Made by a program: the position numbers and the translations under genes
IMG/VR virus record: IMGVR_UViG_3300021093_003900
Coordinates: 51,057-115,056 of that record
DNA from: a virus
Reading direction: 5' to 3' (one strand)
Length of the DNA: 64,000 nt
In this document: one piece after another, positions 1-64,000 of the stretch
Position numbering within the stretch: the first letter of the stretch is position 1
Layout of the letters: each line of letters starts with the position of its first letter
Notes under the pieces: model-generated
Told to the model about the DNA's origin: nothing
The model's input: only the letters and a program-made list of their open reading frames with translations
The model's database searches: none

Positions 1-33
1 CCTTTGTAGATTTTGTTTTAAATCTTCACTCAT
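1..33 (-). CDS. 5' end of a gene running off the window (MSEDFKTKSTK...)
   Basis: ATG at 33, 2 nt after the stop of 36..302; frame open to window edge. Confidence 0.55.
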   Translation of the reverse strand, partial: MSEDLKQNLQR

Positions 34-35
34 TT

Positions 36-302
36 TTAAAGTTTTTGTATAAATTTATTGAATAACATTGTATTCCAAGCTAATCGAAATGAAACACTCA
101 AATCTTGTGATTTACTGACCATTTTTTCATCGATTGGTTGCATTTCAGAAAAAACAACTTCAGTTAATGTTTTTATAACTTCGTATTTTATGACAGAAAT
201 ATGTTGACTTTCACCAGTTCCTGAAAACTCAGGGCGATCGACGAAAGAATCAATCGCATTGATGTTCAAATAGTATTTTTCACCTAAAACGTCTAACATC
301 AT
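36..302 (-). CDS. hypothetical protein
   Basis: 88-aa ORF, start overlaps the upstream stop (coupled). Confidence 0.7.
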   Translation of the reverse strand: MMLDVLGEKYYLNINAIDSFVDRPEFSGTGESQHISVIKYEVIKTLTEVVFSEMQPIDEKMVSKSQDLSVSFRLAWNTMLFNKFIQKL

Positions 303-895
303 ATTAAATTTTTAATGTAATCATTTAATTCACCGATAGAATTTATAGTAATATTGGTTTTTATTTCCGAATTATATGGTTTTTCGAATTTAATTAAAGT
401 TTTATTTTTATTAATTTGTAATAATTCAGGTTCTGCCGTAACTAAAATATCAAATTCTTTCCAGATTTTTCTTTTATTCTTATGGTTGTAAAAAATTATT
501 TTTTCAATTTCACATCCGAACTTGGATATAAAAAACAGAGTTGCTGGTTTACTTTTACCAACCTGTTTGGAAATTAATAAAAACTCAACTTTACCAAAAT
601 ACTCCCTGTAAATTTCGTTTAAAATATGGAACGTACTCATCTCTGTCGATGGCGCATGTCCAAAAATTTGCATAGCGAATTCGTTATACATAAAGTTGTA
701 ATACTCTTCATCATTCTTAAAATTGAAATGATTTTTATAGTTAGATGTATTGTATGGTTTATAGATTTCAAATTTAAAATCTTTGTCAACCAATTCTAAT
801 TCATCGATAAAGAATTTTTGATAGATCTGTTCTATTTTTTCGAAAGTGTCCCTCAGAACACCTTCAATATCAATTGCTATTCGAAATTTTGGCAT
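299..895 (-). CDS. HAD-superfamily 5'(3')-deoxyribonucleotidase-like protein (degenerate DxD motif)
   Basis: Start reassigned to MPKFRIAIDIEGVLRD; C-terminal KPYN motif typical of NT5C-like phage proteins; DxE instead of DxD. Confidence 0.6.
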   Translation of the reverse strand: MPKFRIAIDIEGVLRDTFEKIEQIYQKFFIDELELVDKDFKFEIYKPYNTSNYKNHFNFKNDEEYYNFMYNEFAMQIFGHAPSTEMSTFHILNEIYREYFGKVEFLLISKQVGKSKPATLFFISKFGCEIEKIIFYNHKNKRKIWKEFDILVTAEPELLQINKNKTLIKFEKPYNSEIKTNITINSIGELNDYIKNLI

Positions 896-2006
896 ATGTT
901 TTTTTTTGTTGAACCATTTTGTTAATCCATTCGTATGTTTTTTCAATACCTTCTTTGAGTGGCATTGTACTTTCCCACCCAACTTTTTCTTTGTATAATT
1001 TATTATCGGAGTTTCTACCTCTGACCCCAGTTGGGCATTTAAATCCGTATTTTTTTATAAACTCATCGCCATCAATATTAGTAATTTTGATATTCTTACC
1101 TGATATATTGATTGCAAGTTGTGCCAATTCATTAATTGAAACCATTTCTTCTGACCCAATGTTCACTGGCCCTGTGAAATCGCTTTCCATTAATCTTAAA
1201 ACCGCCTCAACACATTCCTCAACATACATAAATGATCGTGTTTGCTTACCATCACCCCAAACTTCAATTTCATAATCAGGTCTTGATTGTTCTTCGATTT
1301 TGATTGCATCATCGATTTCTGCGACTTTTCTACACATTGCTGCTGGTGATTTTTCTTTACCACCAATCCAAGTACCTTGTGGGCCAAAAATATTATGAAA
1401 TCTTGCAATTCTAACATTAAGACCATAGTTTCGAGAAAATGCTAGATATAAACGTTCAGAAAAAAGTTTTTCCCAACCATACTCCGAATCTGGATTCGCT
1501 GGATATGCCGATGATTCTTCACAGTTTGGATTATCTGGATCTAGTTGATTATGTTCAGGATACATACAAGCCGAAGAAGAGTAAAATACTTTACCTACTT
1601 TTGTTTTGACAGCTTCATGAGCAACATTAAGATTTATTGTTGCTGAGTTATGCATTACATCCGCATCGTGATTACCTGTAAAAATGTATCCAGCACCACC
1701 CATATCTGCAGCAAGTTGGTAGACCTCATCAAAACCTTGGGTTTTCAGGAAAGGTTGTTTGAGATATTTGAATGGTTGTGGGTACCCACTATTGTTGACT
1801 TCTAATCTCATTATCGCTTCCACGTTATGAGAATCTCTTAAATCATAGGTGAGAAATTCATCACATATTTCATTTTCAGGGAAGTATTCGTGTCGTTTTA
1901 AATCAACTACTCGTACATAATGTCCTTCGGACTTTAATCTTTTTGCTAGATGTCCTCCAATGAAACCTCCTCCACCGAGAACTAAAATATTTTTAAATTG
2001 TTTCAT
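870..2006 (-). CDS. GDP-mannose 3,5-epimerase-like NAD-dependent epimerase
   Basis: GGGGFIG, AADMGGAGYI, YSSSACMYP, DSEYGWEK, RFHNIFGP, GGKEKSPAAMCRK, GVRGRNSDN motifs of the GME family. Confidence 0.85.
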   Translation of the reverse strand: MKQFKNILVLGGGGFIGGHLAKRLKSEGHYVRVVDLKRHEYFPENEICDEFLTYDLRDSHNVEAIMRLEVNNSGYPQPFKYLKQPFLKTQGFDEVYQLAADMGGAGYIFTGNHDADVMHNSATINLNVAHEAVKTKVGKVFYSSSACMYPEHNQLDPDNPNCEESSAYPANPDSEYGWEKLFSERLYLAFSRNYGLNVRIARFHNIFGPQGTWIGGKEKSPAAMCRKVAEIDDAIKIEEQSRPDYEIEVWGDGKQTRSFMYVEECVEAVLRLMESDFTGPVNIGSEEMVSINELAQLAINISGKNIKITNIDGDEFIKKYGFKCPTGVRGRNSDNKLYKEKVGWESTMPLKEGIEKTYEWINKMVQQKKTYAKISNSN

Positions 2007-2010
2007 AATA

Positions 2011-2583
2011 TTATTTAATATAAATAACTAATCTATCGGTTGGATCTAGAACACTAGGCATTAACCAATAATCAATAATTTTTTTATTTTCAAATGTTCC
2101 TAATATTTTATCAATTGTCAGGGTTATTAGTGAATCATCTATTTGAACACTATGTCCCACACCAAATAATCGTACATCATCAATCAAAACCAACCCCAAA
2201 TCACCAGTAAAATGTTTGTCAATAATACTACACTCTTGTAAAACTGGAAAATCTATCTTACCTACCGAGGTACCAGGGCCAGAGTTGTGACCATCCAACC
2301 AAAATAAACTATTTCTAGGTTCTAATCTAAGTATGGTGCTAAGTATGTCTATGGTATCTCCGTACATAACAGAAGTGTTAGATACCTCTTTGAATAACGC
2401 TTCGGCTCTATTATAAAGAGGCACATCAATTTCGATTGTGTATACTTTCTCAAAAAGACTAGAAGCTAATTTTGTGGTTTCACCCATATATGTACCAGAT
2501 TCAATGAATACTGGAAAATCCTGATATGTTTTGTCTATTTTATGTAGACATGTGTCTAGTAAATTTTTTTCTAAAGCTGGCAT
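2011..2583 (-). CDS. class I SAM-dependent methyltransferase-like protein
   Basis: FIESGTYMGET, YTIEID, FWLDGH, LIDDVR motifs. Confidence 0.7.
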   Translation of the reverse strand: MPALEKNLLDTCLHKIDKTYQDFPVFIESGTYMGETTKLASSLFEKVYTIEIDVPLYNRAEALFKEVSNTSVMYGDTIDILSTILRLEPRNSLFWLDGHNSGPGTSVGKIDFPVLQECSIIDKHFTGDLGLVLIDDVRLFGVGHSVQIDDSLITLTIDKILGTFENKKIIDYWLMPSVLDPTDRLVIYIK

Positions 2584-2670
2584 AAATTCGCGGTTTAATT
2601 AATTTTTATATTTTTAAAAAAAAATAAAAATATTCGAAACAAAGTAAATATGTTATTGAATCTTATCGAT

Positions 2671-3606
2671 TCAATTGAAGTATGTTCGGTACTCTTTGAA
2701 ATACAAATTTGTATTTTCAGGTAAATGATCAGTAAAATTGTGTATATTATCAATAAACTTTAAAGTATTTCGATAACCAATTATTTCGTTCTCTAAGTTA
2801 CGAATAAGATCTTGAGGATTTCTTTCTTGATAGACTGAAGCTGAAGTAAAAATAACAGAGTTGGGATGATAAAATTGTTGAATGTATGCACCCCAAATGT
2901 CATCCATTCTTCCGACAAATGGTAAAACTGAATAATTTTTCAATACACTTCTGTGCAGAAAAGTATTTTGTGAATTATATGGTGTCATTTGGTGTGTTGT
3001 GAATGGGTCAAATTTTTCAAATTTTACAATTGGTTTTTTACTCAATCTACAGATCGCATCAATATCTGGATCACCATCCCAAAATTCAGCTTGTACTAAG
3101 GGTACAATTTCAATCTTTCCTTTATATTCAATATCGTTTTTGACTTTCAAGTATTCAATAGGAAATCCTCTGTGCCACAAATCATTGTGACTAGTGATAG
3201 ACAATGGATCAAAGTACGAACAATTAATGTTTTCATAGAGATCGACAATAACCTTTTGTCCAACATAAATTTGATCACCCCAAAAATCGTAAGGGATATT
3301 ATCATCATCTACTGTTGCAACTATCTCAGCTTGATTGAGGTAAGCGTAAATAAAACCGATATTTCTTCTTTGTATAGTATTCCAACCAATTACGTTAGAT
3401 ATTTTTGGAAATAATGTGTCTTGTTGTTCGGGGGAAAGATAAACTACATTTTTGTAGTTTTTTTCTAGTTTTCTATATTCATTATGTGGTGTTTTTTTAT
3501 CACCAACTATTATAAACTGAAAACCTTTTTTGTCAGCAATCTCACAAAATTTTAGTGTTGCTTTAGTCGGACTATTAATCGTTGTGGTAACTATAAACTT
3601 TATCAT
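2671..3606 (-). CDS. STELLO/DUF288-like (GT75-related) glycosyltransferase
   Basis: IVTTTIN, VGDKKTP, RRNIG, DDDN, RGFP, DPDIDAICR, NSQNT, RMDDIW motifs; start reassigned to MIKF. Confidence 0.75.
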   Translation of the reverse strand: MIKFIVTTTINSPTKATLKFCEIADKKGFQFIIVGDKKTPHNEYRKLEKNYKNVVYLSPEQQDTLFPKISNVIGWNTIQRRNIGFIYAYLNQAEIVATVDDDNIPYDFWGDQIYVGQKVIVDLYENINCSYFDPLSITSHNDLWHRGFPIEYLKVKNDIEYKGKIEIVPLVQAEFWDGDPDIDAICRLSKKPIVKFEKFDPFTTHQMTPYNSQNTFLHRSVLKNYSVLPFVGRMDDIWGAYIQQFYHPNSVIFTSASVYQERNPQDLIRNLENEIIGYRNTLKFIDNIHNFTDHLPENTNLYFKEYRTYFN

Positions 3607-4325
3607 ACAAATTCTGGTGAGGGTAAACACATACCGTCAGTCCTGCGATTATGACGTTGTGTTCTTTCATTTGTTCTATGATTATGATATGTTGGATATC
3701 TTATTGCGGCTGATTTTGGTTTAAATCCTGCTTCGTAAATTTTATTCAGAAAGCAATTTTCCCCACCTTGATTACCTAGAAAACAACCAGATTCTGCTAT
3801 AAACTTTTTTGTTTTCCAAGCCCACCCACAATGGGCACATGGAACAAACGATCGTACAGTTTCGTCATTCATAAACCAATTTTTATCTATAATTTTTTGA
3901 GTATTAAACATATTAAGACCATCATTATCTGATTGTTTATAAGCTTCTGGAGACTGACCAATACTCGGATCTCTCATAGATCGATTTGTAAAAAGTAAAA
4001 AAACATTATCGTCACATTCAAAATTCATAATTTCTTCTCCGAATGTCGTGTCGGAATTTGTAAAAAACTTAAAATCCGTATCACTCGATACTTCATTTGT
4101 AAAATCATATAACTGTTTCATGGATATCATTCCCGTTTTATTCAAGTTATGGACACATATTTTATCAGAATCATAATCTTTAAACTTGAGATAGTCTTCG
4201 TTTTCTTGACACCAAACGTGTATAACATCAAAAAATTTCGAATTCCACTCCAAAGTATTCTTTATTTCTCTTAATCTTTCGTCACTATTATAACGAAATC
4301 CATCAATACTTAAAATTTTACGCAT
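3603..4325 (-). CDS. hypothetical protein, possible glycosyltransferase
   Basis: 240-aa ORF inside the glycosylation operon; FTNSD acidic motif and terminal YHNH typical of GT-A-like phage proteins. Confidence 0.55.
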   Translation of the reverse strand: MRKILSIDGFRYNSDERLREIKNTLEWNSKFFDVIHVWCQENEDYLKFKDYDSDKICVHNLNKTGMISMKQLYDFTNEVSSDTDFKFFTNSDTTFGEEIMNFECDDNVFLLFTNRSMRDPSIGQSPEAYKQSDNDGLNMFNTQKIIDKNWFMNDETVRSFVPCAHCGWAWKTKKFIAESGCFLGNQGGENCFLNKIYEAGFKPKSAAIRYPTYHNHRTNERTQRHNRRTDGMCLPSPEFV

Positions 4326-4328
4326 ACA

Positions 4329-5162
4329 CTAAATTTGTTCAATATTAAATAAATATTCTCCTTTACCCCAATTTTCCGAGTTTTCAGTTTGTTGAAAATT
4401 CTGAATATATTTATGTTTATCATTACTAATTGTAACACCACCAGAACCATCACCGTGCCCATAATGGTTCATATGGAACACTGGTAAGTCCAATTTAGAA
4501 ATGACCCCACACATAGCACCTTTCTTCATTAGGTTACTATCTGCAAAATTTCTGTAAATCATAGATTCTTCAAACCCCTTCATTTTGTACCATAAATTTC
4601 TGTGTGCAAGTTGATAGTCTCCACAACAAACAACAGTAGACCACGGATCACCCACATCTTCAGGGATCCTATTTGCGTCAGGTTTTGCAAGATAATTTTG
4701 GAAATTAGTGATTAAATAATCACCAAAATCTTTATGATTTTGTACACTTAAAAACTCATGTGGTTCCACATCTCTTCTAGGTGCGGCATACAAGGTGTTA
4801 TGATCCAAAGAAGTTAAGTTTGGTCGATCAGCAATAATATCGATGTTTGTTGATACAATAAAATCAGAAGTTGCAAGTCTTATACCAATATTTCGGGCTA
4901 AAACCTCGACAATTTGTATATTGGATAACCCTAAACCAAAATCCTCGATCATTTGTTTAGTTACTTCTATGTGTTTAAGTCTTCCTTTTTTTGGTACTAG
5001 TGATCTTATTTCTTCAATTAGAGACCTGTTCTCTGAATTCCAATCTACATAAATAACTTCATCGTACCTTTCAATAAAATTTATTAAACATAGAGCACTA
5101 CGATGATTTAAGTGTCCACCATAGTCATCATTTCTAGAAATTATTACAGCAGTAATCGTCAT
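4329..5162 (-). CDS. GT2/GT-A-like glycosyltransferase
   Basis: SRNDDYGG, YVDWNS, ARNIGIR, STNIDII, GDYQL, GFEE, FHMNH. Confidence 0.7.
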   Translation of the reverse strand: MTITAVIISRNDDYGGHLNHRSALCLINFIERYDEVIYVDWNSENRSLIEEIRSLVPKKGRLKHIEVTKQMIEDFGLGLSNIQIVEVLARNIGIRLATSDFIVSTNIDIIADRPNLTSLDHNTLYAAPRRDVEPHEFLSVQNHKDFGDYLITNFQNYLAKPDANRIPEDVGDPWSTVVCCGDYQLAHRNLWYKMKGFEESMIYRNFADSNLMKKGAMCGVISKLDLPVFHMNHYGHGDGSGGVTISNDKHKYIQNFQQTENSENWGKGEYLFNIEQI

Positions 5163-5165
5163 TTT

Positions 5166-6152
5166 TTAATTTTTTAATTTTTTTAACCAATAGTTTAATA
5201 GATCTTTCATAGTTTGTTCCAGTGTATACTCGGGTTTCCAACCTGTAATTTCAAATAACTCTGTAGAATCACCTACTTGTACCTGTATGTCTATCGGTCT
5301 GTATAATTTATCATCTATTCTTTGTTCTATCTCGTTATAAGGAATTCCAGACGCTTCAATTAATTTATCTGTAAAATATTGCATTTTATGTACGTCAGAA
5401 CCACAAACGTTAAATACCTTTCCATCCGAATCTGGTGTCATCATAAGAAGATAATATGCATTTACACAATCTCTTACATCTATAACAACTCGTTCAGTTT
5501 TGAGATTACCGACTCTGAGTACTTTTTCTTGTAAACCTAGAACCATTTTAGCTATTTGGAATGCGTCAGATGAAATCGAAAAATTAAAACCTCGACGAGG
5601 GCCAGTATGTGAGAACGCTCTTGTAATAAAACCTTTTATAAAACCATTTTTGAACCTTTCCTGAAGATATAAATCTATCGCGGCCTTAGATGCTGCGTAT
5701 GGATTTGAAGGAGTTAACGGATCAGTAACTTTCAATATCCCTTTATCTTTACAAGTGTCACCATATACCTCAGATGTTGAACAAAACATTAATTTAGTTT
5801 CTGTTTTTTCTAAGACAGTGATAATATTCATACTAGCCGTAACATTTTCTTCAAACGTTAAAATTGGATCCGCAAAACTTGTTGGTGGATGTGATTGAGC
5901 GGCCAAATGAAAGACACCATCAAAAACTTGATTAAAAAATAATTTATGAACGGAGTGGTAAACTCTAAGATCCAAATTGTGAAAAGTAATAGAGTTGTAT
6001 TCTTCTAAAGTTAGTATATCAAGTAGATCTGTTTGTCTACCATTTGGACATCGTATCACTCCGTGTACTTCATGTCCTTTTGATAACAAAAGTTTTGCTA
6101 AATTTGGTCCAGCAAATCCTGTTATTCCTGTGATTAAAAATTTCTTTTTCAT
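5166..6152 (-). CDS. gmd: GDP-mannose 4,6-dehydratase / GDP-6-deoxy-mannose reductase family SDR
   Basis: LITGITGFAG, HLAAQSH, STSEVYG, YAASK, VGNL..DVRD; GMD versus RMD not resolvable by eye. Confidence 0.75.
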   Translation of the reverse strand: MKKKFLITGITGFAGPNLAKLLLSKGHEVHGVIRCPNGRQTDLLDILTLEEYNSITFHNLDLRVYHSVHKLFFNQVFDGVFHLAAQSHPPTSFADPILTFEENVTASMNIITVLEKTETKLMFCSTSEVYGDTCKDKGILKVTDPLTPSNPYAASKAAIDLYLQERFKNGFIKGFITRAFSHTGPRRGFNFSISSDAFQIAKMVLGLQEKVLRVGNLKTERVVIDVRDCVNAYYLLMMTPDSDGKVFNVCGSDVHKMQYFTDKLIEASGIPYNEIEQRIDDKLYRPIDIQVQVGDSTELFEITGWKPEYTLEQTMKDLLNYWLKKLKN

Positions 6153-6859
6153 TTCAGATAAATCCAATTTTGTTTGAATAAGTTAATTATATGATAAAAG
6201 TTTGGAGTTGTAAATCTTGAAGTTAAAAACATTTTATCAGCTTTCAATTTCAATTTCTCCAATATGTAATTGAATGATGTATCTACTATCGAAATTTCTT
6301 TTGCGTTTTCAAAAACTTTGGCCCAGTCAAAGGGGGTAAATTCGTCTGTAATCTCAACTTTTATAACTTTGTAAAGTTTATTGTAAGGAACTGGTTTCGA
6401 TGCTGTATGAGGAGGGGTACCCCATGTGTTTGAAACAACTACATAGTCCTCATCATCTTTCAATCCCAAAAAATTGTAGTATAGATTATTTTCTTTCTCT
6501 TTGTTTCTTTTCCAAGTGAAATGACCTTGCCAACCATTGAAATCATGTCCAACGAAAGAATATTTCACTTCCATACATGAACCAGGTAAGTGTTGATCGG
6601 CAAAACGAATTGGATAATATTCAAACTCAGGTTCTCTTACAATCTGACTACTACTCATAAATTGCTTGTATGGAAAACTTTCACTTAGCGTGTAAAACTC
6701 TAAGTTTGGTTTGGAAATATAATCTTTAACGAATATAAGATTGTCAGCAACAGGAAATATTACTTTAAACCCCTCTTGTATTTTCAAATCAACAAACTTT
6801 TGGAGAAAAAAAATATCTCCAAGACCAGCAGGTTGGTTTATTAAACATGTTTTAAACAC
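6149..6859 (-). CDS. putative GT-B glycosyltransferase
   Basis: N-terminal QPAGLGDIF and late IVDTS motif resemble GT9-like/fucosyltransferase-like folds. Confidence 0.55.
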   Translation of the reverse strand: MFKTCLINQPAGLGDIFFLQKFVDLKIQEGFKVIFPVADNLIFVKDYISKPNLEFYTLSESFPYKQFMSSSQIVREPEFEYYPIRFADQHLPGSCMEVKYSFVGHDFNGWQGHFTWKRNKEKENNLYYNFLGLKDDEDYVVVSNTWGTPPHTASKPVPYNKLYKVIKVEITDEFTPFDWAKVFENAKEISIVDTSFNYILEKLKLKADKMFLTSRFTTPNFYHIINLFKQNWIYLK

Positions 6860-7661
6860 AATTTTTTATGTAATTTTCAAACAACCAATCATCTAAAATT
6901 TCATATTGGAGTGCCCTCTCAAAGTTTTCTTTTATTGAATTGATTTTTGAATGATAAAGTTCTGGTGTTAGTAATGATAGATCTTCTAAATCATCCAAAA
7001 ATATTATACCGTCGGAATTGAAATGTTGAACAATTTTTTTAGTACCTTTAAATACTGGGATTGTTCCAGTCAAAAAACAATCTAATATTTTTTCAGTAAA
7101 ATAGGTATCATACGTATTATTTTCAATTGCTATCGAAAACATGTAGTCAACTAACCCTGTTTCTTTTTTTTCAATTTCTCCGAAACCTCTACCAAACAAG
7201 TCTAATTTGTCTCTATTTTGAAGAGCAAAATTATATCTAAACCTATGTTGTTCAGTAGCTTGTTTATCTGAAGTTATCATTGAAATCAACTTAGATTTAG
7301 TGTAAATTTTAGGTTCCTCGATATAAGACCCATAAGCTGGAGACCATTTAAAAATAGGATCAAGTTGAACTAGTTCGTCATTGTGTGTCCAAACTTGTTC
7401 GTAGGTATTCTTAATTTTTTCGACTTCAGACTTTGCTTGTTCCGATGTACCACCATCGTAGGATTTACTTTCGAGGATCCATAGAAACTTTTTTTTACCA
7501 TCGTTAGCATCTCCGAATCCAGCCCACATACCGCCATCAATATAAACAGATATTGGATTTTCACGTGAAAAAAAATCCCATTTAATGTGTTTAGAAACTT
7601 TCCACCAAGTTGAGCAATATGCATGAGCAAAATTACCCGATAACATATTCAAATGTACCAT
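6852..7661 (-). CDS. GT10 alpha-1,3-fucosyltransferase-like protein
   Basis: YMFSIAIEN...YFTEKILDCFLTGTIPVFKG, the GT10 signature. Confidence 0.8.
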   Translation of the reverse strand: MVHLNMLSGNFAHAYCSTWWKVSKHIKWDFFSRENPISVYIDGGMWAGFGDANDGKKKFLWILESKSYDGGTSEQAKSEVEKIKNTYEQVWTHNDELVQLDPIFKWSPAYGSYIEEPKIYTKSKLISMITSDKQATEQHRFRYNFALQNRDKLDLFGRGFGEIEKKETGLVDYMFSIAIENNTYDTYFTEKILDCFLTGTIPVFKGTKKIVQHFNSDGIIFLDDLEDLSLLTPELYHSKINSIKENFERALQYEILDDWLFENYIKNCV

Positions 7662-7665
7662 ATTA

Positions 7666-8277
7666 TTATTTTTTTATGAAGAAACCATCACCCCAAGTAC
7701 CACCATCCCAAGTTTGCTCAACTAATTCGAAACCGTACGGGGATAAGAAATCGATTAATTGTTCAATACGCGTACAGTCTTGGTAGAGCTCGTCTCGATT
7801 TATTTCGGACATAATATAGTCAATATTGTGTAAAGTTTTCTCGGCACCTTTAAATACCTCCAATTCATAACCTTGGACATCAATATTTATAAAGTTGAAA
7901 CCTAAAAGATCAATACCCAAATCGTCTAATCGTTTCATTTCAACTTCTTCAGTTGACTCAAATTTGATATGTGGATATTGTGTAAGATGTAATACTGGAT
8001 TCAAAATCGAACTAGATTGACCGTTATTAGCTGTTTCAACATTCATTGAAATTTTTTTATTATCATTTCCTAAGGCAATATTCATCAACGTATAGTTTTC
8101 ACCAATATTGTTTTTTAATACTTTAAAGTTTGATGATAAAGGTTCAAAAAAAATTCTTCTTTGTATACCAAGATCGTTATATGCATTGTTTTCCTCACCG
8201 AAGTGGGCACCAATATGAAGAACGCCATTGATCTTCATATTGTATTTATTGACGATTGCGTTTAAGTTAAGCAACAT
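7666..8277 (-). CDS. FkbM-family methyltransferase
   Basis: LHIGAHFGEE, FFEP, SSSIL, NIDVQGYELEV, WGD. Confidence 0.85.
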   Translation of the reverse strand: MLLNLNAIVNKYNMKINGVLHIGAHFGEENNAYNDLGIQRRIFFEPLSSNFKVLKNNIGENYTLMNIALGNDNKKISMNVETANNGQSSSILNPVLHLTQYPHIKFESTEEVEMKRLDDLGIDLLGFNFINIDVQGYELEVFKGAEKTLHNIDYIMSEINRDELYQDCTRIEQLIDFLSPYGFELVEQTWDGGTWGDGFFIKK

Positions 8278-9091
8278 ATTCTAATATTCCATTTTTTGAT
8301 TCTACGTTTATGATAATCCAATTTGATTCGTAAATGTCTTTAAAGTTTGATGGACCACCAGTACCAAACCAAATCGACGGTGCAATTACTTTTTTATTTT
8401 CATTTCTATTGAGAAAACTTCCCCACCACGAGAAAGTTGAATTACAAATGATATTATTTTTACACAGCGACATTAACCAAATTTCTTTATAATCTTCATC
8501 CTCTTCTACTATAATCATATTGGGAAAGTTCAGATTTTCTTTTACCCAGTTTTTGTCTTCCGAAAAAACAAAAATTGTAGAATAATCTTGTACCAAATGC
8601 AAAGCTCTTTGGATGTAACTTAAACCAACACTAGGATGGATGTGAGGGTTCATCAAATAGTCACCTCTTCTGATATGAATTGAGACGGTATTTGAGTCAT
8701 TCAATTGGGGATATTTATAGAAAAAATCTGTAACTACATCATTAGTAGGTGAAAAAAGTTCACGCACCTCATTATCGTATCCTAAAAAATTTTTACTACT
8801 TTGAAAGTATCCAGTAAAAACAGTTTTTTCATCAAATGGTTTTACTGAACTATATTCCCATTCCCAAGGGTTTATAACCACTTCCTTGAATCCATTGTGA
8901 GATGTACCAAACTGAAAATTTTTAAAAATATTTTTAGTGTAGTTTTCAATACCTTTACCTTGCATAGGTGTCCATGAATGAGGTAAAATAAAAACTGGTC
9001 GATTATGTTTTAATCCTTGACAATAGGCATGTGCTGCCTGAAACATTTGGTTCCCTAGACCACCCATCAACTTACATGAAATATAATTCAT
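8267..9091 (-). CDS. GT11 alpha-1,2-fucosyltransferase-like protein
   Basis: GGLGNQMFQ, GYFQS, HIRRGDY, FSED, NSTFSWW. Confidence 0.88.
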   Translation of the reverse strand: MNYISCKLMGGLGNQMFQAAHAYCQGLKHNRPVFILPHSWTPMQGKGIENYTKNIFKNFQFGTSHNGFKEVVINPWEWEYSSVKPFDEKTVFTGYFQSSKNFLGYDNEVRELFSPTNDVVTDFFYKYPQLNDSNTVSIHIRRGDYLMNPHIHPSVGLSYIQRALHLVQDYSTIFVFSEDKNWVKENLNFPNMIIVEEDEDYKEIWLMSLCKNNIICNSTFSWWGSFLNRNENKKVIAPSIWFGTGGPSNFKDIYESNWIIINVESKNGILEYVA

Positions 9092-9813
9092 CGATTGAGT
9101 GTTTTTAATTTGGGTTTATTACGAATTTGGTCAGCGTTTTTATTTTGAATACTTACACCACCACCAGCACTTAAATCTTTATGGTCATTATATGGGGATT
9201 CAGCGTTATAAACATATGAAATTTTATCAATGAATTTATAGTGTTTTTTTCCCGCTAATTCGATTAGAGGAAATGAGTATGCAACGTCAGCCCCAGATTT
9301 ATAATACTCATTATTTTCATCTAAAAAGTTTTCTTTTGGTATATTTTTCCATAAGAATGACTTCCAAGTTCTTAAATGTGAAAATCTGAAAGGATCCGAC
9401 CTGATCGTATCAGGGTTACATTCTTGAGAAAATCCACTATTTCCATTACTATACATAAAAGACCCGTTGGTTAACCAAATATTTTTGTCGGAATAAGTCT
9501 TATTTATCAATGATAATACATCATTACCCAGAAGAAAATCATCAGCATCCACTTCAACTACAATATCTTCATCATCAAATTGAGAAATTAATTCGTCCAT
9601 ATTTTTCAATTTAAACTTTTTTTCATCGTTCTTGATTAAAATGAACCGATCATCCCCGCCTATAAGTTCTTGTGCAAATTCATATCCACCGTCGGTAGAT
9701 AAATCATCAATCATATAAACGTAGAAGTGATTCAAAGTTTGTATTTTCAAACTTTTTACGTATGTCGAAAGATAATTTTTTGCGTTCCAAAAACACGATA
9801 CTACTTTGATCAT
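9088..9813 (-). CDS. GT2-family glycosyltransferase
   Basis: IDDLSTDG, VDADD, SHLRT, YVYN. Confidence 0.8.
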   Translation of the reverse strand: MIKVVSCFWNAKNYLSTYVKSLKIQTLNHFYVYMIDDLSTDGGYEFAQELIGGDDRFILIKNDEKKFKLKNMDELISQFDDEDIVVEVDADDFLLGNDVLSLINKTYSDKNIWLTNGSFMYSNGNSGFSQECNPDTIRSDPFRFSHLRTWKSFLWKNIPKENFLDENNEYYKSGADVAYSFPLIELAGKKHYKFIDKISYVYNAESPYNDHKDLSAGGGVSIQNKNADQIRNKPKLKTLNR

Positions 9814-9814
9814 A

Positions 9815-11458
9815 TTATATCTGTTGATTTACTACTCGATAGTATTTGTCCTCAATTAATTGACCAACAACATCACTATTAAATTTATTTAACTCTTCAC
9901 TAGATGGTGGTGTGGTCAAAGTTTTTTCTATAATATTTCCAGATGAATCAACTTTATAAATCCACGCTGGTTTTCCGCAAAACCAACTTTCGATTGTCGT
10001 GCGACCAAGTAATATACCTGCAGTTTCACTAACTCTCTTAATGTAATCTTCAGTTCTCCATGTTGAGTTAAAGTATTTGACATGGGAATTTTGTAGTAAA
10101 GTTTCTAGATAATTTGATTTATTATCACCGACAAGCCACAATTCTTTTCCATTTTCTTTTGTGTAAGAAACTAAATCCTTGATTGTGTTTTCTCTTAAGT
10201 AATCAATACTACCAACAAATAAGACCGCATTCTCGACTTGAGTATTTTTTTGAGAAAATCGTTCATTATCAACAGGGTTATAAATTACAGAAGTTCTTTC
10301 TCTAGGTATTTCATAAACGTCAATAATATGTTCTTGAATTTCTGGACGAATACAAATATATTCACGAATTGTTTCATTAATTACTGGTTTTTCCAAACGT
10401 ATTACTTCTGAATGAATAGTTGAAATTTTTGGAATATTCGGATAAAGTTGACAAATATAATTTGTTGTAGGTTCGTGCTGAACATGTATAATATCAAAAT
10501 TCACTTCAGATACTTTATACATTGTATTAGGTATAGATAAGACCATTCCTTCTTGTGTTCTTAAACTCCATTTACCATCACCCAATTTGAACCCAGGTGG
10601 TTCTTTTAATGAGTACACCTTGATTCCTAGTTTTTTTGCCATGTCTTCTAAAGGTCGCCCAATATCAGAAAGCACCGAGACATCATGACCTAATTTTACA
10701 AGTGTCTTTGCTAATTCGTAAACATAAACTTCAGAACCTGTAAATGTTTTAAAAAAGAGACAAGACAACAAAATTTTTAGTTTTTCTTCTTTTTTCTTCG
10801 GTAGAATTTTCGGAAGTTCATTTGAATATCTTTCAATAAATTTAACTCTATTTTCTTCCCACTTTTCGTTTGTCATACCGATAGACTTATGTGTGACACG
10901 TATATCAAACATAACTCCAATTTGTACTCCTTCCAAAAAGTTTTGAAATGAAAAGTTAACATCGTAAAAATGAAAACCTTTGACAGTTTCATCAAATCTA
11001 GTTTTAATTCTGGATTTACTTAAACAAATAAATAATCCATCAACCATAACAACGTCTTTTAGTTTATCGCCTAAACTAGAACTATATTTTGATTCCCATT
11101 TTTTACCATCACTTTCATGATTTACAATACCAAACATTTTACTCCTATCTTCCCACCACATTCCACTTTTTGGTACATACGTTGTTCCAGCCAAACCAAT
11201 TATTCCGTGTGGATTTTTTTCAAAGTGTCTTGTCAGTTTTTTTGCCCAATTTTTAGTATCAAAGTAAATGTCATCATGACATAAAACAACTATATCATTT
11301 GAGGCTTCATTCAAAATTTCATTATAAACTTCTGTTAATGAACGACCGTTTGAATTTACTTTTTCGATAATTTCGACTTTTGGTAAACCACTTGATTTAC
11401 GAAGTAACTCTTTGAATTCTTCTGAAGAATTTCTTGTACTATATCCTATCGTAATCAT
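9815..11458 (-). CDS. bifunctional glycosyltransferase (GT-A domain + GT4-like GT-B domain)
   Basis: N-half YNEIL..LCHDDI..GLAG..DGLF..FHFYD; C-half TGSEVYVYELA, DIIHVQH, IYNPVD, GRTTIES. Confidence 0.78.
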   Translation of the reverse strand: MITIGYSTRNSSEEFKELLRKSSGLPKVEIIEKVNSNGRSLTEVYNEILNEASNDIVVLCHDDIYFDTKNWAKKLTRHFEKNPHGIIGLAGTTYVPKSGMWWEDRSKMFGIVNHESDGKKWESKYSSSLGDKLKDVVMVDGLFICLSKSRIKTRFDETVKGFHFYDVNFSFQNFLEGVQIGVMFDIRVTHKSIGMTNEKWEENRVKFIERYSNELPKILPKKKEEKLKILLSCLFFKTFTGSEVYVYELAKTLVKLGHDVSVLSDIGRPLEDMAKKLGIKVYSLKEPPGFKLGDGKWSLRTQEGMVLSIPNTMYKVSEVNFDIIHVQHEPTTNYICQLYPNIPKISTIHSEVIRLEKPVINETIREYICIRPEIQEHIIDVYEIPRERTSVIYNPVDNERFSQKNTQVENAVLFVGSIDYLRENTIKDLVSYTKENGKELWLVGDNKSNYLETLLQNSHVKYFNSTWRTEDYIKRVSETAGILLGRTTIESWFCGKPAWIYKVDSSGNIIEKTLTTPPSSEELNKFNSDVVGQLIEDKYYRVVNQQI

Positions 11459-11460
11459 AA

Positions 11461-12144
11461 TTAAATTCCTGTTGAACCAAACCCATTTTCACCTCGTTCC
11501 TTATCTTGTAAATTTTCTTGAAGTTGTAAATTAACTACAGATCCTACATAGACAGGATATAGTCCACATTGAGCGATTTTTTGTTGTTTTTTTATAACAA
11601 TTGGGTCTGGTGTTGAGTTGTAAACAATCACTTTTATTTCACCATTATAACCCGAGTCAATTGTTCCCGGACTGTTTAAAACGATCAATCCTTGATTGAT
11701 AGCAAGACCACTTTTAGTTCTGACTTGTAATTCATTATGTGAAGGAATATCAAACTTCAACCCTGTCGGAATTAAAGCTCTCTGAAACCCATCTAATTTG
11801 TACTCAATTACCGAATGCAAATCGAAACAGGAGTCTGTTCCATAATTATATTTGGGATCTACAGCATCAGGATGAATCTTGACGTAATTTAGTTTCATTC
11901 TTTGATCCATATTTGATTGATCAGATAATTCAGTCATAAAGTTTGAATTTTCTTCTGAAGAAAGAATTGCTATAAGGTTTTCTAGATCGAACCCGAGTTT
12001 TTGTGATAAATTTGACAACTCGTTTTCATCATCTTCTTTTGTAAATTCTTGAGATAGATTTTTTAATTCTTCTTGAAGTTCAGACAATGTTTGATTTATC
12101 TCATAATCAGGATCGTCAAGTTTGTTTGTATTACTATTGTCCAT
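11461..12144 (-). CDS. dut: trimeric dUTPase with ~80-aa acidic N-terminal extension
   Basis: FDL, KSGLA, NSPGTIDSGYNGEIKV, IAQ, RGENGFGSTG. Confidence 0.9.
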   Translation of the reverse strand: MDNSNTNKLDDPDYEINQTLSELQEELKNLSQEFTKEDDENELSNLSQKLGFDLENLIAILSSEENSNFMTELSDQSNMDQRMKLNYVKIHPDAVDPKYNYGTDSCFDLHSVIEYKLDGFQRALIPTGLKFDIPSHNELQVRTKSGLAINQGLIVLNSPGTIDSGYNGEIKVIVYNSTPDPIVIKKQQKIAQCGLYPVYVGSVVNLQLQENLQDKERGENGFGSTGI

Positions 12145-12845
12145 TATTTTAATTCTTTTAGTTTTTTTATTAAGTCAACTAATACTAAAACGTCCCTCTC
12201 ACAATACTCAACAATCAAATTAAGTTGATTGTGTTCCCAGTATGCTTCGTGAACTCTATTACCCGTAATTTCACCTTCTTTAGATGATGGTACACCCATA
12301 GCTGAGCACATTAACTCCAAGGACGATAAACCAAAAGGATTACCAAATTTCCAGACATCCATAGTATCTATTGCTCTAATTTCCCAAGGTTTTGTTTCAT
12401 AACTTGGTAGTAATGTTGAAGGTTTAATTCCGTTTATTACCATCCTTTTAAGTAAGTGAGGAATATCAAAATTTTTGACATTGTGACCACACAACCAAAA
12501 ATCCGATTTTTGAACTTTATTGAATAAATGATTAATTTCAAATAGAGTTTGTTTTTCATCATGTCCTGAGATGGTTTGTTTGTGAACTTTTCCATCAGGT
12601 GTTACAAAAGCAAAACTAGCACAGACTATTTTTGAAAACTCGGGAACAAGTGCTGCTCGGTTTATAAACACTTGTTCTTTTGGTAATTCTTTATCTTCAG
12701 GAAATCTTTTCAAAAACCAGTCAAAATAGTTGTGAAATTGCTTAAACAACATTTCATTGTTCTTTTCAAGCTCTTCATAGTTTTTGAATAAACCTACAGT
12801 TTCAATGTCAAAAAAAAGGATTTTATTTATTGGTTGTGTAATCAT
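12144..12845 (-). CDS. stand-alone 3'-5' exonuclease (PolB-exo-like DnaQ family)
   Basis: FFDIETV, GHNVKNFD, KPWE, YCERDV (ExoI/II/III). Confidence 0.85.
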   Translation of the reverse strand: MITQPINKILFFDIETVGLFKNYEELEKNNEMLFKQFHNYFDWFLKRFPEDKELPKEQVFINRAALVPEFSKIVCASFAFVTPDGKVHKQTISGHDEKQTLFEINHLFNKVQKSDFWLCGHNVKNFDIPHLLKRMVINGIKPSTLLPSYETKPWEIRAIDTMDVWKFGNPFGLSSLELMCSAMGVPSSKEGEITGNRVHEAYWEHNQLNLIVEYCERDVLVLVDLIKKLKELK

Positions 12846-14097
12846 AATATGGATCTGTAAAATTCTGCTCTATCTTTTGTAACTTTTTCTAAACTATATT
12901 TTTCGTGGACAGTTTCATATAATCGTTCACCCAAGTCTTTGGCGAAGTTTGGATTTTGAATAAGTTTTTTAACATACTTAAACCAATCACCGTGATTTCT
13001 GTTTTCATCTACTAATAATGCGTTTCCGTTGGTAAATATACCATTATCTAAGGCATGAGTCAAATCGATAGTATAAGGTCCGAGATTAGATGCAATCAAA
13101 GCTTTCTTGTAAAAACCAGCCTCAATTACTTTCAATTGAGATTTCATTCTATTGAAAATGTGATTCTTGATAGGTGCCAAAGATACATCAAATTTTGTAT
13201 AATTTTTTGCGTATTGTTGAATCGGTCTTGTCCAAATTCTCTTATAGAATTCGTGAGAAAATTGACTATCATCCTCCTCTTTAAATCTCATTAATAAATT
13301 ATGATATTCAGGTGATATTAATTTATAATTGTCTGTGAATACTTGTTCATATTTGTACCACACAGTTTCATGTGGTTTAATATCTCGTTTTTTCTGTTCT
13401 CCAGTTTGTTGATTAATTTCAGTCACAGTACCTCGTATATCAAACCCACAAAGATAAACTTCAGTTGTGCCTTTGTACTCGTGCATACGAGAAAAAATTG
13501 ATTCAAGTATAGTAATGTCGTGTAAGTGAGATGAACCACCTAACCATCCAAATCTTAACTTATCTGAAGGTTCTGTAACCGCATTAAATTGAGCCTCAGT
13601 TTTACTAATTGCATTAGGAAATACAACAGCGTTTTTATTATACTTTGTTATTTCCTGAGCAAAAATACTCGTTGTTGTCATCACATAATCACTAACTTTT
13701 AGATTTTCTATTATCTTTTCGTGAATTTTATTTGACACAACTAAGTCGTGAATAGGATGATCTTTTGTCGGTAACCAGTAGTCATCCAAGTCCATAACTG
13801 TCTTTACACCTAATTGACCAACCATTTTAATCAAATTGGCTGAGGTATCATAGTTTTGACCAATAGTTCTGTGGAAATGAACTATATCATATTTTCGCCA
13901 AAAATTGATATCGTTTATTTGGGGTTCATATTCAATATCAATATGAAAGTCATTAGGATACATATTTTGTAAAAAAATATGTGGATCGATTGATCTGAAT
14001 TTACCTTTAGTTAACCAACCCCCGTACGGTCAGATGGGACTACAAGAATCCTGATCTTTTCGCGACCATTTGGGGGTGGAATTGAATTTTGTTGCAT
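12842..14097 (-). CDS. GT-B (GT4-like) glycosyltransferase interrupted by an 11-nt insertion after codon 28 (recoded or disrupted)
   Basis: ORF 12842..13963 (DLDDYW, GWLGGSSH, KSQLKVIEAG) is open upstream to GKFRSIDPH at 14005; MQQ...KIRILVVPSDRTGVG* at 14097..14011 in another frame supplies the missing N-terminal strand. Confidence 0.75.
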
Positions 14098-14152
14098 AGT
14101 TAGAAATTATATTCTAAGAGTTTATTGTACTCGTAAAACGAATAACTCTAGA

Positions 14153-14181
14153 ATTATAATCTAAAATACAATGATTTTCAA
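14153..14181 (-). promoter_or_regulatory. sigma70-like promoter TTGAAA-N17-TATAAT
   Basis: Near-consensus hexamers with 17-nt spacer at the head of the left glycosylation operon. Confidence 0.5.
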
Positions 14182-14197
14182 GGTAGAAATATAAATA

Positions 14198-14758
14198 TTA
14201 CTTAATTTTTTTGATTTTTGTCACAACACCTTCAAATACGTGACTTCCAACTCTGAAGGTTAGTGGTTGTTTTGTTGAAGAACTTTCTTCGTACAATAAT
14301 CCTTTTTCTGATAACACTTCTTCTATTGTTTCTTTCAACATAGATTTTAAAGTATTGTAATCAAAATTAGATTGAACCTTTTTGGGTTCTGCTTTTACAT
14401 TTCCAGCTGGATCTGTTTTCATTAATCTAGTTGCCGCTTCGACTAATTCATTTGATAAAACAGATTGACTTTGTGATTGAGGTTGTTCTATCGGATGTTC
14501 CAACATCAATCTTTTTATTTCATCTGGTAGTTTAGAATTTTGAATTCTCTGTGTCATTGGAACATTCGAGTTTTGTTGTGGAGCCTGTCTTTGTTCTTGT
14601 AAAAATTCTTGTGGAATGTTATAGTTTGCATTTACAGGTTCAAACGATTGAACACTAGGCGATGAAATACTCATAGGTGAATTACCTCTTGGCATTTCAG
14701 TTTGTTTATCCATAATTTTTTTAGCTACTGCTAATTTTTGTAATAAATCTTGATTCAT
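14198..14758 (-). CDS. hypothetical protein (Gln-rich, possibly virion-internal)
   Basis: 186-aa ORF in tight operon. Confidence 0.7.
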   Translation of the reverse strand: MNQDLLQKLAVAKKIMDKQTEMPRGNSPMSISSPSVQSFEPVNANYNIPQEFLQEQRQAPQQNSNVPMTQRIQNSKLPDEIKRLMLEHPIEQPQSQSQSVLSNELVEAATRLMKTDPAGNVKAEPKKVQSNFDYNTLKSMLKETIEEVLSEKGLLYEESSSTKQPLTFRVGSHVFEGVVTKIKKIK

Positions 14759-14760
14759 AG

Positions 14761-15156
14761 TTATACAGTTTGAGTATTGAACTTTGCATTAATTATAACA
14801 CTATTCATGCTTTTGTCACCATTAAAATTATAATTTGGTCGAGGTTCATTAAAATTTGAACGCAAAGGTTTATACATAGTGATTTTATCAACTCTAAATA
14901 GTCTCCATCCCGGAAGGGGTTGAGTTCCCAAATAACCAGTATGCGACGCTCCAGTTCTGTCCCAAGCTCTTAATACCAAATTATTTGACTTAGAGCGACC
15001 TAAACAGACAGGTTCAATTTCTCTTAATCCACGACCACCTGGTTCATCTCCAGTGTAATAAATTGTACATACTTGTTTCTTCTCTATCGAATTTTTTATG
15101 TCATTGATAGACGTAGCCTCTATTATAAGACCAGATAGAGATTTAAGTAGTTTCAT
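14761..15156 (-). CDS. stand-alone WYL-domain protein
   Basis: IYY...REIEPVCL...LRAW...WRLFRVDKI pattern. Confidence 0.75.
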   Translation of the reverse strand: MKLLKSLSGLIIEATSINDIKNSIEKKQVCTIYYTGDEPGGRGLREIEPVCLGRSKSNNLVLRAWDRTGASHTGYLGTQPLPGWRLFRVDKITMYKPLRSNFNEPRPNYNFNGDKSMNSVIINAKFNTQTV

Positions 15157-15157
15157 T

Positions 15158-15448
15158 TTATTGTTCCACTTTATATGGTTTGTTTGGTTGATACAAATTA
15201 AATTTAACGTTCAATTTTCTCTCAAGAATATCAACAGATGTACCTGCAGCTTCGTTGTGTACATCCAAGAAAGACCCTGTACCTCTTCCTATTTCATCAC
15301 CATCTCCAACGGCTGCGGGATTTGTTGATGAATATTCATTTCCTTGTTGTTTGAAGTCATTTTTGACTAAATTCTTTTTTCTTTCGATATCAGCAATTGC
15401 GCTTAATCTGTTTTCTGGTTGAGAAAAATCTAGTGGTTCTAGTGTCAT
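15158..15448 (-). CDS. hypothetical protein
   Basis: 96-aa ORF, coupled spacing. Confidence 0.7.
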   Translation of the reverse strand: MTLEPLDFSQPENRLSAIADIERKKNLVKNDFKQQGNEYSSTNPAAVGDGDEIGRGTGSFLDVHNEAAGTSVDILERKLNVKFNLYQPNKPYKVEQ

Positions 15449-15453
15449 AATTT

Positions 15454-15921
15454 TTAAATTTTACTGAAAATTTCGTTTATTCTTCTAAGGTTTTCCATAA
15501 CCTTAAGATCGTATTGTTGTATATTTGTTTTTTTGGGAGTAGTATTAGCGATGTTAAGATTAATATCAGCTGTCGGTGTTTGAATGTACTCGTTATCCAT
15601 TCCAGTAGTCCGTCTTATTTTTTCAGACCCTTGAACACCCTGTCTTGATGTTGAAAGACATGTGTTAACAAAATCTTTCATTTTATTTTCACCGTTCAAA
15701 ATAAAAGGCGCATCCACATTTCTTCCTTGGAAGTTATCAAAAAAGTTTTTTATTCTTTTTAATTCAGGATATGATAGTTGTTGCGCGTTTTGTAAACGGA
15801 CATTACGATTATAACCCTCAGTATTTTGATTGGCGCCTTTTACTTTTGTAAAACAAATTTTCATATGATTTCTCATATCTTCTGGAAAGTTCCAAGTTTT
15901 ATGATACAATTGACTATTCAT
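15454..15921 (-). CDS. hypothetical protein
   Basis: 155-aa ORF, start overlaps upstream stop. Confidence 0.7.
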   Translation of the reverse strand: MNSQLYHKTWNFPEDMRNHMKICFTKVKGANQNTEGYNRNVRLQNAQQLSYPELKRIKNFFDNFQGRNVDAPFILNGENKMKDFVNTCLSTSRQGVQGSEKIRRTTGMDNEYIQTPTADINLNIANTTPKKTNIQQYDLKVMENLRRINEIFSKI

Positions 15922-16726
15922 TTTCAGAGTTTTTTATCATTTTAATAATATCTACCATTTCCAAATTTTCTTTCTTGGCCATTTTGACCAAAGATTTAAT
16001 ATTTTTTTTCAAAACCTCAGATACTTCGATTTCCTTATTTTTGATATCACCATCCGAATGTCTTTTGGCTAAAATATCTTCGACAACATCTTTCATTTTA
16101 TTTTTTCTTTCTTTCACGATCATTCGAATATCTGTACCAGGAAGTTTCTTTTTGTTTACTTTAGGAACTTTACCAAACTCTTCAGCCCTATCTTCAGCAT
16201 TTTCAACACCCATATCCTCAAGAGTGTCTATTGTTTCTTCTGGCGATAAGTCCATAGTCTCTTCCCATCCAAAAGCTTTGGATAAATCCTCTTCTCTTTG
16301 AACACTTTCACCCCAATACACTCTGTATCCCCTCGTCAAAGGGTTTCCTGGTTGTGCAACTGAGAATACGGTTTGATCCATAGTTTTACGTGGTGACATT
16401 TTGGGGTCGTGTATTGGTATTTTAGAATTACTCAAACTACCATCAAAATCAACCAATTCATCTATTTCACCATTCTTATCTGTTTTAATTTTTGACAAGA
16501 TTTTTTGAATTTCTTTCTTCGAAAATCTTTTTTTAGATTTTTGAAATTTTTCGAATATTAAATTAAGTAATTTTTCTGATGACTTGGGTATTGACATAAT
16601 GTCTTCATTAAGTCTAGACTCAGACAAATTTCTCCCGACCGAATAATAAACATCAATATCGTTGATGTTTTTCTTCAGAAAGAAGTACATATTGTTAAAA
16701 AAATATTCTTCCCCGTATTGAATCAT
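15914..16726 (-). CDS. hypothetical highly charged protein (possible head-internal protein)
   Basis: 270-aa ORF preceded by TATTTAT motif. Confidence 0.7.
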   Translation of the reverse strand: MIQYGEEYFFNNMYFFLKKNINDIDVYYSVGRNLSESRLNEDIMSIPKSSEKLLNLIFEKFQKSKKRFSKKEIQKILSKIKTDKNGEIDELVDFDGSLSNSKIPIHDPKMSPRKTMDQTVFSVAQPGNPLTRGYRVYWGESVQREEDLSKAFGWEETMDLSPEETIDTLEDMGVENAEDRAEEFGKVPKVNKKKLPGTDIRMIVKERKNKMKDVVEDILAKRHSDGDIKNKEIEVSEVLKKNIKSLVKMAKKENLEMVDIIKMIKNSENE

Positions 16727-16739
16727 AATTTTTTTTAAT

Positions 16740-16764
16740 ATAAATACTTTCTAAATGTATTTAT
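16740..16764. promoter_or_regulatory. divergent pair of TATTTAT putative late promoters
   Basis: ATAAATA at 16740-16746 (minus) and TATTTAT at 16758-16764 (plus), each facing a gene start. Confidence 0.6.
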
Positions 16765-16768
16765 TACT

Positions 16769-18937
16769 ATGGCTTATCAAAACATTAATCAGTATGTCAA
16801 ATCAAAATTGTATTTACAACCTGTTTTACAAATTTCTGACATTTCATTGGCCGCTGATGAGAGAGAATACAATGAAGAAGTTGTGTTCTCACCACTTATT
16901 ATTGGTGCAAATGATGGTGATGTTTTACCTGTAAAAATTGATTTAAATTTTTCTGGATCCTCTCAAAAAATCAATTTGACTTTTGGTGATTACAAAAGAG
17001 AAAACGTAATCATTTCTGAAAATTATTATAATCCATACGATTATATTTTAGATTGTTTTTCTGGAAAAAGTATTTGTGATATTGGTTTGACTGGTACGGA
17101 TAATGGTTTGGTTACGGGAATGACGGGACAGAGTATTTCTTACACCGAGGGACTATTGCCAAATAATACAAAATTTGATCGATTGAAATTTGACCGTAGA
17201 TTGAAATTATTTCAAGTTACAGGATATACGAGCCATCCAAATCATAGATTTTCAGGAATAACGGCTGAGACCTCGTATGAAATGGTTTCTTATACCGCAA
17301 ACACCATAGGAACTTACAACGAATTATACGGTGGTTTTTACCAAGGGTTTTATGAACTATTTGGATATGAATACAAAATACTACCTGAAAGATATACCAA
17401 AGGTTGGACTGTAGAGATGACATTAAAGCCTAGGATCTACAATCAATATACAACCCCGTCTGGTAAAACAACATTAAATTCATATTACCCAAATAATTCT
17501 GGAATATTTTTTTATATGGGAACTCGTGCTGAAAACAAATACTGGCATTTTGCACAAGGTAAAAACCCAACAGATCCAAATTACGATAGAGTAACTAGAA
17601 GGCTTTTAGATTTAAGTACTTGTGATTGCAAAACACTTAATCCTGGTTATTCTACAAATTCAACAACTCATTTTGATTTAAGTGTTTCAGGTGCAACAAT
17701 ACAAGTAGGTCAAGATTTATTATGGGCATCAGGTGACATTTGTGTTGTTTATCATAACGAAATTGCATTCCTGACTGGGAATGTTATTGGGTATACAGCA
17801 TCGACTAATTCATTACAATTTGTTACAACTTATCGTGTGGGTAAAGGAGATTTCAAATACTGGGTTGTGGATAAATTAAATTTCTTGGAATACAATAATT
17901 CCGATTGTTATTTTGTTTATCCCCCAACAGGCGTTACTGATTATCACTACACGGAAAGTCCTTGTTGTCCAGATGAACCCCAAGTACCTGTCCCTGAGCA
18001 AGACGCGGCTTACAATGGAATGTCTAATGCTTTAGCTATACGATTTAGTGGTGATCCAACTAACCCAAAAATTTGTATACGTACATTAACAATGACAGGT
18101 GATTGCATCACAAGTGGAAGTTGTGAAACTACTGGATATGAATCGCAAACAGGTTACTCAATAAATAACTATTGTACAACTAGGAGAATATACGATGATT
18201 GTAGTGGGACAACTTATTCTTTAGGTGAAAATTGGGTTCTAGTCGATGTTAGCTTTGAAAGGAACACCGCACTTGATGAGTGTGATTTGGTTTATCTTGG
18301 TGGATTAGGTGTAATATCGAATATGGTATTCACAGCATCTACGGATAGTAATTCAGTATCACTTATCTCTCCACCAATAACTCATTACCAACTAAACCCA
18401 GAAACAGAAGAACTTGTACAACTGAACAATGATTGGCTTCTTGAAAAGGGGTTTCGGAAAGGTAAATTAAGAATTTTTGTTAATGGTAAGTTATTCGAAA
18501 CTTTCGATAATGTTGAAGAAATAATACCTAGGGGTTTGTATGGACACAAAGAAACTCAAGTGGGTGTACCATTCAATATTTCTTGGGGTGGTGGTACCCA
18601 AGGATTGCATGAAAACCTAGTATTCAGTGCTATACCAACAACCGATTTAAACTATTACATACAAGACCCAGAATTGTTTCCACCAAATATTTTGAGTGGA
18701 ACAAGTCTTAGTGCTTTAACAACAAATATTCTTATTGAACAAAACTTTGCTGGCACTTTTGATGGGGGTATATCATCATTTTCTATGTATGCAAAACCTC
18801 TGACTATTCCTGAGGTTCAACATAATGCAAGAATACTTAAACCAAAATATAATTTTTTGAATCCTTTTTGCCTGAATTGTATTGATTCAACGCCAACACC
18901 TACCCCTTCAATAACCCCAACACCAACACCAACTTGA
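16769..18937 (+). CDS. LamG/concanavalin-like virion protein with C-terminal Pro-Thr repeat
   Basis: WTVEM, GKLRIFVNGKL, FDGGISSFSMYAKPLT..EVQHN; ends STPTPTPSITPTPTPT; Cys-rich. Confidence 0.65.
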   Translation: MAYQNINQYVKSKLYLQPVLQISDISLAADEREYNEEVVFSPLIIGANDGDVLPVKIDLNFSGSSQKINLTFGDYKRENVIISENYYNPYDYILDCFSGKSICDIGLTGTDNGLVTGMTGQSISYTEGLLPNNTKFDRLKFDRRLKLFQVTGYTSHPNHRFSGITAETSYEMVSYTANTIGTYNELYGGFYQGFYELFGYEYKILPERYTKGWTVEMTLKPRIYNQYTTPSGKTTLNSYYPNNSGIFFYMGTRAENKYWHFAQGKNPTDPNYDRVTRRLLDLSTCDCKTLNPGYSTNSTTHFDLSVSGATIQVGQDLLWASGDICVVYHNEIAFLTGNVIGYTASTNSLQFVTTYRVGKGDFKYWVVDKLNFLEYNNSDCYFVYPPTGVTDYHYTESPCCPDEPQVPVPEQDAAYNGMSNALAIRFSGDPTNPKICIRTLTMTGDCITSGSCETTGYESQTGYSINNYCTTRRIYDDCSGTTYSLGENWVLVDVSFERNTALDECDLVYLGGLGVISNMVFTASTDSNSVSLISPPITHYQLNPETEELVQLNNDWLLEKGFRKGKLRIFVNGKLFETFDNVEEIIPRGLYGHKETQVGVPFNISWGGGTQGLHENLVFSAIPTTDLNYYIQDPELFPPNILSGTSLSALTTNILIEQNFAGTFDGGISSFSMYAKPLTIPEVQHNARILKPKYNFLNPFCLNCIDSTPTPTPSITPTPTPT

Positions 18938-19050
18938 GCGTCAAATGATTCTTGACAAGTCGGTAATTAGTAATAGAACTTTTTGAAAAAAAACAAAGTG
19001 TTATTTATTTTAAAATTTAGAAAGTTATTTTTCAAATAAAATTAATTTAT

Positions 19051-20304
19051 ATGAAAATATTCATTCAGATAGCATCTTACAGAGATCCTGAGTTGAAAAA
19101 AACTATAGCCAATTGCCTTGAAAACGCCGATAAACCTGAAAATTTAGTTTTTGGTATTGCACGTCAATTTCACCCTGATGATAAATTCGACGACTTAACT
19201 GAGTATATGACAGATGAGAGATTTCGAATTTTGAACATTCCATACAATGAATCAAAAGGTGCGTGTTGGGCTAGAAACCAAATTCAACAACTATACAATA
19301 AAGAACAATATACAATGCAATTGGATTCCCACATGAGATTTGCACCTCACTGGGACACTGAAATGATTGGTATGATAAAACAATTACAGAAAAAAGGATA
19401 TAAAAAACCTTTGTTAACTGGTTATGTTTCTTCTTTTGACCCAGATAACGACCCTAGTGCTAGAGTACAAGAACCTTGGAGGATGGTATTCGATCGTTTT
19501 ATTCCTGAAGGTGCTGTATTTTTTCTTCCTGAAACAATACCAAATTGGCAAACATTGACTGAACCAGTTCCAGCAAGATTCTACTCAGCTCATTACGCAT
19601 TTACTTTAGGTAAATTTACTAAGGAAGTTCAGCACAACCCTGAATATTATTTTCACGGTGAAGAAATTTCAATAGCGGCGAGAGCTTATACTTGGGGTTA
19701 TGATTTATTTCACCCACATAAAGTTTTAATCTGGCACGAATACACAAGAAAAGGTAGAACTAAACAGTGGGATGATGATAAACAATGGGTTGATAAAAAC
19801 AATGTTTCCCATTTAACAAATCGAAAGTTATTTGGTATGGATGGATTACCACAAGAAGGACATGACGGTAAATATGGATTCGGAAAGGCCAGAAGTCTCC
19901 AAGATTATGAAAAATATTCAGGATTACTTTTTGAAAAACGTGCTGTTCAACAATACACGCTCGATAAAAACTATCCACCAAACCCTTATAACTACTCAAC
20001 AGAAGAAGAGTGGAAAGCCGATTTTGCAATGATATTCAAACATTGTATTGATATCGGATATTCACAGGTACCTGAAAAAGATTATGATTTTTGGGTTGTG
20101 GCTTTTCACGATGAAACTGATGAGACTATCTTCAGAAAAGATGCGGACAAGGGAGAGATCGCAAGAATGATGAACGACCCAGATGGGTATTGTAAAGTAT
20201 GGAGAGAGTTCCAGACAGCACATAAACCAAAATATTGGGTAGTTTGGCCACACTCAGAGTCTAAGGGATGGTGTGAAAGAATTACTGGAAATTTACCATT
20301 TTAA
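19051..20304 (+). CDS. GT60-type polypeptide N-acetylglucosaminyltransferase (Skp1 Gnt1-like)
   Basis: IFIQIASYRDPEL, SKGACWAR, QLDSHMRF..WD, LLTGY, FHGEEI..AAR..TWGYD, G..R....YE. Confidence 0.85.
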   Translation: MKIFIQIASYRDPELKKTIANCLENADKPENLVFGIARQFHPDDKFDDLTEYMTDERFRILNIPYNESKGACWARNQIQQLYNKEQYTMQLDSHMRFAPHWDTEMIGMIKQLQKKGYKKPLLTGYVSSFDPDNDPSARVQEPWRMVFDRFIPEGAVFFLPETIPNWQTLTEPVPARFYSAHYAFTLGKFTKEVQHNPEYYFHGEEISIAARAYTWGYDLFHPHKVLIWHEYTRKGRTKQWDDDKQWVDKNNVSHLTNRKLFGMDGLPQEGHDGKYGFGKARSLQDYEKYSGLLFEKRAVQQYTLDKNYPPNPYNYSTEEEWKADFAMIFKHCIDIGYSQVPEKDYDFWVVAFHDETDETIFRKDADKGEIARMMNDPDGYCKVWREFQTAHKPKYWVVWPHSESKGWCERITGNLPF

Positions 20305-20308
20305 ATTT

Positions 20309-20938
20309 ATGATTGATTTAAAAAAAACATTTGAAGATTTTAATATCCAATGTTCGGGTATAATTCATGTCGGGGGGCACCAAGCACAAGAATATCAAAC
20401 ATATAAGGAAATTGGTATACAACATCAAATTTGGATCGAAGCTAACCCGTTTTATTATTCACAAATATTGGAAGTAATTAAAAATGATGAGTTTTCTATC
20501 GCCTTTAATTATTTAATTCTTGATGAAGAAAAAGAAGTTTCATTCAATTTGGCTAATAATGGTCAATCATCATCTGTTTTACCACTCAAAAATCATATTA
20601 AATACTACCCAAATATCAAGTTTGATGGTCAAATGTTGACAACTAGTAAAAGATTAGACTCATTGATCAAAGAATACAAAATTGAAGTAGAGAACTATAA
20701 TGGATTAGTTGTTGACGTACAAGGTGTTGAATTAAAAGTACTTATGTCCTTGGGATCATTGTTACAAAACTTCAAATTTATACAATCAGAAGTTAATTTA
20801 GAAGAACTTTATGAGGGTTGTTGTCTTATAGATGATTTAGACAAATATTTAGAACAATTTGGGTTTGAAAGGAAGATTACTAAGTTATGGGATAATGGTT
20901 CTGTAGGTTGGGGTGATGCTATGTATATTAAAATATGA
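20309..20938 (+). CDS. FkbM-family methyltransferase
   Basis: IHVGGH, WIEAN, SSSVL, DVQGVELKVL, LYEG, WGDA; start reassigned to MIDLKK. Confidence 0.85.
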   Translation: MIDLKKTFEDFNIQCSGIIHVGGHQAQEYQTYKEIGIQHQIWIEANPFYYSQILEVIKNDEFSIAFNYLILDEEKEVSFNLANNGQSSSVLPLKNHIKYYPNIKFDGQMLTTSKRLDSLIKEYKIEVENYNGLVVDVQGVELKVLMSLGSLLQNFKFIQSEVNLEELYEGCCLIDDLDKYLEQFGFERKITKLWDNGSVGWGDAMYIKI

Positions 20939-21684
20939 TTAATTTTTGTATTTTATACTGGGATATGGGTTGTGAAATAAGGAAACAGAATTCTATTATT
21001 TCATGGTTTGAATTGAAAAAAATGACTTACTATTTGAAGTCAAGAGGTTTGAATATCAATGCTTATTTATTCGAATTCGGTAACAATTTTATATTTGAAG
21101 ATTCAATAAAAATAAAAGATAAATTGGAATATTATGAAAAATCCAAAAAAAATAATCTAGCTATTAATCACAATTTGAATGACTATAGTGATTTTATAGC
21201 AATAATGGATTCTGATTTATTTTTTTGTGAAAATCAATATGAAATGATTTATAATCATTTGACTGAATTAATTGAAAGTAAAGAACGGAAATTTTTTACA
21301 TATAATTTACTTGATATTGATTATGAAGAAAGAAATCAAATTATTGATTTTGAAAAAAATCAATTAATGTATGAAAAAATTGATGAGTTTAATTTGAAAT
21401 ATTCTTGGAGACATTCTTTTGGTGCTGGTGTATTGGGTGGTATTTTTATCGTACCAACACCAGAAATTAGGAAAATGGACGGGTTCGATGAAAATTTTCT
21501 TACATGGGGTGCTGAAGATGATGAAGCATTTGTAAGATTAAAATATTTTGCTACGTGGTATCCTAAAATGAATGAAGGACCATATCATCTATGGCATCCA
21601 AAAAATGAAACAGATCCCAAATATTATATTCCTGTATATTCAGATGAATATTTTAAAATTAATAAAGTAAAAAATCCAAGATGA
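20935..21684 (+). CDS. GT2/GT7-like glycosyltransferase (galactosyltransferase C-terminal motif)
   Basis: MDSD, GGIF, GFDENFLTWGAEDDE, YHLWHP. Confidence 0.78.
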   Translation: MINFCILYWDMGCEIRKQNSIISWFELKKMTYYLKSRGLNINAYLFEFGNNFIFEDSIKIKDKLEYYEKSKKNNLAINHNLNDYSDFIAIMDSDLFFCENQYEMIYNHLTELIESKERKFFTYNLLDIDYEERNQIIDFEKNQLMYEKIDEFNLKYSWRHSFGAGVLGGIFIVPTPEIRKMDGFDENFLTWGAEDDEAFVRLKYFATWYPKMNEGPYHLWHPKNETDPKYYIPVYSDEYFKINKVKNPR

Positions 21685-22430
21685 AAAATAATTTAATTAC
21701 TTTTGTTACATTTTGTGTCGACATTGGTCGTGGTGATTTACCTTTGGAAAATTCTATTCATAGAAACTTTGAGCTTTACAAGGCTGGTATGTATGAAAAC
21801 ATAAATACAAAAGTTCCAATGGTTCTTTTTTCATCCGTTGAAGATTTAAAAATCCCTGACTATAGAAATTTAACAAACTTTCGTCATATACCTTTAACAA
21901 AATCATTAATTGAGAATGATTTCCCAAATTTTGAATTATATCGTGAATTTTACCCTGTAACAAAAAAAGACGAAATTGAAAATTCATTGTTTTATTATAC
22001 ACCTTTAGTTGTATTAAAAATGAAAAAAATGATAGAAATATCAAAATTAAATCCTTTTGGAAGTGAAATATTTTTATGGATAGATTGTTTTTTTACTAGA
22101 GGATTGCCAAATTTAGATTTCATGAATGAAGAAGTTGATTACCTAATGATGTGTGGAAATGTGAAAAAAAAGTTGAGTAATAACAAATTTGTTTTGTTAA
22201 ATTGGGGTCCAAGACCTTTTGGTTTTTTTTGGGGTGGTACAACACAAGCTTTGCAAAATATGTACGAACACTACTTTGAAATTTTCTTCGAGTATCTACC
22301 AACCAAATTAATGACAGAGGAATTAATCTTTAAAGAAATCAATGAAAGATATCCAAATTTAATCAATATGATACAAGTTGAAAATGCCATTGATTATAAA
22401 TTAGCTTGTAGTAATTTTATGACAAAATGA
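21681..22430 (+). CDS. HtrL/YibB-like putative glycosyltransferase
   Basis: TFVTFCVDIGR, NPFGS..FLWID, FWGG, TEE. Confidence 0.65.
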   Translation: MKNNLITFVTFCVDIGRGDLPLENSIHRNFELYKAGMYENINTKVPMVLFSSVEDLKIPDYRNLTNFRHIPLTKSLIENDFPNFELYREFYPVTKKDEIENSLFYYTPLVVLKMKKMIEISKLNPFGSEIFLWIDCFFTRGLPNLDFMNEEVDYLMMCGNVKKKLSNNKFVLLNWGPRPFGFFWGGTTQALQNMYEHYFEIFFEYLPTKLMTEELIFKEINERYPNLINMIQVENAIDYKLACSNFMTK

Positions 22431-23200
22431 TAGTATATTCTGATTTTAATAAAGGTCGACTTGGAAATCAACTTTTTTTTGTGGCATCAACTATTGGTAT
22501 AGCATATAAAAATCATACAAATTTTGGTTTTTCAACTCAAATGGCGTCTGGTACCGATAACTACCAATCTTTGTTTAAAAAAAATTTACCGATAGTTCAT
22601 TCAGTGCCTGAAAATAAATTTCATCAAAATGGATTTAATTATCAAGACATACAAATCAATGACGTTGAATTGTTTGGATATTATCAATCTGAGAAATTTT
22701 TCAAGCATTGTGAAGATATAATTTTAGAACAATTTGATTTTAATGAAAAATTTATTGAAATATGTTCTACACTATATCCGAATGTAACTAACTCATTATC
22801 TTTACATGTTAGACGTGGAGACTATTTGTCTCAACCAAACCATCACCCAACATTACCTCTGAAATACTATGAAATAATACTCTCTGAAATTTCGAAAAAT
22901 TATGAAAATATTCTTATTTTCAGTGATGATTCAGATTGGGTAAAAAGTAACTTTATTGGAGATAATTATATTTTTCCAACATTTGATACTGAAAATGTTT
23001 TAAAAAGTTTTGTATTAATGTCAATGTGCTCTGATAACATTATATCAAACTCTACATACAGTTGGTGGGCGGCTTGGTTAAATAGGAATAAAAACAAAAA
23101 TATTTATTCACCAAACCATAGTCAATGGTTTGGTTCGTCGTATTCCAATTTGGATACTTCTGATTTAATACCTAATAATTGGATACAAATCAAATTCTGA
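22427..23200 (+). CDS. GT11 alpha-1,2-fucosyltransferase-like protein
   Basis: GRLGNQLF, GYYQSEK, HVRRGDY, FSDD, NSTYSWW. Confidence 0.88.
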   Translation: MIVYSDFNKGRLGNQLFFVASTIGIAYKNHTNFGFSTQMASGTDNYQSLFKKNLPIVHSVPENKFHQNGFNYQDIQINDVELFGYYQSEKFFKHCEDIILEQFDFNEKFIEICSTLYPNVTNSLSLHVRRGDYLSQPNHHPTLPLKYYEIILSEISKNYENILIFSDDSDWVKSNFIGDNYIFPTFDTENVLKSFVLMSMCSDNIISNSTYSWWAAWLNRNKNKNIYSPNHSQWFGSSYSNLDTSDLIPNNWIQIKF

Positions 23201-23835
23201 TGATACATAAAATAGTTTCTTTTTATCACAAAAACTTGAACCCTGAAATTAAGATTTTACAAAAAAAAGTTTTTGATTATTTAGATATTGATTTAGTTCA
23301 ATTTGAATTTACTGACAGTCATCCAGTCGCCATTGAATTTTTTTTAGAAAATAACAAATGGGATTTGATTACATTATTCGATGTGGATTGTATTCCTACT
23401 GAAAAAAAAATTATAGATAATATATTGGAAATTATTGATGACAATACAATTTATGGTAATGCTCAATTTTCTAATTGTTTACCTTATGTAGGCCCTAGTT
23501 TTATGTCATTTAATAAAAAATTATATGAAAATTCAATTCACAAAAAATTTCATGATGGTCTTTATCTTTGTGGAGATAAATTTCATCACTTAGATGTGGG
23601 TGAAATTTTTGTAAAAGAAAACTTAAAGTTTGGTAACAAACAAGTTCTCAGTTATCCAGTTTCAGTTGAAGAAAAAAAATGGAAATTTATAGGGAATGAA
23701 TTATACCCAAGTTTTGAGTTTGGAGTTGGGACATTATTTGATAATAAAACATTTCATTGTTTTCAAATTAGATTTGAGACTAATCAACACATTTTTAAAC
23801 TTTTTGTTAATAATTTATTAAATGAAAAAAATTAA
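23200..23835 (+). CDS. putative GT-A glycosyltransferase
   Basis: LFDVDCIP DxD motif, DVGE, FG.GT, FH; start reassigned to MIHKIV. Confidence 0.55.
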   Translation: MIHKIVSFYHKNLNPEIKILQKKVFDYLDIDLVQFEFTDSHPVAIEFFLENNKWDLITLFDVDCIPTEKKIIDNILEIIDDNTIYGNAQFSNCLPYVGPSFMSFNKKLYENSIHKKFHDGLYLCGDKFHHLDVGEIFVKENLKFGNKQVLSYPVSVEEKKWKFIGNELYPSFEFGVGTLFDNKTFHCFQIRFETNQHIFKLFVNNLLNEKN

Positions 23836-24721
23836 ATTTATCACTTGTATTTATACAGATCTATACGGTTCTGAACTAGGTGGGAGACCTGGTAGATTTC
23901 ATCATTACAGGTGGAGTCTACTTTCGCTTTTGAAAATGACAGAAGCTGATTTTATTTGTTATACATCAGCCAGTGAATTTTTATCATTGAAACAATTTTT
24001 TTTTGAAGAAAATTCTATTTCTGAGGATCAATTGAAAATTGAAATTTTTGATATTTGGAATTGTAAATATAAAAATTTACTAAAACAAACAAAAAATTTG
24101 GAATTTACTAAAGGGGGTGACCGTTGTATAGAAATACAATACTCTAAATTTGCATGGTGGTACTATGAAGATAAAACGTATGATTATTATTATTGGATAG
24201 ACGCTGGACTATCACATTGTGGTTTAATCCCAGTAAAATACTTAGATCCAAAGTCTTATATGGCAAGTTTTTATGAATGTAATCTTTTCAATAATGATTT
24301 TTTAAATAATCTTATTGAATATACTCAAGACAAATTTTTTTTAATTGGTAAAGACAATGTCCGTAACTTTTGGTCTCAAACCGTTGATCCTAAATGGTAT
24401 AAAAATTATGATAATACTATTCACATAATTGGAGGATTATTTGGCGGCAAACGAGAAAAATGGGATGAAATTGTAAAATTGTTCGAAAATTACATTGAAC
24501 AAATTTTGATTGATGACTTTAAGTCACAAGACAAAGAATTACCACATGAAGAACAAATAATGTCCCTTATGTGGGTAAATCATCAAGATTTATTTATACG
24601 GAAACATTTTGACATATGGTGGTGTCCTGATAGTGGTCCTAGAGATGCGTTACCAGAAATATACACACAAAATAAAAGTTTTTATAGAATCTTAGAGGAA
24701 TTTAATAGAATTTATGAATAA
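23822..24721 (+). CDS. HtrL/YibB-like putative glycosyltransferase
   Basis: QYSK, YYWIDAGL, IGGLFGG, HEEQIM. Confidence 0.65.
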   Translation: MKKIKFITCIYTDLYGSELGGRPGRFHHYRWSLLSLLKMTEADFICYTSASEFLSLKQFFFEENSISEDQLKIEIFDIWNCKYKNLLKQTKNLEFTKGGDRCIEIQYSKFAWWYYEDKTYDYYYWIDAGLSHCGLIPVKYLDPKSYMASFYECNLFNNDFLNNLIEYTQDKFFLIGKDNVRNFWSQTVDPKWYKNYDNTIHIIGGLFGGKREKWDEIVKLFENYIEQILIDDFKSQDKELPHEEQIMSLMWVNHQDLFIRKHFDIWWCPDSGPRDALPEIYTQNKSFYRILEEFNRIYE

Positions 24722-26384
24722 TACAACTTTAGTCACTGGTTTATGGAATATAAACCGCCACGCATTATCTGAAGGGTGGTCAAGAAATTTCGATCATTAC
24801 TTATCGAAATTAGAACAATTATTAAAAATTGACGAAAATCTTATTATTTTTGGAGATAAGGATTTAGAAAAATGGGTATTTGAACGAAGACAACAACATA
24901 ATACTCAATTTATTGTAAGAGAATTGAATTGGTTCAAAAATGAATTCCACAAAAAAATTCAAAGAATCAGATTGGATTCATCATGGTACTCACAATCAAG
25001 TTGGTTACCACAATCAACACAAGCAAAATTAGAAATGTATAATCCATTAGTTATGTCAAAAGTTTTTCTTTTACACGACGCAAAAATAATGGATCGATTT
25101 GATTCAACACATTTATTTTGGATAGATGCTGGTATAACGAACACTGTTCATCCGGGTTATTTTACACATGACAAGGTTTTAAATAAATTGAGTAAATTAA
25201 AAAACATAACTTTTATCGCGTTCCCATACGAAGCTGAAAATGAAATTCACGGTTTCGATTATTCGGAAATGTGTAGAATGGTAAATAAAAAAATTGATAA
25301 GGTATGTCGTGGTGGTTTTTTTGGTGGCCCAAAAGAAAAAATAGGAGATTTTAACCCTCTTTATTATAGTTTGATGAGTAATACATTATCTCGTGGTTAT
25401 ATGGGTACTGAAGAATCACTTTTTACACTTTTGACGTATCAACACCCAGAAATTTTTGAATATTTTGAAATTGAGTCAAATGGTCTAATATCAAAATTTT
25501 TTGAAGATCTGAAGAATGATCAACACAAAATAAAAAGTGAGAGTTTAACACCTATCTCTGGAAACAATTTAGACATCAATAATTCCGCACTTTATGTAAT
25601 CACATTTAATAGTCCAAAACAATTTGAAACTTTAATAGAGTCAATGATTCAGTATGATTGTAATTTCATAGACAAACCAAAAAAGTACTTGTTAAATAAT
25701 TCTAGTGATGATTCAACATTTGACAAGTATGATGAGTTGTGTGCACAATATGAGTTTATTCATATCAAAAAAGATAATCTTGGAATTTGTGGTGGAAGAC
25801 AGTTCATAGCTGAACATGCCGAAGCCAACGACTTTGATTACTATTTCTTTTTTGAGGATGATATGTTTTTTTATCCAAAAAAAGGAGAAGTTTGTCGAAA
25901 CGGTTTTAATAGATATGTGAGTAATTTCTATAATAATGTTCTCCAAATTATTCAAAAACACAATTTTGATTTTCTTAAATTTAATTATTCAGAATTTTTT
26001 GGAGATAATGGAACTCAATGGTCTTGGTATAATGTACCACAATTCGTAAGAGAACAATTTTGGCCGGGTAAAAATAGATTACCTGAGTTAGGGTTAGATC
26101 CTAATGCTCCTAGAACTAGATACGAACATATTTGGTCACACAATGGTATTCCCTATGTGAGTGGTGAAGTTTACTACTCGAATTGGCCTCAAGTAGTTTC
26201 TAGAGAAGGAAACAAAAAAATGTTTTTGAATACAACTTGGGCACATCCTTTCGAACAGACGTGGATGTCTCATATTTTTCAGGAAACCAAAAAAAACAAT
26301 ATTAAACCTGCTTTGTTAATGATGACTCCAACCGAACACAACAGATTCGAATTTTATGACAAAAATTTGAGAAAAGAATCTTAA
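24714..26384 (+). CDS. two-domain glycosyltransferase (HtrL-like + GT-A)
   Basis: TLVTGLWNI, FWIDAG, GGFFGG, TEE; second domain NLGICGGRQ, FFEDD. Confidence 0.72.
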   Translation: MNNTTLVTGLWNINRHALSEGWSRNFDHYLSKLEQLLKIDENLIIFGDKDLEKWVFERRQQHNTQFIVRELNWFKNEFHKKIQRIRLDSSWYSQSSWLPQSTQAKLEMYNPLVMSKVFLLHDAKIMDRFDSTHLFWIDAGITNTVHPGYFTHDKVLNKLSKLKNITFIAFPYEAENEIHGFDYSEMCRMVNKKIDKVCRGGFFGGPKEKIGDFNPLYYSLMSNTLSRGYMGTEESLFTLLTYQHPEIFEYFEIESNGLISKFFEDLKNDQHKIKSESLTPISGNNLDINNSALYVITFNSPKQFETLIESMIQYDCNFIDKPKKYLLNNSSDDSTFDKYDELCAQYEFIHIKKDNLGICGGRQFIAEHAEANDFDYYFFFEDDMFFYPKKGEVCRNGFNRYVSNFYNNVLQIIQKHNFDFLKFNYSEFFGDNGTQWSWYNVPQFVREQFWPGKNRLPELGLDPNAPRTRYEHIWSHNGIPYVSGEVYYSNWPQVVSREGNKKMFLNTTWAHPFEQTWMSHIFQETKKNNIKPALLMMTPTEHNRFEFYDKNLRKES

Positions 26385-26407
26385 CGAGTATTTATTGTAA
26401 AAATCGG

Positions 26408-26788
26408 ATGAATTTTTACATAAATAAAAACGCTAATTTACCGCTTCTAAAAATGCAAGTGGTGAAGGATGGTAGGAGTGAATATCAAGAGTTCATGCGA
26501 CTACTAGAAACATCTTCAATCTTTTTCACAATGATCAATAGTGAATCAGGTATTCCGAAGATTGTTTCAAAACCAGCGTACATTGTGGAGTTGACTAACG
26601 TTGACGACAACGCTCAAGTCGAATATTATGTTTATTTCAGGTTTACAAAAAAAGATACAAATAAGGTAGGAACCTACAAAGGTCAGTTTTTGATTAAATC
26701 AACAGAGGGTGATCTTATTTTACCTTTGAGAGAAGAACTGAACATTTATATCCAAGAAAGTTTTATCATTGACAGTCCTTGTTGTTGA
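26408..26788 (+). CDS. BppU-N-like Ig-fold structural protein
   Basis: FYINKNANLP.L ... Y.F...DT...G.Y.GQF pattern; TATTTAT upstream. Confidence 0.5.
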   Translation: MNFYINKNANLPLLKMQVVKDGRSEYQEFMRLLETSSIFFTMINSESGIPKIVSKPAYIVELTNVDDNAQVEYYVYFRFTKKDTNKVGTYKGQFLIKSTEGDLILPLREELNIYIQESFIIDSPCC

Positions 26789-26808
26789 TCCATTTTTTAC
26801 TATCTTTG
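26779..26808 (+). promoter_or_regulatory. Bacteroidota-type promoter TTG-N19-TATCTTTG
   Basis: Exact match to the TAnnTTTG -7 element with TTG 19 nt upstream, before the DNA polymerase. Confidence 0.6.
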
Positions 26809-26830
26809 ATAGGATAAGTCATAAACAAAA

Positions 26831-29587
26831 ATGATCACAACAGAAGAAATCAAAAGTTTTTTAGAGGGTAACGATCCAGAAGAGCATATAGTCGCACTTG
26901 AGTTCGATTATGCAAGTGAAGATATCTTTAAAATCAAGGAAATCCCTAGTAAAGGTAAACAAATTGTCAGGGATACTTTTATTCCGTTTTGTTGGGTTGG
27001 TGATTTACGTAAATTAAACTTTTATGGAGGATCAAAAGCTCAACAGAAAGAGGCGATGTCCAAACATAAAATTCTTATTGAAAAACTAGAAACTCACGAC
27101 AATGAAAGATTAACCCAAGGTCTTACATTCTTGGTAAAATCCTTAAAAGGATATAGAAATCTTATTCAGTTTTTTCGTGATGGTGGTATAGATCCTTGGG
27201 GTGATGCGGCAAAAGAACAATTTCTATTATTACCACCAGTTGAACAATATTTGATTCAAAAAGAAAAAAGATTATTCAAAGGATATGAAGAATACAACGA
27301 TATCACTCGATTTGTATTTGACTTAGAGACGACCGCACTTGATCCAAAAGATGGTCGTATTTTTATGATTGGTATGAAGACAAATAAAGGTTTTCATCAA
27401 GTTATTGAATGTCTCACAGAAGAACAAGAAAAACACGGATTGATTGAGTTTTTCAGGACAATACACAAACTTAATCCAAGTATCATTGGTGGTTACAATA
27501 GCTTTAACTTTGACTGGCAATGGATCATTGAAAGATCCAAAGCTCTTGGTTTGGATATGAAGAAAATTTGTATAACCCTCAATCCAGAAAGACATTTCTC
27601 ACAAAAAGAACAATTGCTCAAACTTGGTAATGAGGTTGAGAAATTCAATCAGATTGGAATGTGGGGATATAATGTAATTGATATTCTTCATGCTGTGAGA
27701 AGAGCTCAATCAATCAATTCAAATATCAAAAGTGCTGGTCTTAAGTATATCACACAATACTTGGAACTAGAAAGTCCAAATCGTATTTACATAGATCATC
27801 AAAACATCGGTAAGATGTATGAAAAAAAAGAGGAGTATTGGTTAAATATTAACAATGGAAAATATAAAAAAGCTGATATTCCTGAGTTTGCAAACTTAGA
27901 TCAAAGATTTCCATCAGTTTATGAAAAAGTTACTGGAGATAAAATTGTTGAGATGTATCTTGACGATGACTTGGATGAAACTTTACGTGTTGATGAAGAG
28001 TTCAATCAAGGTTCTTTTCTTCTAGCATCTCTTGTACCAACGACTTATGAAAGAGTTTCTACAATGGGAACCGCGACGTTATGGAAAATGATTATGCTCG
28101 CTTGGTCATACAAACACAACTTAGCAATTCCGAAAAAACAAGAAAAAAAGGATTTTGTGGGTGGATTATCACGTCTTATTAAAGTGGGTTATTCTACCAA
28201 TGTTCTTAAACTCGACTTTAGTTCACTTTATCCTTCTATTCAACTTGTACACGAAGTTTTTCCTGATTGTGATGTGACTGGGGTGCTCAGAGGATTTTTG
28301 AAGTTTTTCCGTGATTCTCGTATATTATACAAACAACTTGCGGAAGAATTACACGAGACAGATCCAAAAAAATCAAAATCATACGATAGAAAACAATTAC
28401 CTATCAAAATCTTTATCAATAGTATGTTTGGTGCCCTGTCAGCACCTCAAGTCTTTGCTTGGGGTGATATGTATATGGGAGAACAAATTACCTGTACTGG
28501 TAGACAATATCTTCGTCAAATGACAAAATTCTTTATGGCACGTGGTTATGAACCACTTGTGATGGATACGGACGGTATTAACTTCTCAGCACCAAACGGG
28601 GTTGAAGATCGAGTTTATATTGGTCGAGGTAACAATTGGAAAGTTAAAAAGGGTAAAGAGTACAAAGGCACTGCGGCTGATATTGCTGAGTATAATGATA
28701 TTTTTATGCGTGGTGAGATGGCGTTAGATAACGATGGTGTGTGGCCAAGTTGTATAAACATCGCCAGAAAAAACTACGCACTTCTCACAGAAAAAGGAAA
28801 AATCAAGTTGGTTGGAAACACTATTAAGTCAAAAAAATTACCGGGTTATATCGAGGAGTTTCTTGATAAGGGAATTAAATTATTACTTCAAGGTAAGGGA
28901 AAAGAATTTGTCGAGTTTTATTATGAATATCTGACAAAGATCTACAATATGGAAATTCCTTTAGTCAAAGTAGCTCAAAGAGGTAAAATAAAACAAAGTA
29001 TCTCTGACTATGAAAAAAGATGTAAACAAACAACTAAGGCGGGTAATTTGATGGCAAGACAAGCACATATGGAACTTGTAATTCAAAAAGGGATGAGTGT
29101 TAATTTGGGTGATGTTATTTATTACGTCAACGATGGAACTAAAATCTCTCAAGGTGATGTGTCCAAAAAGGGTGATACTATTACATTAAATTGTTATTTG
29201 GTAAGTCAAAGCGACATTGATAATAATCCGAATTTAACAGGTGTGTATAATGTTCCTCGAGCAATCTCAGTATTCAATAAACGTATTGAACCACTTTTGG
29301 TTGTGTTCAAACCAGAAGTTAGGGATATTTTGTTAGTCACCAATCCAGAACAAAGAGAGTATTTCACAACTCTACAATGTCAACTTGTAAATGGACAACC
29401 TTTTAATGAAACCGATCAAGATAATTTACAAAGAGATGTCTTGGAAATTACCGAACAAGAGTTGGAGTATTGGAAAAAGAGGGGTCTTGATCCGAACTAC
29501 ATTTACGATCAAGCTGCAGATGGGTGGGAAAAAGTGGTAACTTACCAAAGTTTAACACCATCAGAAGAAAGTATGTACCAATTGTGA
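26831..29587 (+). CDS. polB: family B DNA polymerase
   Basis: FDLETT, GYNSFNFDW, DFSSLYPSI, K...NSMFG, DTDG, RKNYA. Confidence 0.93.
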   Translation: MITTEEIKSFLEGNDPEEHIVALEFDYASEDIFKIKEIPSKGKQIVRDTFIPFCWVGDLRKLNFYGGSKAQQKEAMSKHKILIEKLETHDNERLTQGLTFLVKSLKGYRNLIQFFRDGGIDPWGDAAKEQFLLLPPVEQYLIQKEKRLFKGYEEYNDITRFVFDLETTALDPKDGRIFMIGMKTNKGFHQVIECLTEEQEKHGLIEFFRTIHKLNPSIIGGYNSFNFDWQWIIERSKALGLDMKKICITLNPERHFSQKEQLLKLGNEVEKFNQIGMWGYNVIDILHAVRRAQSINSNIKSAGLKYITQYLELESPNRIYIDHQNIGKMYEKKEEYWLNINNGKYKKADIPEFANLDQRFPSVYEKVTGDKIVEMYLDDDLDETLRVDEEFNQGSFLLASLVPTTYERVSTMGTATLWKMIMLAWSYKHNLAIPKKQEKKDFVGGLSRLIKVGYSTNVLKLDFSSLYPSIQLVHEVFPDCDVTGVLRGFLKFFRDSRILYKQLAEELHETDPKKSKSYDRKQLPIKIFINSMFGALSAPQVFAWGDMYMGEQITCTGRQYLRQMTKFFMARGYEPLVMDTDGINFSAPNGVEDRVYIGRGNNWKVKKGKEYKGTAADIAEYNDIFMRGEMALDNDGVWPSCINIARKNYALLTEKGKIKLVGNTIKSKKLPGYIEEFLDKGIKLLLQGKGKEFVEFYYEYLTKIYNMEIPLVKVAQRGKIKQSISDYEKRCKQTTKAGNLMARQAHMELVIQKGMSVNLGDVIYYVNDGTKISQGDVSKKGDTITLNCYLVSQSDIDNNPNLTGVYNVPRAISVFNKRIEPLLVVFKPEVRDILLVTNPEQREYFTTLQCQLVNGQPFNETDQDNLQRDVLEITEQELEYWKKRGLDPNYIYDQAADGWEKVVTYQSLTPSEESMYQL

Positions 29588-29877
29588 TATATGAAAACTA
29601 ATTCAATACAAGATCCTTTTTCTATTTGAATTTCATCCCAATACTCATCAATTCTATTTTCATCTGGAATGATCAAAACATTGGTCATAGCTTTGATTTT
29701 CACTCTATCTGTTGTTTGACTATTTAATTTAATTGTACAAATTTCAACATCTTTTACAACAATAGCATATTCTCCATTTGTTGTATACAACGCTTCGGAT
29801 ACAACGGCTAACTCAGAAGTTTTGACCTGTATTCCGTTAATTATTTTTTCACTTGGTATTGTTCTTATTATTGCCAT
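29542..29877 (-). CDS. hypothetical beta-rich protein, possibly structural
   Basis: 111-aa ORF coupled to the neck gene; overlaps polB convergently by 46 nt. Confidence 0.65.
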   Translation of the reverse strand: MAIIRTIPSEKIINGIQVKTSELAVVSEALYTTNGEYAIVVKDVEICTIKLNSQTTDRVKIKAMTNVLIIPDENRIDEYWDEIQIEKGSCIELVFIYHNWYILSSDGVKLW

Positions 29878-29878
29878 C

Positions 29879-30994
29879 TTAGACTGTTGTAATTGGTACT
29901 GGGAAGGCTCTGTATTGCATTTGTTTATTCAGACTTTCAGCAATATCTGCTTCTCTTTTCATTAGAAATTCTGGTCTTAATCTTTCAAGTCTTTTTGTTA
30001 GTTCCTCTAATAAAATTGTTTTTTCATCTTTAGCCTCCGTAGATAGTGATGCATAATCCATTTGAAGTTCACTATCTGGTGCTTTAAGATTTCCACTGAA
30101 TTTACCTCTTACACGAGCTAAAGTTTCTTTAGCATAAGCTGTTAACCACCTTCTTACCCATTGTTGAGCAGGATCATTCAGATCTTGCCATGATAGTACA
30201 TCTAATGGGATATCGGAGGGTAATTTTACAATATCAGGATTATCCTTCAGACATTGATCCCTATCCTTATCATAGGTATCATAATACCAATACCACACTT
30301 TTCCTCTATTAAGTTCTGAATTACCAAAGTCAAATTTACCACCGGGTGTATTATAAAGCATAATCGCTTTTTTTCCATTAGGAAGTGCTGTAACTCTATA
30401 TTGTAGATCTGGTTGAATAATTCTTCTTTTTATATTAATATCTTGTTGACGAGCTAATACATCATATGATGAAAAGAAAAAGTATCCACCACCACCCCAA
30501 CCCGGTTGAGCATAACCACCAGCACCACCAATTCCAGGACCACCTAATCCTCCAAATGACCAAGGGTCAAAAAGAATGTTACTTTGTTCTGCTGGAGAAA
30601 ACCATAAAAGTTCATTCAATTCACGTCCAGCTGGTATTTCGTATATTTGTTGATTTGCTTGTAATTGAATGTAATCTTTTTTTAGCACCCACGACCCTGA
30701 ATTTTGTAAACCAACAATTTTAGAATAAGCGTAAGTATATTGAGTTTCCCAATCTAGTGATCTTCTAACCAATGCATTTGCCACTGATTGTGTTTCCAAG
30801 TTTAAACCATATAGGGATGTCCATTGAGACTCAATTAACCAGTCTTGTACGTACTGGGTGTAATCACCAATTGATAATTCCATAAGTGAATCCATCATTT
30901 CATCTGTAAGTTCTACAGAACGTAGAGGTGCTCCTAAGAGGTTATAAATCCTCTTGTACATTCTACTTCTATCTGGTTCAGCTATTATTGTCAT
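29879..30994 (-). CDS. neck/head-tail adaptor protein (T4 gp13-like)
   Basis: LGAP...VELTDE N-terminus; W..R...A.AKE.L..VRGKF C-terminus. Confidence 0.75.
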   Translation of the reverse strand: MTIIAEPDRSRMYKRIYNLLGAPLRSVELTDEMMDSLMELSIGDYTQYVQDWLIESQWTSLYGLNLETQSVANALVRRSLDWETQYTYAYSKIVGLQNSGSWVLKKDYIQLQANQQIYEIPAGRELNELLWFSPAEQSNILFDPWSFGGLGGPGIGGAGGYAQPGWGGGGYFFFSSYDVLARQQDINIKRRIIQPDLQYRVTALPNGKKAIMLYNTPGGKFDFGNSELNRGKVWYWYYDTYDKDRDQCLKDNPDIVKLPSDIPLDVLSWQDLNDPAQQWVRRWLTAYAKETLARVRGKFSGNLKAPDSELQMDYASLSTEAKDEKTILLEELTKRLERLRPEFLMKREADIAESLNKQMQYRAFPVPITTV

Positions 30995-31015
30995 AAATTA
31001 CTCTAAATTTGTCGA

Positions 31016-31262
31016 GTTTCACTAGGTGTATTAGTTAAGGTTCTGTCGGTGTTGGTGTGTTTGTTACTGTTTCACTAGGTGTATTAGTTGGTGTTTCTGT
31101 CGGTGTTGGTGTGTTTGTTACTGTTTCACTAGGTGTATTAGTTGGTGTTTCTGTCGGTGTTGGTGTGTTTGTTACCGTTTCACTAGGTGTATTAGTTGGT
31201 GTTTCTGTCGGTGTTGGTGTGTTTGTTACTGTTTCACTAGGTGTATTAGTTGGTGTTTCTGT
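31016..31262. repeat. 54-bp tandem repeat ([18 protein letters not shown]), about 4.5 copies
   Basis: TTCACTAGGTGTATTAGTT recurs at 31018, 31071, 31125, 31179, 31233. Confidence 0.95.
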
Positions 31263-31562
31263 ATTCGTAGGTGTTATAGATGGTGTTTGTGTATGAGTAG
31301 GAGTTTGTGTTGGTGTTAGTGTATTTGTTGGTGTTTGTGTATTAGAAGGAGTTTGTGTTGGTGTGGGGGGAAAATAAGTTGTATTTGTTATTAGTTGACC
31401 CTCACTTGCGGTAAGAAGAGTTCCTTCTATGTACCAAACATTAACAACTTCATTTGGCATAAGTCGTTGGTCATTAATAAGCATATTATCACCACATCTT
31501 CTATAACTGATAGAACTTATTTGGGATAATTGATTTTCAATTGTGGATTTTTTACAAAACAT
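31035..31562 (-). CDS. mucin-like Thr/Pro-repeat protein
   Basis: ~65-aa N-terminal domain followed by ~110 aa of T/P/S/N/E repeats; TATTTAT upstream. Confidence 0.75.
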
Positions 31563-31595
31563 TTTTTTTATTTTTTTTATAAATATACGTTGTTA

Positions 31596-32285
31596 CTATA
31601 ATTTATCAGCCACGTACTCCCAATCAACAACTCTCCAAAAATTTTTTATGTATTCGTCTCTTCTGTTTTGATATTTTAGATAATATGCGTGTTCCCACAC
31701 ATCCAAACCAAGTATTGGTTTTCCGCCATCTTTAACAAAACTCATCATTGGATTGTCTTGATTTGGTGTTGTTATAATTTTTAATTTACCATTATCTTTG
31801 AGTATTAACCAAACCCAACCAGAACCAAATACAGTTTTTGCTGCCTCATCAAACTTTTTTTTAAATTCCTTAAGGGTTCCAAAATTTGAATTTATTCTTG
31901 ATTCAAGTTTTGTTGGTATTTTTGATGGATTAGGTGTCATCATTTCCCAAAATAAAGAATGATTATATGCTCCACCAGCATTATCACGAATTAATTTTTC
32001 GTTTTCTTTTACCGATGAAACAATCTCTTCCAACGACATATTTTCATATCGTTTTCCTTTAGTTGCAAGATTAAGTTTGTCCACGTATCCTTTGTAATGT
32101 TTTGTATAGTGAACATTCATCGTTGTTGGATCGATAAAAGCCTTTAGTGATGTAAATGAATATGGTAGTGGTTCAACAACAACATTACCTTGTTTAATCT
32201 TGGATTTTTTTTGTTCTTCTATTAATCTTCTACGTTCTTCAATTTTCTGTTCAATTAACTCAATTCTATTTTCCAAATATTTCAT
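31596..32285 (-). CDS. sodA: Fe/Mn superoxide dismutase (Mn-type residues) with N-terminal extension
   Basis: HYTKH..YV, NAGG..NHSLFW, FGSGWVWL, NQDNP, DVWEHAYY. Confidence 0.92.
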   Translation of the reverse strand: MKYLENRIELIEQKIEERRRLIEEQKKSKIKQGNVVVEPLPYSFTSLKAFIDPTTMNVHYTKHYKGYVDKLNLATKGKRYENMSLEEIVSSVKENEKLIRDNAGGAYNHSLFWEMMTPNPSKIPTKLESRINSNFGTLKEFKKKFDEAAKTVFGSGWVWLILKDNGKLKIITTPNQDNPMMSFVKDGGKPILGLDVWEHAYYLKYQNRRDEYIKNFWRVVDWEYVADKL

Positions 32286-32321
32286 ACTCCACCAAGACTT
32301 TAGTGTCTCTAATAAGTATTT

Positions 32322-34094
32322 TCAATTTCTCTTTTGGTTGATAGATTGAAGTATATTTTCAAGTGCATCTCCTTCAAACAACATTGTATCACCCATAACA
32401 GTATTGATAATTCTTTTTTTCTTATCTAGAATGTCATAGATAATTCCTTCGATTGTATTTTCGAATAGAGGGTAATAAACTACTACTGTATTTTTTTGTC
32501 CATATCGGTACGCTCTATCTTCAGCTTGAGAGTGGTCTGATGGTAGAAACGACAAATCGTTCATAATAACAGTTTCGGCGGCAGTTAAAGTTAAACCAAC
32601 ACCCGCGGCTTTAATATTACCGACAAAGACTTTAACTTTATCGTCGGTTTGGAATTTATCCACAGCATCTTGTCTTTCTCCTTTTGGTGTTGATCCATCA
32701 AGTTTTACCGCGACTTTTTTGAAGTGATTATAAATTGCATTAAGAGAATCAGTAAAGTTACAAAAGATGATAACTTTTTTATCTTGATCTAAAATATTTT
32801 CACACAGTTCTATTGTTTGTGCAACTTTTTCATTTGCAATAATTTGTCTGACTTTTGCGATTTTGGAAAATTGCATAGTAAGAGAATCGGATTCACCACC
32901 TTTGTCATACCACTCGTAATATTCACCCATTACATCTTCATATTCTTTGGATCTTAATCTCATATAAACTGGTGAGATAATTTTTTCAGGTAGATCTAGT
33001 ACATCATTTTTTAAACGACGTAGTACAAATGGTTTGGTTCTTTCGTATAGTTCTTCAAGATTGGAGGCACCACTCACATTCCAAATTTTTCGATTTCCTG
33101 CACGGAATTGATACCCATTGCAATATCTTTTGACGTAGGCCATCCAGTTTTGTGCGACATTACAATCAACAAGATTAAGTAGGTTGAAATAATTAATGGG
33201 TCGAGATGTGACGGGCGTTCCTGTTAACAACCAAACTTTATCTGATATCTTGGCTATATCATTTACAAGTTTTGTTCTTTGTGCTTGTGTATTACAAATT
33301 GCATGAGCCTCATCAACAATAATTAAATCGAACCCTGAATTACGTATAATTGATTCTACACCCTTTTCCAAACTATGAAAGTTTTTGAGAATGTCGTAGT
33401 TGACAATTACATAATCACCATCTTCCCATTTTTTACCCTCAACAATTGATATTTTTTTGTTGGTATGAAATTCGATTTCTCTTTTCCAATTAATTTTCAA
33501 AGATGCTGGACAAATTACAAGTGTTTTTTTTGAGTTCGACTCTAGGGACGCGACAATTGTTGTCATGGTTTTACCCAGCCCCAAATCGTCCGCTAAAATG
33601 TATTTTTTATTCTCACATAGGGTTTTGACACCTTCTTTTTGATGTTCGAGTAAAGGTCTATGACTATATTTGTCAAAATCAATTTCTACATTTTTAACCT
33701 TGTTGTCTTTGATAACTGCAGCTTTTGGGATCCAAAAGTCATGCAGCCCTTGGGTCTCAAAATAGTAACCCCAAATATGATAAGCGGTTTCTTTTTCAAC
33801 CAAAAGTTTTTCTATCCAAATTTGACTGGGTACTTCGGTAAACATTTTTTCATCCGCAATTTTATTTGCAAAATAGGAATCTAGTGTCACCCATTTTTTT
33901 GCGACCTTTGGTTCTCGTTTATGAAATTTGATGATATACTCGGTCTGAGTTGCGTTTGGAAAGAATTTAATATTCGTCAATTTTTTTTGACGAAGTTTTA
34001 GGATATAGTTATTTGCTCCCGAATAATTATCCAATATATCGAGTGCTTGGTTCTCTCTTGCGTTTAGTTGATTTTCCAAAAACAAATAAATCAA
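32322..34094 (-). CDS. SNF2-family (SMARCAL1/HARP-like) helicase/ATPase
   Basis: LADDLGLGKT, CPASL..NW, DEAH, LTGTP, GVGLTL, QAEDRAYRYGQ; exact TTG start uncertain. Confidence 0.9.
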   Translation of the reverse strand: MIYLFLENQLNARENQALDILDNYSGANNYILKLRQKKLTNIKFFPNATQTEYIIKFHKREPKVAKKWVTLDSYFANKIADEKMFTEVPSQIWIEKLLVEKETAYHIWGYYFETQGLHDFWIPKAAVIKDNKVKNVEIDFDKYSHRPLLEHQKEGVKTLCENKKYILADDLGLGKTMTTIVASLESNSKKTLVICPASLKINWKREIEFHTNKKISIVEGKKWEDGDYVIVNYDILKNFHSLEKGVESIIRNSGFDLIIVDEAHAICNTQAQRTKLVNDIAKISDKVWLLTGTPVTSRPINYFNLLNLVDCNVAQNWMAYVKRYCNGYQFRAGNRKIWNVSGASNLEELYERTKPFVLRRLKNDVLDLPEKIISPVYMRLRSKEYEDVMGEYYEWYDKGGESDSLTMQFSKIAKVRQIIANEKVAQTIELCENILDQDKKVIIFCNFTDSLNAIYNHFKKVAVKLDGSTPKGERQDAVDKFQTDDKVKVFVGNIKAAGVGLTLTAAETVIMNDLSFLPSDHSQAEDRAYRYGQKNTVVVYYPLFENTIEGIIYDILDKKKRIINTVMGDTMLFEGDALENILQSINQKRN

Positions 34095-34124
34095 ATATAA
34101 TAATAAAATAGATATTTATCAAGT

Positions 34125-34640
34125 ATGGCACAAAATCAAGTTCCAATAACGAGGTTAGGTAAGTTTTTCGGTCAAGAAGACTTCGATTTGGATGTAAATA
34201 TGGGTAGAGAATGGCTCGATGGGGATATGAATTTCACCATTGTTGTCTATCGTGTAAACAAACAAAAAACAAATCAAGACGATGTCTATGGTGAGGCTCT
34301 TCCCCAATCTATCGAATTTTTACCACCGATTTCTGTAAATGCTTATCTACAGATTTTACAACCAGACAATTCATTTTTGGGTAATTCAAAAATATTACAA
34401 AACGAACCAGGTAATATAAAATTTGCAATTTATCAAAAAGATTTGGATGATTTACAAATATCTATCAGTTTGGGTGATTACATAGGTTATTGGATTACAG
34501 AAAATCAAGTAAGGTATTATTCTGTTGTTGATAAAGGTATTCCAAACTACGACAACAAACATACTTATGGTGGGTATAAACCTTTTTATGTTAGTTACAT
34601 TGCAACACCTGTAACTGCAAATGAATTTATGGGGATTTAA
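34125..34640 (+). CDS. head-closure/neck protein (gp14-like)
   Basis: DDVYGE, GDYI, YY.V pattern; first gene of the tail module, TATTTAT upstream. Confidence 0.55.
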   Translation: MAQNQVPITRLGKFFGQEDFDLDVNMGREWLDGDMNFTIVVYRVNKQKTNQDDVYGEALPQSIEFLPPISVNAYLQILQPDNSFLGNSKILQNEPGNIKFAIYQKDLDDLQISISLGDYIGYWITENQVRYYSVVDKGIPNYDNKHTYGGYKPFYVSYIATPVTANEFMGI

Positions 34641-34642
34641 CC

Positions 34643-35713
34643 ATGGCACTACCAAAAAAAGTAATACCAAATATAAATTTAGTTCCTCCAAAAATATTAC
34701 TTGAGAGGAGAGAACAATTATTGGAGGATATTACAAAAGACGGAACATATCTTCCAAAGAATTTAGGATACGCTGATTTAGATAGGGGGTTTTTGGATTT
34801 TGTCAAAAATGAACTTAAAACTGTTGTTGAAGGTAAAGTTATTCCTACTATTGATATTCTTATTACAACACAAAATTGGGCACAATTTACTCAAACATGG
34901 TCTTTCCAGGATTTGAATGGTAATACCGAACCACCATTCATTACAGTTGTCAGGGTTCCTGAAGTAAAGTACGGTACAAATCCAGCAACACTATACAATA
35001 TCCCAAATCAAAAAGAGTTTTTTTATGCTGCTGTTCCCACATGGAATGGTAATGTAAAAGGTTTAGACATTTATAAAATACCACAACCAATACCTGTTGA
35101 TATTTCGTTTAGTGTGAAAATTATTTGTAATCGTATGAGAGAACTCAATGAATTCAATAAAAATGTTTTACAGACATTTGCGTCACGTCAAGCATATACT
35201 AAGGTCAACGGACATTTCATTCCAATTGTTAACGCAAACATTAGTGATGAATCTGTAACCCAACTTGATAAACGAAGATTTTATATTCAAAACTACGATT
35301 TTACTTTATTGGGTTTTCTATTGGATCAAGATAAATTCGAAGTCGCGCCTGCGGTATCTAGAGTCTTGAATGTGTTCGAAACAAATTTCAAACCAATAAA
35401 TAGAAAAAGAAAAGTTTTTCCAGTAAATGAGGGTGTATTTGATTTATTAGTGGAAGCAGAAGGAAGTTCACCTGTGATCAAAACTATCAGTGTTGATTAT
35501 ACAGGAACATTCACAATACTTTCAACTCAAAATGTAAGTTCATATGATTTATTTGTGAGATTGAACAATAGTGCTGAATTCGACTTTTATGGTACCAATG
35601 TCACAAACTTTGAGGTGAATACTGGGGATCAATTAAGGTTTGAAATTACACAAGAAAATGCGAATCCAACCTCAACTATTAGCTATGGTGTATCATTGTT
35701 AGGATCACCATAA
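34643..35713 (+). CDS. tail terminator/sheath stabiliser (gp15-like)
   Basis: Position before sheath; P.I.V.R and PIPVDI.F...I.....RELN pattern. Confidence 0.55.
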   Translation: MALPKKVIPNINLVPPKILLERREQLLEDITKDGTYLPKNLGYADLDRGFLDFVKNELKTVVEGKVIPTIDILITTQNWAQFTQTWSFQDLNGNTEPPFITVVRVPEVKYGTNPATLYNIPNQKEFFYAAVPTWNGNVKGLDIYKIPQPIPVDISFSVKIICNRMRELNEFNKNVLQTFASRQAYTKVNGHFIPIVNANISDESVTQLDKRRFYIQNYDFTLLGFLLDQDKFEVAPAVSRVLNVFETNFKPINRKRKVFPVNEGVFDLLVEAEGSSPVIKTISVDYTGTFTILSTQNVSSYDLFVRLNNSAEFDFYGTNVTNFEVNTGDQLRFEITQENANPTSTISYGVSLLGSP

Positions 35714-35731
35714 AACTAGATCATACAAAAT

Positions 35732-35887
35732 TTAATTTTCCCCGTAGATATCTCTTTTCTTGGAACAGTTTTGTTCAATAAGTTTTTCCAAAAACTTGTA
35801 AATTTTTATTCCATTTTCATCACAATATTTTTTTAGTTTGGTGTGTGAATCCAATGAAATTTTAATGTTTTTGGTATTTTTTTTCAT
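35732..35887 (-). CDS. small ribbon-helix-helix-like DNA-binding protein (51 aa, not in ORF track)
   Basis: MKKNTKNIKISLDSHTKLKKYCDENGIKIYKFLEKLIEQNCSKKRDIYGEN; strand-helix-G-helix pattern; TATTTAT on minus strand at 35922-35928. Confidence 0.7.
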   Translation of the reverse strand: MKKNTKNIKISLDSHTKLKKYCDENGIKIYKFLEKLIEQNCSKKRDIYGEN

Positions 35888-36003
35888 AAAAGATAAAAAA
35901 AGATAATTTTTACTTACTAATATAAATAAGTTTTTGAAAAAAAAAATACTTTATCAATCGAGATAATATTTATATCAATAAAACCTAAAAAAAATTACAT
36001 AGT

Positions 36004-39000
36004 ATGGCAACTACCAATAAAATATTTGTTTCCCCTGGTGTTTATACATCTGAGAGGGATTTGAGTTTTGTAGCACAGAGTGTTGGTGTTACAACTTTGG
36101 GTTTGGTTGGTGAAACTCTTACTGGCCCAGCCTTTGAACCTATTTTCATAACTAACTACGACGAATTTCAAGCTTTCTTTGGAGGTACTATCCCCGAAAA
36201 ATTTGTGAATACTCAAATTCCAAAATATGAATTAGCTTATATTGCAAAATCATATTTACAACAATCCAATCAGTTATTTGTAACTCGTGTATTGGGTCTT
36301 TCAGGGTATGATGCTGGACCGGGTTGGTCATTGTCTATTCAAGCAAATGTCGATGGAACAACAGTTGGATTAACAAGTACAGTATCAACATATACAATTA
36401 GTTTGTCCGCAACGACAGGGGGTACAGTTACGTTAACACCAGTTGGTTCTACATTGGTCGGAACTAATTTAAACAATCCTTTTACACTATTGAATGGAAA
36501 CCAATCATCCTTTAATAGTCAATTGACTAATCAAATCACGGCTATTGTAAATGCATCAGGAACTACAAGTGGTACTTCAATATATTATTTTGGTACTGTA
36601 TCTGATGCTGAGTATAGTGCTCTCGGTGCTTACACTGCACAGACAAACGTTTTTGGTGTTTCAGGATTAACAGATTCGGAAGCCGAATACACATCACCAA
36701 ACAACGATGCTTGGTATTATTCTAATTTCGATGAAAGTTCCAATGGAAATTATACAGGTTATTCATTTATGAGTATTGTAAGTTCTTTGACTGATACAGG
36801 ATCAGGTAATTATACTGGTACAATTTCAGGAACCGTGTTTAATTATTCAGGTGTTTCATACTTGGATTATAACGATGTTGTGGTAGCAACACTTCGTTCG
36901 AGAGGAATTTCGAACTATGGTTCAGGTGGAACTGGCCCAAGATATCAAGTGACAGGTTTAACGAGTGTTACACTTAATACAACAGGAACTTACTCTGCAG
37001 TAACAGAAAACCCTTTTGCTAGATTTGCAATTTCTGGTATAACTGATGGCGCTAACTCACCAGAAAATTTCCAATTTGTGGTATCGTTGTCACAAACAGA
37101 CCAAAACTACTTACCTGCTGTGTTGGGTAGAACTAATTTTAGTAGAAGTAGAACTGAGGTTCCGTTGTTTGTTGAGGAGATTTATCCGACATTACTTACT
37201 TATGGGTACAACAAAGGTTATATTAGAGGTATCAAAACCGACGTTATTGCTACTCCTGGTTTAAGATACACACCAACTACTGGTTCTATTGCAAACTATT
37301 TAGAAAGATATAGAGCCGCTGAATCTCCTTGGGTTGTGTCCCAACTTCGTGGTAGTACAGTTGAAAGATTATTCAAAGTGTTAACGATTTCCGATGGTAA
37401 TGCTGCAAATGCTCAAATTAAAATTTCAATTCAAAACATCTCGTTCAATAATTTAAATTTTGACTTAGGTGTTCGTGATTTCTTTGACACAGATACAAAT
37501 CCTGTGTATCTGGAAAAATTCACAAATTGTAATATGGATCCAGCATCGAATAATTACATCGGTGTTAAAGTGGGTACTTCTGACGGTGAATATACACTTA
37601 ACTCTAAATTTATTATGTTGGAGTTAGATGCTGATGCACCAATTAGTTCTCTTCCATGTGGTTTCGAGGGTTATGTGATGAGAGAGTATCCCAATGGATT
37701 GCCCCCATTCCCGATCTACAAAACCGCTTATTATTTCCCGGGTGAAGTTATTTACAACCCCCCATTTGGAACAACTACTGGCCCAGTGTCTTCTCGTGGT
37801 ATGTCCAATGCGGTACAAAGTTCTGGTGACAAGGTAAGAACTACGTTCTTGGGAATCTCAAGTCAAATTGGTTATGATGTTGACTTTTACCAGTACAAAG
37901 GAGCACAATACCCTGTAAGTATCTGTGACTCAGAAGCCGCAGAACCTTGGGATTACATCACTCAAGGTTTCCATATGGATTCAGGTGCGACAGTTGTACA
38001 AATCGCTGTTGGGCCAACTTCTGGTACTCCTGCATTCCAATGTGGTGATGCATCTTTCCAATCTGATCCTGAAACTTCCGCAAACCCATACTACCAAATC
38101 CAAGCTCGTAAGTTTACTTTTTTGGTACAAAAAGGTTTTGACGGTTGGGACATTTATCGTGAGTATCGTACAAACGGTGACTCATTCATACTAGGTGGTG
38201 CTGGGTATCAAAGAGGTGCTTGCGCTTCAACAAGATATCCGAACGCAACTGGGTGGGGAGCATTCAAACCTATTAGTGTTTCTAACTTTACGGATTATGC
38301 CAATACGGATTACTACGCTTATTTACTTGGTATTAGTACTTTCAATAATCCCGAGTCAACAAATATCAATGTGTTTGCAACCCCAGGTATTGATTACGTG
38401 AACAATTCAAATCTCGTTGAAGATGCAATTTCAATGATTACCTACCAGAGGGCTGATTCAATTTATATTGCAACAACACCTGACTGTAATGTGTTCTTAC
38501 CGACTATTAATGATAATTTTATTTATCCTACAGAAGCGGTAGATAACTTGGATAACACAGGTATTGACTCAAACTACACAGCAACTTATTACCCTTGGAT
38601 CTTGGTAAGAGATACTGTGAATAACACACAGATTTACATCCCACCAACAAATGAAGTTTGCAGAAACTTGGCTCTAACGGATAATATTTCATTTCCTTGG
38701 TTTGCTACCGCTGGTTACACTCGTGGTTTGGTCAACGCTATCAAAGCTCGTAAGAAACTTACACAAGAAGATAGAGACACTTTGTATCAGGGTCGTATTA
38801 ATCCTATCGCTACGTTTTCTGATGTTGGAACTGTAATTTGGGGTAACAAAACTCTTCAAATTGCTGATACGGCGTTGAATAGAATTAATGTGAGAAGATT
38901 GTTACTACAAGCTAGAAAACTTATTTCTGCAGTTGCCGTCAGATTATTGTTTGAACAAAACGATGCTAAGGTACGTCAGGACTTCTTAGACAGCGTCAAT

Positions 39001-39189
39001 CCTATTTTGGATGCCATCAGAAGAGACAGAGGTCTTTATGACTTCAGAGTGACTGTAAGCAGTTCTCCAGAGGATTTAGACAGAAACACACTCACTGGTA
39101 AAATCTATCTGAAACCTACTAAAGCGTTAGAATTTATCGATATAGAGTTCTTGATTACACCAACTGGAGCATCTTTTGAGAATATCTAA
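36004..39189 (+). CDS. contractile tail sheath protein
   Basis: FVSPGVYTSERD, YYPW, WFA.AG..RG, RINPI, WGNKTLQ, LNRINVRRL, EFIDIEF. Confidence 0.95.
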   Translation: MATTNKIFVSPGVYTSERDLSFVAQSVGVTTLGLVGETLTGPAFEPIFITNYDEFQAFFGGTIPEKFVNTQIPKYELAYIAKSYLQQSNQLFVTRVLGLSGYDAGPGWSLSIQANVDGTTVGLTSTVSTYTISLSATTGGTVTLTPVGSTLVGTNLNNPFTLLNGNQSSFNSQLTNQITAIVNASGTTSGTSIYYFGTVSDAEYSALGAYTAQTNVFGVSGLTDSEAEYTSPNNDAWYYSNFDESSNGNYTGYSFMSIVSSLTDTGSGNYTGTISGTVFNYSGVSYLDYNDVVVATLRSRGISNYGSGGTGPRYQVTGLTSVTLNTTGTYSAVTENPFARFAISGITDGANSPENFQFVVSLSQTDQNYLPAVLGRTNFSRSRTEVPLFVEEIYPTLLTYGYNKGYIRGIKTDVIATPGLRYTPTTGSIANYLERYRAAESPWVVSQLRGSTVERLFKVLTISDGNAANAQIKISIQNISFNNLNFDLGVRDFFDTDTNPVYLEKFTNCNMDPASNNYIGVKVGTSDGEYTLNSKFIMLELDADAPISSLPCGFEGYVMREYPNGLPPFPIYKTAYYFPGEVIYNPPFGTTTGPVSSRGMSNAVQSSGDKVRTTFLGISSQIGYDVDFYQYKGAQYPVSICDSEAAEPWDYITQGFHMDSGATVVQIAVGPTSGTPAFQCGDASFQSDPETSANPYYQIQARKFTFLVQKGFDGWDIYREYRTNGDSFILGGAGYQRGACASTRYPNATGWGAFKPISVSNFTDYANTDYYAYLLGISTFNNPESTNINVFATPGIDYVNNSNLVEDAISMITYQRADSIYIATTPDCNVFLPTINDNFIYPTEAVDNLDNTGIDSNYTATYYPWILVRDTVNNTQIYIPPTNEVCRNLALTDNISFPWFATAGYTRGLVNAIKARKKLTQEDRDTLYQGRINPIATFSDVGTVIWGNKTLQIADTALNRINVRRLLLQARKLISAVAVRLLFEQNDAKVRQDFLDSVNPILDAIRRDRGLYDFRVTVSSSPEDLDRNTLTGKIYLKPTKALEFIDIEFLITPTGASFENI

Positions 39190-39195
39190 TTATAA

Positions 39196-40026
39196 ATGTT
39201 AACAGTTAAAAAAAAACGTAATATCATTTCGGAGGGTTTCGATCAGTTCGGAACCCCCGATTTGAAGTATTATGCCTTTGACTGGGATGATAATATTCTT
39301 CAAATGCCAACAAAGATAATGTTGATGGATGATGAGGGTAATGAAGTTGGTATGTCAACAGAGGACTTTGCAAAATTTCGATCTAAAATTGGAAAGAAAA
39401 ACTTTGAATATGAAGGTCATAAAATCGTTGGGTATGCAGAAGATCCTTTTAGATTTTTTAGGACATTGGGTGATAAAAAATTTTTGTTTGATACCATGAA
39501 TGCTAAACCAGGACCAGCTTGGTCGGACTTCATTGAAGCTATCAATAACGGATCTATTTTTTCTATCATTACAGCTAGAGGGCATAACCCGAGAACAATT
39601 AGAGAAGCTATTTATAATATGATCATACAAAATCATATGGGTATCAACAGAGATTTACTGGTTAAAAACCTGAAGAAGTATAGAAAGATTACCAAGGAAG
39701 GCCCAACAAATACAAAAAATCTTATAAATTACTATTTAGATTTAAACAAATACTACCCAGTTACCTTTGGCGATGATGGTAGTGCTTCAAATCCAGAAGA
39801 ACTCAAAGTAAAAGCACTGAGAGAGTTCATCAACTATGTCAAACAACATGCTAAAAAATTAAATAAGAAACTCTTTATGAAAGATAAAATAAGTAATAGA
39901 TTTTTACCAACAATTGGATTTTCCGATGATGATATAAAGAACTTAGAAAGAATTAAACAAGAATTTATTAAAGAACCTTTATTAAAAACTTATAACACTT
40001 CATCAGGAACAAAAACTAAATTCTAA
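39196..40026 (+). CDS. HAD-superfamily phosphatase-like protein
   Basis: YAFDWDDNI (motif I), IITARG (II), K (III), FSDDD (IV). Confidence 0.75.
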   Translation: MLTVKKKRNIISEGFDQFGTPDLKYYAFDWDDNILQMPTKIMLMDDEGNEVGMSTEDFAKFRSKIGKKNFEYEGHKIVGYAEDPFRFFRTLGDKKFLFDTMNAKPGPAWSDFIEAINNGSIFSIITARGHNPRTIREAIYNMIIQNHMGINRDLLVKNLKKYRKITKEGPTNTKNLINYYLDLNKYYPVTFGDDGSASNPEELKVKALREFINYVKQHAKKLNKKLFMKDKISNRFLPTIGFSDDDIKNLERIKQEFIKEPLLKTYNTSSGTKTKF

Positions 40027-40184
40027 AAAAAATTAAAATAAATTATTATTAAGAACTTCTTCAAGAACATATAATCTTTTTTTATAAAATTAACCAAATT
40101 CATATAGACAATATCACATTAAAAATAAAAGTAAATAGAAAAAAATTTAAAAGCTTATATTTATAAACAAAAAACAAAAAAGTT

Positions 40185-40673
40185 ATGGCTGATTTACTAA
40201 TGAAAATGCCCGTTCCGTATGAACCGAAAAGGGTAAACCGATTTATACTTAGATTTGATTCAACGTTGGGTATTAACGAATGGTATGTTGAATCTACTGA
40301 TAGACCTTCAATTGATATAGCATCTGTTGCAATTCCATTTTTGAATACAGAAACGTATGTGGCTGGAAGATTTAAATGGAATGCTATGAACGTAACATTC
40401 AGAGATCCTATTGGGCCTTCGGCAACACAAGCACTTATGGAGTGGGTTCGTCTGCATGCGGAATCAGTTACTGGTCGTATGGGATATGCTGCTGGATATA
40501 AAAAGAATGTTGATTTAGAAATGTTAGATCCAACAGGTGTAGTTGTTGAAAAATGGATTTTGGATTCATGTATGATAACTAAATCCGCATGGAACCAAGC
40601 ACAGTATAGTCAAGACGGACTTGCAACACTCGCAGTGACACTTCAACCAGATCGTTGTATATTGGTCTACTAA
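40185..40673 (+). CDS. tail tube protein (T4 gp19-like)
   Basis: YEPKR.NRF, RP, Y.AGR..W, DPI, EW, YKK, LDP.G.VVEKW; follows sheath. Confidence 0.88.
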   Translation: MADLLMKMPVPYEPKRVNRFILRFDSTLGINEWYVESTDRPSIDIASVAIPFLNTETYVAGRFKWNAMNVTFRDPIGPSATQALMEWVRLHAESVTGRMGYAAGYKKNVDLEMLDPTGVVVEKWILDSCMITKSAWNQAQYSQDGLATLAVTLQPDRCILVY

Positions 40674-40694
40674 ACTTTAAAAAAAAATATTATA

Positions 40695-40728
40695 AAAAAA
40701 TCCTGTATATTAATATACAGGATTTTTT
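40695..40728. terminator. rho-independent terminator (perfect 34-bp palindrome, potentially bidirectional)
   Basis: AAAAAATCCTGTATAT-TA-ATATACAGGATTTTTT after the tube stop. Confidence 0.8.
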
Positions 40729-40776
40729 GTTTACTTACAAAAAATATCGATTATCTATTATAGTATTTAATTAATT

Positions 40777-41526
40777 ATGGACGAAAATTTGATGAAATAC
40801 GGTCAAGAGAATTTTTCTCTACCGCACGATGTTGTAAAGCTACCTAGTGGAGGTAAGTTTTACCCAAATAAAAAAAAATCAGTAAAAGTAGGTTATTTGA
40901 CCGCTAACGACGAGAATTTGTTAATGGCTACAAATACTGACGATCTGATCATTAATCTTCTAAGATCCAAAGTATACGAACCAGATCTGAGACCAGATGA
41001 AATGATTAACGGTGATTTGGAAGCCATTCTTATTTTTTTGAGAAATACATCATTTGGACACGAATACAATATTAGTGTAAATGATCCAACCACAGGTAAA
41101 CCTTTCAAAGCTGTGATTGGGTTAGACGAACTCGAGTTTAGAAAACCAAACGTAGAACCAGATGATAACGGAACTTGGACTGTTACACTACCAAAGTCAC
41201 AAACATCTGTTACTATACGTCCATTATTGTATAAAGAAATTACAGATATTAATCGTCAAGCCGATTCTTATCCACAGGGACGTGTCGCTCCAAAAGTCAC
41301 TTGGAGATTACAAAAACAAATTGTTTCAATTAATGGTGATAGTCAGAATCAAACAATTGCTAAGTTCATCGACACACTTCCAATTATGGATTCCAAGTTT
41401 ATCAGGAATTTCTTGGATGAGAATGAACCAAAGATTGATCTAAAAAGAATAGTTACAGCCCCGTCAGGAAGTAAGGTCGATGTAGAAGTCACCTTTGGGG
41501 CGGAATTTTTTCGTGTATTCTTCTGA
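40777..41526 (+). CDS. baseplate-hub/tail assembly chaperone (T4 gp26-like)
   Basis: V.LPS.G.FY, LTA.DE.LL, GD..AILIFLR, LP.S, DSK.IR, terminal EFF; between tube and tape measure. Confidence 0.75.
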   Translation: MDENLMKYGQENFSLPHDVVKLPSGGKFYPNKKKSVKVGYLTANDENLLMATNTDDLIINLLRSKVYEPDLRPDEMINGDLEAILIFLRNTSFGHEYNISVNDPTTGKPFKAVIGLDELEFRKPNVEPDDNGTWTVTLPKSQTSVTIRPLLYKEITDINRQADSYPQGRVAPKVTWRLQKQIVSINGDSQNQTIAKFIDTLPIMDSKFIRNFLDENEPKIDLKRIVTAPSGSKVDVEVTFGAEFFRVFF

Positions 41527-41653
41527 TTATAGAGCGTACCTAGTTGACGAGTTTTATATTCTGAATCAAAGATGTAATGTATCTTATTCAGACTATTTGA
41601 AAATGCCAATTTTTTGGAGAAAAAGATTATTGGATAAGATATCCACAACATAA
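41510..41653 (+). CDS. +1-frame extension or small chaperone partner ORF (FVYSSDYRAYLVDEFYIL...SYSDYLKMPIFWRKRLLDKISTT)
   Basis: 47 open codons overlapping the upstream stop; no ATG near its 5' end; SYSD...MP...R motif like gp51/gpT-type segments. Confidence 0.65.
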   Translation, partial: FVYSSDYRAYLVDEFYILNQRCNVSYSDYLKMPIFWRKRLLDKISTT

Positions 41654-41724
41654 TCTACCAATGAACTTAATAAATATCAAATTACTTATTTAATTTTGTA
41701 AATTTAAATATTTATAAAAAAAGA

Positions 41725-43671
41725 TTGATGCAGTCACAACCACCACCACCACCCGGACAAGGGAACAGTTTTTTTGATGAACTTCAAAAAAACGTAAAAG
41801 ACACTTATAATACCATAAATGAAAAACTTAAAGATATTAGGCGTCAAAACGAACTCCTAGATAAGAGTATTCTGGAAAAAAACGAAGCACTAGCAAAAAC
41901 TTTTGGTCGTACTCAAGTTGCCGTAAAAGGTCTCCGATTATCGTTAGTTGAATCATTACCAACCATAACTACTTTGGGGGGTGGTCTTGAAGATGCTTTT
42001 AATATAATACATAAGACTTCCGATGAACTTGGAACTAATAGAATATTATTAGGTGAAACCACAAAAGACCTCTACGCTGTACAGAAAGCTTTCGGCTTAG
42101 AAGGCTATTATATGGGTACATACTTAAAAAATTTCCATGATGCGGGTATAGATGTTGGACTTATTAGGGATAGAATGGAAGAAACTTTGAATATTGCAAG
42201 ATTAGTTGGGGCTAACTCGCACGCAGTGTTTACAAACGTAGCAAATAGTTTAGATCAAATTAATAAGTATGGGTTTAAAGATGGTGTTGAAGGGTTATCA
42301 CGTATGGCCGCCAAAGCAGTATCGATGAGGTTCGATATGTCACAGATATTTAGTTTCGCGGAAAAAGTTTTTAGTCCAGAAGGAGCAATTGAAGCCGTAG
42401 CTACTTTCCAAAGACTAGGTGTTGCCGTTGGTGATTTAGCAGACCCTTTTAGACTTATGTACCTTGCATCAGAAGATGTAGAAGGACTTACAGATCAAGT
42501 TGTAAAAATGACAAGTAAGTTTTCTTATTTTGATGAAAAAAGCAAAGAATTCAAAATTTTTCCATACGCAAAAAGAGATATAAGGGATTTAGGAGCACAA
42601 ATGGGCGCAACTTACGAAGAAATGGTAAAAATGTCTTTCGCACAAACTAAATTAAATAAATTATCTAGTGAATTTAAATTCAATGCTAATGTAAAAGAAA
42701 CCGATAAACAATTAATTGCGAATCTTGCACAATACAGTAAAGAAAAAGGTGATTTTGTTGTTAAGGTCAATCGAGAAGAAAAATTGGTTACTCAACTTAG
42801 TGAAGAAGATATTGAAGAATTAAGAGGTAGACCAGAAACAGTGGAAGACGTTGCCAGAGCCCAACTTGAAGAAAGTGAATTAATCAAAAAGGCAGCAGAG
42901 GGTATTTTTGACCTACTGCGAGGAATAACTGTAGGTGCCAAACCAACACAAGATTTGGCTGAACTTGTAAGAGCCACAAAAGAAGGTGTTAATAAAGCGG
43001 CTACTAAAGCGAGCGGAAATGTAAGAGGTGGTATAAAAAAAGTCGACGAGTTTTACCTTGCCATCTCAAAAAATCTCAAAGCGATAATTGATGACTACAA
43101 TAAGGGTACTATTAATTTTACAGAGTACATAGACAAAATGCAAAAAGCTTCAGAATCATACACTGGTAGTCTTGAAGACTTGTCAAAAAGAATTATAGAA
43201 TATGATTTCCTAAAAAGTATTGATCCAAAAAACAACCCACTTATTAGCAAGGATAATTTAATTGCAGGTGCTGTAGATTCAGTGATAACTGAACTGCTAA
43301 ACGGGGCAAAAAAACTTAATGAGGTTTTCAAAGCCATTAATTTTAATAGCACCCCTAGTCAACAAACATCGTATCAATCTACACCTTCTATGAATCAGAC
43401 AACCCCCCCTTTACAAGCTTATGCAGTTATATTGCCGACACCACCAAAACAATTACCAACTGAATTTACATCAAATAATCAAAATGTTTCGTTTTCACCA
43501 ATCAATGGAAACATAGAGTTGAAAGTTGTTACAGAAGACGGAACAAAAGTAGATTTAACAAATCAAATTGTGAGTAGTGCTGAGTTCCAAAGAAGAGTCG
43601 TATCCCTTATTTCTGAAAGAATGCAAAACCAAAATTACAACAACTTACCAAATTCAACAGCAATTTCGTAG
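41725..43671 (+). CDS. tape measure protein (putative)
   Basis: Helical Ala/Lys/Glu-rich protein after the chaperone; G.L.DPF.LMY motif. Confidence 0.65.
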   Translation: MMQSQPPPPPGQGNSFFDELQKNVKDTYNTINEKLKDIRRQNELLDKSILEKNEALAKTFGRTQVAVKGLRLSLVESLPTITTLGGGLEDAFNIIHKTSDELGTNRILLGETTKDLYAVQKAFGLEGYYMGTYLKNFHDAGIDVGLIRDRMEETLNIARLVGANSHAVFTNVANSLDQINKYGFKDGVEGLSRMAAKAVSMRFDMSQIFSFAEKVFSPEGAIEAVATFQRLGVAVGDLADPFRLMYLASEDVEGLTDQVVKMTSKFSYFDEKSKEFKIFPYAKRDIRDLGAQMGATYEEMVKMSFAQTKLNKLSSEFKFNANVKETDKQLIANLAQYSKEKGDFVVKVNREEKLVTQLSEEDIEELRGRPETVEDVARAQLEESELIKKAAEGIFDLLRGITVGAKPTQDLAELVRATKEGVNKAATKASGNVRGGIKKVDEFYLAISKNLKAIIDDYNKGTINFTEYIDKMQKASESYTGSLEDLSKRIIEYDFLKSIDPKNNPLISKDNLIAGAVDSVITELLNGAKKLNEVFKAINFNSTPSQQTSYQSTPSMNQTTPPLQAYAVILPTPPKQLPTEFTSNNQNVSFSPINGNIELKVVTEDGTKVDLTNQIVSSAEFQRRVVSLISERMQNQNYNNLPNSTAIS

Positions 43672-43710
43672 AAAAAAATCAAGGGTAGGTATTTATTTAT
43701 TAAATAAAAT

Positions 43711-46700
43711 ATGCCATCTAGATTAACATTTGATGCGACTTCGGCAGTAAGGAATAGTTTGTTGACTAGAAACTTGAAACCTTATTATAAACCGGGTGCT
43801 TTTGGTTATTCAGTTTCTAATAGACCCGGTCAATATGAACCAAGTCAATATTCAGTAATTGATTCACCAGATCAATTAATTGATTTAGCCCCATTTGCGG
43901 ATGGTCTATATTTAACCAATGAATTTGGCCCAGAGGGTGGTTTCAATAAAGACATAACTGGATTAATTAGTGTTTCACAAAATCCAACAAATAGAGGGCC
44001 ATATGGGCCGTTTCCCCCATATACAGACGCACTCAAATTATTTTCCACAACCTTCCAAAAGAAAGGACAGATCAAAAACGAATATTCACCAAGAGATGGT
44101 TTCATAAGATATTATGATATTGGTGATATTGTCAAAGTACAAAAAAATGCAACATACTGGGATCCCCCTAGTTTTAGACCTTCATCGTATTCACCATTTA
44201 GTGTCTTATTACAAGAAATCCCAACTGGTTCAAATGGTCCTCTCACAGATGACTCTGAATTAGCTAAATTAGGTGTTGAGTTTCTTAAAAAAGCATACCA
44301 ACAAAGAATAGACCAAAACGTTAGAACAGAAACGTTAGGTCGTGTTAATATTTTAAACGGATTACAAGATCCAATTAACTTATCATTAATTGTTGCTGGT
44401 AAGAGACCTCTTATCTTTAGAGATTACAAAATTACCTCTGGAGGTGGTAATATTTTATCACAAGGACAAGATATTGTTCAAAGAATAGCTGGATTTACAC
44501 TACCATTATCACCAATACCCGGTGATTATTTTACTGTTGATAACCAAGAAAGAAATATTAACTCAATACAATCATTGGTAAAAGATAGTGATGGTGGAAA
44601 AAGAGGGGGTAAATTTGGTTTATTTGGAAGTCGACCAACATCAGCTTCACAATTATTTTTGGATTATACAGGGGAAGGACAAAGAGCACAATTAACCAAT
44701 AATTTAGATTATAATAGATATAGACCTAGATATAATACTGGAGGACGTGGGGTTATATCTGTACTTGGAGAGGCAATATTTGGTTCACAAGCACAGGACT
44801 TGGGTCAAGGTTTATATTATGTTGGATCTCCAGACAGAGAACCAATTTATCTTAATTCACCACCGGGTGTAGTACCAATTAACGAATTTGATGAACAAAT
44901 TTTAGCACCAGTATATGGTCCAGACGTTTTAGGTAAAGAATATGAGAAAGATATCCCCGGAAAGTTAAAATTTGGTTTTGAGGGTACAACATACCAAAGT
45001 CAGGGTGATATAAGTGGAGGCTTTAGTTGGGTTAAAGAATTAGATTCACCTAACGCAGGCAAAAGAGTAAGAGAGAATGGCTCCGCAGGATCACCAGATC
45101 CAAGTTTTCCAAAAAATCAATTCACAGACAGTGAATCTTTCAAAATTCTAGGACCCTATAGCGTTTCAGGTAGCTCGATTTTAGCTAAAACACAAAGACT
45201 TGTTAATTCAATGCCACTTGACGGTCGTAGGTATTCACATGTCGGAAATGCAATCAATCAAATTAGTAAAATTTTTGATGATGGTTATAAACAAATAACT
45301 AAAGGATCAAGAGTTATAAGTTTTACTCCAAACCAACTCAACACCCCACTTGAATATTGTAGAGTGTTTACCAAAGATACACCTTACATTCAATATACCG
45401 ATTTACAGAAATCAGATGGTAATATTAGAAAAGCATCATATTCAATCCTTGACAAAACATATCAACTTAATATTGCACCAGAAAAAGGTGGAGATTCAAT
45501 ATTACGTGGAGAGGGTGGTGTGAAAAAATATATGTTCTCTATTGAGAACTTAGCGTGGAGAACATCATCTAGACCAGGTTTAAGATATCAAGATTTACCA
45601 AAATGTGAACAAGGTCCGAATGGCGGTAGAATTATGTGGTTCCCACCATATGATTTAGATTTTAGTGAGGATACAAGACCTTCATTTAATGAAACTACTT
45701 TCTTGGGAAGACCAGAAATAATTTATACTTATAAAAACACAAGTAGATCTGGAACCTTGAAATGGAAGATCATTGTGGATCATCCCTCAGTTTTAAATCT
45801 AGTTGCTCAAAAAGTATTAGCAAAAAATGAAGGAGAGTTAGCAGACCAAGTAATCAATTCATTTTTTGCTGGATGTAAAAAATATGATCTTTATGATTTA
45901 GCTAGAATTTATAATAATGTCCCATTAACGGACTTACAAGCTTACCAAGAAGTAGTCAATAATCCAAACGTTACCGAAGAGCAATTTTCGAATGTCAAAA
46001 CAGAAATTCAACCTGATCCGCAAAGGGTTTCGGTTCAAACCACCCCACAACCAGAATTCCCAAAGGATGCCTTAGATAAGTATGTAAATTACGGATTTTA
46101 TTTTGATAATGATATCCCAAAAGTTGACCAAGTCAACGCAAACTTTGAGCCTCTGTATAATATTTACACATCGACTCAAAATAAAACATTATACGCCCAA
46201 AATGCTGTTACAACACAAAAACAACCTGTGGAACAATTTTTTTCATCTGTGGTTGAAAGTAACTACGATAAAATGAAAGAGTTGTGTCAAGAAATTTATA
46301 AAATCCTCTCAGAAAATTCTGAAGTAAAGATTGAGATAGGACTTTTATCTTCCGCATCTGAACCAGGGGCAATTCCTTATAATCAGAAACTTTCAGAGAG
46401 AAGGAATAGTTCGGTTGTAAATTTTTTTAATGATTATCAGTTTGAAGGTGGAAAAAGTTTGTATGAGTATATTAATTCACAAAGATTAACTATCAAAACA
46501 TCAGCTTCTGGAGAAACCACAACAGTAAACCCTAAAAAAGGCCCAGATCAATGTGGAAATTCTGTAAATTGTGGTACTCAATTACCAAGCCGCGAAAAAA
46601 TTTATTCTACTAGTGCGATGGCGTGTAGACAAACAAACATACGAAGTATTAATATTACATCTGATCCACGGAATCCAGTTCCAGCAAATGTAGCCCCAAA

Positions 46701-48630
46701 TGTGGTCTTAACACAAGATGGGAGAGAAAATCAAGCTTCAGTAAAACCAAATCCCGTCAGTTTTAATCAACCAACGAAGGATCTTTACAAAGGTGCTTCG
46801 AAAAAATTGTTACGTTTGCTTTTAAACGAGTGTGATTATTTCGAAGTTTTAAAAGAAACAGACTTTTTTTTATACAACTCATTACAAAATAAATTGAAAT
46901 ATTTTAGTCCGTCTTTTCATTCTATGACACCAGAAGGATTAAACGCAAGATTAACTTTTATACAACAGTGTGCTAGACCGGGTGATACTATACCAACCAT
47001 TGGCCCAGATGGACAACCAATATACAATGATGCACTTAATACCTCATTTGGGGTACCACCTGTGTTAGTTCTAAGAATTGGAGATTTTTACAATACAAAA
47101 GTTATACCTACATCTTTTGGAATAACGTACGAAAAAATTTATGATATGAATCCTGAAGGTATTGGGTTTCAACCGATGATCGCTAACATCGCTATGGGGT
47201 TCAATTTCATCGGAGGTTCAGGACTAGCAAAACCAATCGAAACATTACAAAACGCACTATCTTTTAATTATTATGCTAATACTGAAGTTTATGACGAAAG
47301 AGCGGAGTCTACGGACACATCTTTCAATGCTTTGGATAAACAAATAATTGAAAAAATTAAAAATAGACTCCCTGTTGTGGGGGTTTCTAATAACAATCAA
47401 AATTTACAAAATGCTGGGGGAGATACCATTGGTGATTTTACAAAGCTCGGAGAAAATATTTCAGGAGTTACGGGTACTTTGAATTATAGAGGGTTTGTAA
47501 ACGATTTTGTAAATGACACACAATCCTATTACACAAACACAATTACTTTTTTTGATAATATTTTAACAAAATATGGATATGGTTTATTATCACTTATGAA
47601 TACAACAATCCAAAATAACAGAGGATATTCTGAAGGAGTTTTAGGAACAACACCAACATATCTATATGGGAAACCACTTTTATATCAGATAAATGTTGAT
47701 ACAAATTTTGCCATTTTACAATCATACATTGAAGCACAAGATTTAAATATATTTTCAGCCGCGTCAATAAACTCATCTGAAAACGTAATATTCGGCATTG
47801 GTGAAATGAGTGATCCTGTAGTTACTCAAACACAAAAAGATTTGTTTAAAAACAATTATCAAAGATATTTGGATACCTACAGATCAAACTTCATAAACGA
47901 TGCGACTGAAATGGTTTCTGGATTAGTACAATTTCAACAGAATTATGTATTTCAAATCGATAAAATTACGTTTGTCACAACATTACTTGCTGATGGAAAA
48001 ATTAATTCAAAAGGTGTTGGAATAATTTATGAGTTTTCAGGATCATCAACAACTCAAACACAACTAATTACGGATATTAATCAGTTAGCAAGTGGTAATA
48101 CCGCGTTCTTGGGTTCACTTAAATCAAGTGGATTATATGTGGACAATTACCAAGTACAACCTCAAACAGTCCCGAATCCACAAACACAAATTTTTAACCT
48201 TGACGACCCAAGTCTATCCACATTTAAATCGTCCAATGCTTTAATATCTGCACCGCAACAAGTAGAGTTTTTAATTCTGAATAAAATATACAGAGACATT
48301 ACAACCTTGAGAGAATTTGTTAATCAACTGACAATAGGACTTAATCGTGATACTAAAGATATAGTTGAAAGATACTATGGAACTTTCCTAAAAAACACCT
48401 ATGATAATCTTACAACTGACGGAAAAAATCTTTTGAATAATTATAAACTCACACTTGGTAAAAATTATGTAAACTTCACACCGCCTTTTGAAAACAATCA
48501 AGAAAGAGTAATTGAGTTTCAAGAGAATCCGAATAATCCGATTACTGCATTTATTTTACAAGAATTATATTCACCGAACAATACAGATACTGAGGTAACA
48601 AATTTTAATTCAAAAAAGAAATTTAACTAA
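43711..48630 (+). CDS. large baseplate/tube-initiator protein with OmpA-like domain
   Basis: WFPPYDL.FSE, FLGRPE.IYTY, PPVLVLRIGDF; internal YFDND...SAS...YNQKLSERR. Confidence 0.65.
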   Translation: MPSRLTFDATSAVRNSLLTRNLKPYYKPGAFGYSVSNRPGQYEPSQYSVIDSPDQLIDLAPFADGLYLTNEFGPEGGFNKDITGLISVSQNPTNRGPYGPFPPYTDALKLFSTTFQKKGQIKNEYSPRDGFIRYYDIGDIVKVQKNATYWDPPSFRPSSYSPFSVLLQEIPTGSNGPLTDDSELAKLGVEFLKKAYQQRIDQNVRTETLGRVNILNGLQDPINLSLIVAGKRPLIFRDYKITSGGGNILSQGQDIVQRIAGFTLPLSPIPGDYFTVDNQERNINSIQSLVKDSDGGKRGGKFGLFGSRPTSASQLFLDYTGEGQRAQLTNNLDYNRYRPRYNTGGRGVISVLGEAIFGSQAQDLGQGLYYVGSPDREPIYLNSPPGVVPINEFDEQILAPVYGPDVLGKEYEKDIPGKLKFGFEGTTYQSQGDISGGFSWVKELDSPNAGKRVRENGSAGSPDPSFPKNQFTDSESFKILGPYSVSGSSILAKTQRLVNSMPLDGRRYSHVGNAINQISKIFDDGYKQITKGSRVISFTPNQLNTPLEYCRVFTKDTPYIQYTDLQKSDGNIRKASYSILDKTYQLNIAPEKGGDSILRGEGGVKKYMFSIENLAWRTSSRPGLRYQDLPKCEQGPNGGRIMWFPPYDLDFSEDTRPSFNETTFLGRPEIIYTYKNTSRSGTLKWKIIVDHPSVLNLVAQKVLAKNEGELADQVINSFFAGCKKYDLYDLARIYNNVPLTDLQAYQEVVNNPNVTEEQFSNVKTEIQPDPQRVSVQTTPQPEFPKDALDKYVNYGFYFDNDIPKVDQVNANFEPLYNIYTSTQNKTLYAQNAVTTQKQPVEQFFSSVVESNYDKMKELCQEIYKILSENSEVKIEIGLLSSASEPGAIPYNQKLSERRNSSVVNFFNDYQFEGGKSLYEYINSQRLTIKTSASGETTTVNPKKGPDQCGNSVNCGTQLPSREKIYSTSAMACRQTNIRSINITSDPRNPVPANVAPNVVLTQDGRENQASVKPNPVSFNQPTKDLYKGASKKLLRLLLNECDYFEVLKETDFFLYNSLQNKLKYFSPSFHSMTPEGLNARLTFIQQCARPGDTIPTIGPDGQPIYNDALNTSFGVPPVLVLRIGDFYNTKVIPTSFGITYEKIYDMNPEGIGFQPMIANIAMGFNFIGGSGLAKPIETLQNALSFNYYANTEVYDERAESTDTSFNALDKQIIEKIKNRLPVVGVSNNNQNLQNAGGDTIGDFTKLGENISGVTGTLNYRGFVNDFVNDTQSYYTNTITFFDNILTKYGYGLLSLMNTTIQNNRGYSEGVLGTTPTYLYGKPLLYQINVDTNFAILQSYIEAQDLNIFSAASINSSENVIFGIGEMSDPVVTQTQKDLFKNNYQRYLDTYRSNFINDATEMVSGLVQFQQNYVFQIDKITFVTTLLADGKINSKGVGIIYEFSGSSTTQTQLITDINQLASGNTAFLGSLKSSGLYVDNYQVQPQTVPNPQTQIFNLDDPSLSTFKSSNALISAPQQVEFLILNKIYRDITTLREFVNQLTIGLNRDTKDIVERYYGTFLKNTYDNLTTDGKNLLNNYKLTLGKNYVNFTPPFENNQERVIEFQENPNNPITAFILQELYSPNNTDTEVTNFNSKKKFN

Positions 48631-48950
48631 TGGAACAATATTACAATAGATATAAAGAGTTTCTTATTAATGGACAACAAACTGTGGTACCATTTGTTTC
48701 ATTACCTTCAAAAGGTACCGATCAACGATACATTTATAAAGTTGCTGTTAGTCGATTGGATAAAATATCCCAACAATATTATAATACTCCTTTTTTTGGT
48801 TGGTTGATTTTACAAGCAAATCCCGAGTATGGTGGATTAGAATGGAATATTCCAGATAATTCAATAATTACAATTCCGTTTCCTTTGGTTTCTTCACTGC
48901 AAGATTATCAAAACGCTTTGAACAATTATTTCTTATATTATGGCAGGTAA
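48630..48950 (+). CDS. LysM-like baseplate protein (gp53/tail protein X-like)
   Basis: RLDKISQQYY....GWLILQANP...I.IP. Confidence 0.75.
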   Translation: MEQYYNRYKEFLINGQQTVVPFVSLPSKGTDQRYIYKVAVSRLDKISQQYYNTPFFGWLILQANPEYGGLEWNIPDNSIITIPFPLVSSLQDYQNALNNYFLYYGR

Positions 48951-51900
48951 TATTCCTAAAACCAATGAAGATGTTTTTGTAGTACAAAGTTATGATAACA
49001 TCATTCTAGTTGATCCCAACAAAGTAGTAAATCCAAATGGACAAGTAAGTGAAAGGGGGATTAATCAAGAAGATTTTGTAATGTATGCAAATCTTGAAGC
49101 ACAACTTTTACCACGAACAAAATTAATACAAGGGGTTTCACAAGATGATGGTATTGAAGCTATACAAAATCAAACACTAGCATCGATTAATTTTATGAAA
49201 CCGGGAGGTAAAACTTTTTTAGACAATACATACACAGATCAAATTACTGGATTTAATACCCTGACTAGTCAAGGTATCAATCAACCAAATATCGAAAACT
49301 TACAAAAAACCAATAAATCTAAAGATTTTTTTCTTTCTCAAAATACATTAAATAAACAAGATACTGGACTTTTGGGTATCGAAAGTATTTCAATCAAAAA
49401 TACAAGATCGTTTACACCAATGGTTGATATTACATTAATTGATATACAAGGTAGGGCTTTATTCGAAAAAGGAGAACAATCAGAGTACGCATTTTTTTTT
49501 AACTTACCTTACCCTACTTTTTACTTAACAATCAAAGGGTATTACGGTAAAGCAATCAAATATCAACTTATTCTCACAAAGTTTAATGCGGCATTCGAAG
49601 CTGCTTCAGGGAACTATAGAATCGATCTGCAATTTTATTCTTACAAATATACAGTACTAGCTGAGACTCAATTAGGTGCTTTGTTTGCAACACCATTTAT
49701 GTATACAAGTGAGTTTAAATTTACAACACCACAATCTCCAGCTATTGCCGCAGCTCAGGTTTCTGTTGGCGATGACAAAAAAACAGTCATCAATAAACAA
49801 ACAACTAGAGGTCGTCAATATATTGCCAACGTATACAAAAAATATAAAGCACTTGGATTATTAGCACCAGATTTCCCTGAAATCACATTCCCAGAATTTA
49901 GAGCACAAATACAAGCGTTACAAAAAAACTTAGAGCAGACATTCGGACAGTCTGATTTCACACCATTAACAAACGCTGACGATTATTTTGAGATACTTCA
50001 AAGTTTTAGATCGTCTATCACAGACAGAACATCAAATTCAAGTTGGTTTAATAAATTTATTGATATTGATAAAGTTTTTATTCTTCAAGAAACAAATAAT
50101 AAACCCTTGACCGAGGTTTGGATTTTGAATCAAAAGACAAGATCCAATAGTCAACTTATTGAAAATGCTTTAAGTGAATTAGAAAAAATTGTTACACGAT
50201 ACAAAAATGACTTACAAAAAAATCCTACATTTGGTGAGAATGGTAATTTCGAAATAGAGAAATTGAAATATACAAGTCAAATAAAAACGATTGAACAGAT
50301 CAATGCGAATAAAAGTAAAGACAGAGCTAGTGTTGAACCAAATAGTTTTGTAAATGTCATTTCTTCTGAAAACATCGATTGGATAGCCACTTTTAAAAAA
50401 CGATATAATAGAGAACCCATTGCGGAGGATGAGTGGATAACTCTAAAAAATACAGAATCTCAATTATTTGGAACTATTCTTGATGAAACGTTGAAAGGAC
50501 AAACGTTTCCATCTTACACGTTTGTTTTTTCTGATAATGTCGGACAATTTGAAGAAATTATTGATAAGACGTTCGAAGAATTAGGAAAACAAAAATCAAT
50601 TATAATTAACAAATTATCAACGTTCTTAAATAAAAAAATAGAAGGCCCAAATGGTTTGGGGTTTAGACCAACCATGAGAAATGTGATGGGTATTATTTTT
50701 GCATCTGTCGAAGCTTTTTATAGATTATTAAATCAAGTACACAGAGAAGCTTGGGCACAAAGAAATAATCCAACAAAACGACTAGCTTGTTATGGACAGG
50801 GTGATGAAAAAATAAATCCTGATAATAAAGAAAATGTGAACGATTATGTTTACCCGTGGCCGTTATACTTGACAAAACAAGTCGAAAAAGATGGAAAACA
50901 AAATTTTGTTGTTATGTATCCTGGCGAACAATCTGAACTTGCAAAAACAAAAGCATCAGATTACCAAATATGGCCCGAGGTACAATTCGTCGAAGAATAT
51001 ATGAGAGGATTATCTCAAAGTAATCAAAGCAATGCCGAACAATCTGGAACTTTTAGTGATAATGATATTGGACGATTAATTAACAGGATTTCAGTAAACG
51101 CTGTAGACTTTCCAACTAGTAATGCGATTTTAAGTGATCTACAAGATGTTAAATTTCTTTATGAAATTTACGAAAGGATCTTACTTCAAACTTTTTGGGA
51201 TAGACTATCAAGACCAAACGCAGAAAAGATCGGGGTTGTAGATAATCTTTCCGAAATGGAAATGATCAACGTTAGGAATGCTTTGAATTCGTTTTCAAAT
51301 CCGATAATTACAAAACTATTGAAAAATACAGCCTTCAGTTCAACAAACTATTTACAAGTATTAAGAAATATATCAAATGAAGGTGTTGGTATTTCTTGGC
51401 AACAATTTATTAGAGGTATTTTTACATCTGACTATTTGAGAATAAAAACTCAAAAAGATTTTTCAATATTACCAGTATCAACAATTAATTCTGGAGTACA
51501 AAATTCTAGTAAAGATACAAGTATTTTAAAAAATGTTGGTGAATTTGTAAAAAATACATCTTCAAGCGAAACTGATTTATTGGATTTATATCCATTCGTG
51601 TATAATACTTGGTCACAACAAAATCTATCAAATGTTGTTAGTAATTCTTCATTTTATAGTACAACTAAAAGTTTATACCTCAATTCGGTAACAAACTATA
51701 TTACAAACTTTGAAAACATAGCTAACGCAAATACCAATAGTAATAGACCATTTGTTAACAATTCATATTTGTATTTTACTGAACCAAGGATTATTATTAC
51801 AAATAATCAACAACAAATTGGCTCAAATGCGTTTTTAGATTTTAATAGTTTTTATACAGAAAAAAGAATAACATCGAAATATTTGATAACTGAAGGGTCA

Positions 51901-54900
51901 TTAAGTTATAATGGAAATACTGGAAATCTAACCCCAAACCAAACTGTATCGGTACTAAACACACCATATTTTACAAACGCATTTGTTGAGGGTGTACAAA
52001 ACGATAGAAATGATGTCCCATATCCTTATTTAAAAACAGCATATCTGTTTTTGAATAGTTTACCTTTGTCTACTTTAAGAGAACCTATGAAGGATATCAA
52101 TCCAACCGACAATACACTCAACACCTCCAAAGATTATTTGTTTGCAACACTTACAAAATTCGGAGCAATTCATAGATTACCATATGCTTGGATTTTAAAA
52201 TATGGGTCGATTTGGCATCGATACAAAAAGTTTGTTGAAACAGGCGAAGATATCTTAGATTCCGTTTGGAAAAACGTAAATGTTGGTGAATTGTATTATC
52301 CACCAACTAGTGCTTTGACACATCAATACGTCACGAAAGATATTAATAAAAATAACATAACACTTTATGGTGAGATAGATCTTTTGAGTCCAGGATCTGT
52401 TGAATCAATATACAAAAAATATGTTGGATTTTATCCTTCTTTAATCAATGATGTTTTATTTTTTTACACAGGGTTAGATTACTTAACAGGATACACAAAT
52501 AATGATATAGACAACTTGGTTTCAGAGGGTTTAAATATTGGTGCAACAAATGCCTCTATGAGAGAACCAATGGGTTTTGATGTTAATTTTGCCAATCGAT
52601 ATGCCTCATTGGATTTCCAAGGATGGTTTTCAACTTTTGATATAAGTGGATCAACAAAATTTAACATCAACGCTCGAAACAAAACAATTATTTTACCAAG
52701 TTTTGGAACGAATTATAATCAAGTTCAATATGAATGCTTCAATTTTGGAACAAGATTGATTATGAATCAATCTATTTTTGGTAACAGTGCGGTTAATGAT
52801 GGGTCAATTAGATTTTTTTGGGGGGCATCAAACTTTGGATATTTCGATAATAGTAGTATCACTAAACCAAAGTACGACGAATACTTTAACTTTTTACAAC
52901 CAAATAGGAATAACAATGATTCGTTTATATTATCTGATATGTATTCAAACATTGAAGAAATTTTCGGGGTCTTTAAAACCGAAATACTAGATGAGTTCGA
53001 AAAAGAATTTTTAAATTTTTCAAGATCGAAAAGAGAAGTTACAAGTCAAGAGCTCTTGAATAACGACTTCGCAAATCGAACGTTCCAACAAGTTTTTGCA
53101 AATTGTATGCTGGTTGATCAAGTAATCAAAACAGATGTTACACAATCAAATTATGTAAACGCATGTGTAAATAAACAAGGAAAATCAATGACTGAAGCAA
53201 TACAAGATTTTTTAAATTATAATATTGCTTTTAGATATGGTAATCCTAGTAATTTTGATCGTAAATTATTTGGTAGTGTGACAACAGATAATCGATATCG
53301 AGTTTTTGATGGTTATGTTTTTAGTCCGTACATAAGAGGTACATTACCAGGTGACGGATCTGGAATTCCATTATTACTATCAGAAACAAATAATATCCAA
53401 GCTTGGACAACACTAAAAACATATGTCGGGTTTGCTTCGGTAGATGGTATGAGATATACTGATAATGGAAGTTATATTACCGACTTCTTCATTAGCATGA
53501 ACATTGGGTTTACACCTGAAAATATTCAAATTGTAGCACCACTCGTGAAAATATTTGCAACACAAAAATTGTTGAACGATGGAAATTACGATCAAAGAAA
53601 TTTTGTTTCAGACATTAATGACTATTTTATAGACAAAAATGATTTTTTGAATTTAACTTTGAATTCTCTTTTCAATAAACTTCAAAAACAATTACCACAA
53701 GTAGAAGAAACAACAACAAAACCACTATTATCAACAATTAATGGAGTTCAACCTAAAATTGAACTGTACCAAGCTTTCAAGTCATTTAATGATAAATGGA
53801 TTGCTGGTTCTAATTTTGACGAAAAAACTATTTTTGAAGAAGTATTATTTTTAGATAGAGCTAATCGTGATATCGGCGATGTGCTTATCGATGTTCAAAA
53901 ATTAAATGAAATTTTCCAAAGTTATGCTAGTTTAGATGTCAGGGTTATAGATTTTGTTAGTAAAATTTTGGTAGACAATAAATTCTTTATGATGCCGATG
54001 CCAGCATATATCAATTGGTGGGGAGATGGGGAAGTGAGCAATGGTATAGAACCAAAATCTCAAAGTGTTGAAGATATTGCAAATAACCTATTTGGAATTT
54101 TCAAAAACGTAGATACTCGATATTCCAAACCTGCGTTTTTATGTTATTACGTTGGAAATCCAAGTGAACACCTTGATTTAAGAGAAAACACCAACTACGG
54201 TTGGAGAACAGATAGTTTTGATTTTGGAATTGCATCGCAAAATACATTAGCAACATCAAGTGTGAACCAAACTAATTGGGCAAATACCAACAGGGTTGTT
54301 GGATTCAATGTTGATTTCGGTACACGTAACCAGGGTATATTTAGTTCTGTCAATATGGAACAAACTTTGGGTGCGTCAACAACTGAAGCAAATAAATTAA
54401 TAACAGAGGCAGTATTACAGGCGGGTGGAACAAGATCAAGTTTGGGTAGTGTAAGTTTATACAATATCTATAAAAGTAGAAGTTATAGCGTAAGAATTGA
54501 AGCAATGGGTTGTGCACTTATTCAACCAACAATGTACTTTAATTTAAAACATGTTCCTATGTTCCGTGGTTCATACCAAATACAGTCAGTCGAACATAAG
54601 ATTGAAGCTGGATCGTTTAAAACATATTTCGAGGGGGTTAGAATACCAATTTATTCAATGGCAAAATTGGATGAACAACTTATATCTGTAAATAATAATT
54701 TATTGAGTGAATTGATACAACAAATAAGACGTGGAAAACAAACAAGTTTAATTTCTTCAAAAGCTACAACAAACAACATTAGTATAGGTAACTCTATACA
54801 AACAGATATTAGATATAAACCTGTACAACCTATATTTTGTGATTCTGCGATAAGATCCTCTGAGGCGCCATATAATACATGGGATGGTGTTGAAGGATTT

Positions 54901-55455
54901 ACAACAGGTATCACATATGCAAACTTCTCAACTATATTGAAACAAAAAACTACAGACCCAAGAGTAAGAGCAATGGTATTTTACACAGCATATTTGAATG
55001 GTCATGATGATAATCAATTCAATACATTCAATTATGATTTGGGTGGAACTCCATTGGGGGGATTTCCAATATCAAAAATAAATTACGGAGGTTTAAATAA
55101 TTATATGTTGAATGTTTATACTTGTAAAGAATCTCCCGACGGTAAAAGGGTTCCCTACGCAACGTTTTCTAGTTTTGAAAAATCAATAGAATTTATTAAA
55201 AACTTATATTTCACTACAAACACAAATAATTTACTTCTCGCGGACAACAATATAGGATATAACAATAGGTGGGAAACGGAGGCTGACTTTATAACACATA
55301 TGCTCACATTATGGTCTTACTATTGGCCACAAAAAAGATTCAAAACACCAGAGGACTTTAAAAAATGGAAGGAATTAAATAAAAATTCGACCACTAAATT
55401 CTTAACAATCGGAGAAGAGGTTTATAAAAAACTTAAAGAATTCAATTTGATTTAA
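48940..55455 (+). CDS. very large baseplate hub-like structural protein
   Basis: 2171-aa ORF; N-terminal LGIESI.I...D..GRALF, C-terminal G.A.IQP.MYF.L..VPMF.G.Y.I..V.H (hub/gpD-like pattern). Confidence 0.6.
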   Translation: MAGNIPKTNEDVFVVQSYDNIILVDPNKVVNPNGQVSERGINQEDFVMYANLEAQLLPRTKLIQGVSQDDGIEAIQNQTLASINFMKPGGKTFLDNTYTDQITGFNTLTSQGINQPNIENLQKTNKSKDFFLSQNTLNKQDTGLLGIESISIKNTRSFTPMVDITLIDIQGRALFEKGEQSEYAFFFNLPYPTFYLTIKGYYGKAIKYQLILTKFNAAFEAASGNYRIDLQFYSYKYTVLAETQLGALFATPFMYTSEFKFTTPQSPAIAAAQVSVGDDKKTVINKQTTRGRQYIANVYKKYKALGLLAPDFPEITFPEFRAQIQALQKNLEQTFGQSDFTPLTNADDYFEILQSFRSSITDRTSNSSWFNKFIDIDKVFILQETNNKPLTEVWILNQKTRSNSQLIENALSELEKIVTRYKNDLQKNPTFGENGNFEIEKLKYTSQIKTIEQINANKSKDRASVEPNSFVNVISSENIDWIATFKKRYNREPIAEDEWITLKNTESQLFGTILDETLKGQTFPSYTFVFSDNVGQFEEIIDKTFEELGKQKSIIINKLSTFLNKKIEGPNGLGFRPTMRNVMGIIFASVEAFYRLLNQVHREAWAQRNNPTKRLACYGQGDEKINPDNKENVNDYVYPWPLYLTKQVEKDGKQNFVVMYPGEQSELAKTKASDYQIWPEVQFVEEYMRGLSQSNQSNAEQSGTFSDNDIGRLINRISVNAVDFPTSNAILSDLQDVKFLYEIYERILLQTFWDRLSRPNAEKIGVVDNLSEMEMINVRNALNSFSNPIITKLLKNTAFSSTNYLQVLRNISNEGVGISWQQFIRGIFTSDYLRIKTQKDFSILPVSTINSGVQNSSKDTSILKNVGEFVKNTSSSETDLLDLYPFVYNTWSQQNLSNVVSNSSFYSTTKSLYLNSVTNYITNFENIANANTNSNRPFVNNSYLYFTEPRIIITNNQQQIGSNAFLDFNSFYTEKRITSKYLITEGSLSYNGNTGNLTPNQTVSVLNTPYFTNAFVEGVQNDRNDVPYPYLKTAYLFLNSLPLSTLREPMKDINPTDNTLNTSKDYLFATLTKFGAIHRLPYAWILKYGSIWHRYKKFVETGEDILDSVWKNVNVGELYYPPTSALTHQYVTKDINKNNITLYGEIDLLSPGSVESIYKKYVGFYPSLINDVLFFYTGLDYLTGYTNNDIDNLVSEGLNIGATNASMREPMGFDVNFANRYASLDFQGWFSTFDISGSTKFNINARNKTIILPSFGTNYNQVQYECFNFGTRLIMNQSIFGNSAVNDGSIRFFWGASNFGYFDNSSITKPKYDEYFNFLQPNRNNNDSFILSDMYSNIEEIFGVFKTEILDEFEKEFLNFSRSKREVTSQELLNNDFANRTFQQVFANCMLVDQVIKTDVTQSNYVNACVNKQGKSMTEAIQDFLNYNIAFRYGNPSNFDRKLFGSVTTDNRYRVFDGYVFSPYIRGTLPGDGSGIPLLLSETNNIQAWTTLKTYVGFASVDGMRYTDNGSYITDFFISMNIGFTPENIQIVAPLVKIFATQKLLNDGNYDQRNFVSDINDYFIDKNDFLNLTLNSLFNKLQKQLPQVEETTTKPLLSTINGVQPKIELYQAFKSFNDKWIAGSNFDEKTIFEEVLFLDRANRDIGDVLIDVQKLNEIFQSYASLDVRVIDFVSKILVDNKFFMMPMPAYINWWGDGEVSNGIEPKSQSVEDIANNLFGIFKNVDTRYSKPAFLCYYVGNPSEHLDLRENTNYGWRTDSFDFGIASQNTLATSSVNQTNWANTNRVVGFNVDFGTRNQGIFSSVNMEQTLGASTTEANKLITEAVLQAGGTRSSLGSVSLYNIYKSRSYSVRIEAMGCALIQPTMYFNLKHVPMFRGSYQIQSVEHKIEAGSFKTYFEGVRIPIYSMAKLDEQLISVNNNLLSELIQQIRRGKQTSLISSKATTNNISIGNSIQTDIRYKPVQPIFCDSAIRSSEAPYNTWDGVEGFTTGITYANFSTILKQKTTDPRVRAMVFYTAYLNGHDDNQFNTFNYDLGGTPLGGFPISKINYGGLNNYMLNVYTCKESPDGKRVPYATFSSFEKSIEFIKNLYFTTNTNNLLLADNNIGYNNRWETEADFITHMLTLWSYYWPQKRFKTPEDFKKWKELNKNSTTKFLTIGEEVYKKLKEFNLI

Positions 55456-55488
55456 TTGAACTATCGTATATTTATAATGAAAAAAATT

Positions 55489-55713
55489 ATGGAACTACAA
55501 AATATTTTGGACAACTATTTGGGCAAAAGAACACGATACACCCAAAAACAAGTTGGTAATGGTTTTAGTGAAGTTTGTGACTTGGACACTGGAGACTGTT
55601 ATACTGTAAGAGAAAGAGATGGGTTAATTGAAAGAGTAGATAATACTATGAGAACAAATAGAAAAATTCAAGTTGAAACATCTCATGGAATAAAACAATT
55701 ACTAAATGGATAA
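55489..55713 (+). CDS. hypothetical protein
   Basis: Start likely MELQN downstream of TATTTAT 55469-55475. Confidence 0.65.
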   Translation: MELQNILDNYLGKRTRYTQKQVGNGFSEVCDLDTGDCYTVRERDGLIERVDNTMRTNRKIQVETSHGIKQLLNG

Positions 55714-55716
55714 AAC

Positions 55717-56427
55717 ATGTCTATAGATAAAAAAATAATTCAAGAAATTAAACGTCACTACCAAATCAACAAATATGTGACGGAACAAGAGGCACCACCA
55801 CCTTTACCTGGAGCACCAATGGATCCAAATGCTATGGGACAAGCACCACTACTTGGAGCACCAATGGATCCAAATGCTATGGGACAAGCACCATTACCTG
55901 GAGCACCAATGGATCCTACCTTACCACAAGAACCACCAACCCCAGAAGTCATTGATGTTGCTCAAGATGCTGAAGTTGAAAAAATCGGATCTGATGGCAA
56001 AAATATGGAAACAGAGTCAGGTTCAGAAGAACTTGATATAACGGATCTTGTTAATGCACAAAAAGGAATTGAAACCAAACAAGAAGAATATTTTGATAAG
56101 ATGTTCAAACAATTGGACACACTCCAATCTAAAGTTGGTGAAATGGATCAACTTATCGACAAAATTAATTCATTGGAAATGAAAGTTGAGAAATACAGAC
56201 CAAAAACCGCCCAAGAAAAATTAGAGTTAAGAAGTCTAGACTCTGGCCCGTTTAATCAAAAACTTACAGACTTTTTCGATGAGAAAGAAGAAGATCTCGA
56301 AAAGTCTGGAAAAAATGAATACATTTTAACTTCTGATGAGGTTGAGAATATTGTACCGTCGGATGTAAAGAAAAGTTTTGACATTACATTACCACCACCA
56401 CCCTCTAATTTCAAATCCTATTATTGA
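55717..56427 (+). CDS. hypothetical acidic coiled-coil protein with Pro-rich repeat (possible scaffold/internal protein)
   Basis: 236-aa ORF; GAPMDPNAMGQAPLP repeats; heptad region. Confidence 0.7.
   Translation: MSIDKKIIQEIKRHYQINKYVTEQEAPPPLPGAPMDPNAMGQAPLLGAPMDPNAMGQAPLPGAPMDPTLPQEPPTPEVIDVAQDAEVEKIGSDGKNMETESGSEELDITDLVNAQKGIETKQEEYFDKMFKQLDTLQSKVGEMDQLIDKINSLEMKVEKYRPKTAQEKLELRSLDSGPFNQKLTDFFDEKEEDLEKSGKNEYILTSDEVENIVPSDVKKSFDITLPPPPSNFKSYY
55804..55916. repeat. 45-bp coding tandem repeat, about 2.5 copies
   Basis: TGGAGCACCAATGGATCC at 55809, 55854, 55899. Confidence 0.95.
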
Positions 56428-56451
56428 TTTTTTGAAATACTTGTTTATATT

Positions 56452-56477
56452 AAAAGGGTCATAAAGACCCTTTTTTT
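56452..56477 (+). terminator. rho-independent terminator ending the structural module
   Basis: AAAAGGGTC-ATAAA-GACCCTTTT followed by a T run. Confidence 0.75.
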
Positions 56478-56516
56478 ATTTTATATTTTTAACCAACTTA
56501 AATTTTTACAAACAAC

Positions 56517-57347
56517 ATGATGAGTTCATTAGACGCCGTATTGGCACAGTACGAGAAAAACCAATCAGGTGATGGTTTATCTCAAGAGGAAAAAATGAAG
56601 AAATACTTCGCTTGCATCCTCCCACAAAATTCGTCCACAGGACAAAAACGAGTTAGGATTCTTCCTACAACAGATGGATCTTCACCATTCAAAGAAGTAT
56701 ACTATCACGAACTACAAGTCGGTGGTAAATGGGTCAAACTTTTTGACCCAGGAAAAAACGACAACGAAAGATCTCCGTTGAATGAACTCTATGAAGAGTT
56801 GAGAGCTACAGGCAAAGAATCTGATAAAGAGTTAGCAAAACAATATAACTCTAGGAAGTTTTATATCGTGAAGGTGATTGATCGTGATGCTGAAGAAGAA
56901 GGTGTAAAGTTCTGGAGGTTCAAACACAATTACAAAAACGATGGTATTCTGGATAAAATTATTCCAATCTGGAGACAGAAGGGTGATATTACAGATCCAA
57001 AAAAAGGTCGTGATTTGATTATTGAAATGAGAAAAGAAAAATCTAACACTGGTAAAGAATACACCGCAATTCAAACCATTATGCACGACGATCCAAGTTC
57101 CCTACACAGTGATGCTAAAATTCAAAAAGAGTGGTTGGCGGATGAATTGACTTGGGGTGATGTGTACTCCAAAAAACCAATTGAGTATCTTGAAGCTATT
57201 TCTAGAGGTGAAACACCAAAGTGGGATCCCAATCAAAATAAGTATGTATATGGTAACTCGACCGAAGCGGAAACTTCAATGGGAGGAGCACCAGCATACG
57301 AAGACCCTCAAGTTAACGCAGAACCAGACGAAGATCTACCTTTCTAA
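56517..57347 (+). CDS. single-stranded DNA-binding protein (T4 gp32-like)
   Basis: RILP, PF.E...H, VIDR, DITDP..GRD, acidic DEDLPF tail. Confidence 0.82.
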   Translation: MMSSLDAVLAQYEKNQSGDGLSQEEKMKKYFACILPQNSSTGQKRVRILPTTDGSSPFKEVYYHELQVGGKWVKLFDPGKNDNERSPLNELYEELRATGKESDKELAKQYNSRKFYIVKVIDRDAEEEGVKFWRFKHNYKNDGILDKIIPIWRQKGDITDPKKGRDLIIEMRKEKSNTGKEYTAIQTIMHDDPSSLHSDAKIQKEWLADELTWGDVYSKKPIEYLEAISRGETPKWDPNQNKYVYGNSTEAETSMGGAPAYEDPQVNAEPDEDLPF

Positions 57348-57354
57348 AAAACAA

Positions 57355-57801
57355 ATGTCAAAGATATACATTGCATCAGACCACGCGGGTGTTGATTTAA
57401 AAGCACTCCTTGTGAATAGAATACAATCGAATGGTTTAGTTGTCGAGGATCTTGGCCCCGACACCTATGAAGCGGTCGATTACCCAGATTATGCACACAA
57501 GGTAAGTAAAAAAATCTCAAATGAACCCGATAACATCGGTATTCTACTGTGCGGATCTGGTAATGGCACATCAATTACATCCAACAAATGGAAAAATGTA
57601 CGGGCGGCAATTTGTTGGAACTCAGAGATAGCGACCTTGGCAAGGTTACATAATAACGCAAATGTTTTATGTATACCTTCCAGGTTCGTCTCTGCAGAAG
57701 ATGCAATAGACATCTTAGATTATTTCTTAGAAACCAAGTTCGAAGGCGGAAGACACGAACGTAGGATCAACAAAATTCATATTCCAACACATTTAATTTA
57801 A
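57355..57801 (+). CDS. rpiB: ribose-5-phosphate isomerase B
   Basis: IASDHAG, DYPD, CGSGNG, NK...RAA, ARLHNNANVL, FEGGRHERR; start reassigned to MSKIY. Confidence 0.93.
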   Translation: MSKIYIASDHAGVDLKALLVNRIQSNGLVVEDLGPDTYEAVDYPDYAHKVSKKISNEPDNIGILLCGSGNGTSITSNKWKNVRAAICWNSEIATLARLHNNANVLCIPSRFVSAEDAIDILDYFLETKFEGGRHERRINKIHIPTHLI

Positions 57802-57805
57802 TTTT

Positions 57806-58822
57806 ATGGCAATTAAGAAAAAAGATTTTTCTGATATTAAGAAAAAATTTTCAACATCAGCAAAATACAAACAACAAGAATATTTCGATTTAGGTCGTGA
57901 GTTCTTAGATGCTGTGGGACTTCCTGGTCCTGCGATCGGACATATTAATATGTTTTTAGGACACTCAGATACGGGTAAAACAACAGCATTGATCAAGTCA
58001 GCAATTGACGCGCAGAAAAGAAATGTTTTACCTGTCTTCATTATCACTGAACAAAAATGGGATTTTGGACATGCTAAAATGATGGGTTTTGAATGTGAAG
58101 AAGTTGTGGATGAATCAACGGGTGAAATAGACTGGGGAGGATTTTTCCTATTCAATAATAACTTTCAATACATTGAACAGATCACCGATTACATTAATGA
58201 ATTACTTGATGCACAAGAAAAGGGTGAGATTGATTACGATCTAGTTTTTCTTTGGGATAGTGTCGGTTCTGTACCTTGTAAAATGACATTTGACGGTAAA
58301 GGTGGTAAACAACATAATGCATCCGTTCTTTCAGATAAGATTGGTATGGGTATTAACCAAAGAATCTCAGGATCTAGAAAAGCCGAATCCAAGTTTCAAA
58401 ATACTCTATTGATTGTTGCTCAACCTTGGGTAGAACTTCCCGACAATCCATTTGGTCAACCTAAAATTAAAAGTAAAGGTGGTGAATCCATTTGGTTAAA
58501 TTCCTCGATTGTGTTTCTATTTGGAAACCAAAAAGGTGCTGGTACTACCAAGATTACAGCCACAAAAGACAAAAGAACAGTGAAGTTTGCGTCTAGAACC
58601 AAAATTTCTGTTTTGAAAAATCATATCAATGGATTGGGATATGAAGATGGAAAAATTATTGTGACACCTCATGGGTTTATTTCAGGAAAAGATACAGCAG
58701 AAGAAAAAACATCGGTTGAGAAATACAAAAAAGAATATGCTGATTATTGGAAAGAAATTCTAGGTTTAGATGGTGAGTTTACACTCAAGGAAGAAACAGA
58801 AGTTGAACATGAACAAGAGTGA
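57806..58822 (+). CDS. RecA/UvsX-like recombinase
   Basis: GHSDTGKTT, TEQK, WDSVGS, Q, KGG, KNH. Confidence 0.88.
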   Translation: MAIKKKDFSDIKKKFSTSAKYKQQEYFDLGREFLDAVGLPGPAIGHINMFLGHSDTGKTTALIKSAIDAQKRNVLPVFIITEQKWDFGHAKMMGFECEEVVDESTGEIDWGGFFLFNNNFQYIEQITDYINELLDAQEKGEIDYDLVFLWDSVGSVPCKMTFDGKGGKQHNASVLSDKIGMGINQRISGSRKAESKFQNTLLIVAQPWVELPDNPFGQPKIKSKGGESIWLNSSIVFLFGNQKGAGTTKITATKDKRTVKFASRTKISVLKNHINGLGYEDGKIIVTPHGFISGKDTAEEKTSVEKYKKEYADYWKEILGLDGEFTLKEETEVEHEQE

Positions 58823-59826
58823 AAACATTATTGATCGATGGAGATAATTTATTCAATCTCGGATTCTATGGTGTCAGAGAATTTTTTGTCGATGGAAATC
58901 ACATCGGAGGACTTTTCCACTTCATCAACGCAATTCGAAAACAACTGGACGAACACGATTACGACAAAGTCTTCGTGGTCTGGGATGGTGACCATAACTC
59001 ACAACGACGTAGAGAATTATACCCAGACTACAAGTTAAACCGTAAGGAGCGACTCAATGAGTTTCAAAAGGAATCATTCAACATTCAACGAAACAAAGTT
59101 CAAAATTATCTAGAAGAATTTTTTATTCGACAATTAAGGGTGTCGTACAATGAGGGAGATGATTTGATTTCTTATTATTGTCATAGGGCGACCAAAGAAA
59201 CCATTACCATTTTTTCTTCAGATAAAGACCTCCTGCAGCTTTTAAGTCCTCGGGTATGTGTGTACTCACCTATTCATAAAAAGTACTTCTACGAAGACGA
59301 CAAGGTCAAATTAGACCATATTGAAGTTCCACATTGTAATCTATTGGTGGTGAAAATTTTACTCGGAGACAAATCGGATAATGTTTTTGGTATAATGAAC
59401 TTTGGAGAAAAAAAACTTGTAAAATTTTTTCCCGAGGTACTTGAAATCCCGACCTCAATTGACAATATTTTGTCAAAAGCAAAACAAATTTGTGAAACAA
59501 AAAAAGTTATAGGACTTGAAAACTTAATCAATGGAACCTGTAAAAAAGAAACAAGTGGAGAACAATATTTTATCAAAAGAAAATTGATTATGGATTTACA
59601 AGATCCGATGATCACACAAGAAGCAAAAGATCTGGTGGACGAACACATTCGAGAAAACATAGATCCAGAGGGAAGGAGTTATAAGAACGTAATCAGAATG
59701 ATGACCCGAGATGGATTTTTTAAATACATACCAAAATCGGACGAAGGATTTGTTGAGTTCATTCGTCCCTTTATGAAACTAACTCGTAAAGAAAAAAGAA
59801 AATTCAACAGAGAACAAAATAATTAA
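58819..59826 (+). CDS. 5'-3' exonuclease/flap endonuclease (Pol I N-terminal, T4 RNase H-like)
   Basis: LLIDG, WDG, YK.NR, EGDD, SSDKD..QL, GDKSDN. Confidence 0.9.
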   Translation: MKTLLIDGDNLFNLGFYGVREFFVDGNHIGGLFHFINAIRKQLDEHDYDKVFVVWDGDHNSQRRRELYPDYKLNRKERLNEFQKESFNIQRNKVQNYLEEFFIRQLRVSYNEGDDLISYYCHRATKETITIFSSDKDLLQLLSPRVCVYSPIHKKYFYEDDKVKLDHIEVPHCNLLVVKILLGDKSDNVFGIMNFGEKKLVKFFPEVLEIPTSIDNILSKAKQICETKKVIGLENLINGTCKKETSGEQYFIKRKLIMDLQDPMITQEAKDLVDEHIRENIDPEGRSYKNVIRMMTRDGFFKYIPKSDEGFVEFIRPFMKLTRKEKRKFNREQNN

Positions 59827-59835
59827 CAAAAAAAT

Positions 59836-59865
59836 TTGAAAAACCAAAAAAACACCTTATATTTA
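59836..59865 (+). promoter_or_regulatory. host-type promoter TTG-N19-TATATTTA
   Basis: Same spacing as the 26779 and 56424 sites. Confidence 0.45.
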
Positions 59866-59882
59866 ATTAAATCAAAGAAATT

Positions 59883-60332
59883 ATGAAAGAACAAGAATTA
59901 GTAAAGTTAGAATTTTTGATTACACTTAATAATAATATTGTAATTCAAAGATATTTTAACGTAAAAAATTACAACAAAGATGCCGAGAGGTCTATGGATG
60001 TATATGAATATCTTAGGGATTTTTCTCATGAGTTTTTACTCGATCAAAAAATGAGAACAACTGTTTATATGATGGATCTAGCTAATGAAATTATGGAGGA
60101 TCCATCCATACTAGAAACCTCTATGACCGAAGGCCCAGAAGTTTTTTACTTTAAAATTTTAAAAGATAATATGACAATTTGTCATAGATCGTTAGATGCA
60201 AAAATTTTCCCACCTAAAATAAGATACACCGTAGATATACGCCAGCAAGTAAAAAGTGTACTTCGAGACCTAACTGACATATTTTCATCTGAAGAATTAG
60301 AGACAAATTACCTTGACTATAGTCTAGTTTGA
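59883..60332 (+). CDS. hypothetical protein
   Basis: 149-aa ORF in the replication module. Confidence 0.7.
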   Translation: MKEQELVKLEFLITLNNNIVIQRYFNVKNYNKDAERSMDVYEYLRDFSHEFLLDQKMRTTVYMMDLANEIMEDPSILETSMTEGPEVFYFKILKDNMTICHRSLDAKIFPPKIRYTVDIRQQVKSVLRDLTDIFSSEELETNYLDYSLV

Positions 60333-60340
60333 TTGTATTT

Positions 60341-60373
60341 ATAAAAACATAAAAACATAAAAACATATAAAAC
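60341..60373 (+). repeat. ATAAAAAC x3 plus one degenerate copy abutting the helicase ATG
   Basis: ataaaaac-ataaaaac-ataaaaac-at-ataaaac-ATG. Confidence 0.85.
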
Positions 60374-61756
60374 ATGTCAAGGAATTTCGAATATTTAGGT
60401 GAAACATTTCAAATACAACTCATAAATCAACTGATTGTAGAAAAAGAATTTTCACATACCATCCTTGATGTTTTAGAGCCAACACACTTCGAAAACAAGT
60501 ATTTCAAAACACTTGTTCAACTCATCAAAGAATACTACATAAAGTATGAGTGTTCACCATCATTTGAAACTTTATTTCAAATAGTGAAGAGTGAATTTCC
60601 TCAAGAGTTGATGTTGAAAATCTTAAATGACACAATCACTAAGATTCAAAAAGCACCAAGTGACGGTACCGCGTTTGTTCAAGAAAAAGCTCTTAAGTTT
60701 TGTAAACAACAAGAACTCCAGAAAGCTATCACAAAATCACAAAAGATTTTGGATAGTGGAGAATTTGAAAACTACGACAAGTTAGAAGAACTAATCAAAG
60801 CAGCACTTCAAGTAGGTGAAAATAACAAAAATGTTTCTGATGTCTTCAATGATTTGGATGATCTTCTTAGAGAAGACTTTAGACACCCAATTCCGATGGG
60901 AATACCTGGATTAGATAATCTTTTGAAGGGTGGTTTATCCAAAGGTGAGTTGGGTGTTATATTGGCCCCTACCGGGGTTGGGAAGACTTCGATTCTCACA
61001 AAAATAGCAAATACCGCATTTAATTTAGGTTATAATGTGCTCCAGATATTTTTTGAAGACAATCCGAAGGTCATACAAAGAAAACATTTTACTATATGGA
61101 CAGGTATTGCACCTGATGATTTACCAAATCACAAAGAAGAAGTTTTAGCTAAAGCAGATGAAATTAAAAACAATTTCCAAAACAACTTGTATATCAAAAA
61201 ATTGGCTTCGGATACGTATACAATGACACAAATCAAAGGTATGGTTCGGAAAATGATAGCGGATGGTAACCCTGTTGATATGATTGTTTTAGATTATGTT
61301 GACTGTGTGGTTCCAGACAAAAACTTGGGGGATGAGTGGAAAAGTGAGGGATCTGTAATGCGAGGATATGAGGCTATGTGTCACGAGATTGGTGTTGTTG
61401 GTTGGACAGCCACACAAGGAAATAGAAGTAGTATTTCATCTGAAATTGTAACGACTGATCAAATGGGTGGTTCAATCAAGAAAGCTCAAGTTGGTCACGT
61501 GATCATCACAGTTGCAAAAACTCTGCAACAAAAAGAAGCAGGACTTGCAACAATAGCTGTGACAAAATCAAGAATTGGTAAAGATGGTGTTGTGTTTGAG
61601 AATTGCAAATTTGATAACGAAATGCTTATCATTGATACAGAAAATTCGGTGACTTTCTTAGGGTTTGAAGAAAACAAAGAAGAGAGAAAACGTGATAGAA
61701 TTAAAGAACTGATGGAACAAAGACAACAAAGATTGTCAGAAAAAACAAAAAACTAA
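60374..61756 (+). CDS. DnaB-like replicative helicase (T4 gp41-like)
   Basis: LD..L.GG...[28 protein letters not shown]. Confidence 0.9.
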
Positions 61757-61772
61757 ACTAAATTTATTAACT

Positions 61773-62735
61773 ATGGAAAAGATTTTAACAGAAAATCCAA
61801 ATCGTTTTGTCCTATTCCCAATCCAACATGAGGATTTGTGGAAGTTGTATAAACAAGCCCAATCTTGTTTCTGGACAGCAGAAGAAATTGATCTTCAACA
61901 AGATTTATCAGATTGGGAAAGATTAAACGATGGTGAGAAATACTTCGTCAAGAATGTATTGGCATTTTTCGCGGCATCAGATGGCATTGTAAACGAGAAC
62001 CTTGCGGAGAATTTCCTTAAGGAAGTTCAATACACCGAAGCCAAATTCTTTTACGGTTTTCAAATAATGATGGAGAATATCCATTCAGAAACATATTCAC
62101 TATTGATTGATACATATATCAAAGATAAAGAAGAACAAAACACATTGTTCAATGCGATTGATACAATTCCCGCAGTAGCGAAAAAAGCGGAATGGGCATT
62201 GAAATGGATTAGTTCATCTTCGTTCACCGAACGATTGATTGCGTTTGCGGCGGTTGAAGGAATTTTCTTCTCTGGTTCATTCTGTTCAATTTTTTGGTTG
62301 AAGAGACGTGGACTTATGCCAGGGTTAAGTTTTTCGAACGAATTGATTTCTCGTGACGAAGGTTTACACACAAACTTTGCAGTCCATCTGTATCGTCATC
62401 ATATTGAAGATCAACTATCCAAAGAAAGAGTTTTGGAAATTCTTACCTCAGCACTAACAATTGAAAAAGAATTTATTACCGAATCACTTCCAGTGGATCT
62501 TATTGGTATGAATTCAAAATTGATGTGTCAATATTTGGAATACGTCACAGACAGATTACTAGTTGATTTAGGTATTGGTAAGGTTTATAATTCTGAAAAC
62601 CCATTTGATTTTATGCAAAATATCGCTTTGGAAAATAAGACAAACTTCTTTGAGAAGAGAGTTTCAGATTATTCCAAAAGAGGTGTGGGTGATGTGATTG
62701 AAAACAAAGAATTAAATTTTGAAGAAGATTTTTAA
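61773..62735 (+). CDS. nrdB: class Ia ribonucleotide reductase beta subunit
   Basis: [56 protein letters not shown]. Confidence 0.95.
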
Positions 62736-62746
62736 AATTGAAAAGA

Positions 62747-64000
62747 ATGGAAGTTGTAAAAAGAGACGGTACTAGAGAATATGTGAAGTTTGAAAAAATT
62801 TCATCAAGAATTAAAAAGCAAACCTATGGTTTGAACGAAGATTATGTTGACTATTTTGAAGTATCCAAAAAAGTAATTGCTGGTTTGTATGATGGGGTCA
62901 CAACCGAAGAACTAGATAGATTAGCAGCTGAAACCTCAGCCTCGCTGGTGACCAGTCACCCAGACTACTCAACACTTGCGGCACGTATTGTGATCACCTC
63001 GTTGTACAAAAGGGTTGATAAAAGATTCACCAACACAGTTGACAAATTATACCACTACATCAATCCTAAAACAGGGGATAAAGCTGGTATGATTTCAGAT
63101 CAAGTATACAAAGTAATTACTGAACACGCAAAAGAACTAGACGCTATGGTTGTTCACGATCGTGATTTTAATTTTGATTACTTCGGTTTCAAAACATTGG
63201 AGAAGAGTTACTTGTTAAAAATGTTTGGTGAGGTCGCAGAAACTCCTCAACATTTATACATGCGAGTTGCTGTTGGTATTTGGCTTGACGATTTGGAAAT
63301 GGTTCAAAAGACCTACGATATGTTATCACAAGGATTGTTTACTCACGCAACACCAACACTTTTTAATGCTGGGACAAAAAGACCACAACTAAGTTCGTGT
63401 TTTTTGTTAGATATTGACGATGACTCAATTCCTGGAATTTATAAAACACTGTCAGACTGTGCGGTAATCTCTCAAAATGCTGGGGGTATTGGAGTTAACA
63501 TCCACAAAATTAGAGCTAAAGGTTCTTATATCAAAGGTACAAACGGAAGTTCAAATGGTATTGTACCGATGTTAAAGGTCTTTAATGAAACCGCCCGTTA
63601 TGTTGACCAAGGGGGCGGTAGGAGAAAAGGATCAATTGCTATCTATCTTGAACCTTGGCACGCTGATGTATTTGACTTTTTGGATTTGAGAAAAAACCAT
63701 GGAAAAGAAGAAATGAGGGCACGTGATTTGTTTTTAGCAATGTGGACACCAAATCTGTTTATGGAAAGGGTTGAGTCCGATGGTTTATGGTCGTTGTTCT
63801 CTCCAGATGAAGTGCCAGGTTTGATTGATGCTTATGACTCACCTGAAGATAAAAAATTCACCGAACTCTATACCAAATATGAAAGAGATGGTAAGGCTAT
63901 CAAAACGATCAAAGCTCGAGAACTTTGGGAGAAGATTTTGGATTCACAAATTGAAACAGGCACTCCGTATATGTTATACAAAGATGCTGTAAACTACAAA
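62747..64000 (+). CDS. nrdA: class Ia ribonucleotide reductase alpha subunit, 5' part (not in ORF track; runs off window)
   Basis: MEVVKRDG ATP cone; ETPQHLYMRVA; FTHATPTLFNAGT..PQLSSCFL; GGIG; DQGGGRRKGSIAIYLEPWHAD. Confidence 0.95.
   Translation, partial: MEVVKRDGTREYVKFEKISSRIKKQTYGLNEDYVDYFEVSKKVIAGLYDGVTTEELDRLAAETSASLVTSHPDYSTLAARIVITSLYKRVDKRFTNTVDKLYHYINPKTGDKAGMISDQVYKVITEHAKELDAMVVHDRDFNFDYFGFKTLEKSYLLKMFGEVAETPQHLYMRVAVGIWLDDLEMVQKTYDMLSQGLFTHATPTLFNAGTKRPQLSSCFLLDIDDDSIPGIYKTLSDCAVISQNAGGIGVNIHKIRAKGSYIKGTNGSSNGIVPMLKVFNETARYVDQGGGRRKGSIAIYLEPWHADVFDFLDLRKNHGKEEMRARDLFLAMWTPNLFMERVESDGLWSLFSPDEVPGLIDAYDSPEDKKFTELYTKYERDGKAIKTIKARELWEKILDSQIETGTPYMLYKDAVNYK

Follow-up and report, generated by a model that had tools for sequence, protein, structure and literature searches.

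The locus described here raises the question of whether a phage glycosyltransferase gene that is interrupted within an invariant motif, by a stop codon and a change of reading frame, is a dead gene or is still translated into one enzyme. It lies in the window, the whole stretch of 64,000 nt that was analysed, which is part of a 115-kb IMG/VR viral contig (G000, CheckV completeness 38%) from an uncultured lake phage. The leader, the gap and the body of the gene are all on the minus strand. The leader of 28 codons (14014 to 14097, with its ATG at 14097-14095) holds an N-terminal extension of 9-11 codons, the beta-1 strand of a glycosyltransferase and the start of its Gly loop, and the 28-residue leader peptide ends in ...KIRILVVPSDRTGVG. 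Its last codon, read from the sequence as GGT (Gly28, 14014 to 14016), is referred to as the take-off codon. This codon is adjoined by TAA (14013-14011) and then by CTAAA (14010-14006), and these 8 nt (14006 to 14013), which are free of G, make up the coding gap in front of a second GGT (14003 to 14005), the landing codon, after which reading would resume at AAA (14002-14000). The body of the gene (12842 to 14005) consists of 387 codons and a stop, running from the landing codon to the stop at 12844-12842 in a frame that is shifted by 11 nt relative to the leader.

More than 7000 homologues of 403-405 aa are continuous through this site (...PSDRTGVGKFRS...), with the unbroken consensus ...PSD(R/K)TGVGKFRS(I/V)DPH.... 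Since the homologues are unbroken, the window carries exactly 11 extra bases, and deleting 11 nt gives exact colinearity. The layout that the initial annotation had read from the letters, with ATG at 14097 followed by GGT-TAA-CTAAA-GGT on the minus strand, is confirmed in the sequence, as is its fused protein of 414 aa: the predicted product of a hop from the first to the second glycine codon has 28 + 386 residues and is colinear with the homologues.

The downstream frame is open from 14029, behind a stop at 14032-14030, and there is no ATG, GTG or TTG in this frame between that stop and the landing codon. An internal restart was rejected on these grounds, the in-frame ATG at 13963 not being conserved. 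A single-base error in a run of five G in the leader, which would account for a -1 reading, was also rejected, because comparison with the homologues reveals 11 nt too many where such an error would leave 1 nt too few, and because the G run is unconserved. In present annotation such genes are called truncated proteins of 366-374 aa, or pseudogenes.

Recurrence of the interruption and the form of its junction

To establish how widely the interruption occurs, loci were gathered with three types of query, namely the gene body, the neighbouring endonuclease and the leader peptides. They contain 67-70 distinct leader-plus-gap sequences and 18 junction forms, and the step from take-off to landing is 5, 6, 11, 12 or 13 nt, so that all three frame classes are represented. 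The 5-nt form reads GGT-TA-GGT or GGT-TA-GGC, where the stop codon TAG overlaps the landing codon and shares its G, and the 6-nt form reads GGY-TRA-GGN. For the 11-nt step the gaps are TAACTAAA (that of the window), TAACCAAA, TAAATCAA, TAACAAAA and TAAAAAAA; for the 12-nt step they are TAACCAACA and TAACAAAAC; and for the 13-nt step the gap is TGAATTTAAA. Across the variants the gaps range from 2 to 10 nt and are unstructured and A-rich, and every one of 11 gap sequences opens with a stop codon, with no G following the stop in any of them (0/11). A skip from the first to the second glycine gives ...TGVG/KFRS... in all 18 junction forms. Aligning homologous genes, which had been proposed at the outset as a check, thus reveals that the arrangement GGN-stop-gap-GGN recurs with variable gap sequence and length and with colinearity always restored. 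This recurrence supports the core idea of the initial annotation, a bypass from one glycine codon to a matching one across a stop, from which we infer the hop itself.

The composition of the junction is constrained on both sides of the gap. Because the variants are related, the following counts do not represent independent events: 69 of 70 distinct variants have GGY for take-off (in intact genes, this glycine is encoded by GGY in 55 of 76), a stop codon stands directly 3' of it in 70/70 (TGA 39, TAA 29, TAG 2), and the landing codon is GGT in 53 variants, GGC in nine and GGA in eight. The eight GGA landings would be an imperfect, wobble-mismatched fit for a GCC anticodon, and they count against a hop. 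So does the one exception at take-off, locus L118 (positions 3393-3480), which reads AGT-TAA-GGC and has serine in place of glycine, together with a full endonuclease gene and an intact downstream frame of 423 aa; AGT cannot re-pair with GGC, and either L118 is a dying allele or exact re-pairing is not strictly needed. As a separate observation, two loci with the 5-nt step GGT-TA-GGT (L267 and L269, at about 1580-1620) resume with GSYRS instead of GKFRS, so that the K and F after the landing codon, which are otherwise nearly invariant, are changed.

The leader and 8-nt gap of the window are found unchanged in L005, L242, L243, L244 and L245, which are other contigs from other samples, and the gene bodies in contigs with the window-type module differ from that of the window at synonymous sites (dS 0.9-1.9). 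The same leader and gap next to diverged bodies in other samples indicate that the interruption is no assembly artefact. An assembly or sequencing error, the former of which was listed among the first alternatives, would be conceivable in a contig that comes from metagenome assembly, but at least five contigs assembled from other samples share the same 11 bases next to diverged flanks, and dozens more have related forms, which leaves such an error a negligible probability; the independent assemblies effectively refute it.

As the steps fall in all three frame classes, no single frameshift or readthrough event serves every form, and an explanation by conventional recoding has to be assigned form by form, with readthrough for steps of 6 and 12 nt and a -1 (or +2) frameshift for steps of 5, 11 and 13 nt. 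The window itself offers some room for such an event, since the open downstream frame leaves an 18-nt overlap where a -1 shift works, there is a five-G run at 14024-14020, and a -1 shift in this run (ACG-GGG-G) would yield ...TGGWLTKGKFRS.... However, the G run is not conserved and reads GGGCG in L062, L166 and L170, and the products of frameshifting or readthrough would carry 1-4 extra residues in the invariant Gly loop, differing from one form to the next. Three mechanisms would be required where one is enough, and the GGY take-off, the GGN landing and the G-free gaps would be left unexplained. We therefore consider conventional recoding very unlikely, and a hop between the two glycine codons is preferred for all forms. 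An alternative genetic code in which TGA or TAA is a sense codon was rejected as well, because the 5-, 11- and 13-nt forms would remain out of frame and neighbouring genes read normally.

Selection across the gap and an RNA hairpin 5' of the take-off codon

A sequence search of the PDB with the glycosyltransferase gave no match, and the Pfam family Glyco_trans_1_4 scores only 14.5 bits, under its cutoff. An AlphaFold model of an intact homologue that is 95% identical (P0003, pLDDT 78) has Foldseek matches to GlgM, MshA, BshA and PimA with E-values of 1e-9 to 1e-12, and it places the beta-1 strand at residues 6-11 and the Gly loop at residues 12-24. Judging from this model, the gene product is a GT-B glycosyltransferase, GT4-like, with two Rossmann-like domains, and the model and its matches bear out the early proposal that the fused protein opens with the first beta-strand and Gly loop of a GT-B enzyme. 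Given the modelled positions of the strand and the loop, the break splits beta-1 from the remainder of the N-terminal domain. Directly 3' of the glycosyltransferase gene, the region 11461-12845 holds a gene that resembles PolB-type 3'-5' exonucleases (PF10108, 51 bits), and also a gene with a dUTPase-like C-terminal half, the latter judged by eye from the sequence.

Both parts of the interrupted gene carry the signature of selection on protein. For the gene body, dN/dS is 0.03-0.15 overall and 0.03-0.11 for pairs of interrupted alleles, with dS from 0.8 to about 2. Among 55 distinct leaders the enzyme residues I, L, S, D, G and V are all invariant, and this is maintained through codon turnover, with L encoded by six codons and S by both TCN and AGY. 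Invariant residues despite synonymous codon change indicate that the leader is selected as protein, and since it amounts to beta-1 and half a loop only, such selection makes sense only if the leader is joined to the remainder of the enzyme. Residues that are invariant in the family flank the gap on both sides (G17, V18 and G19 before it; R22, S23, D25, P26 and H27 after it). The downstream frame is intact in 49 of the 49 cases that are complete in their contig, with lengths of 386-423 aa. Given the spread of the interruption by recombination, these intact frames and low dN/dS values could in part reflect recent invasion of working genes.

The initial annotation had drawn a small UUGG-UUAA-CUAA hairpin across the site itself. 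This hairpin is outside the minimum-energy fold and is not kept in the gaps TAAATCAA, TAAAAAAA and TGAATTTAAA; the conserved structure is instead an upstream RNA hairpin of 65 nt, on the minus strand from 14015 to 14079. The codons of the N-terminal extension supply its 5' arm (14079-14063), the 3' arm extends as far as the first two bases (GG) of the take-off codon, and the minimum-energy fold in the window has -25.7 kcal/mol. The extension of 9-11 codons is present in every interrupted gene and absent from ordinary intact genes. For the 78 nt that end at the stop, the folding energy is -29.7 +/- 3.1 kcal/mol in the 67 interrupted variants (67/67), compared with -9.7 +/- 3.6 kcal/mol for the same region in 72 intact genes. 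Taken alone, the hairpin of the window beats shuffled sequences modestly (z = -1.6 for 111 nt and -2.2 for 78 nt).

RNAalifold detected no consensus structure when all 29 leaders were aligned without gaps, which is explained by a change in the register of the 5' arm between cassette families; sub-family folds and a test with chimeras were used for this reason. In a sub-alignment of 12 sequences that includes the window, 92% of cells are paired, against 28-45% with slid partners, and compensatory changes occur at three pairs of the hairpin. Chimeras that combine the 5' half and the 3' half from diverged cassettes lose 8-11 kcal/mol. The extension peptides vary by cassette family (PPNGRE, TPDVRR, RLDHRE, TPVDQ) and the base pairing is kept, so that a role of the extension as RNA is better supported than one as peptide. 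Two loci (L249 and L310, 1501-1600 in each) have a long leader of the LNGRE type and no gap, with hairpins of only -14.4 and -9.4 kcal/mol respectively, and L249 has a 35-aa endonuclease remnant upstream; both have probably reverted by losing the gap precisely.

Linkage to a homing-endonuclease gene and exchange of the module

In locus L019 (at 2019-2933) and many others, a 304-aa ORF occupies the space between a conserved upstream gene and the leader, whose ATG it overlaps. This ORF contains a NUMOD3 match of 31.6 bits (Pfam cutoff 20.4) and a weak restriction-endonuclease-like C-terminus. Among interrupted loci this endonuclease gene is full in 23, a remnant in seven and absent in three (the window, L005 and L039), all of them scored, and among intact loci it is full in nine, a remnant in three, absent in 63 and not scored because of a short flank in two, where the loci found with the endonuclease query inflate the linkage in the full-gene counts. 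The window has no endonuclease gene detectable by tblastn, and its upstream 186-aa ORF has no nuclease domain.

The gene-body tree requires at least nine changes of the interrupted state, which is scattered among close uninterrupted relatives. Compared with the nearest uninterrupted allele, L001 (95% protein identity), homology is lost from 14197 to 14006 on the minus strand, a segment that comprises spacer, leader and gap and ends exactly at the landing codon; divergence is still elevated for ~80 nt beyond the landing codon, to about 13925. The body of L001 is 96-98% identical to that of the window and its 5' module is different. In L243 the flanks are 95-99% identical to those of the window, the leader is identical and the gene body is 68-79% identical, so that the body of the glycosyltransferase gene is a mosaic. 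The 92 nt of leader and gap are identical in the window, L242 and L243, with dS of 0.9-1.9 between the gene bodies, and this identity in diverged backgrounds implies that the module is exchanged on its own. The site behaves as a recombination hotspot, and leader, hairpin and gap form one exchangeable module, which in relatives is mostly found directly behind the free-standing NUMOD3 endonuclease gene. The window is a hit-and-run allele that kept the module and lost, or never received, the endonuclease. The mobile-element footprint that had been offered as an alternative to bypass is no rival explanation and belongs to the same story.

Upstream of the leader, on the minus strand at 14153 to 14181 in a 100-nt spacer (14098-14197), there is a sigma-70-like candidate promoter, TTGAAA-17-TATAAT, identified only by its match to 11 of 12 consensus positions. 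At the aligned position in endonuclease-bearing loci, TTGACT-17-TATAAT is found within the 3' end of the endonuclease gene. The spacer also contains an inverted repeat, TCTAGAGTTATTCG...ACTCTTAGA, just 5' of the ATG.

The mobility of the module bears on a reading in which the interruption is collateral damage: a dispensable glycosyltransferase would have been killed by the endonuclease cassette, or by imprecise repair of the cut that it makes, and the genes would look intact only through the recency of each invasion. The module is mobile by recombination, as the at least nine state changes and the identical 92-nt module in diverged backgrounds attest, and low dN/dS could therefore predate the invasion; the genome of the window also has many other glycosyltransferase genes, so that one of them might be dispensable. 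A dead gene, however, needs no matched glycines, no immediate stop, no G-free gap and no colinearity in 18 junction forms. Between diverging cassette families the enzyme residues of the leader do not change despite codon turnover, none of the 49 complete frames is broken, even in alleles whose endonuclease is decayed or gone, and the hairpin is kept by compensatory change and lost where the gap is lost. We consider collateral damage unlikely, and favour a gene that is still translated by way of a hop.

A related question is what the insert does for its carrier. A real but inefficient hop could be mainly regulatory and keep the amount of enzyme low; even in T4 gene 60 bypassing has an efficiency of only about 50%, and at a stop codon in the A site there is competition with release factors. 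The initial annotation had similarly supposed that the element sets how much of the lead enzyme is made. The evidence favours an origin in a homing-endonuclease cassette instead: the interruption is tied to that cassette and scattered among close uninterrupted relatives, which selfish spread and immunity fit better, and gap-less genes are without any comparable element. A mainly regulatory role is thus quite unlikely in our estimation. By analogy with the gap of gene 60, which protects against MobA, the insert in an invariant coding motif most likely protects its carrier from the endonuclease.

Distant members of the endonuclease family (38-53% identity) were also observed directly upstream of uninterrupted glycosyltransferase genes, in L096, L097, L099, L101-L107, L114-L116 and others. 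The glycosyltransferase genes beside them have short N-termini and unusual codons for PSD..GVG (e.g. CCT AGC GAC ... GGA GTT GGA). Their codon choice suggests that these alleles may resist cleavage by synonymous recoding and not by a gap.

A predicted short hop and its relation to known bypass systems

Taken together, the 8-nt gap, with its 11-nt step, is probably crossed by a programmed short translational hop that would depend on the hairpin and a slow stop codon and would operate on an endonuclease-immunity insert, as far as can be judged from comparing sequences. In such a hop the ribosome would arrive at the end of the 28-codon leader, its P site occupied by GGU and its A site by UAA, and the stop codon would be decoded slowly. 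The 3' arm of the hairpin would at that point be inside the ribosome and its mRNA exit channel, and its re-pairing with the 5' arm on the outside would draw the mRNA forward over a distance of at most about the length of the 5' arm, a maximum that fits the observed limit of 13 nt. The peptidyl-tRNA-Gly, most likely with the anticodon GCC, would leave GGU, slide across the G-free, A-rich gap and re-pair at the first GG that it meets, the landing GGU; AAA would be read next, and the 414-aa GT-B enzyme, colinear with its homologues, would result.

A Shine-Dalgarno (SD) signal is not expected to contribute. In contig G000 an SD-like motif precedes 5 of 104 ORFs of at least 120 aa, the GC content is 32% and upstream regions are A-rich. 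The low number of SD motifs is compatible with a host that makes no use of them, such as a member of the Bacteroidota, and it makes an SD "arrestor" unlikely here. An SD-like AAAGG 5' of the landing codon was set aside as probably irrelevant, given that SD-like motifs are found before only those 5 of 104 ORFs. No tRNA genes, suppressors included, were found in the window or in the 115-kb contig.

Programmed bypassing has so far been represented by one phage example, T4 gene 60 with its homologues in topoisomerase genes, and by one yeast mitochondrial system. In the literature that was searched, bypass cassettes are described for topoisomerase genes only (Manning & Atkins 2022), and no published description of a cassette in a glycosyltransferase gene was found. 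Among cultured phages a DNA search found nothing, and the relatives that a protein search detected have at most 32% identity.

In T4 gene 60, a 50-nt bypass is carried by the MobA homing-endonuclease element (Huang 1988; Bonocora 2011; as cited in Manning & Atkins, bioRxiv 10.1101/2022.08.31.505936). The gap protects against MobA, and pairing of the mRNA on exit has been proposed to drive forward bypass. The locus described here resembles gene 60 in its glycine take-off codon, its immediate stop and a glycine landing codon readable by one and the same tRNA, in an A/U-rich gap free of premature landing triplets, and in an N-terminal segment added to the interrupted ORF. In both systems an invariant coding motif has received the insert, a free-standing homing endonuclease is linked to it, and this endonuclease is progressively lost while the gap is retained. 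A structure 5' of the take-off codon that would re-form on exit is also common to both, here the 65-nt hairpin in what we infer to be a driving role. There are equally clear differences. The host gene here encodes a GT-B glycosyltransferase and not topoisomerase II, without sequence homology, and it has not been divided into two ORFs; the gap measures 2-10 nt in place of 47-50; the gap is unstructured, so that there is no stem-loop 3' of the take-off codon, and a long hairpin lies 5' and ends in that codon; and there is no usable SD element. The endonuclease here combines NUMOD3 with a weak restriction-endonuclease-like C-terminus, whereas MobA is an HNH enzyme.

The closest geometry is that of the synthetic "stop-hops" of +5 and +6 in Escherichia coli, which are of low efficiency and were made in reporter constructs (Weiss et al. 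1987; reviewed in Atkins et al. 2016, PMC5009743). There, too, matched codons surround a stop, 9 nt are decoded as one amino acid and a slow A-site codon triggers the event, and the 5- and 6-nt forms found here have exactly this geometry. The present family differs from the stop-hops in being natural and conserved, in having a dedicated hairpin and in extending to 11-13 nt. According to the 2016 recoding review (PMC5009743), no natural in-frame stop-hop was known. The "byp" inserts in the mitochondria of Magnusiomyces capitatus, of 27-55 nt (Lang/Nosek 2014, as reported by a citing paper), are likewise short mobile inserts in essential coding sequence that translation leaves out; their 3' part is A/U-rich and SD pairing is not used. 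They differ in being mitochondrial and longer, in their spread like that of GC clusters, in an unassigned sense codon in the A site and in the lack of a linked endonuclease gene.

We lean, with some reserve, towards regarding these loci as the first natural stop-hop family, an SD-independent, hairpin-driven bypass of 5-13 nt that would have evolved apart from T4 gene 60. In a homing-endonuclease cassette it would supply the immunity half, and its 92-nt module would still be spreading into endonuclease-free genomes. If so, it is a case in which a selfish endonuclease can put an immunity insert into an invariant enzyme motif and the gene is not killed. A second independent phage family would separate the signals that are dispensable for bypassing from those that are general, and its dozens of natural variants are a ready mutational series. 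The stem-loop in the A site, the SD arrestor and the long gap are absent or unusable here, and what gene 60 and the glycosyltransferase cassette would have in common is an A-site codon that is decoded slowly, the use of a glycine tRNA, the lack of landing triplets in the gap and base pairing of the mRNA as it exits.

Follow-up and report, generated by a model that had tools for sequence, protein, structure and literature searches.

The window, a 64,000-nt stretch of viral DNA, comes from an uncultured freshwater jumbo myophage of ~300 kb whose host is probably a member of the Bacteroidota. The contig searched for this phage comprises 115 kb of an incomplete record. In the window, a gene for a GT60-family glycosyltransferase lies between a gene for a Thr-Pro-tailed protein and a run of carbohydrate-modifying genes (Table 1). 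The first-pass annotation interpreted the span from 16769 to 31562 as a mucin-type protein O-glycosylation system. Its ORFs and motifs were recovered by translation and motif search, and the enzyme family, predicted fold and gene co-occurrence agree with this interpretation, whereas the clusters, cores, tracts and motif timing need correction. The span is also not the system as such, since further machinery lies on the minus strand at 870-11458 and 12842-13963, and since PolB and two conserved unknown genes inside the span are unrelated.

Table 1. Genes of the window considered in this study.
Feature	Position	Strand	Basis
SDR epimerase/reductase, best match GDP-fucose synthase	870-2006	-	Pfam; NCBIfam Fcl
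Five ORFs without family match	2011-5162 and 6149-6859	-	
SDR 4,6-dehydratase, best match GMD	5166-6167	-	Pfam; NCBIfam gmd
GT10	6852-7661	-	Pfam
FkbM	7666-8277	-	Pfam
GT11	8267-9091	-	Pfam
GT2	9088-9813	-	Pfam
GT2+GT4 fusion	9815-11458	-	Pfam
Conserved 373-aa glycosyltransferase	12842-13963	-	phrog_7162 'glycosyltransferase', E 4.6e-45
722-aa phage-only protein, candidate acceptor	16769-18937	+	translation, homologues
GT60-family GT-A glycosyltransferase, soluble, 417 aa	19051-20304	+	PF11397, motifs, fold
FkbM-family methyltransferase, accessory	20273-20938	+	PF05050, E 1.9e-8
GT-A glycosyltransferase (Glyco_transf_7C / GT2-like), accessory	20935-21684	+	PF02709, E 2.9e-9; PF10111, E 2e-4
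Weak HtrL-like protein	21681-22430	+	PF09612, 22.8 bits, under 24.1 cut-off
GT11-family (alpha-1,2-fucosyltransferase family) enzyme, accessory	22427-23200	+	PF01531, E 1e-21
218-aa ORF within glycosyltransferase run	23179-23835	+	no family match
299-aa conserved GT60 partner, HtrL-like by motif only	23822-24721	+	GGxFGG region
556-aa two-domain enzyme: N-terminal HtrL_YibB, C-terminal GT2-like	24714-26384	+	PF09612, E 8e-18
126-aa single-domain protein	26408-26788	+	homologues in 120/157 related loci
PolB	26831-29587		
175-aa protein: 65-aa N-terminal domain, 111 aa of Thr/Pro repeats, no distal domain	31035-31562	-	

The enzyme previously annotated as GT60/Gnt1-like is a true GT60 member. 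It matches PF11397 ('GlcNAc') with an E-value of 2.6e-65 and 221.6 bits, against a cut-off of 21, and phrog_24687 ('glycosyltransferase') at 1.3e-171. The DxH active-site signature is intact (D92-S-H94), and D92, H94, E204/E205 and H229 are conserved across 50 diverse homologues, down to 33% identity. The AF2 model has a pLDDT of 95.6, and residues ~300-417 make up a small, beta-rich domain at the C-terminus. When this model was used in Foldseek, the top ~36 among the matches listed were all GT27 polypeptide GalNAc-transferases (E 8e-11). GT27 enzymes also occupy ranks 1-29 in VIA-align (Z 19.2-22.6, rmsd 3.3-3.9 over 260-282 residues), whereas the best non-GT27 GT-A enzymes reach Z ≤18.0. The predicted fold is nearest to that of the mucin-type polypeptide GalNAc-transferases. 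GT60 and GT27 are sister families that have the DxH signature and polypeptide Ser/Thr O-glycosylation in common (PMC7185993), and the product of TcOGNT1 on mucins is GlcNAc-alpha-O-Thr (PMC9472816). By analogy, we propose that the phage enzyme is an initiating polypeptide O-HexNAc transferase. Our literature search found no biochemical evidence for any prokaryotic or phage GT60, which weighs against this proposal.

What are the candidate acceptors of the GT60 enzyme? The 722-aa protein, encoded directly upstream of GT60, consists of a conserved core of ~705 aa and a 16-residue Thr-Pro tail, and its C-terminus reads STPTPTPSITPTPTPT. In 59 loci, a homologue with 44-98% identity is encoded upstream of GT60; many of these homologues are longer, at 900-1585 aa, and have Thr-Pro tracts beyond residue ~705. 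In relatives, the core continues via Thr-Pro linkers into distal domains, such as the Laminin_G_3 domain at the C-terminus of the L025 homologue. The earlier description of the 722-aa protein itself as LamG-like is tentative: a LamG lead from Atlas scored 0.89 and hhalign aligned the protein with Laminin_G_3 at 82% probability, matching only the last 37 alignment columns, but the core has no Pfam, PHROG or PDB match and the AF2 model is poor (pLDDT 35). The 175-aa protein has the composition first described, a small domain plus Thr/Pro repeats. Thr accounts for 43% and Pro for 23% of its residues 65-175. This region is encoded by a 54-nt tandem repeat (4.6 copies, 96% match), which extends 19 nt beyond the stop codon. 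In L009, the same N-terminal domain heads a 2194-aa ORF between the 722-aa homologue and GT60. The 722-aa and 175-aa proteins are the only Thr-Pro-tract ORFs in the whole 115-kb contig, and their translations contain no signal peptide. The Thr-Pro tracts serve as interdomain linkers of modular proteins in relatives, and both proteins are truncated here, ending in or just after the linker. Two points count against an acceptor role: the truncated proteins could be decaying remnants, and Thr-Pro tracts are common flexible linkers for which glycosylation is not required.

The GT7-like, GT11 and FkbM families reported downstream of GT60 are present, but the 'three HtrL-like' genes resolve into one solid, one borderline and one motif-only case. 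The solid case is the 556-aa enzyme, which also matches TIGR02192 (E 2e-21) and, in its C-terminal half, PF00535 (E 1.4e-4). The 299-aa protein shares with the HtrL domain of this enzyme only the GGxFGG motif region (BLASTP E 0.002). The 218-aa ORF has no Pfam or PHROG match, even at E 5. Across 157 related loci, the 556-aa enzyme is the most constant GT60 partner, with homologues in 147, and the 299-aa protein has homologues in 76 and also in XacN1 (ORF332; 28% identity, E 4e-19). Homologues of the FkbM, GT7-like and GT11 proteins occur in three, three and four of these loci, respectively. The conserved core is GT60 with the two-domain HtrL/GT2 enzyme; fucosyl and methyl genes are accessories found in few relatives. 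The 'fucosylated and O-methylated' glycan suggested earlier is a reading of family names. In many relatives, the domain of the 126-aa protein continues into a Thr-Pro linker and distal domains, and many of its homologues are 190-641 aa long.

A second glycan cluster, which is larger than the GT60 run, lies outside the reported span, at 870-11458. The NCBIfam best matches of its SDR pair, gmd and Fcl, are far under the equivalog cut-offs (118 versus 415 bits and 101 versus 500 bits, respectively). The neighbouring 373-aa glycosyltransferase has homologues with 55-98% identity in 33 related loci. None of 25 proteins examined, including those of the second cluster and GT60, has a hydrophobic segment (maximum KD19 <1.4), and the cluster encodes neither a membrane-embedded priming transferase nor a flippase or polymerase. 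Because these 25 proteins lack hydrophobic segments and the acceptor candidates lack signal peptides, we read the chemistry as cytoplasmic.

The association between GT60 and Thr-Pro proteins recurs in two samples of related phages, in Xanthomonas/Stenotrophomonas jumbo phages and, more weakly, in unrelated bacteria. The phage samples comprise 43 clusters (97% GT60 identity) and 48 clusters (90% identity; GT60 62-82% identical to that of the window). Together they represent ~90 dereplicated IMG/VR relatives, 53-60% of which encode a Thr-Pro protein immediately upstream of GT60. In the first sample, same-strand Thr-Pro tracts occur at position -1 in 26 of the 43 clusters, at -2 in 20 and at -3 in 13, with none at +1 or +2. 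The second sample gives 25/47 at -1, 13/41 at -2 and 0/48 at +1. The genome-wide rate is ~2% of genes (2/117 in this contig and 7/~330 in G001, a relative with a 98% complete genome). Phage gene order is inherited, and the many loci are thus non-independent events. In bacteria, S/T/P tracts of ≥30 aa were counted in GT60-adjacent genes versus other genes within 10 kb, and were found in 6/143 versus 4/915 (binomial p 8e-4), or in 4/69 versus 3/423 after dereplication at 60% identity (p 0.009). The bacterial tract proteins near GT60 include Tat-signal proteins with long S/T/P tracts, an fn3-TP-BNR protein and a PqqD-TP protein; a Ralstonia VgrG spike that ends in 130 aa of (TP)n, encoded ~0.9 kb from GT60, was excluded from the adjacent count.

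These distributions bear on a rather unlikely alternative, in which the glycosyltransferases act on another acceptor. This could be other virion proteins, modified at ordinary Ser/Thr/Asn sites as in mycobacteriophages or chloroviruses, a glycan that is free or lipid-linked, or the envelope of the host while it is being infected. The Thr-Pro tracts would then do no more than link domains flexibly in fibre or decoration proteins, and their place beside GT60 would reflect only the inherited gene order of a hypervariable region. In G001, five of the seven Thr-Pro genes, at four other places, are far from GT60; no Thr-Pro ORF occurs within 10 kb of GT60 in four divergent relatives (L123, L143, L159 and L164); and >85% of bacterial GT60 loci lack an adjacent tract protein. 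These observations favour this alternative, as do the truncated appearance of the two tract proteins and the size of the kit, whose ~12 GT domains and sugar-nucleotide pathway resemble polysaccharide clusters. However, the nearest folds are those of GT27 enzymes, which specifically modify polypeptides, polysaccharide GT-A enzymes rank clearly behind them, and the cluster has none of the membrane components noted above. Furthermore, inherited phage synteny is insufficient as an explanation because S/T/P adjacency recurs in unrelated bacteria.

GT60 of this kind occurs in only four of 50,697 phage records (XacN1, Xoo-sp13, CM1 and RAS14), and the XacN1 enzyme is 49% identical to that of the window. 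In the three loci inspected, those of XacN1, Xoo-sp13 and RAS14, a 546-aa HtrL-like gene (ORF330) is present, as identified by BLAST in XacN1 (39% identical to the 556-aa enzyme, E 1.7e-145) and Xoo-sp13 and by synteny in RAS14. Each of the three also encodes, ~9 kb from GT60, a giant protein ending in TP/SP tracts. CM1 matches only the non-repeat part of the C-terminal region of this giant protein, whose gene in XacN1 comes after the baseplate-wedge genes. At least two glycoproteins of XacN1 virions are Schiff-positive; the authors ascribed them to ORF328/ORF334, with band identities unreported (PMC5852040). In G001, the gene for a 53%-identical homologue of the N-terminal domain of the 175-aa protein (E 2e-28) directly follows the protease, scaffold and major head protein genes in the same orientation; the head protein matches phrog_138 (E 1.3e-66). 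SprB repeats occur in another of the G001 Thr-Pro proteins, along with a weak Hoc-like match. The 175-aa type is probably a head-decoration protein, and the Thr-Pro proteins would be located on the virion.

We therefore consider it somewhat better than an even bet that the phage encodes a cytoplasmic protein O-glycosylation system with a GT60 starter, extending enzymes and Thr/Pro acceptors, and the kit probably sugar-coats the phage's own head or fibre proteins. The soluble GT60 would start the glycan with a HexNAc, most likely GlcNAc from UDP-GlcNAc by analogy with protist relatives; the acceptor residue would be Thr, or Pro after hydroxylation, within the Thr/Pro tracts of modular proteins that the phage itself encodes. 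The conserved 299-aa and 556-aa enzymes would extend the chain, and the GT7C-like, GT11, GT10, GT2 and GT4 transferases and two FkbM methyltransferases may elaborate it further, with GDP-fucose probably made by the 4,6-dehydratase and epimerase/reductase pair. In such acceptors, a small anchoring domain would carry a Thr/Pro stalk followed by a variable distal domain; here, the 722-aa protein has only the tail and the 175-aa protein only the stalk. Because the 175-aa type is probably a head decoration, the system would give the virion a glycosylated brush or stalks.

Is threonine the acceptor residue? The GT60 family includes the hydroxyproline-specific Gnt1, which in the Skp1 pathway acts after a prolyl 4-hydroxylase. 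A Skp1-like route, in which a phage or host 2OG-Fe(II) oxygenase first hydroxylates tract prolines, is compatible with the 23% Pro content and with two PF13640 2OG-Fe(II) oxygenase domains in G001 at 288.9 and 291.4 kb (E 3.8e-20 and 2e-15). We regard it as quite improbable: these oxygenases lie ~210 kb from GT60, and none was found in the 115 kb of this phage or in G002 or G003 (all three records incomplete). Moreover, Thr dominates the tracts and is the acceptor of mucin-modifying GT60 enzymes (PMC9472816).

The module adjoins the replication genes for PolB, a PolB-exo-like exonuclease and dUTPase, outside the structural block, which counts against virion glycosylation and would suit hypermodification of phage DNA, in which modified bases are glycosylated to evade restriction. 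Likewise, the C-terminal half of the 556-aa enzyme weakly matches DNA-glucosyltransferase families, namely beta-glucosyl-HMC-alpha-glucosyltransferase (phrog_842, E 1.4e-5) and the TET-associated glycosyltransferase TAGT (0.017), and phage glycosyltransferases that build diverse DNA glycans are known (Pyle et al. 2024, as cited in PMC12619734). Nevertheless, DNA hypermodification is very improbable, given that no thymidylate-synthase-family hydroxymethylase is found in this contig, G001 or G002 and that the GT60 fold is nearest to polypeptide transferases. In addition, fucosyltransferase families and FkbM enzymes are, to our knowledge, not familiar from DNA-modification systems. A Tet/JBP search gave no match, and control genomes were silent as well.

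The TATTTAT sequence, initially described as a late motif, lies 5 nt upstream of the 722-aa gene, 42 nt upstream of the GT60 gene and 17 nt upstream of the 175-aa gene. It thus precedes both Thr-Pro genes, as well as the tail sheath and other tail genes. Late expression of these genes would be a matter of interpretation; the genes for the DnaB helicase and for the protein encoded just ahead of PolB have the motif upstream as well. TATTTAT is nevertheless a real upstream motif: its total in the window equals chance (37 versus 37.7 expected), but it is strongly concentrated before start codons, being found within 40 nt in 26 of 117 genes versus 1.1% of random 40-nt windows.

The 417-aa enzyme that heads the window's forward-strand glycosyltransferase run matches the PF11397 profile with 221.6 bits (cut-off 21; E 2.6e-65) in two stretches, at profile positions 2-44 and 91-351, which bears out the GT60/Gnt1-like identity assigned in the first-pass annotation. 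The DxD motif of GT-A enzymes is replaced by D92-S93-H94 within LDSHMRF, and each of the three residues is at least 90% conserved among 50 homologues. E204 and E205 are also conserved across these homologues, at identities down to 33%, and H229 in WHEY is invariant; we infer that H229 is the C-terminal metal-binding histidine of GT-A enzymes. A DxH motif in place of DxD marks the sister families GT27 and GT60, the latter given as occurring in prokaryotes and protists (PMC7185993). The AlphaFold (AF2) model of the enzyme is confident (pLDDT 95.6), and the top ~36 matches listed by Foldseek are polypeptide GalNAc-transferases of GT27. VIA-align likewise places GT27 at all of ranks 1-29 (Z 19.2-22.6 over 260-282 residues), against Z 18.0 for the best non-GT27 enzyme and ~17 for polysaccharide synthases; a PDB sequence search at E up to 1 returned nothing. 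The family match, the DxH motif and the fold ranking therefore make GT60 membership well founded, and the modelled enzyme resembles transferases whose acceptor is a polypeptide. The sequence has no hydrophobic segment and no membrane anchor, so the site of action would be the bacterial cytoplasm. The literature searched contains no functional study of any prokaryotic or phage GT60.

The phage enzyme shares the PF11397 family and the DxH motif with the protist GT60 enzymes (Trypanosoma cruzi TcOGNT1/2, the Dictyostelium Golgi enzyme and Gnt1 of the Skp1 pathway), whose acceptors are Thr-rich mucin-like tracts or hydroxyproline; the phage gene adjoins genes for Thr/Pro tracts. In contrast to the protist enzymes, it has no membrane anchor and carries a distinct ~115-aa beta-rich C-terminal domain. 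Its HtrL-like and GT2-like partners are unlike those of the protist pathways. The nearest solved structures, metazoan and apicomplexan GT27 enzymes, likewise have the DxH motif and two domains, the catalytic one and a beta domain at the C-terminus, but they are 11-13% identical, belong to another family, use UDP-GalNAc and reside in the Golgi as type II membrane proteins.

Features of the window discussed in the text
Feature	Position	Strand	Basis or remark
Second, larger glycan cluster	870-11458	-	family searches
dUTPase and PolB-exonuclease-like protein	11461-12845	-	between both glycan clusters
Conserved glycosyltransferase	12842-13963	-	PHROG match and relatives
722-aa candidate acceptor	16769-18937	+	Thr-Pro end
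GT60 enzyme, 417 aa	19051-20304	+	PF11397
18-nt tandem repeat	19762-19804		inside GT60 gene
Borderline HtrL-like ORF	21681-22430		PF09612, below cut-off
299-aa partner	23822-24721	+	GGxFGG region
556-aa HtrL/GT2 enzyme	24714-26384	+	PF09612
126-aa protein	26408-26788	+
371-aa conserved protein	29879-30994	-	between PolB and Thr-Pro gene
54-nt tandem repeat	31016-31262		encodes Thr-Pro tract
175-aa candidate acceptor	31035-31562	-	Thr-Pro tract
Fe/Mn superoxide dismutase, 229 aa	31596-32285	-

Which proteins might such an enzyme modify? By a composition criterion, Thr-Pro tracts occur in two ORFs of the 115-kb contig and in no other, the head genes (major head protein) and the tail sheath included. 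The Thr-Pro acceptor tracts postulated in the first-pass annotation are indeed co-encoded with GT60, and the ORFs and motifs that it listed are all present where it placed them. The 722-aa protein ends in STPTPTPSITPTPTPT, followed by a 113-nt gap to the GT60 gene. It stops 16 residues into a Thr-Pro linker, and the same core in its relatives continues into tracts and domains such as Laminin_G_3; in the closest relatives, a 2194-aa tract protein is placed between the 722-aa homologue and GT60. The 722-aa protein has no Pfam match at E < 0.01, Laminin_G_3 included, and hhalign against the C-terminal Laminin_G_3 domains of its homologues matches 37 columns at 82% probability, with an Atlas lead of 0.89. 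Its AF2 model, built from a 15-sequence alignment, has a pLDDT of 35 and was not used for a fold search; tblastn against 50,697 phage records and a PDB sequence search at E up to 1 both yielded nothing. The 175-aa protein, encoded 10.7 kb from GT60, consists of a 65-aa domain, of the type that forms the N-terminus in the family of the 2194-aa tract protein, and a 111-residue tract with 43% Thr and 23% Pro. The repeat that encodes this tract extends 19 nt past the stop codon, which is due to an altered last copy, and this arrangement points to a recent truncation or an altered number of repeats.

Neither protein has a signal peptide or a hydrophobic segment. In G001, an IMG/VR relative with a record of 294,914 bp rated 98% complete, the 175-aa protein has a 140-aa homologue (53% identity, E 2e-28). 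Its gene is the next one on the same strand after those for the head protease, a scaffold-like protein and the major head protein, the usual spot for a head-decoration gene. A second G001 tract protein combines SprB repeats with a weak Hoc-like match. It may reasonably be supposed that the tract proteins attach to the virion.

GT60 occurs in at least 573 stretches of IMG/VR, from which 155 loci were fetched; homologues were counted over 157 loci. The common gene order is the 722-aa homologue, zero to four further proteins, GT60, variable transferases, the 299-aa protein, the 556-aa enzyme, the 126-aa protein and PolB. Homologues of the 556-aa enzyme are found in 147 of the 157 loci and those of the 299-aa protein in 76, and the window's GT11, FkbM and GT7-like genes have homologues in only 3-4. 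The conserved machine is GT60 together with the HtrL/GT2 enzyme, and the predicted fucosylation and methylation are lineage-specific extras. The upstream proteins of the relatives are modular: each starts with a small domain that belongs to one of a few recurring types, continues through a single Thr/Pro tract or many of them (the longest uninterrupted one has 318 residues) and ends in distal domains that vary; the 126-aa domain carries Thr-Pro tracts too in many relatives. The window's phage is a reduced case, in which both candidate acceptor proteins are truncated. The co-occurrence of GT60 with TP-repeat proteins that was anticipated for related phages is observed: a tract gene lies immediately upstream of GT60 in 26/43 and 25/47 dereplicated clusters, compared with a genome-wide share of Thr-Pro genes of ~2%, and in neither sample does one occupy the position just downstream. 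A phage search with a GT60 alignment as query recovered the same broad clade only, with no second independent lineage in IMG/VR. No GT60-less sister phages were found for a presence/absence comparison, and a search of viral contigs with a 38%-identical GT60 representative (P0194) yielded no related loci.

Among cultured phages, GT60 is found only in the Xanthomonas/Stenotrophomonas jumbo phages XacN1, Xoo-sp13, CM1 and RAS14 (45-49% identity), which also have the 556-aa and 299-aa partners in common. At the three loci inspected, a giant protein with C-terminal TP/SP tracts is encoded after the baseplate-wedge genes, ~9 kb from GT60. The Thr-Pro C-terminal region of XacN1 ORF325 is present in the same four phages and in no other phage record, a perfect co-occurrence within one clade. 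The window's GT60 and XacN1 ORF334 share 49% identity, and the 556-aa and 299-aa partners have their homologues in ORF330 and ORF332; XacN1 differs in having a carbamoyltransferase instead of fucosyl and methyl genes. At least two proteins of XacN1 virions are Schiff-positive, and the authors of that study credit them to the phage glycosyltransferases ORF328 and ORF334; they identified neither the glycoprotein bands nor the glycosyltransferase family nor a link to the tracts (PMC5852040). In this phage group, a ~766-aa ORF directly follows GT60 (positions 11409-13706, 11390-13687 and 16509-18809 of loci L003, L004 and L100); it carries a carbamoyltransferase annotation in XacN1 and Xoo-sp13 and none in RAS14. 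It hints at carbamoylated glycans that may replace the fucosyl and methyl decorations.

GT60 homologues are also encoded at a minimum of 548 loci in bacterial species genomes, among them Chitinophaga, Sphingobacterium, Acidobacteriaceae, Burkholderia and Verrucomicrobiota. S/T/P tracts of at least 30 residues occur in 6/143 GT60-flanking genes versus 4/915 other genes within 10 kb, a tenfold enrichment (p 8e-4) that amounts to 4/69 versus 3/423 after dereplication (p 0.009); most bacterial GT60 loci have no tract neighbour. The tract neighbours include Tat-signal proteins with long S/T/P tracts, a protein that bears a type IX secretion sorting domain, one of fn3-tract-BNR layout and another in which a PqqD domain is joined to a tail of Thr/Pro/Ser repeats. 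In Ralstonia, a VgrG whose C-terminal (TP)n tail is 130 residues long is encoded ~0.9 kb from GT60, not directly adjacent to it. Tat-lipoprotein ferritin-like proteins with TP linkers were noted as well among the GT60 neighbours at loci L232, L234, L246, L182, L205 and L197.

The cultured phages, the bacterial enrichment and the XacN1 staining argue moderately that the association of GT60 with tracts is more than inherited gene order. The chief rival explanation holds that the tracts are ordinary linkers and that the glycans are placed elsewhere. With both considered, we lean modestly toward the reading that phage proteins are glycosylated by GT60 on their Thr/Pro tracts. A broader proposal, which we put forward tentatively, is that prokaryotic and phage GT60 enzymes may be widespread cytoplasmic initiators of the mucin type, a counterpart of eukaryotic mucin glycosylation, that transfer HexNAc onto long Ser/Thr/Pro tracts of proteins assembled or exported in a folded state. 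The candidate acceptors would then comprise head-decoration proteins and fibre stalks of jumbo phages, type VI VgrG spikes and Tat-exported surface proteins.

The genes that follow GT60 are, in order, FkbM, a Glyco_transf_7C/GT2-like gene, a borderline HtrL-like gene, GT11, an ORF without a family, the 299-aa ORF and the 556-aa HtrL protein. The three HtrL-like genes of the first-pass annotation are not of equal standing. The 556-aa protein matches HtrL_YibB (PF09612) with 65.4 bits (cut-off 24.1) and has a GT2-like C-terminal half, and a second ORF falls just below the cut-off at 22.8 bits; the 299-aa ORF has no PF09612 HMM match and has only the GGxFGG region in common with HtrL proteins (BLASTP E 0.002). 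The second cluster contains an SDR 4,6-dehydratase, an epimerase/reductase, GT10, GT11, GT2, a GT2+GT4 fusion, a second FkbM and several ORFs without a family. Both SDR enzymes belong to the right subfamilies by Pfam, and NCBIfam ranks gmd and fcl first for them, at 118.5 versus 415 bits and 100.7 versus 500 bits, scores far below equivalog level. Given three fucosyltransferase-family genes of the GT10 and GT11 types, our most coherent guess is that the SDR pair would make GDP-fucose. The window's phage has the richest elaboration kit among the sampled relatives. Could these genes serve host-glycan or polysaccharide synthesis instead? The lack of any membrane component in the cluster argues against this rival explanation. 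The earlier picture of a phage-encoded mucin-type O-glycosylation system, with a GT60 initiator, Thr-Pro substrates and a fucosylated, O-methylated virion coat, survives in part: the enzyme family and the co-occurrence hold, the late timing is putative, and the fucosyl and methyl genes are only accessories.

That timing had been deduced from a TATTTAT motif. The motif shows no overall excess in the window, yet it lies within 40 nt of 26/117 start codons, compared with 1.1% of random windows, and this enrichment near starts marks it as a genuine upstream element. TATTTAT stands before tail genes but also before the helicase gene, so the label "late" can only be tentative. The source record, of which the window spans bases 51057-115056, is a 115-kb IMG/VR virus of 38% completeness (CheckV); GC is ~32%. 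The gene content of the window (contractile tail sheath, DnaB-type helicase, family-B DNA polymerase, SNF2 helicase and Fe/Mn superoxide dismutase) identifies it as a piece of a jumbo myophage with a genome of about 300 kb. The SprB repeats of the G001 protein and, by analogy, a study of freshwater jumbo phages (PMC12619734) point to a Bacteroidota host. Megablast of positions 16769-31562 against the 50,697 phage records gave no match.

The position of the module next to PolB, together with a weak match of one domain to DNA-glucosyltransferase families, would fit glycosylation of the phage DNA. We consider this very improbable, since the thymidylate-synthase-type hydroxymethylase (PF00303) is absent from the contig, from G001 and from the further relative G002, in a search whose control was positive in 10/14 genomes. 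Tet/JBP (PF12851) also gave no match, but the control genomes were silent too. Hydroxyproline as the acceptor is unlikely, if less so: G001 has two 2OG-Fe(II) oxygenase domains (PF13640; positions 288908-289207 and 291415-291681 of G001, one inside a 623-aa ORF) that are possible prolyl hydroxylases, but both lie far from GT60.

Glycosylation of Thr/Pro tracts by phage enzymes invites comparison with other viral systems. Chloroviruses and mimiviruses use their own glycosyltransferases, sugar-nucleotide enzymes, methyltransferases and GDP-fucose pathway to decorate capsids or fibrils independently of the host. Chlorovirus glycans are N-linked to the capsid protein, and the hosts of such viruses are eukaryotic; we know of no GT60-initiated mucin-type tract in them. 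Mycobacteriophages are described as carrying O-glycans on capsid and tail-tube C-termini (Freeman et al. 2023, Cell Host Microbe 31:1216, as cited in PMC12582341 and PMC12619734). Phage glycosyltransferases reportedly act there in the host cytoplasm on terminal extensions of the phage's own structural proteins, a likeness to the present system. The mycobacteriophage acceptors are the capsid and tail-tube proteins themselves, whereas the candidates here are separate modular proteins, the major head protein has no tract and the host phylum differs. Moraphages, which are freshwater Bacteroidota jumbo phages, encode DnaK and several core glycosyltransferase orthogroups, with DNA, host and virion left open as targets (PMC12619734). 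They resemble the window's phage by description as freshwater jumbo phages with glycosyltransferases, and PMC12619734 mentions neither GT60 nor Thr-Pro tracts. Virion O-glycosylation by mycobacteriophages, giant-virus glycosylation and the glycoprotein guess of the XacN1 authors (PMC5852040) are thus already known; the proposed GT60-led mucin-type version of phage self-glycosylation is new, and our searches found no literature linking GT60 to Thr/Pro tracts.

If tract glycosylation by GT60 is correct, uncultured jumbo phages by the hundreds would use enzymes of their own to cover their particles with mucin-like glycoprotein brushes. Such a glycan coat would affect adsorption, stability, protease resistance, particle sticking and the way in which grazers or immune systems recognise the phage. 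The orphan family, which is very large (4,399 representatives at 50% clustering), would gain a function, the "PT linkers" found in many surface and secreted proteins would count as potential glycosylation sites, and a compact, soluble, cytoplasmic enzyme set would be at hand for mucin-type glycoproteins in bacteria. The wide reading, if true, would further suggest prokaryotic or viral roots for the GT27/GT60 clade of polypeptide transferases. Because the four GT60-encoding Xanthomonas/Stenotrophomonas phages are in culture, a direct test is feasible; the window's instance is not the best one for experiments, as both of its acceptor proteins are truncated.

Several minor features accompany these genes. 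The tandem repeat inside the GT60 gene has 2.4 copies, encodes KQWDDDKQW and is probably incidental. The GT60 family also includes giants of 1,600-2,460 aa (representatives P0124, P0125, P0127, P0136 and P0140), with up to four matched GT60 stretches each. The dUTPase has a ~95-aa N-terminal extension, and the PolB-exonuclease-like protein beside it is stand-alone. The 371-aa protein is 57-91% identical in relatives, has a Gly-rich loop and weakly matches a head-tail adaptor PHROG (E 2.9e-9, residues 276-337). The superoxide dismutase ORF is 430-555 aa long in most relatives (e.g. loci L021, L052 and L104), where it includes a ~270-aa C-terminal domain of no known family; in the window, the 175-aa Thr-Pro gene occupies that place.
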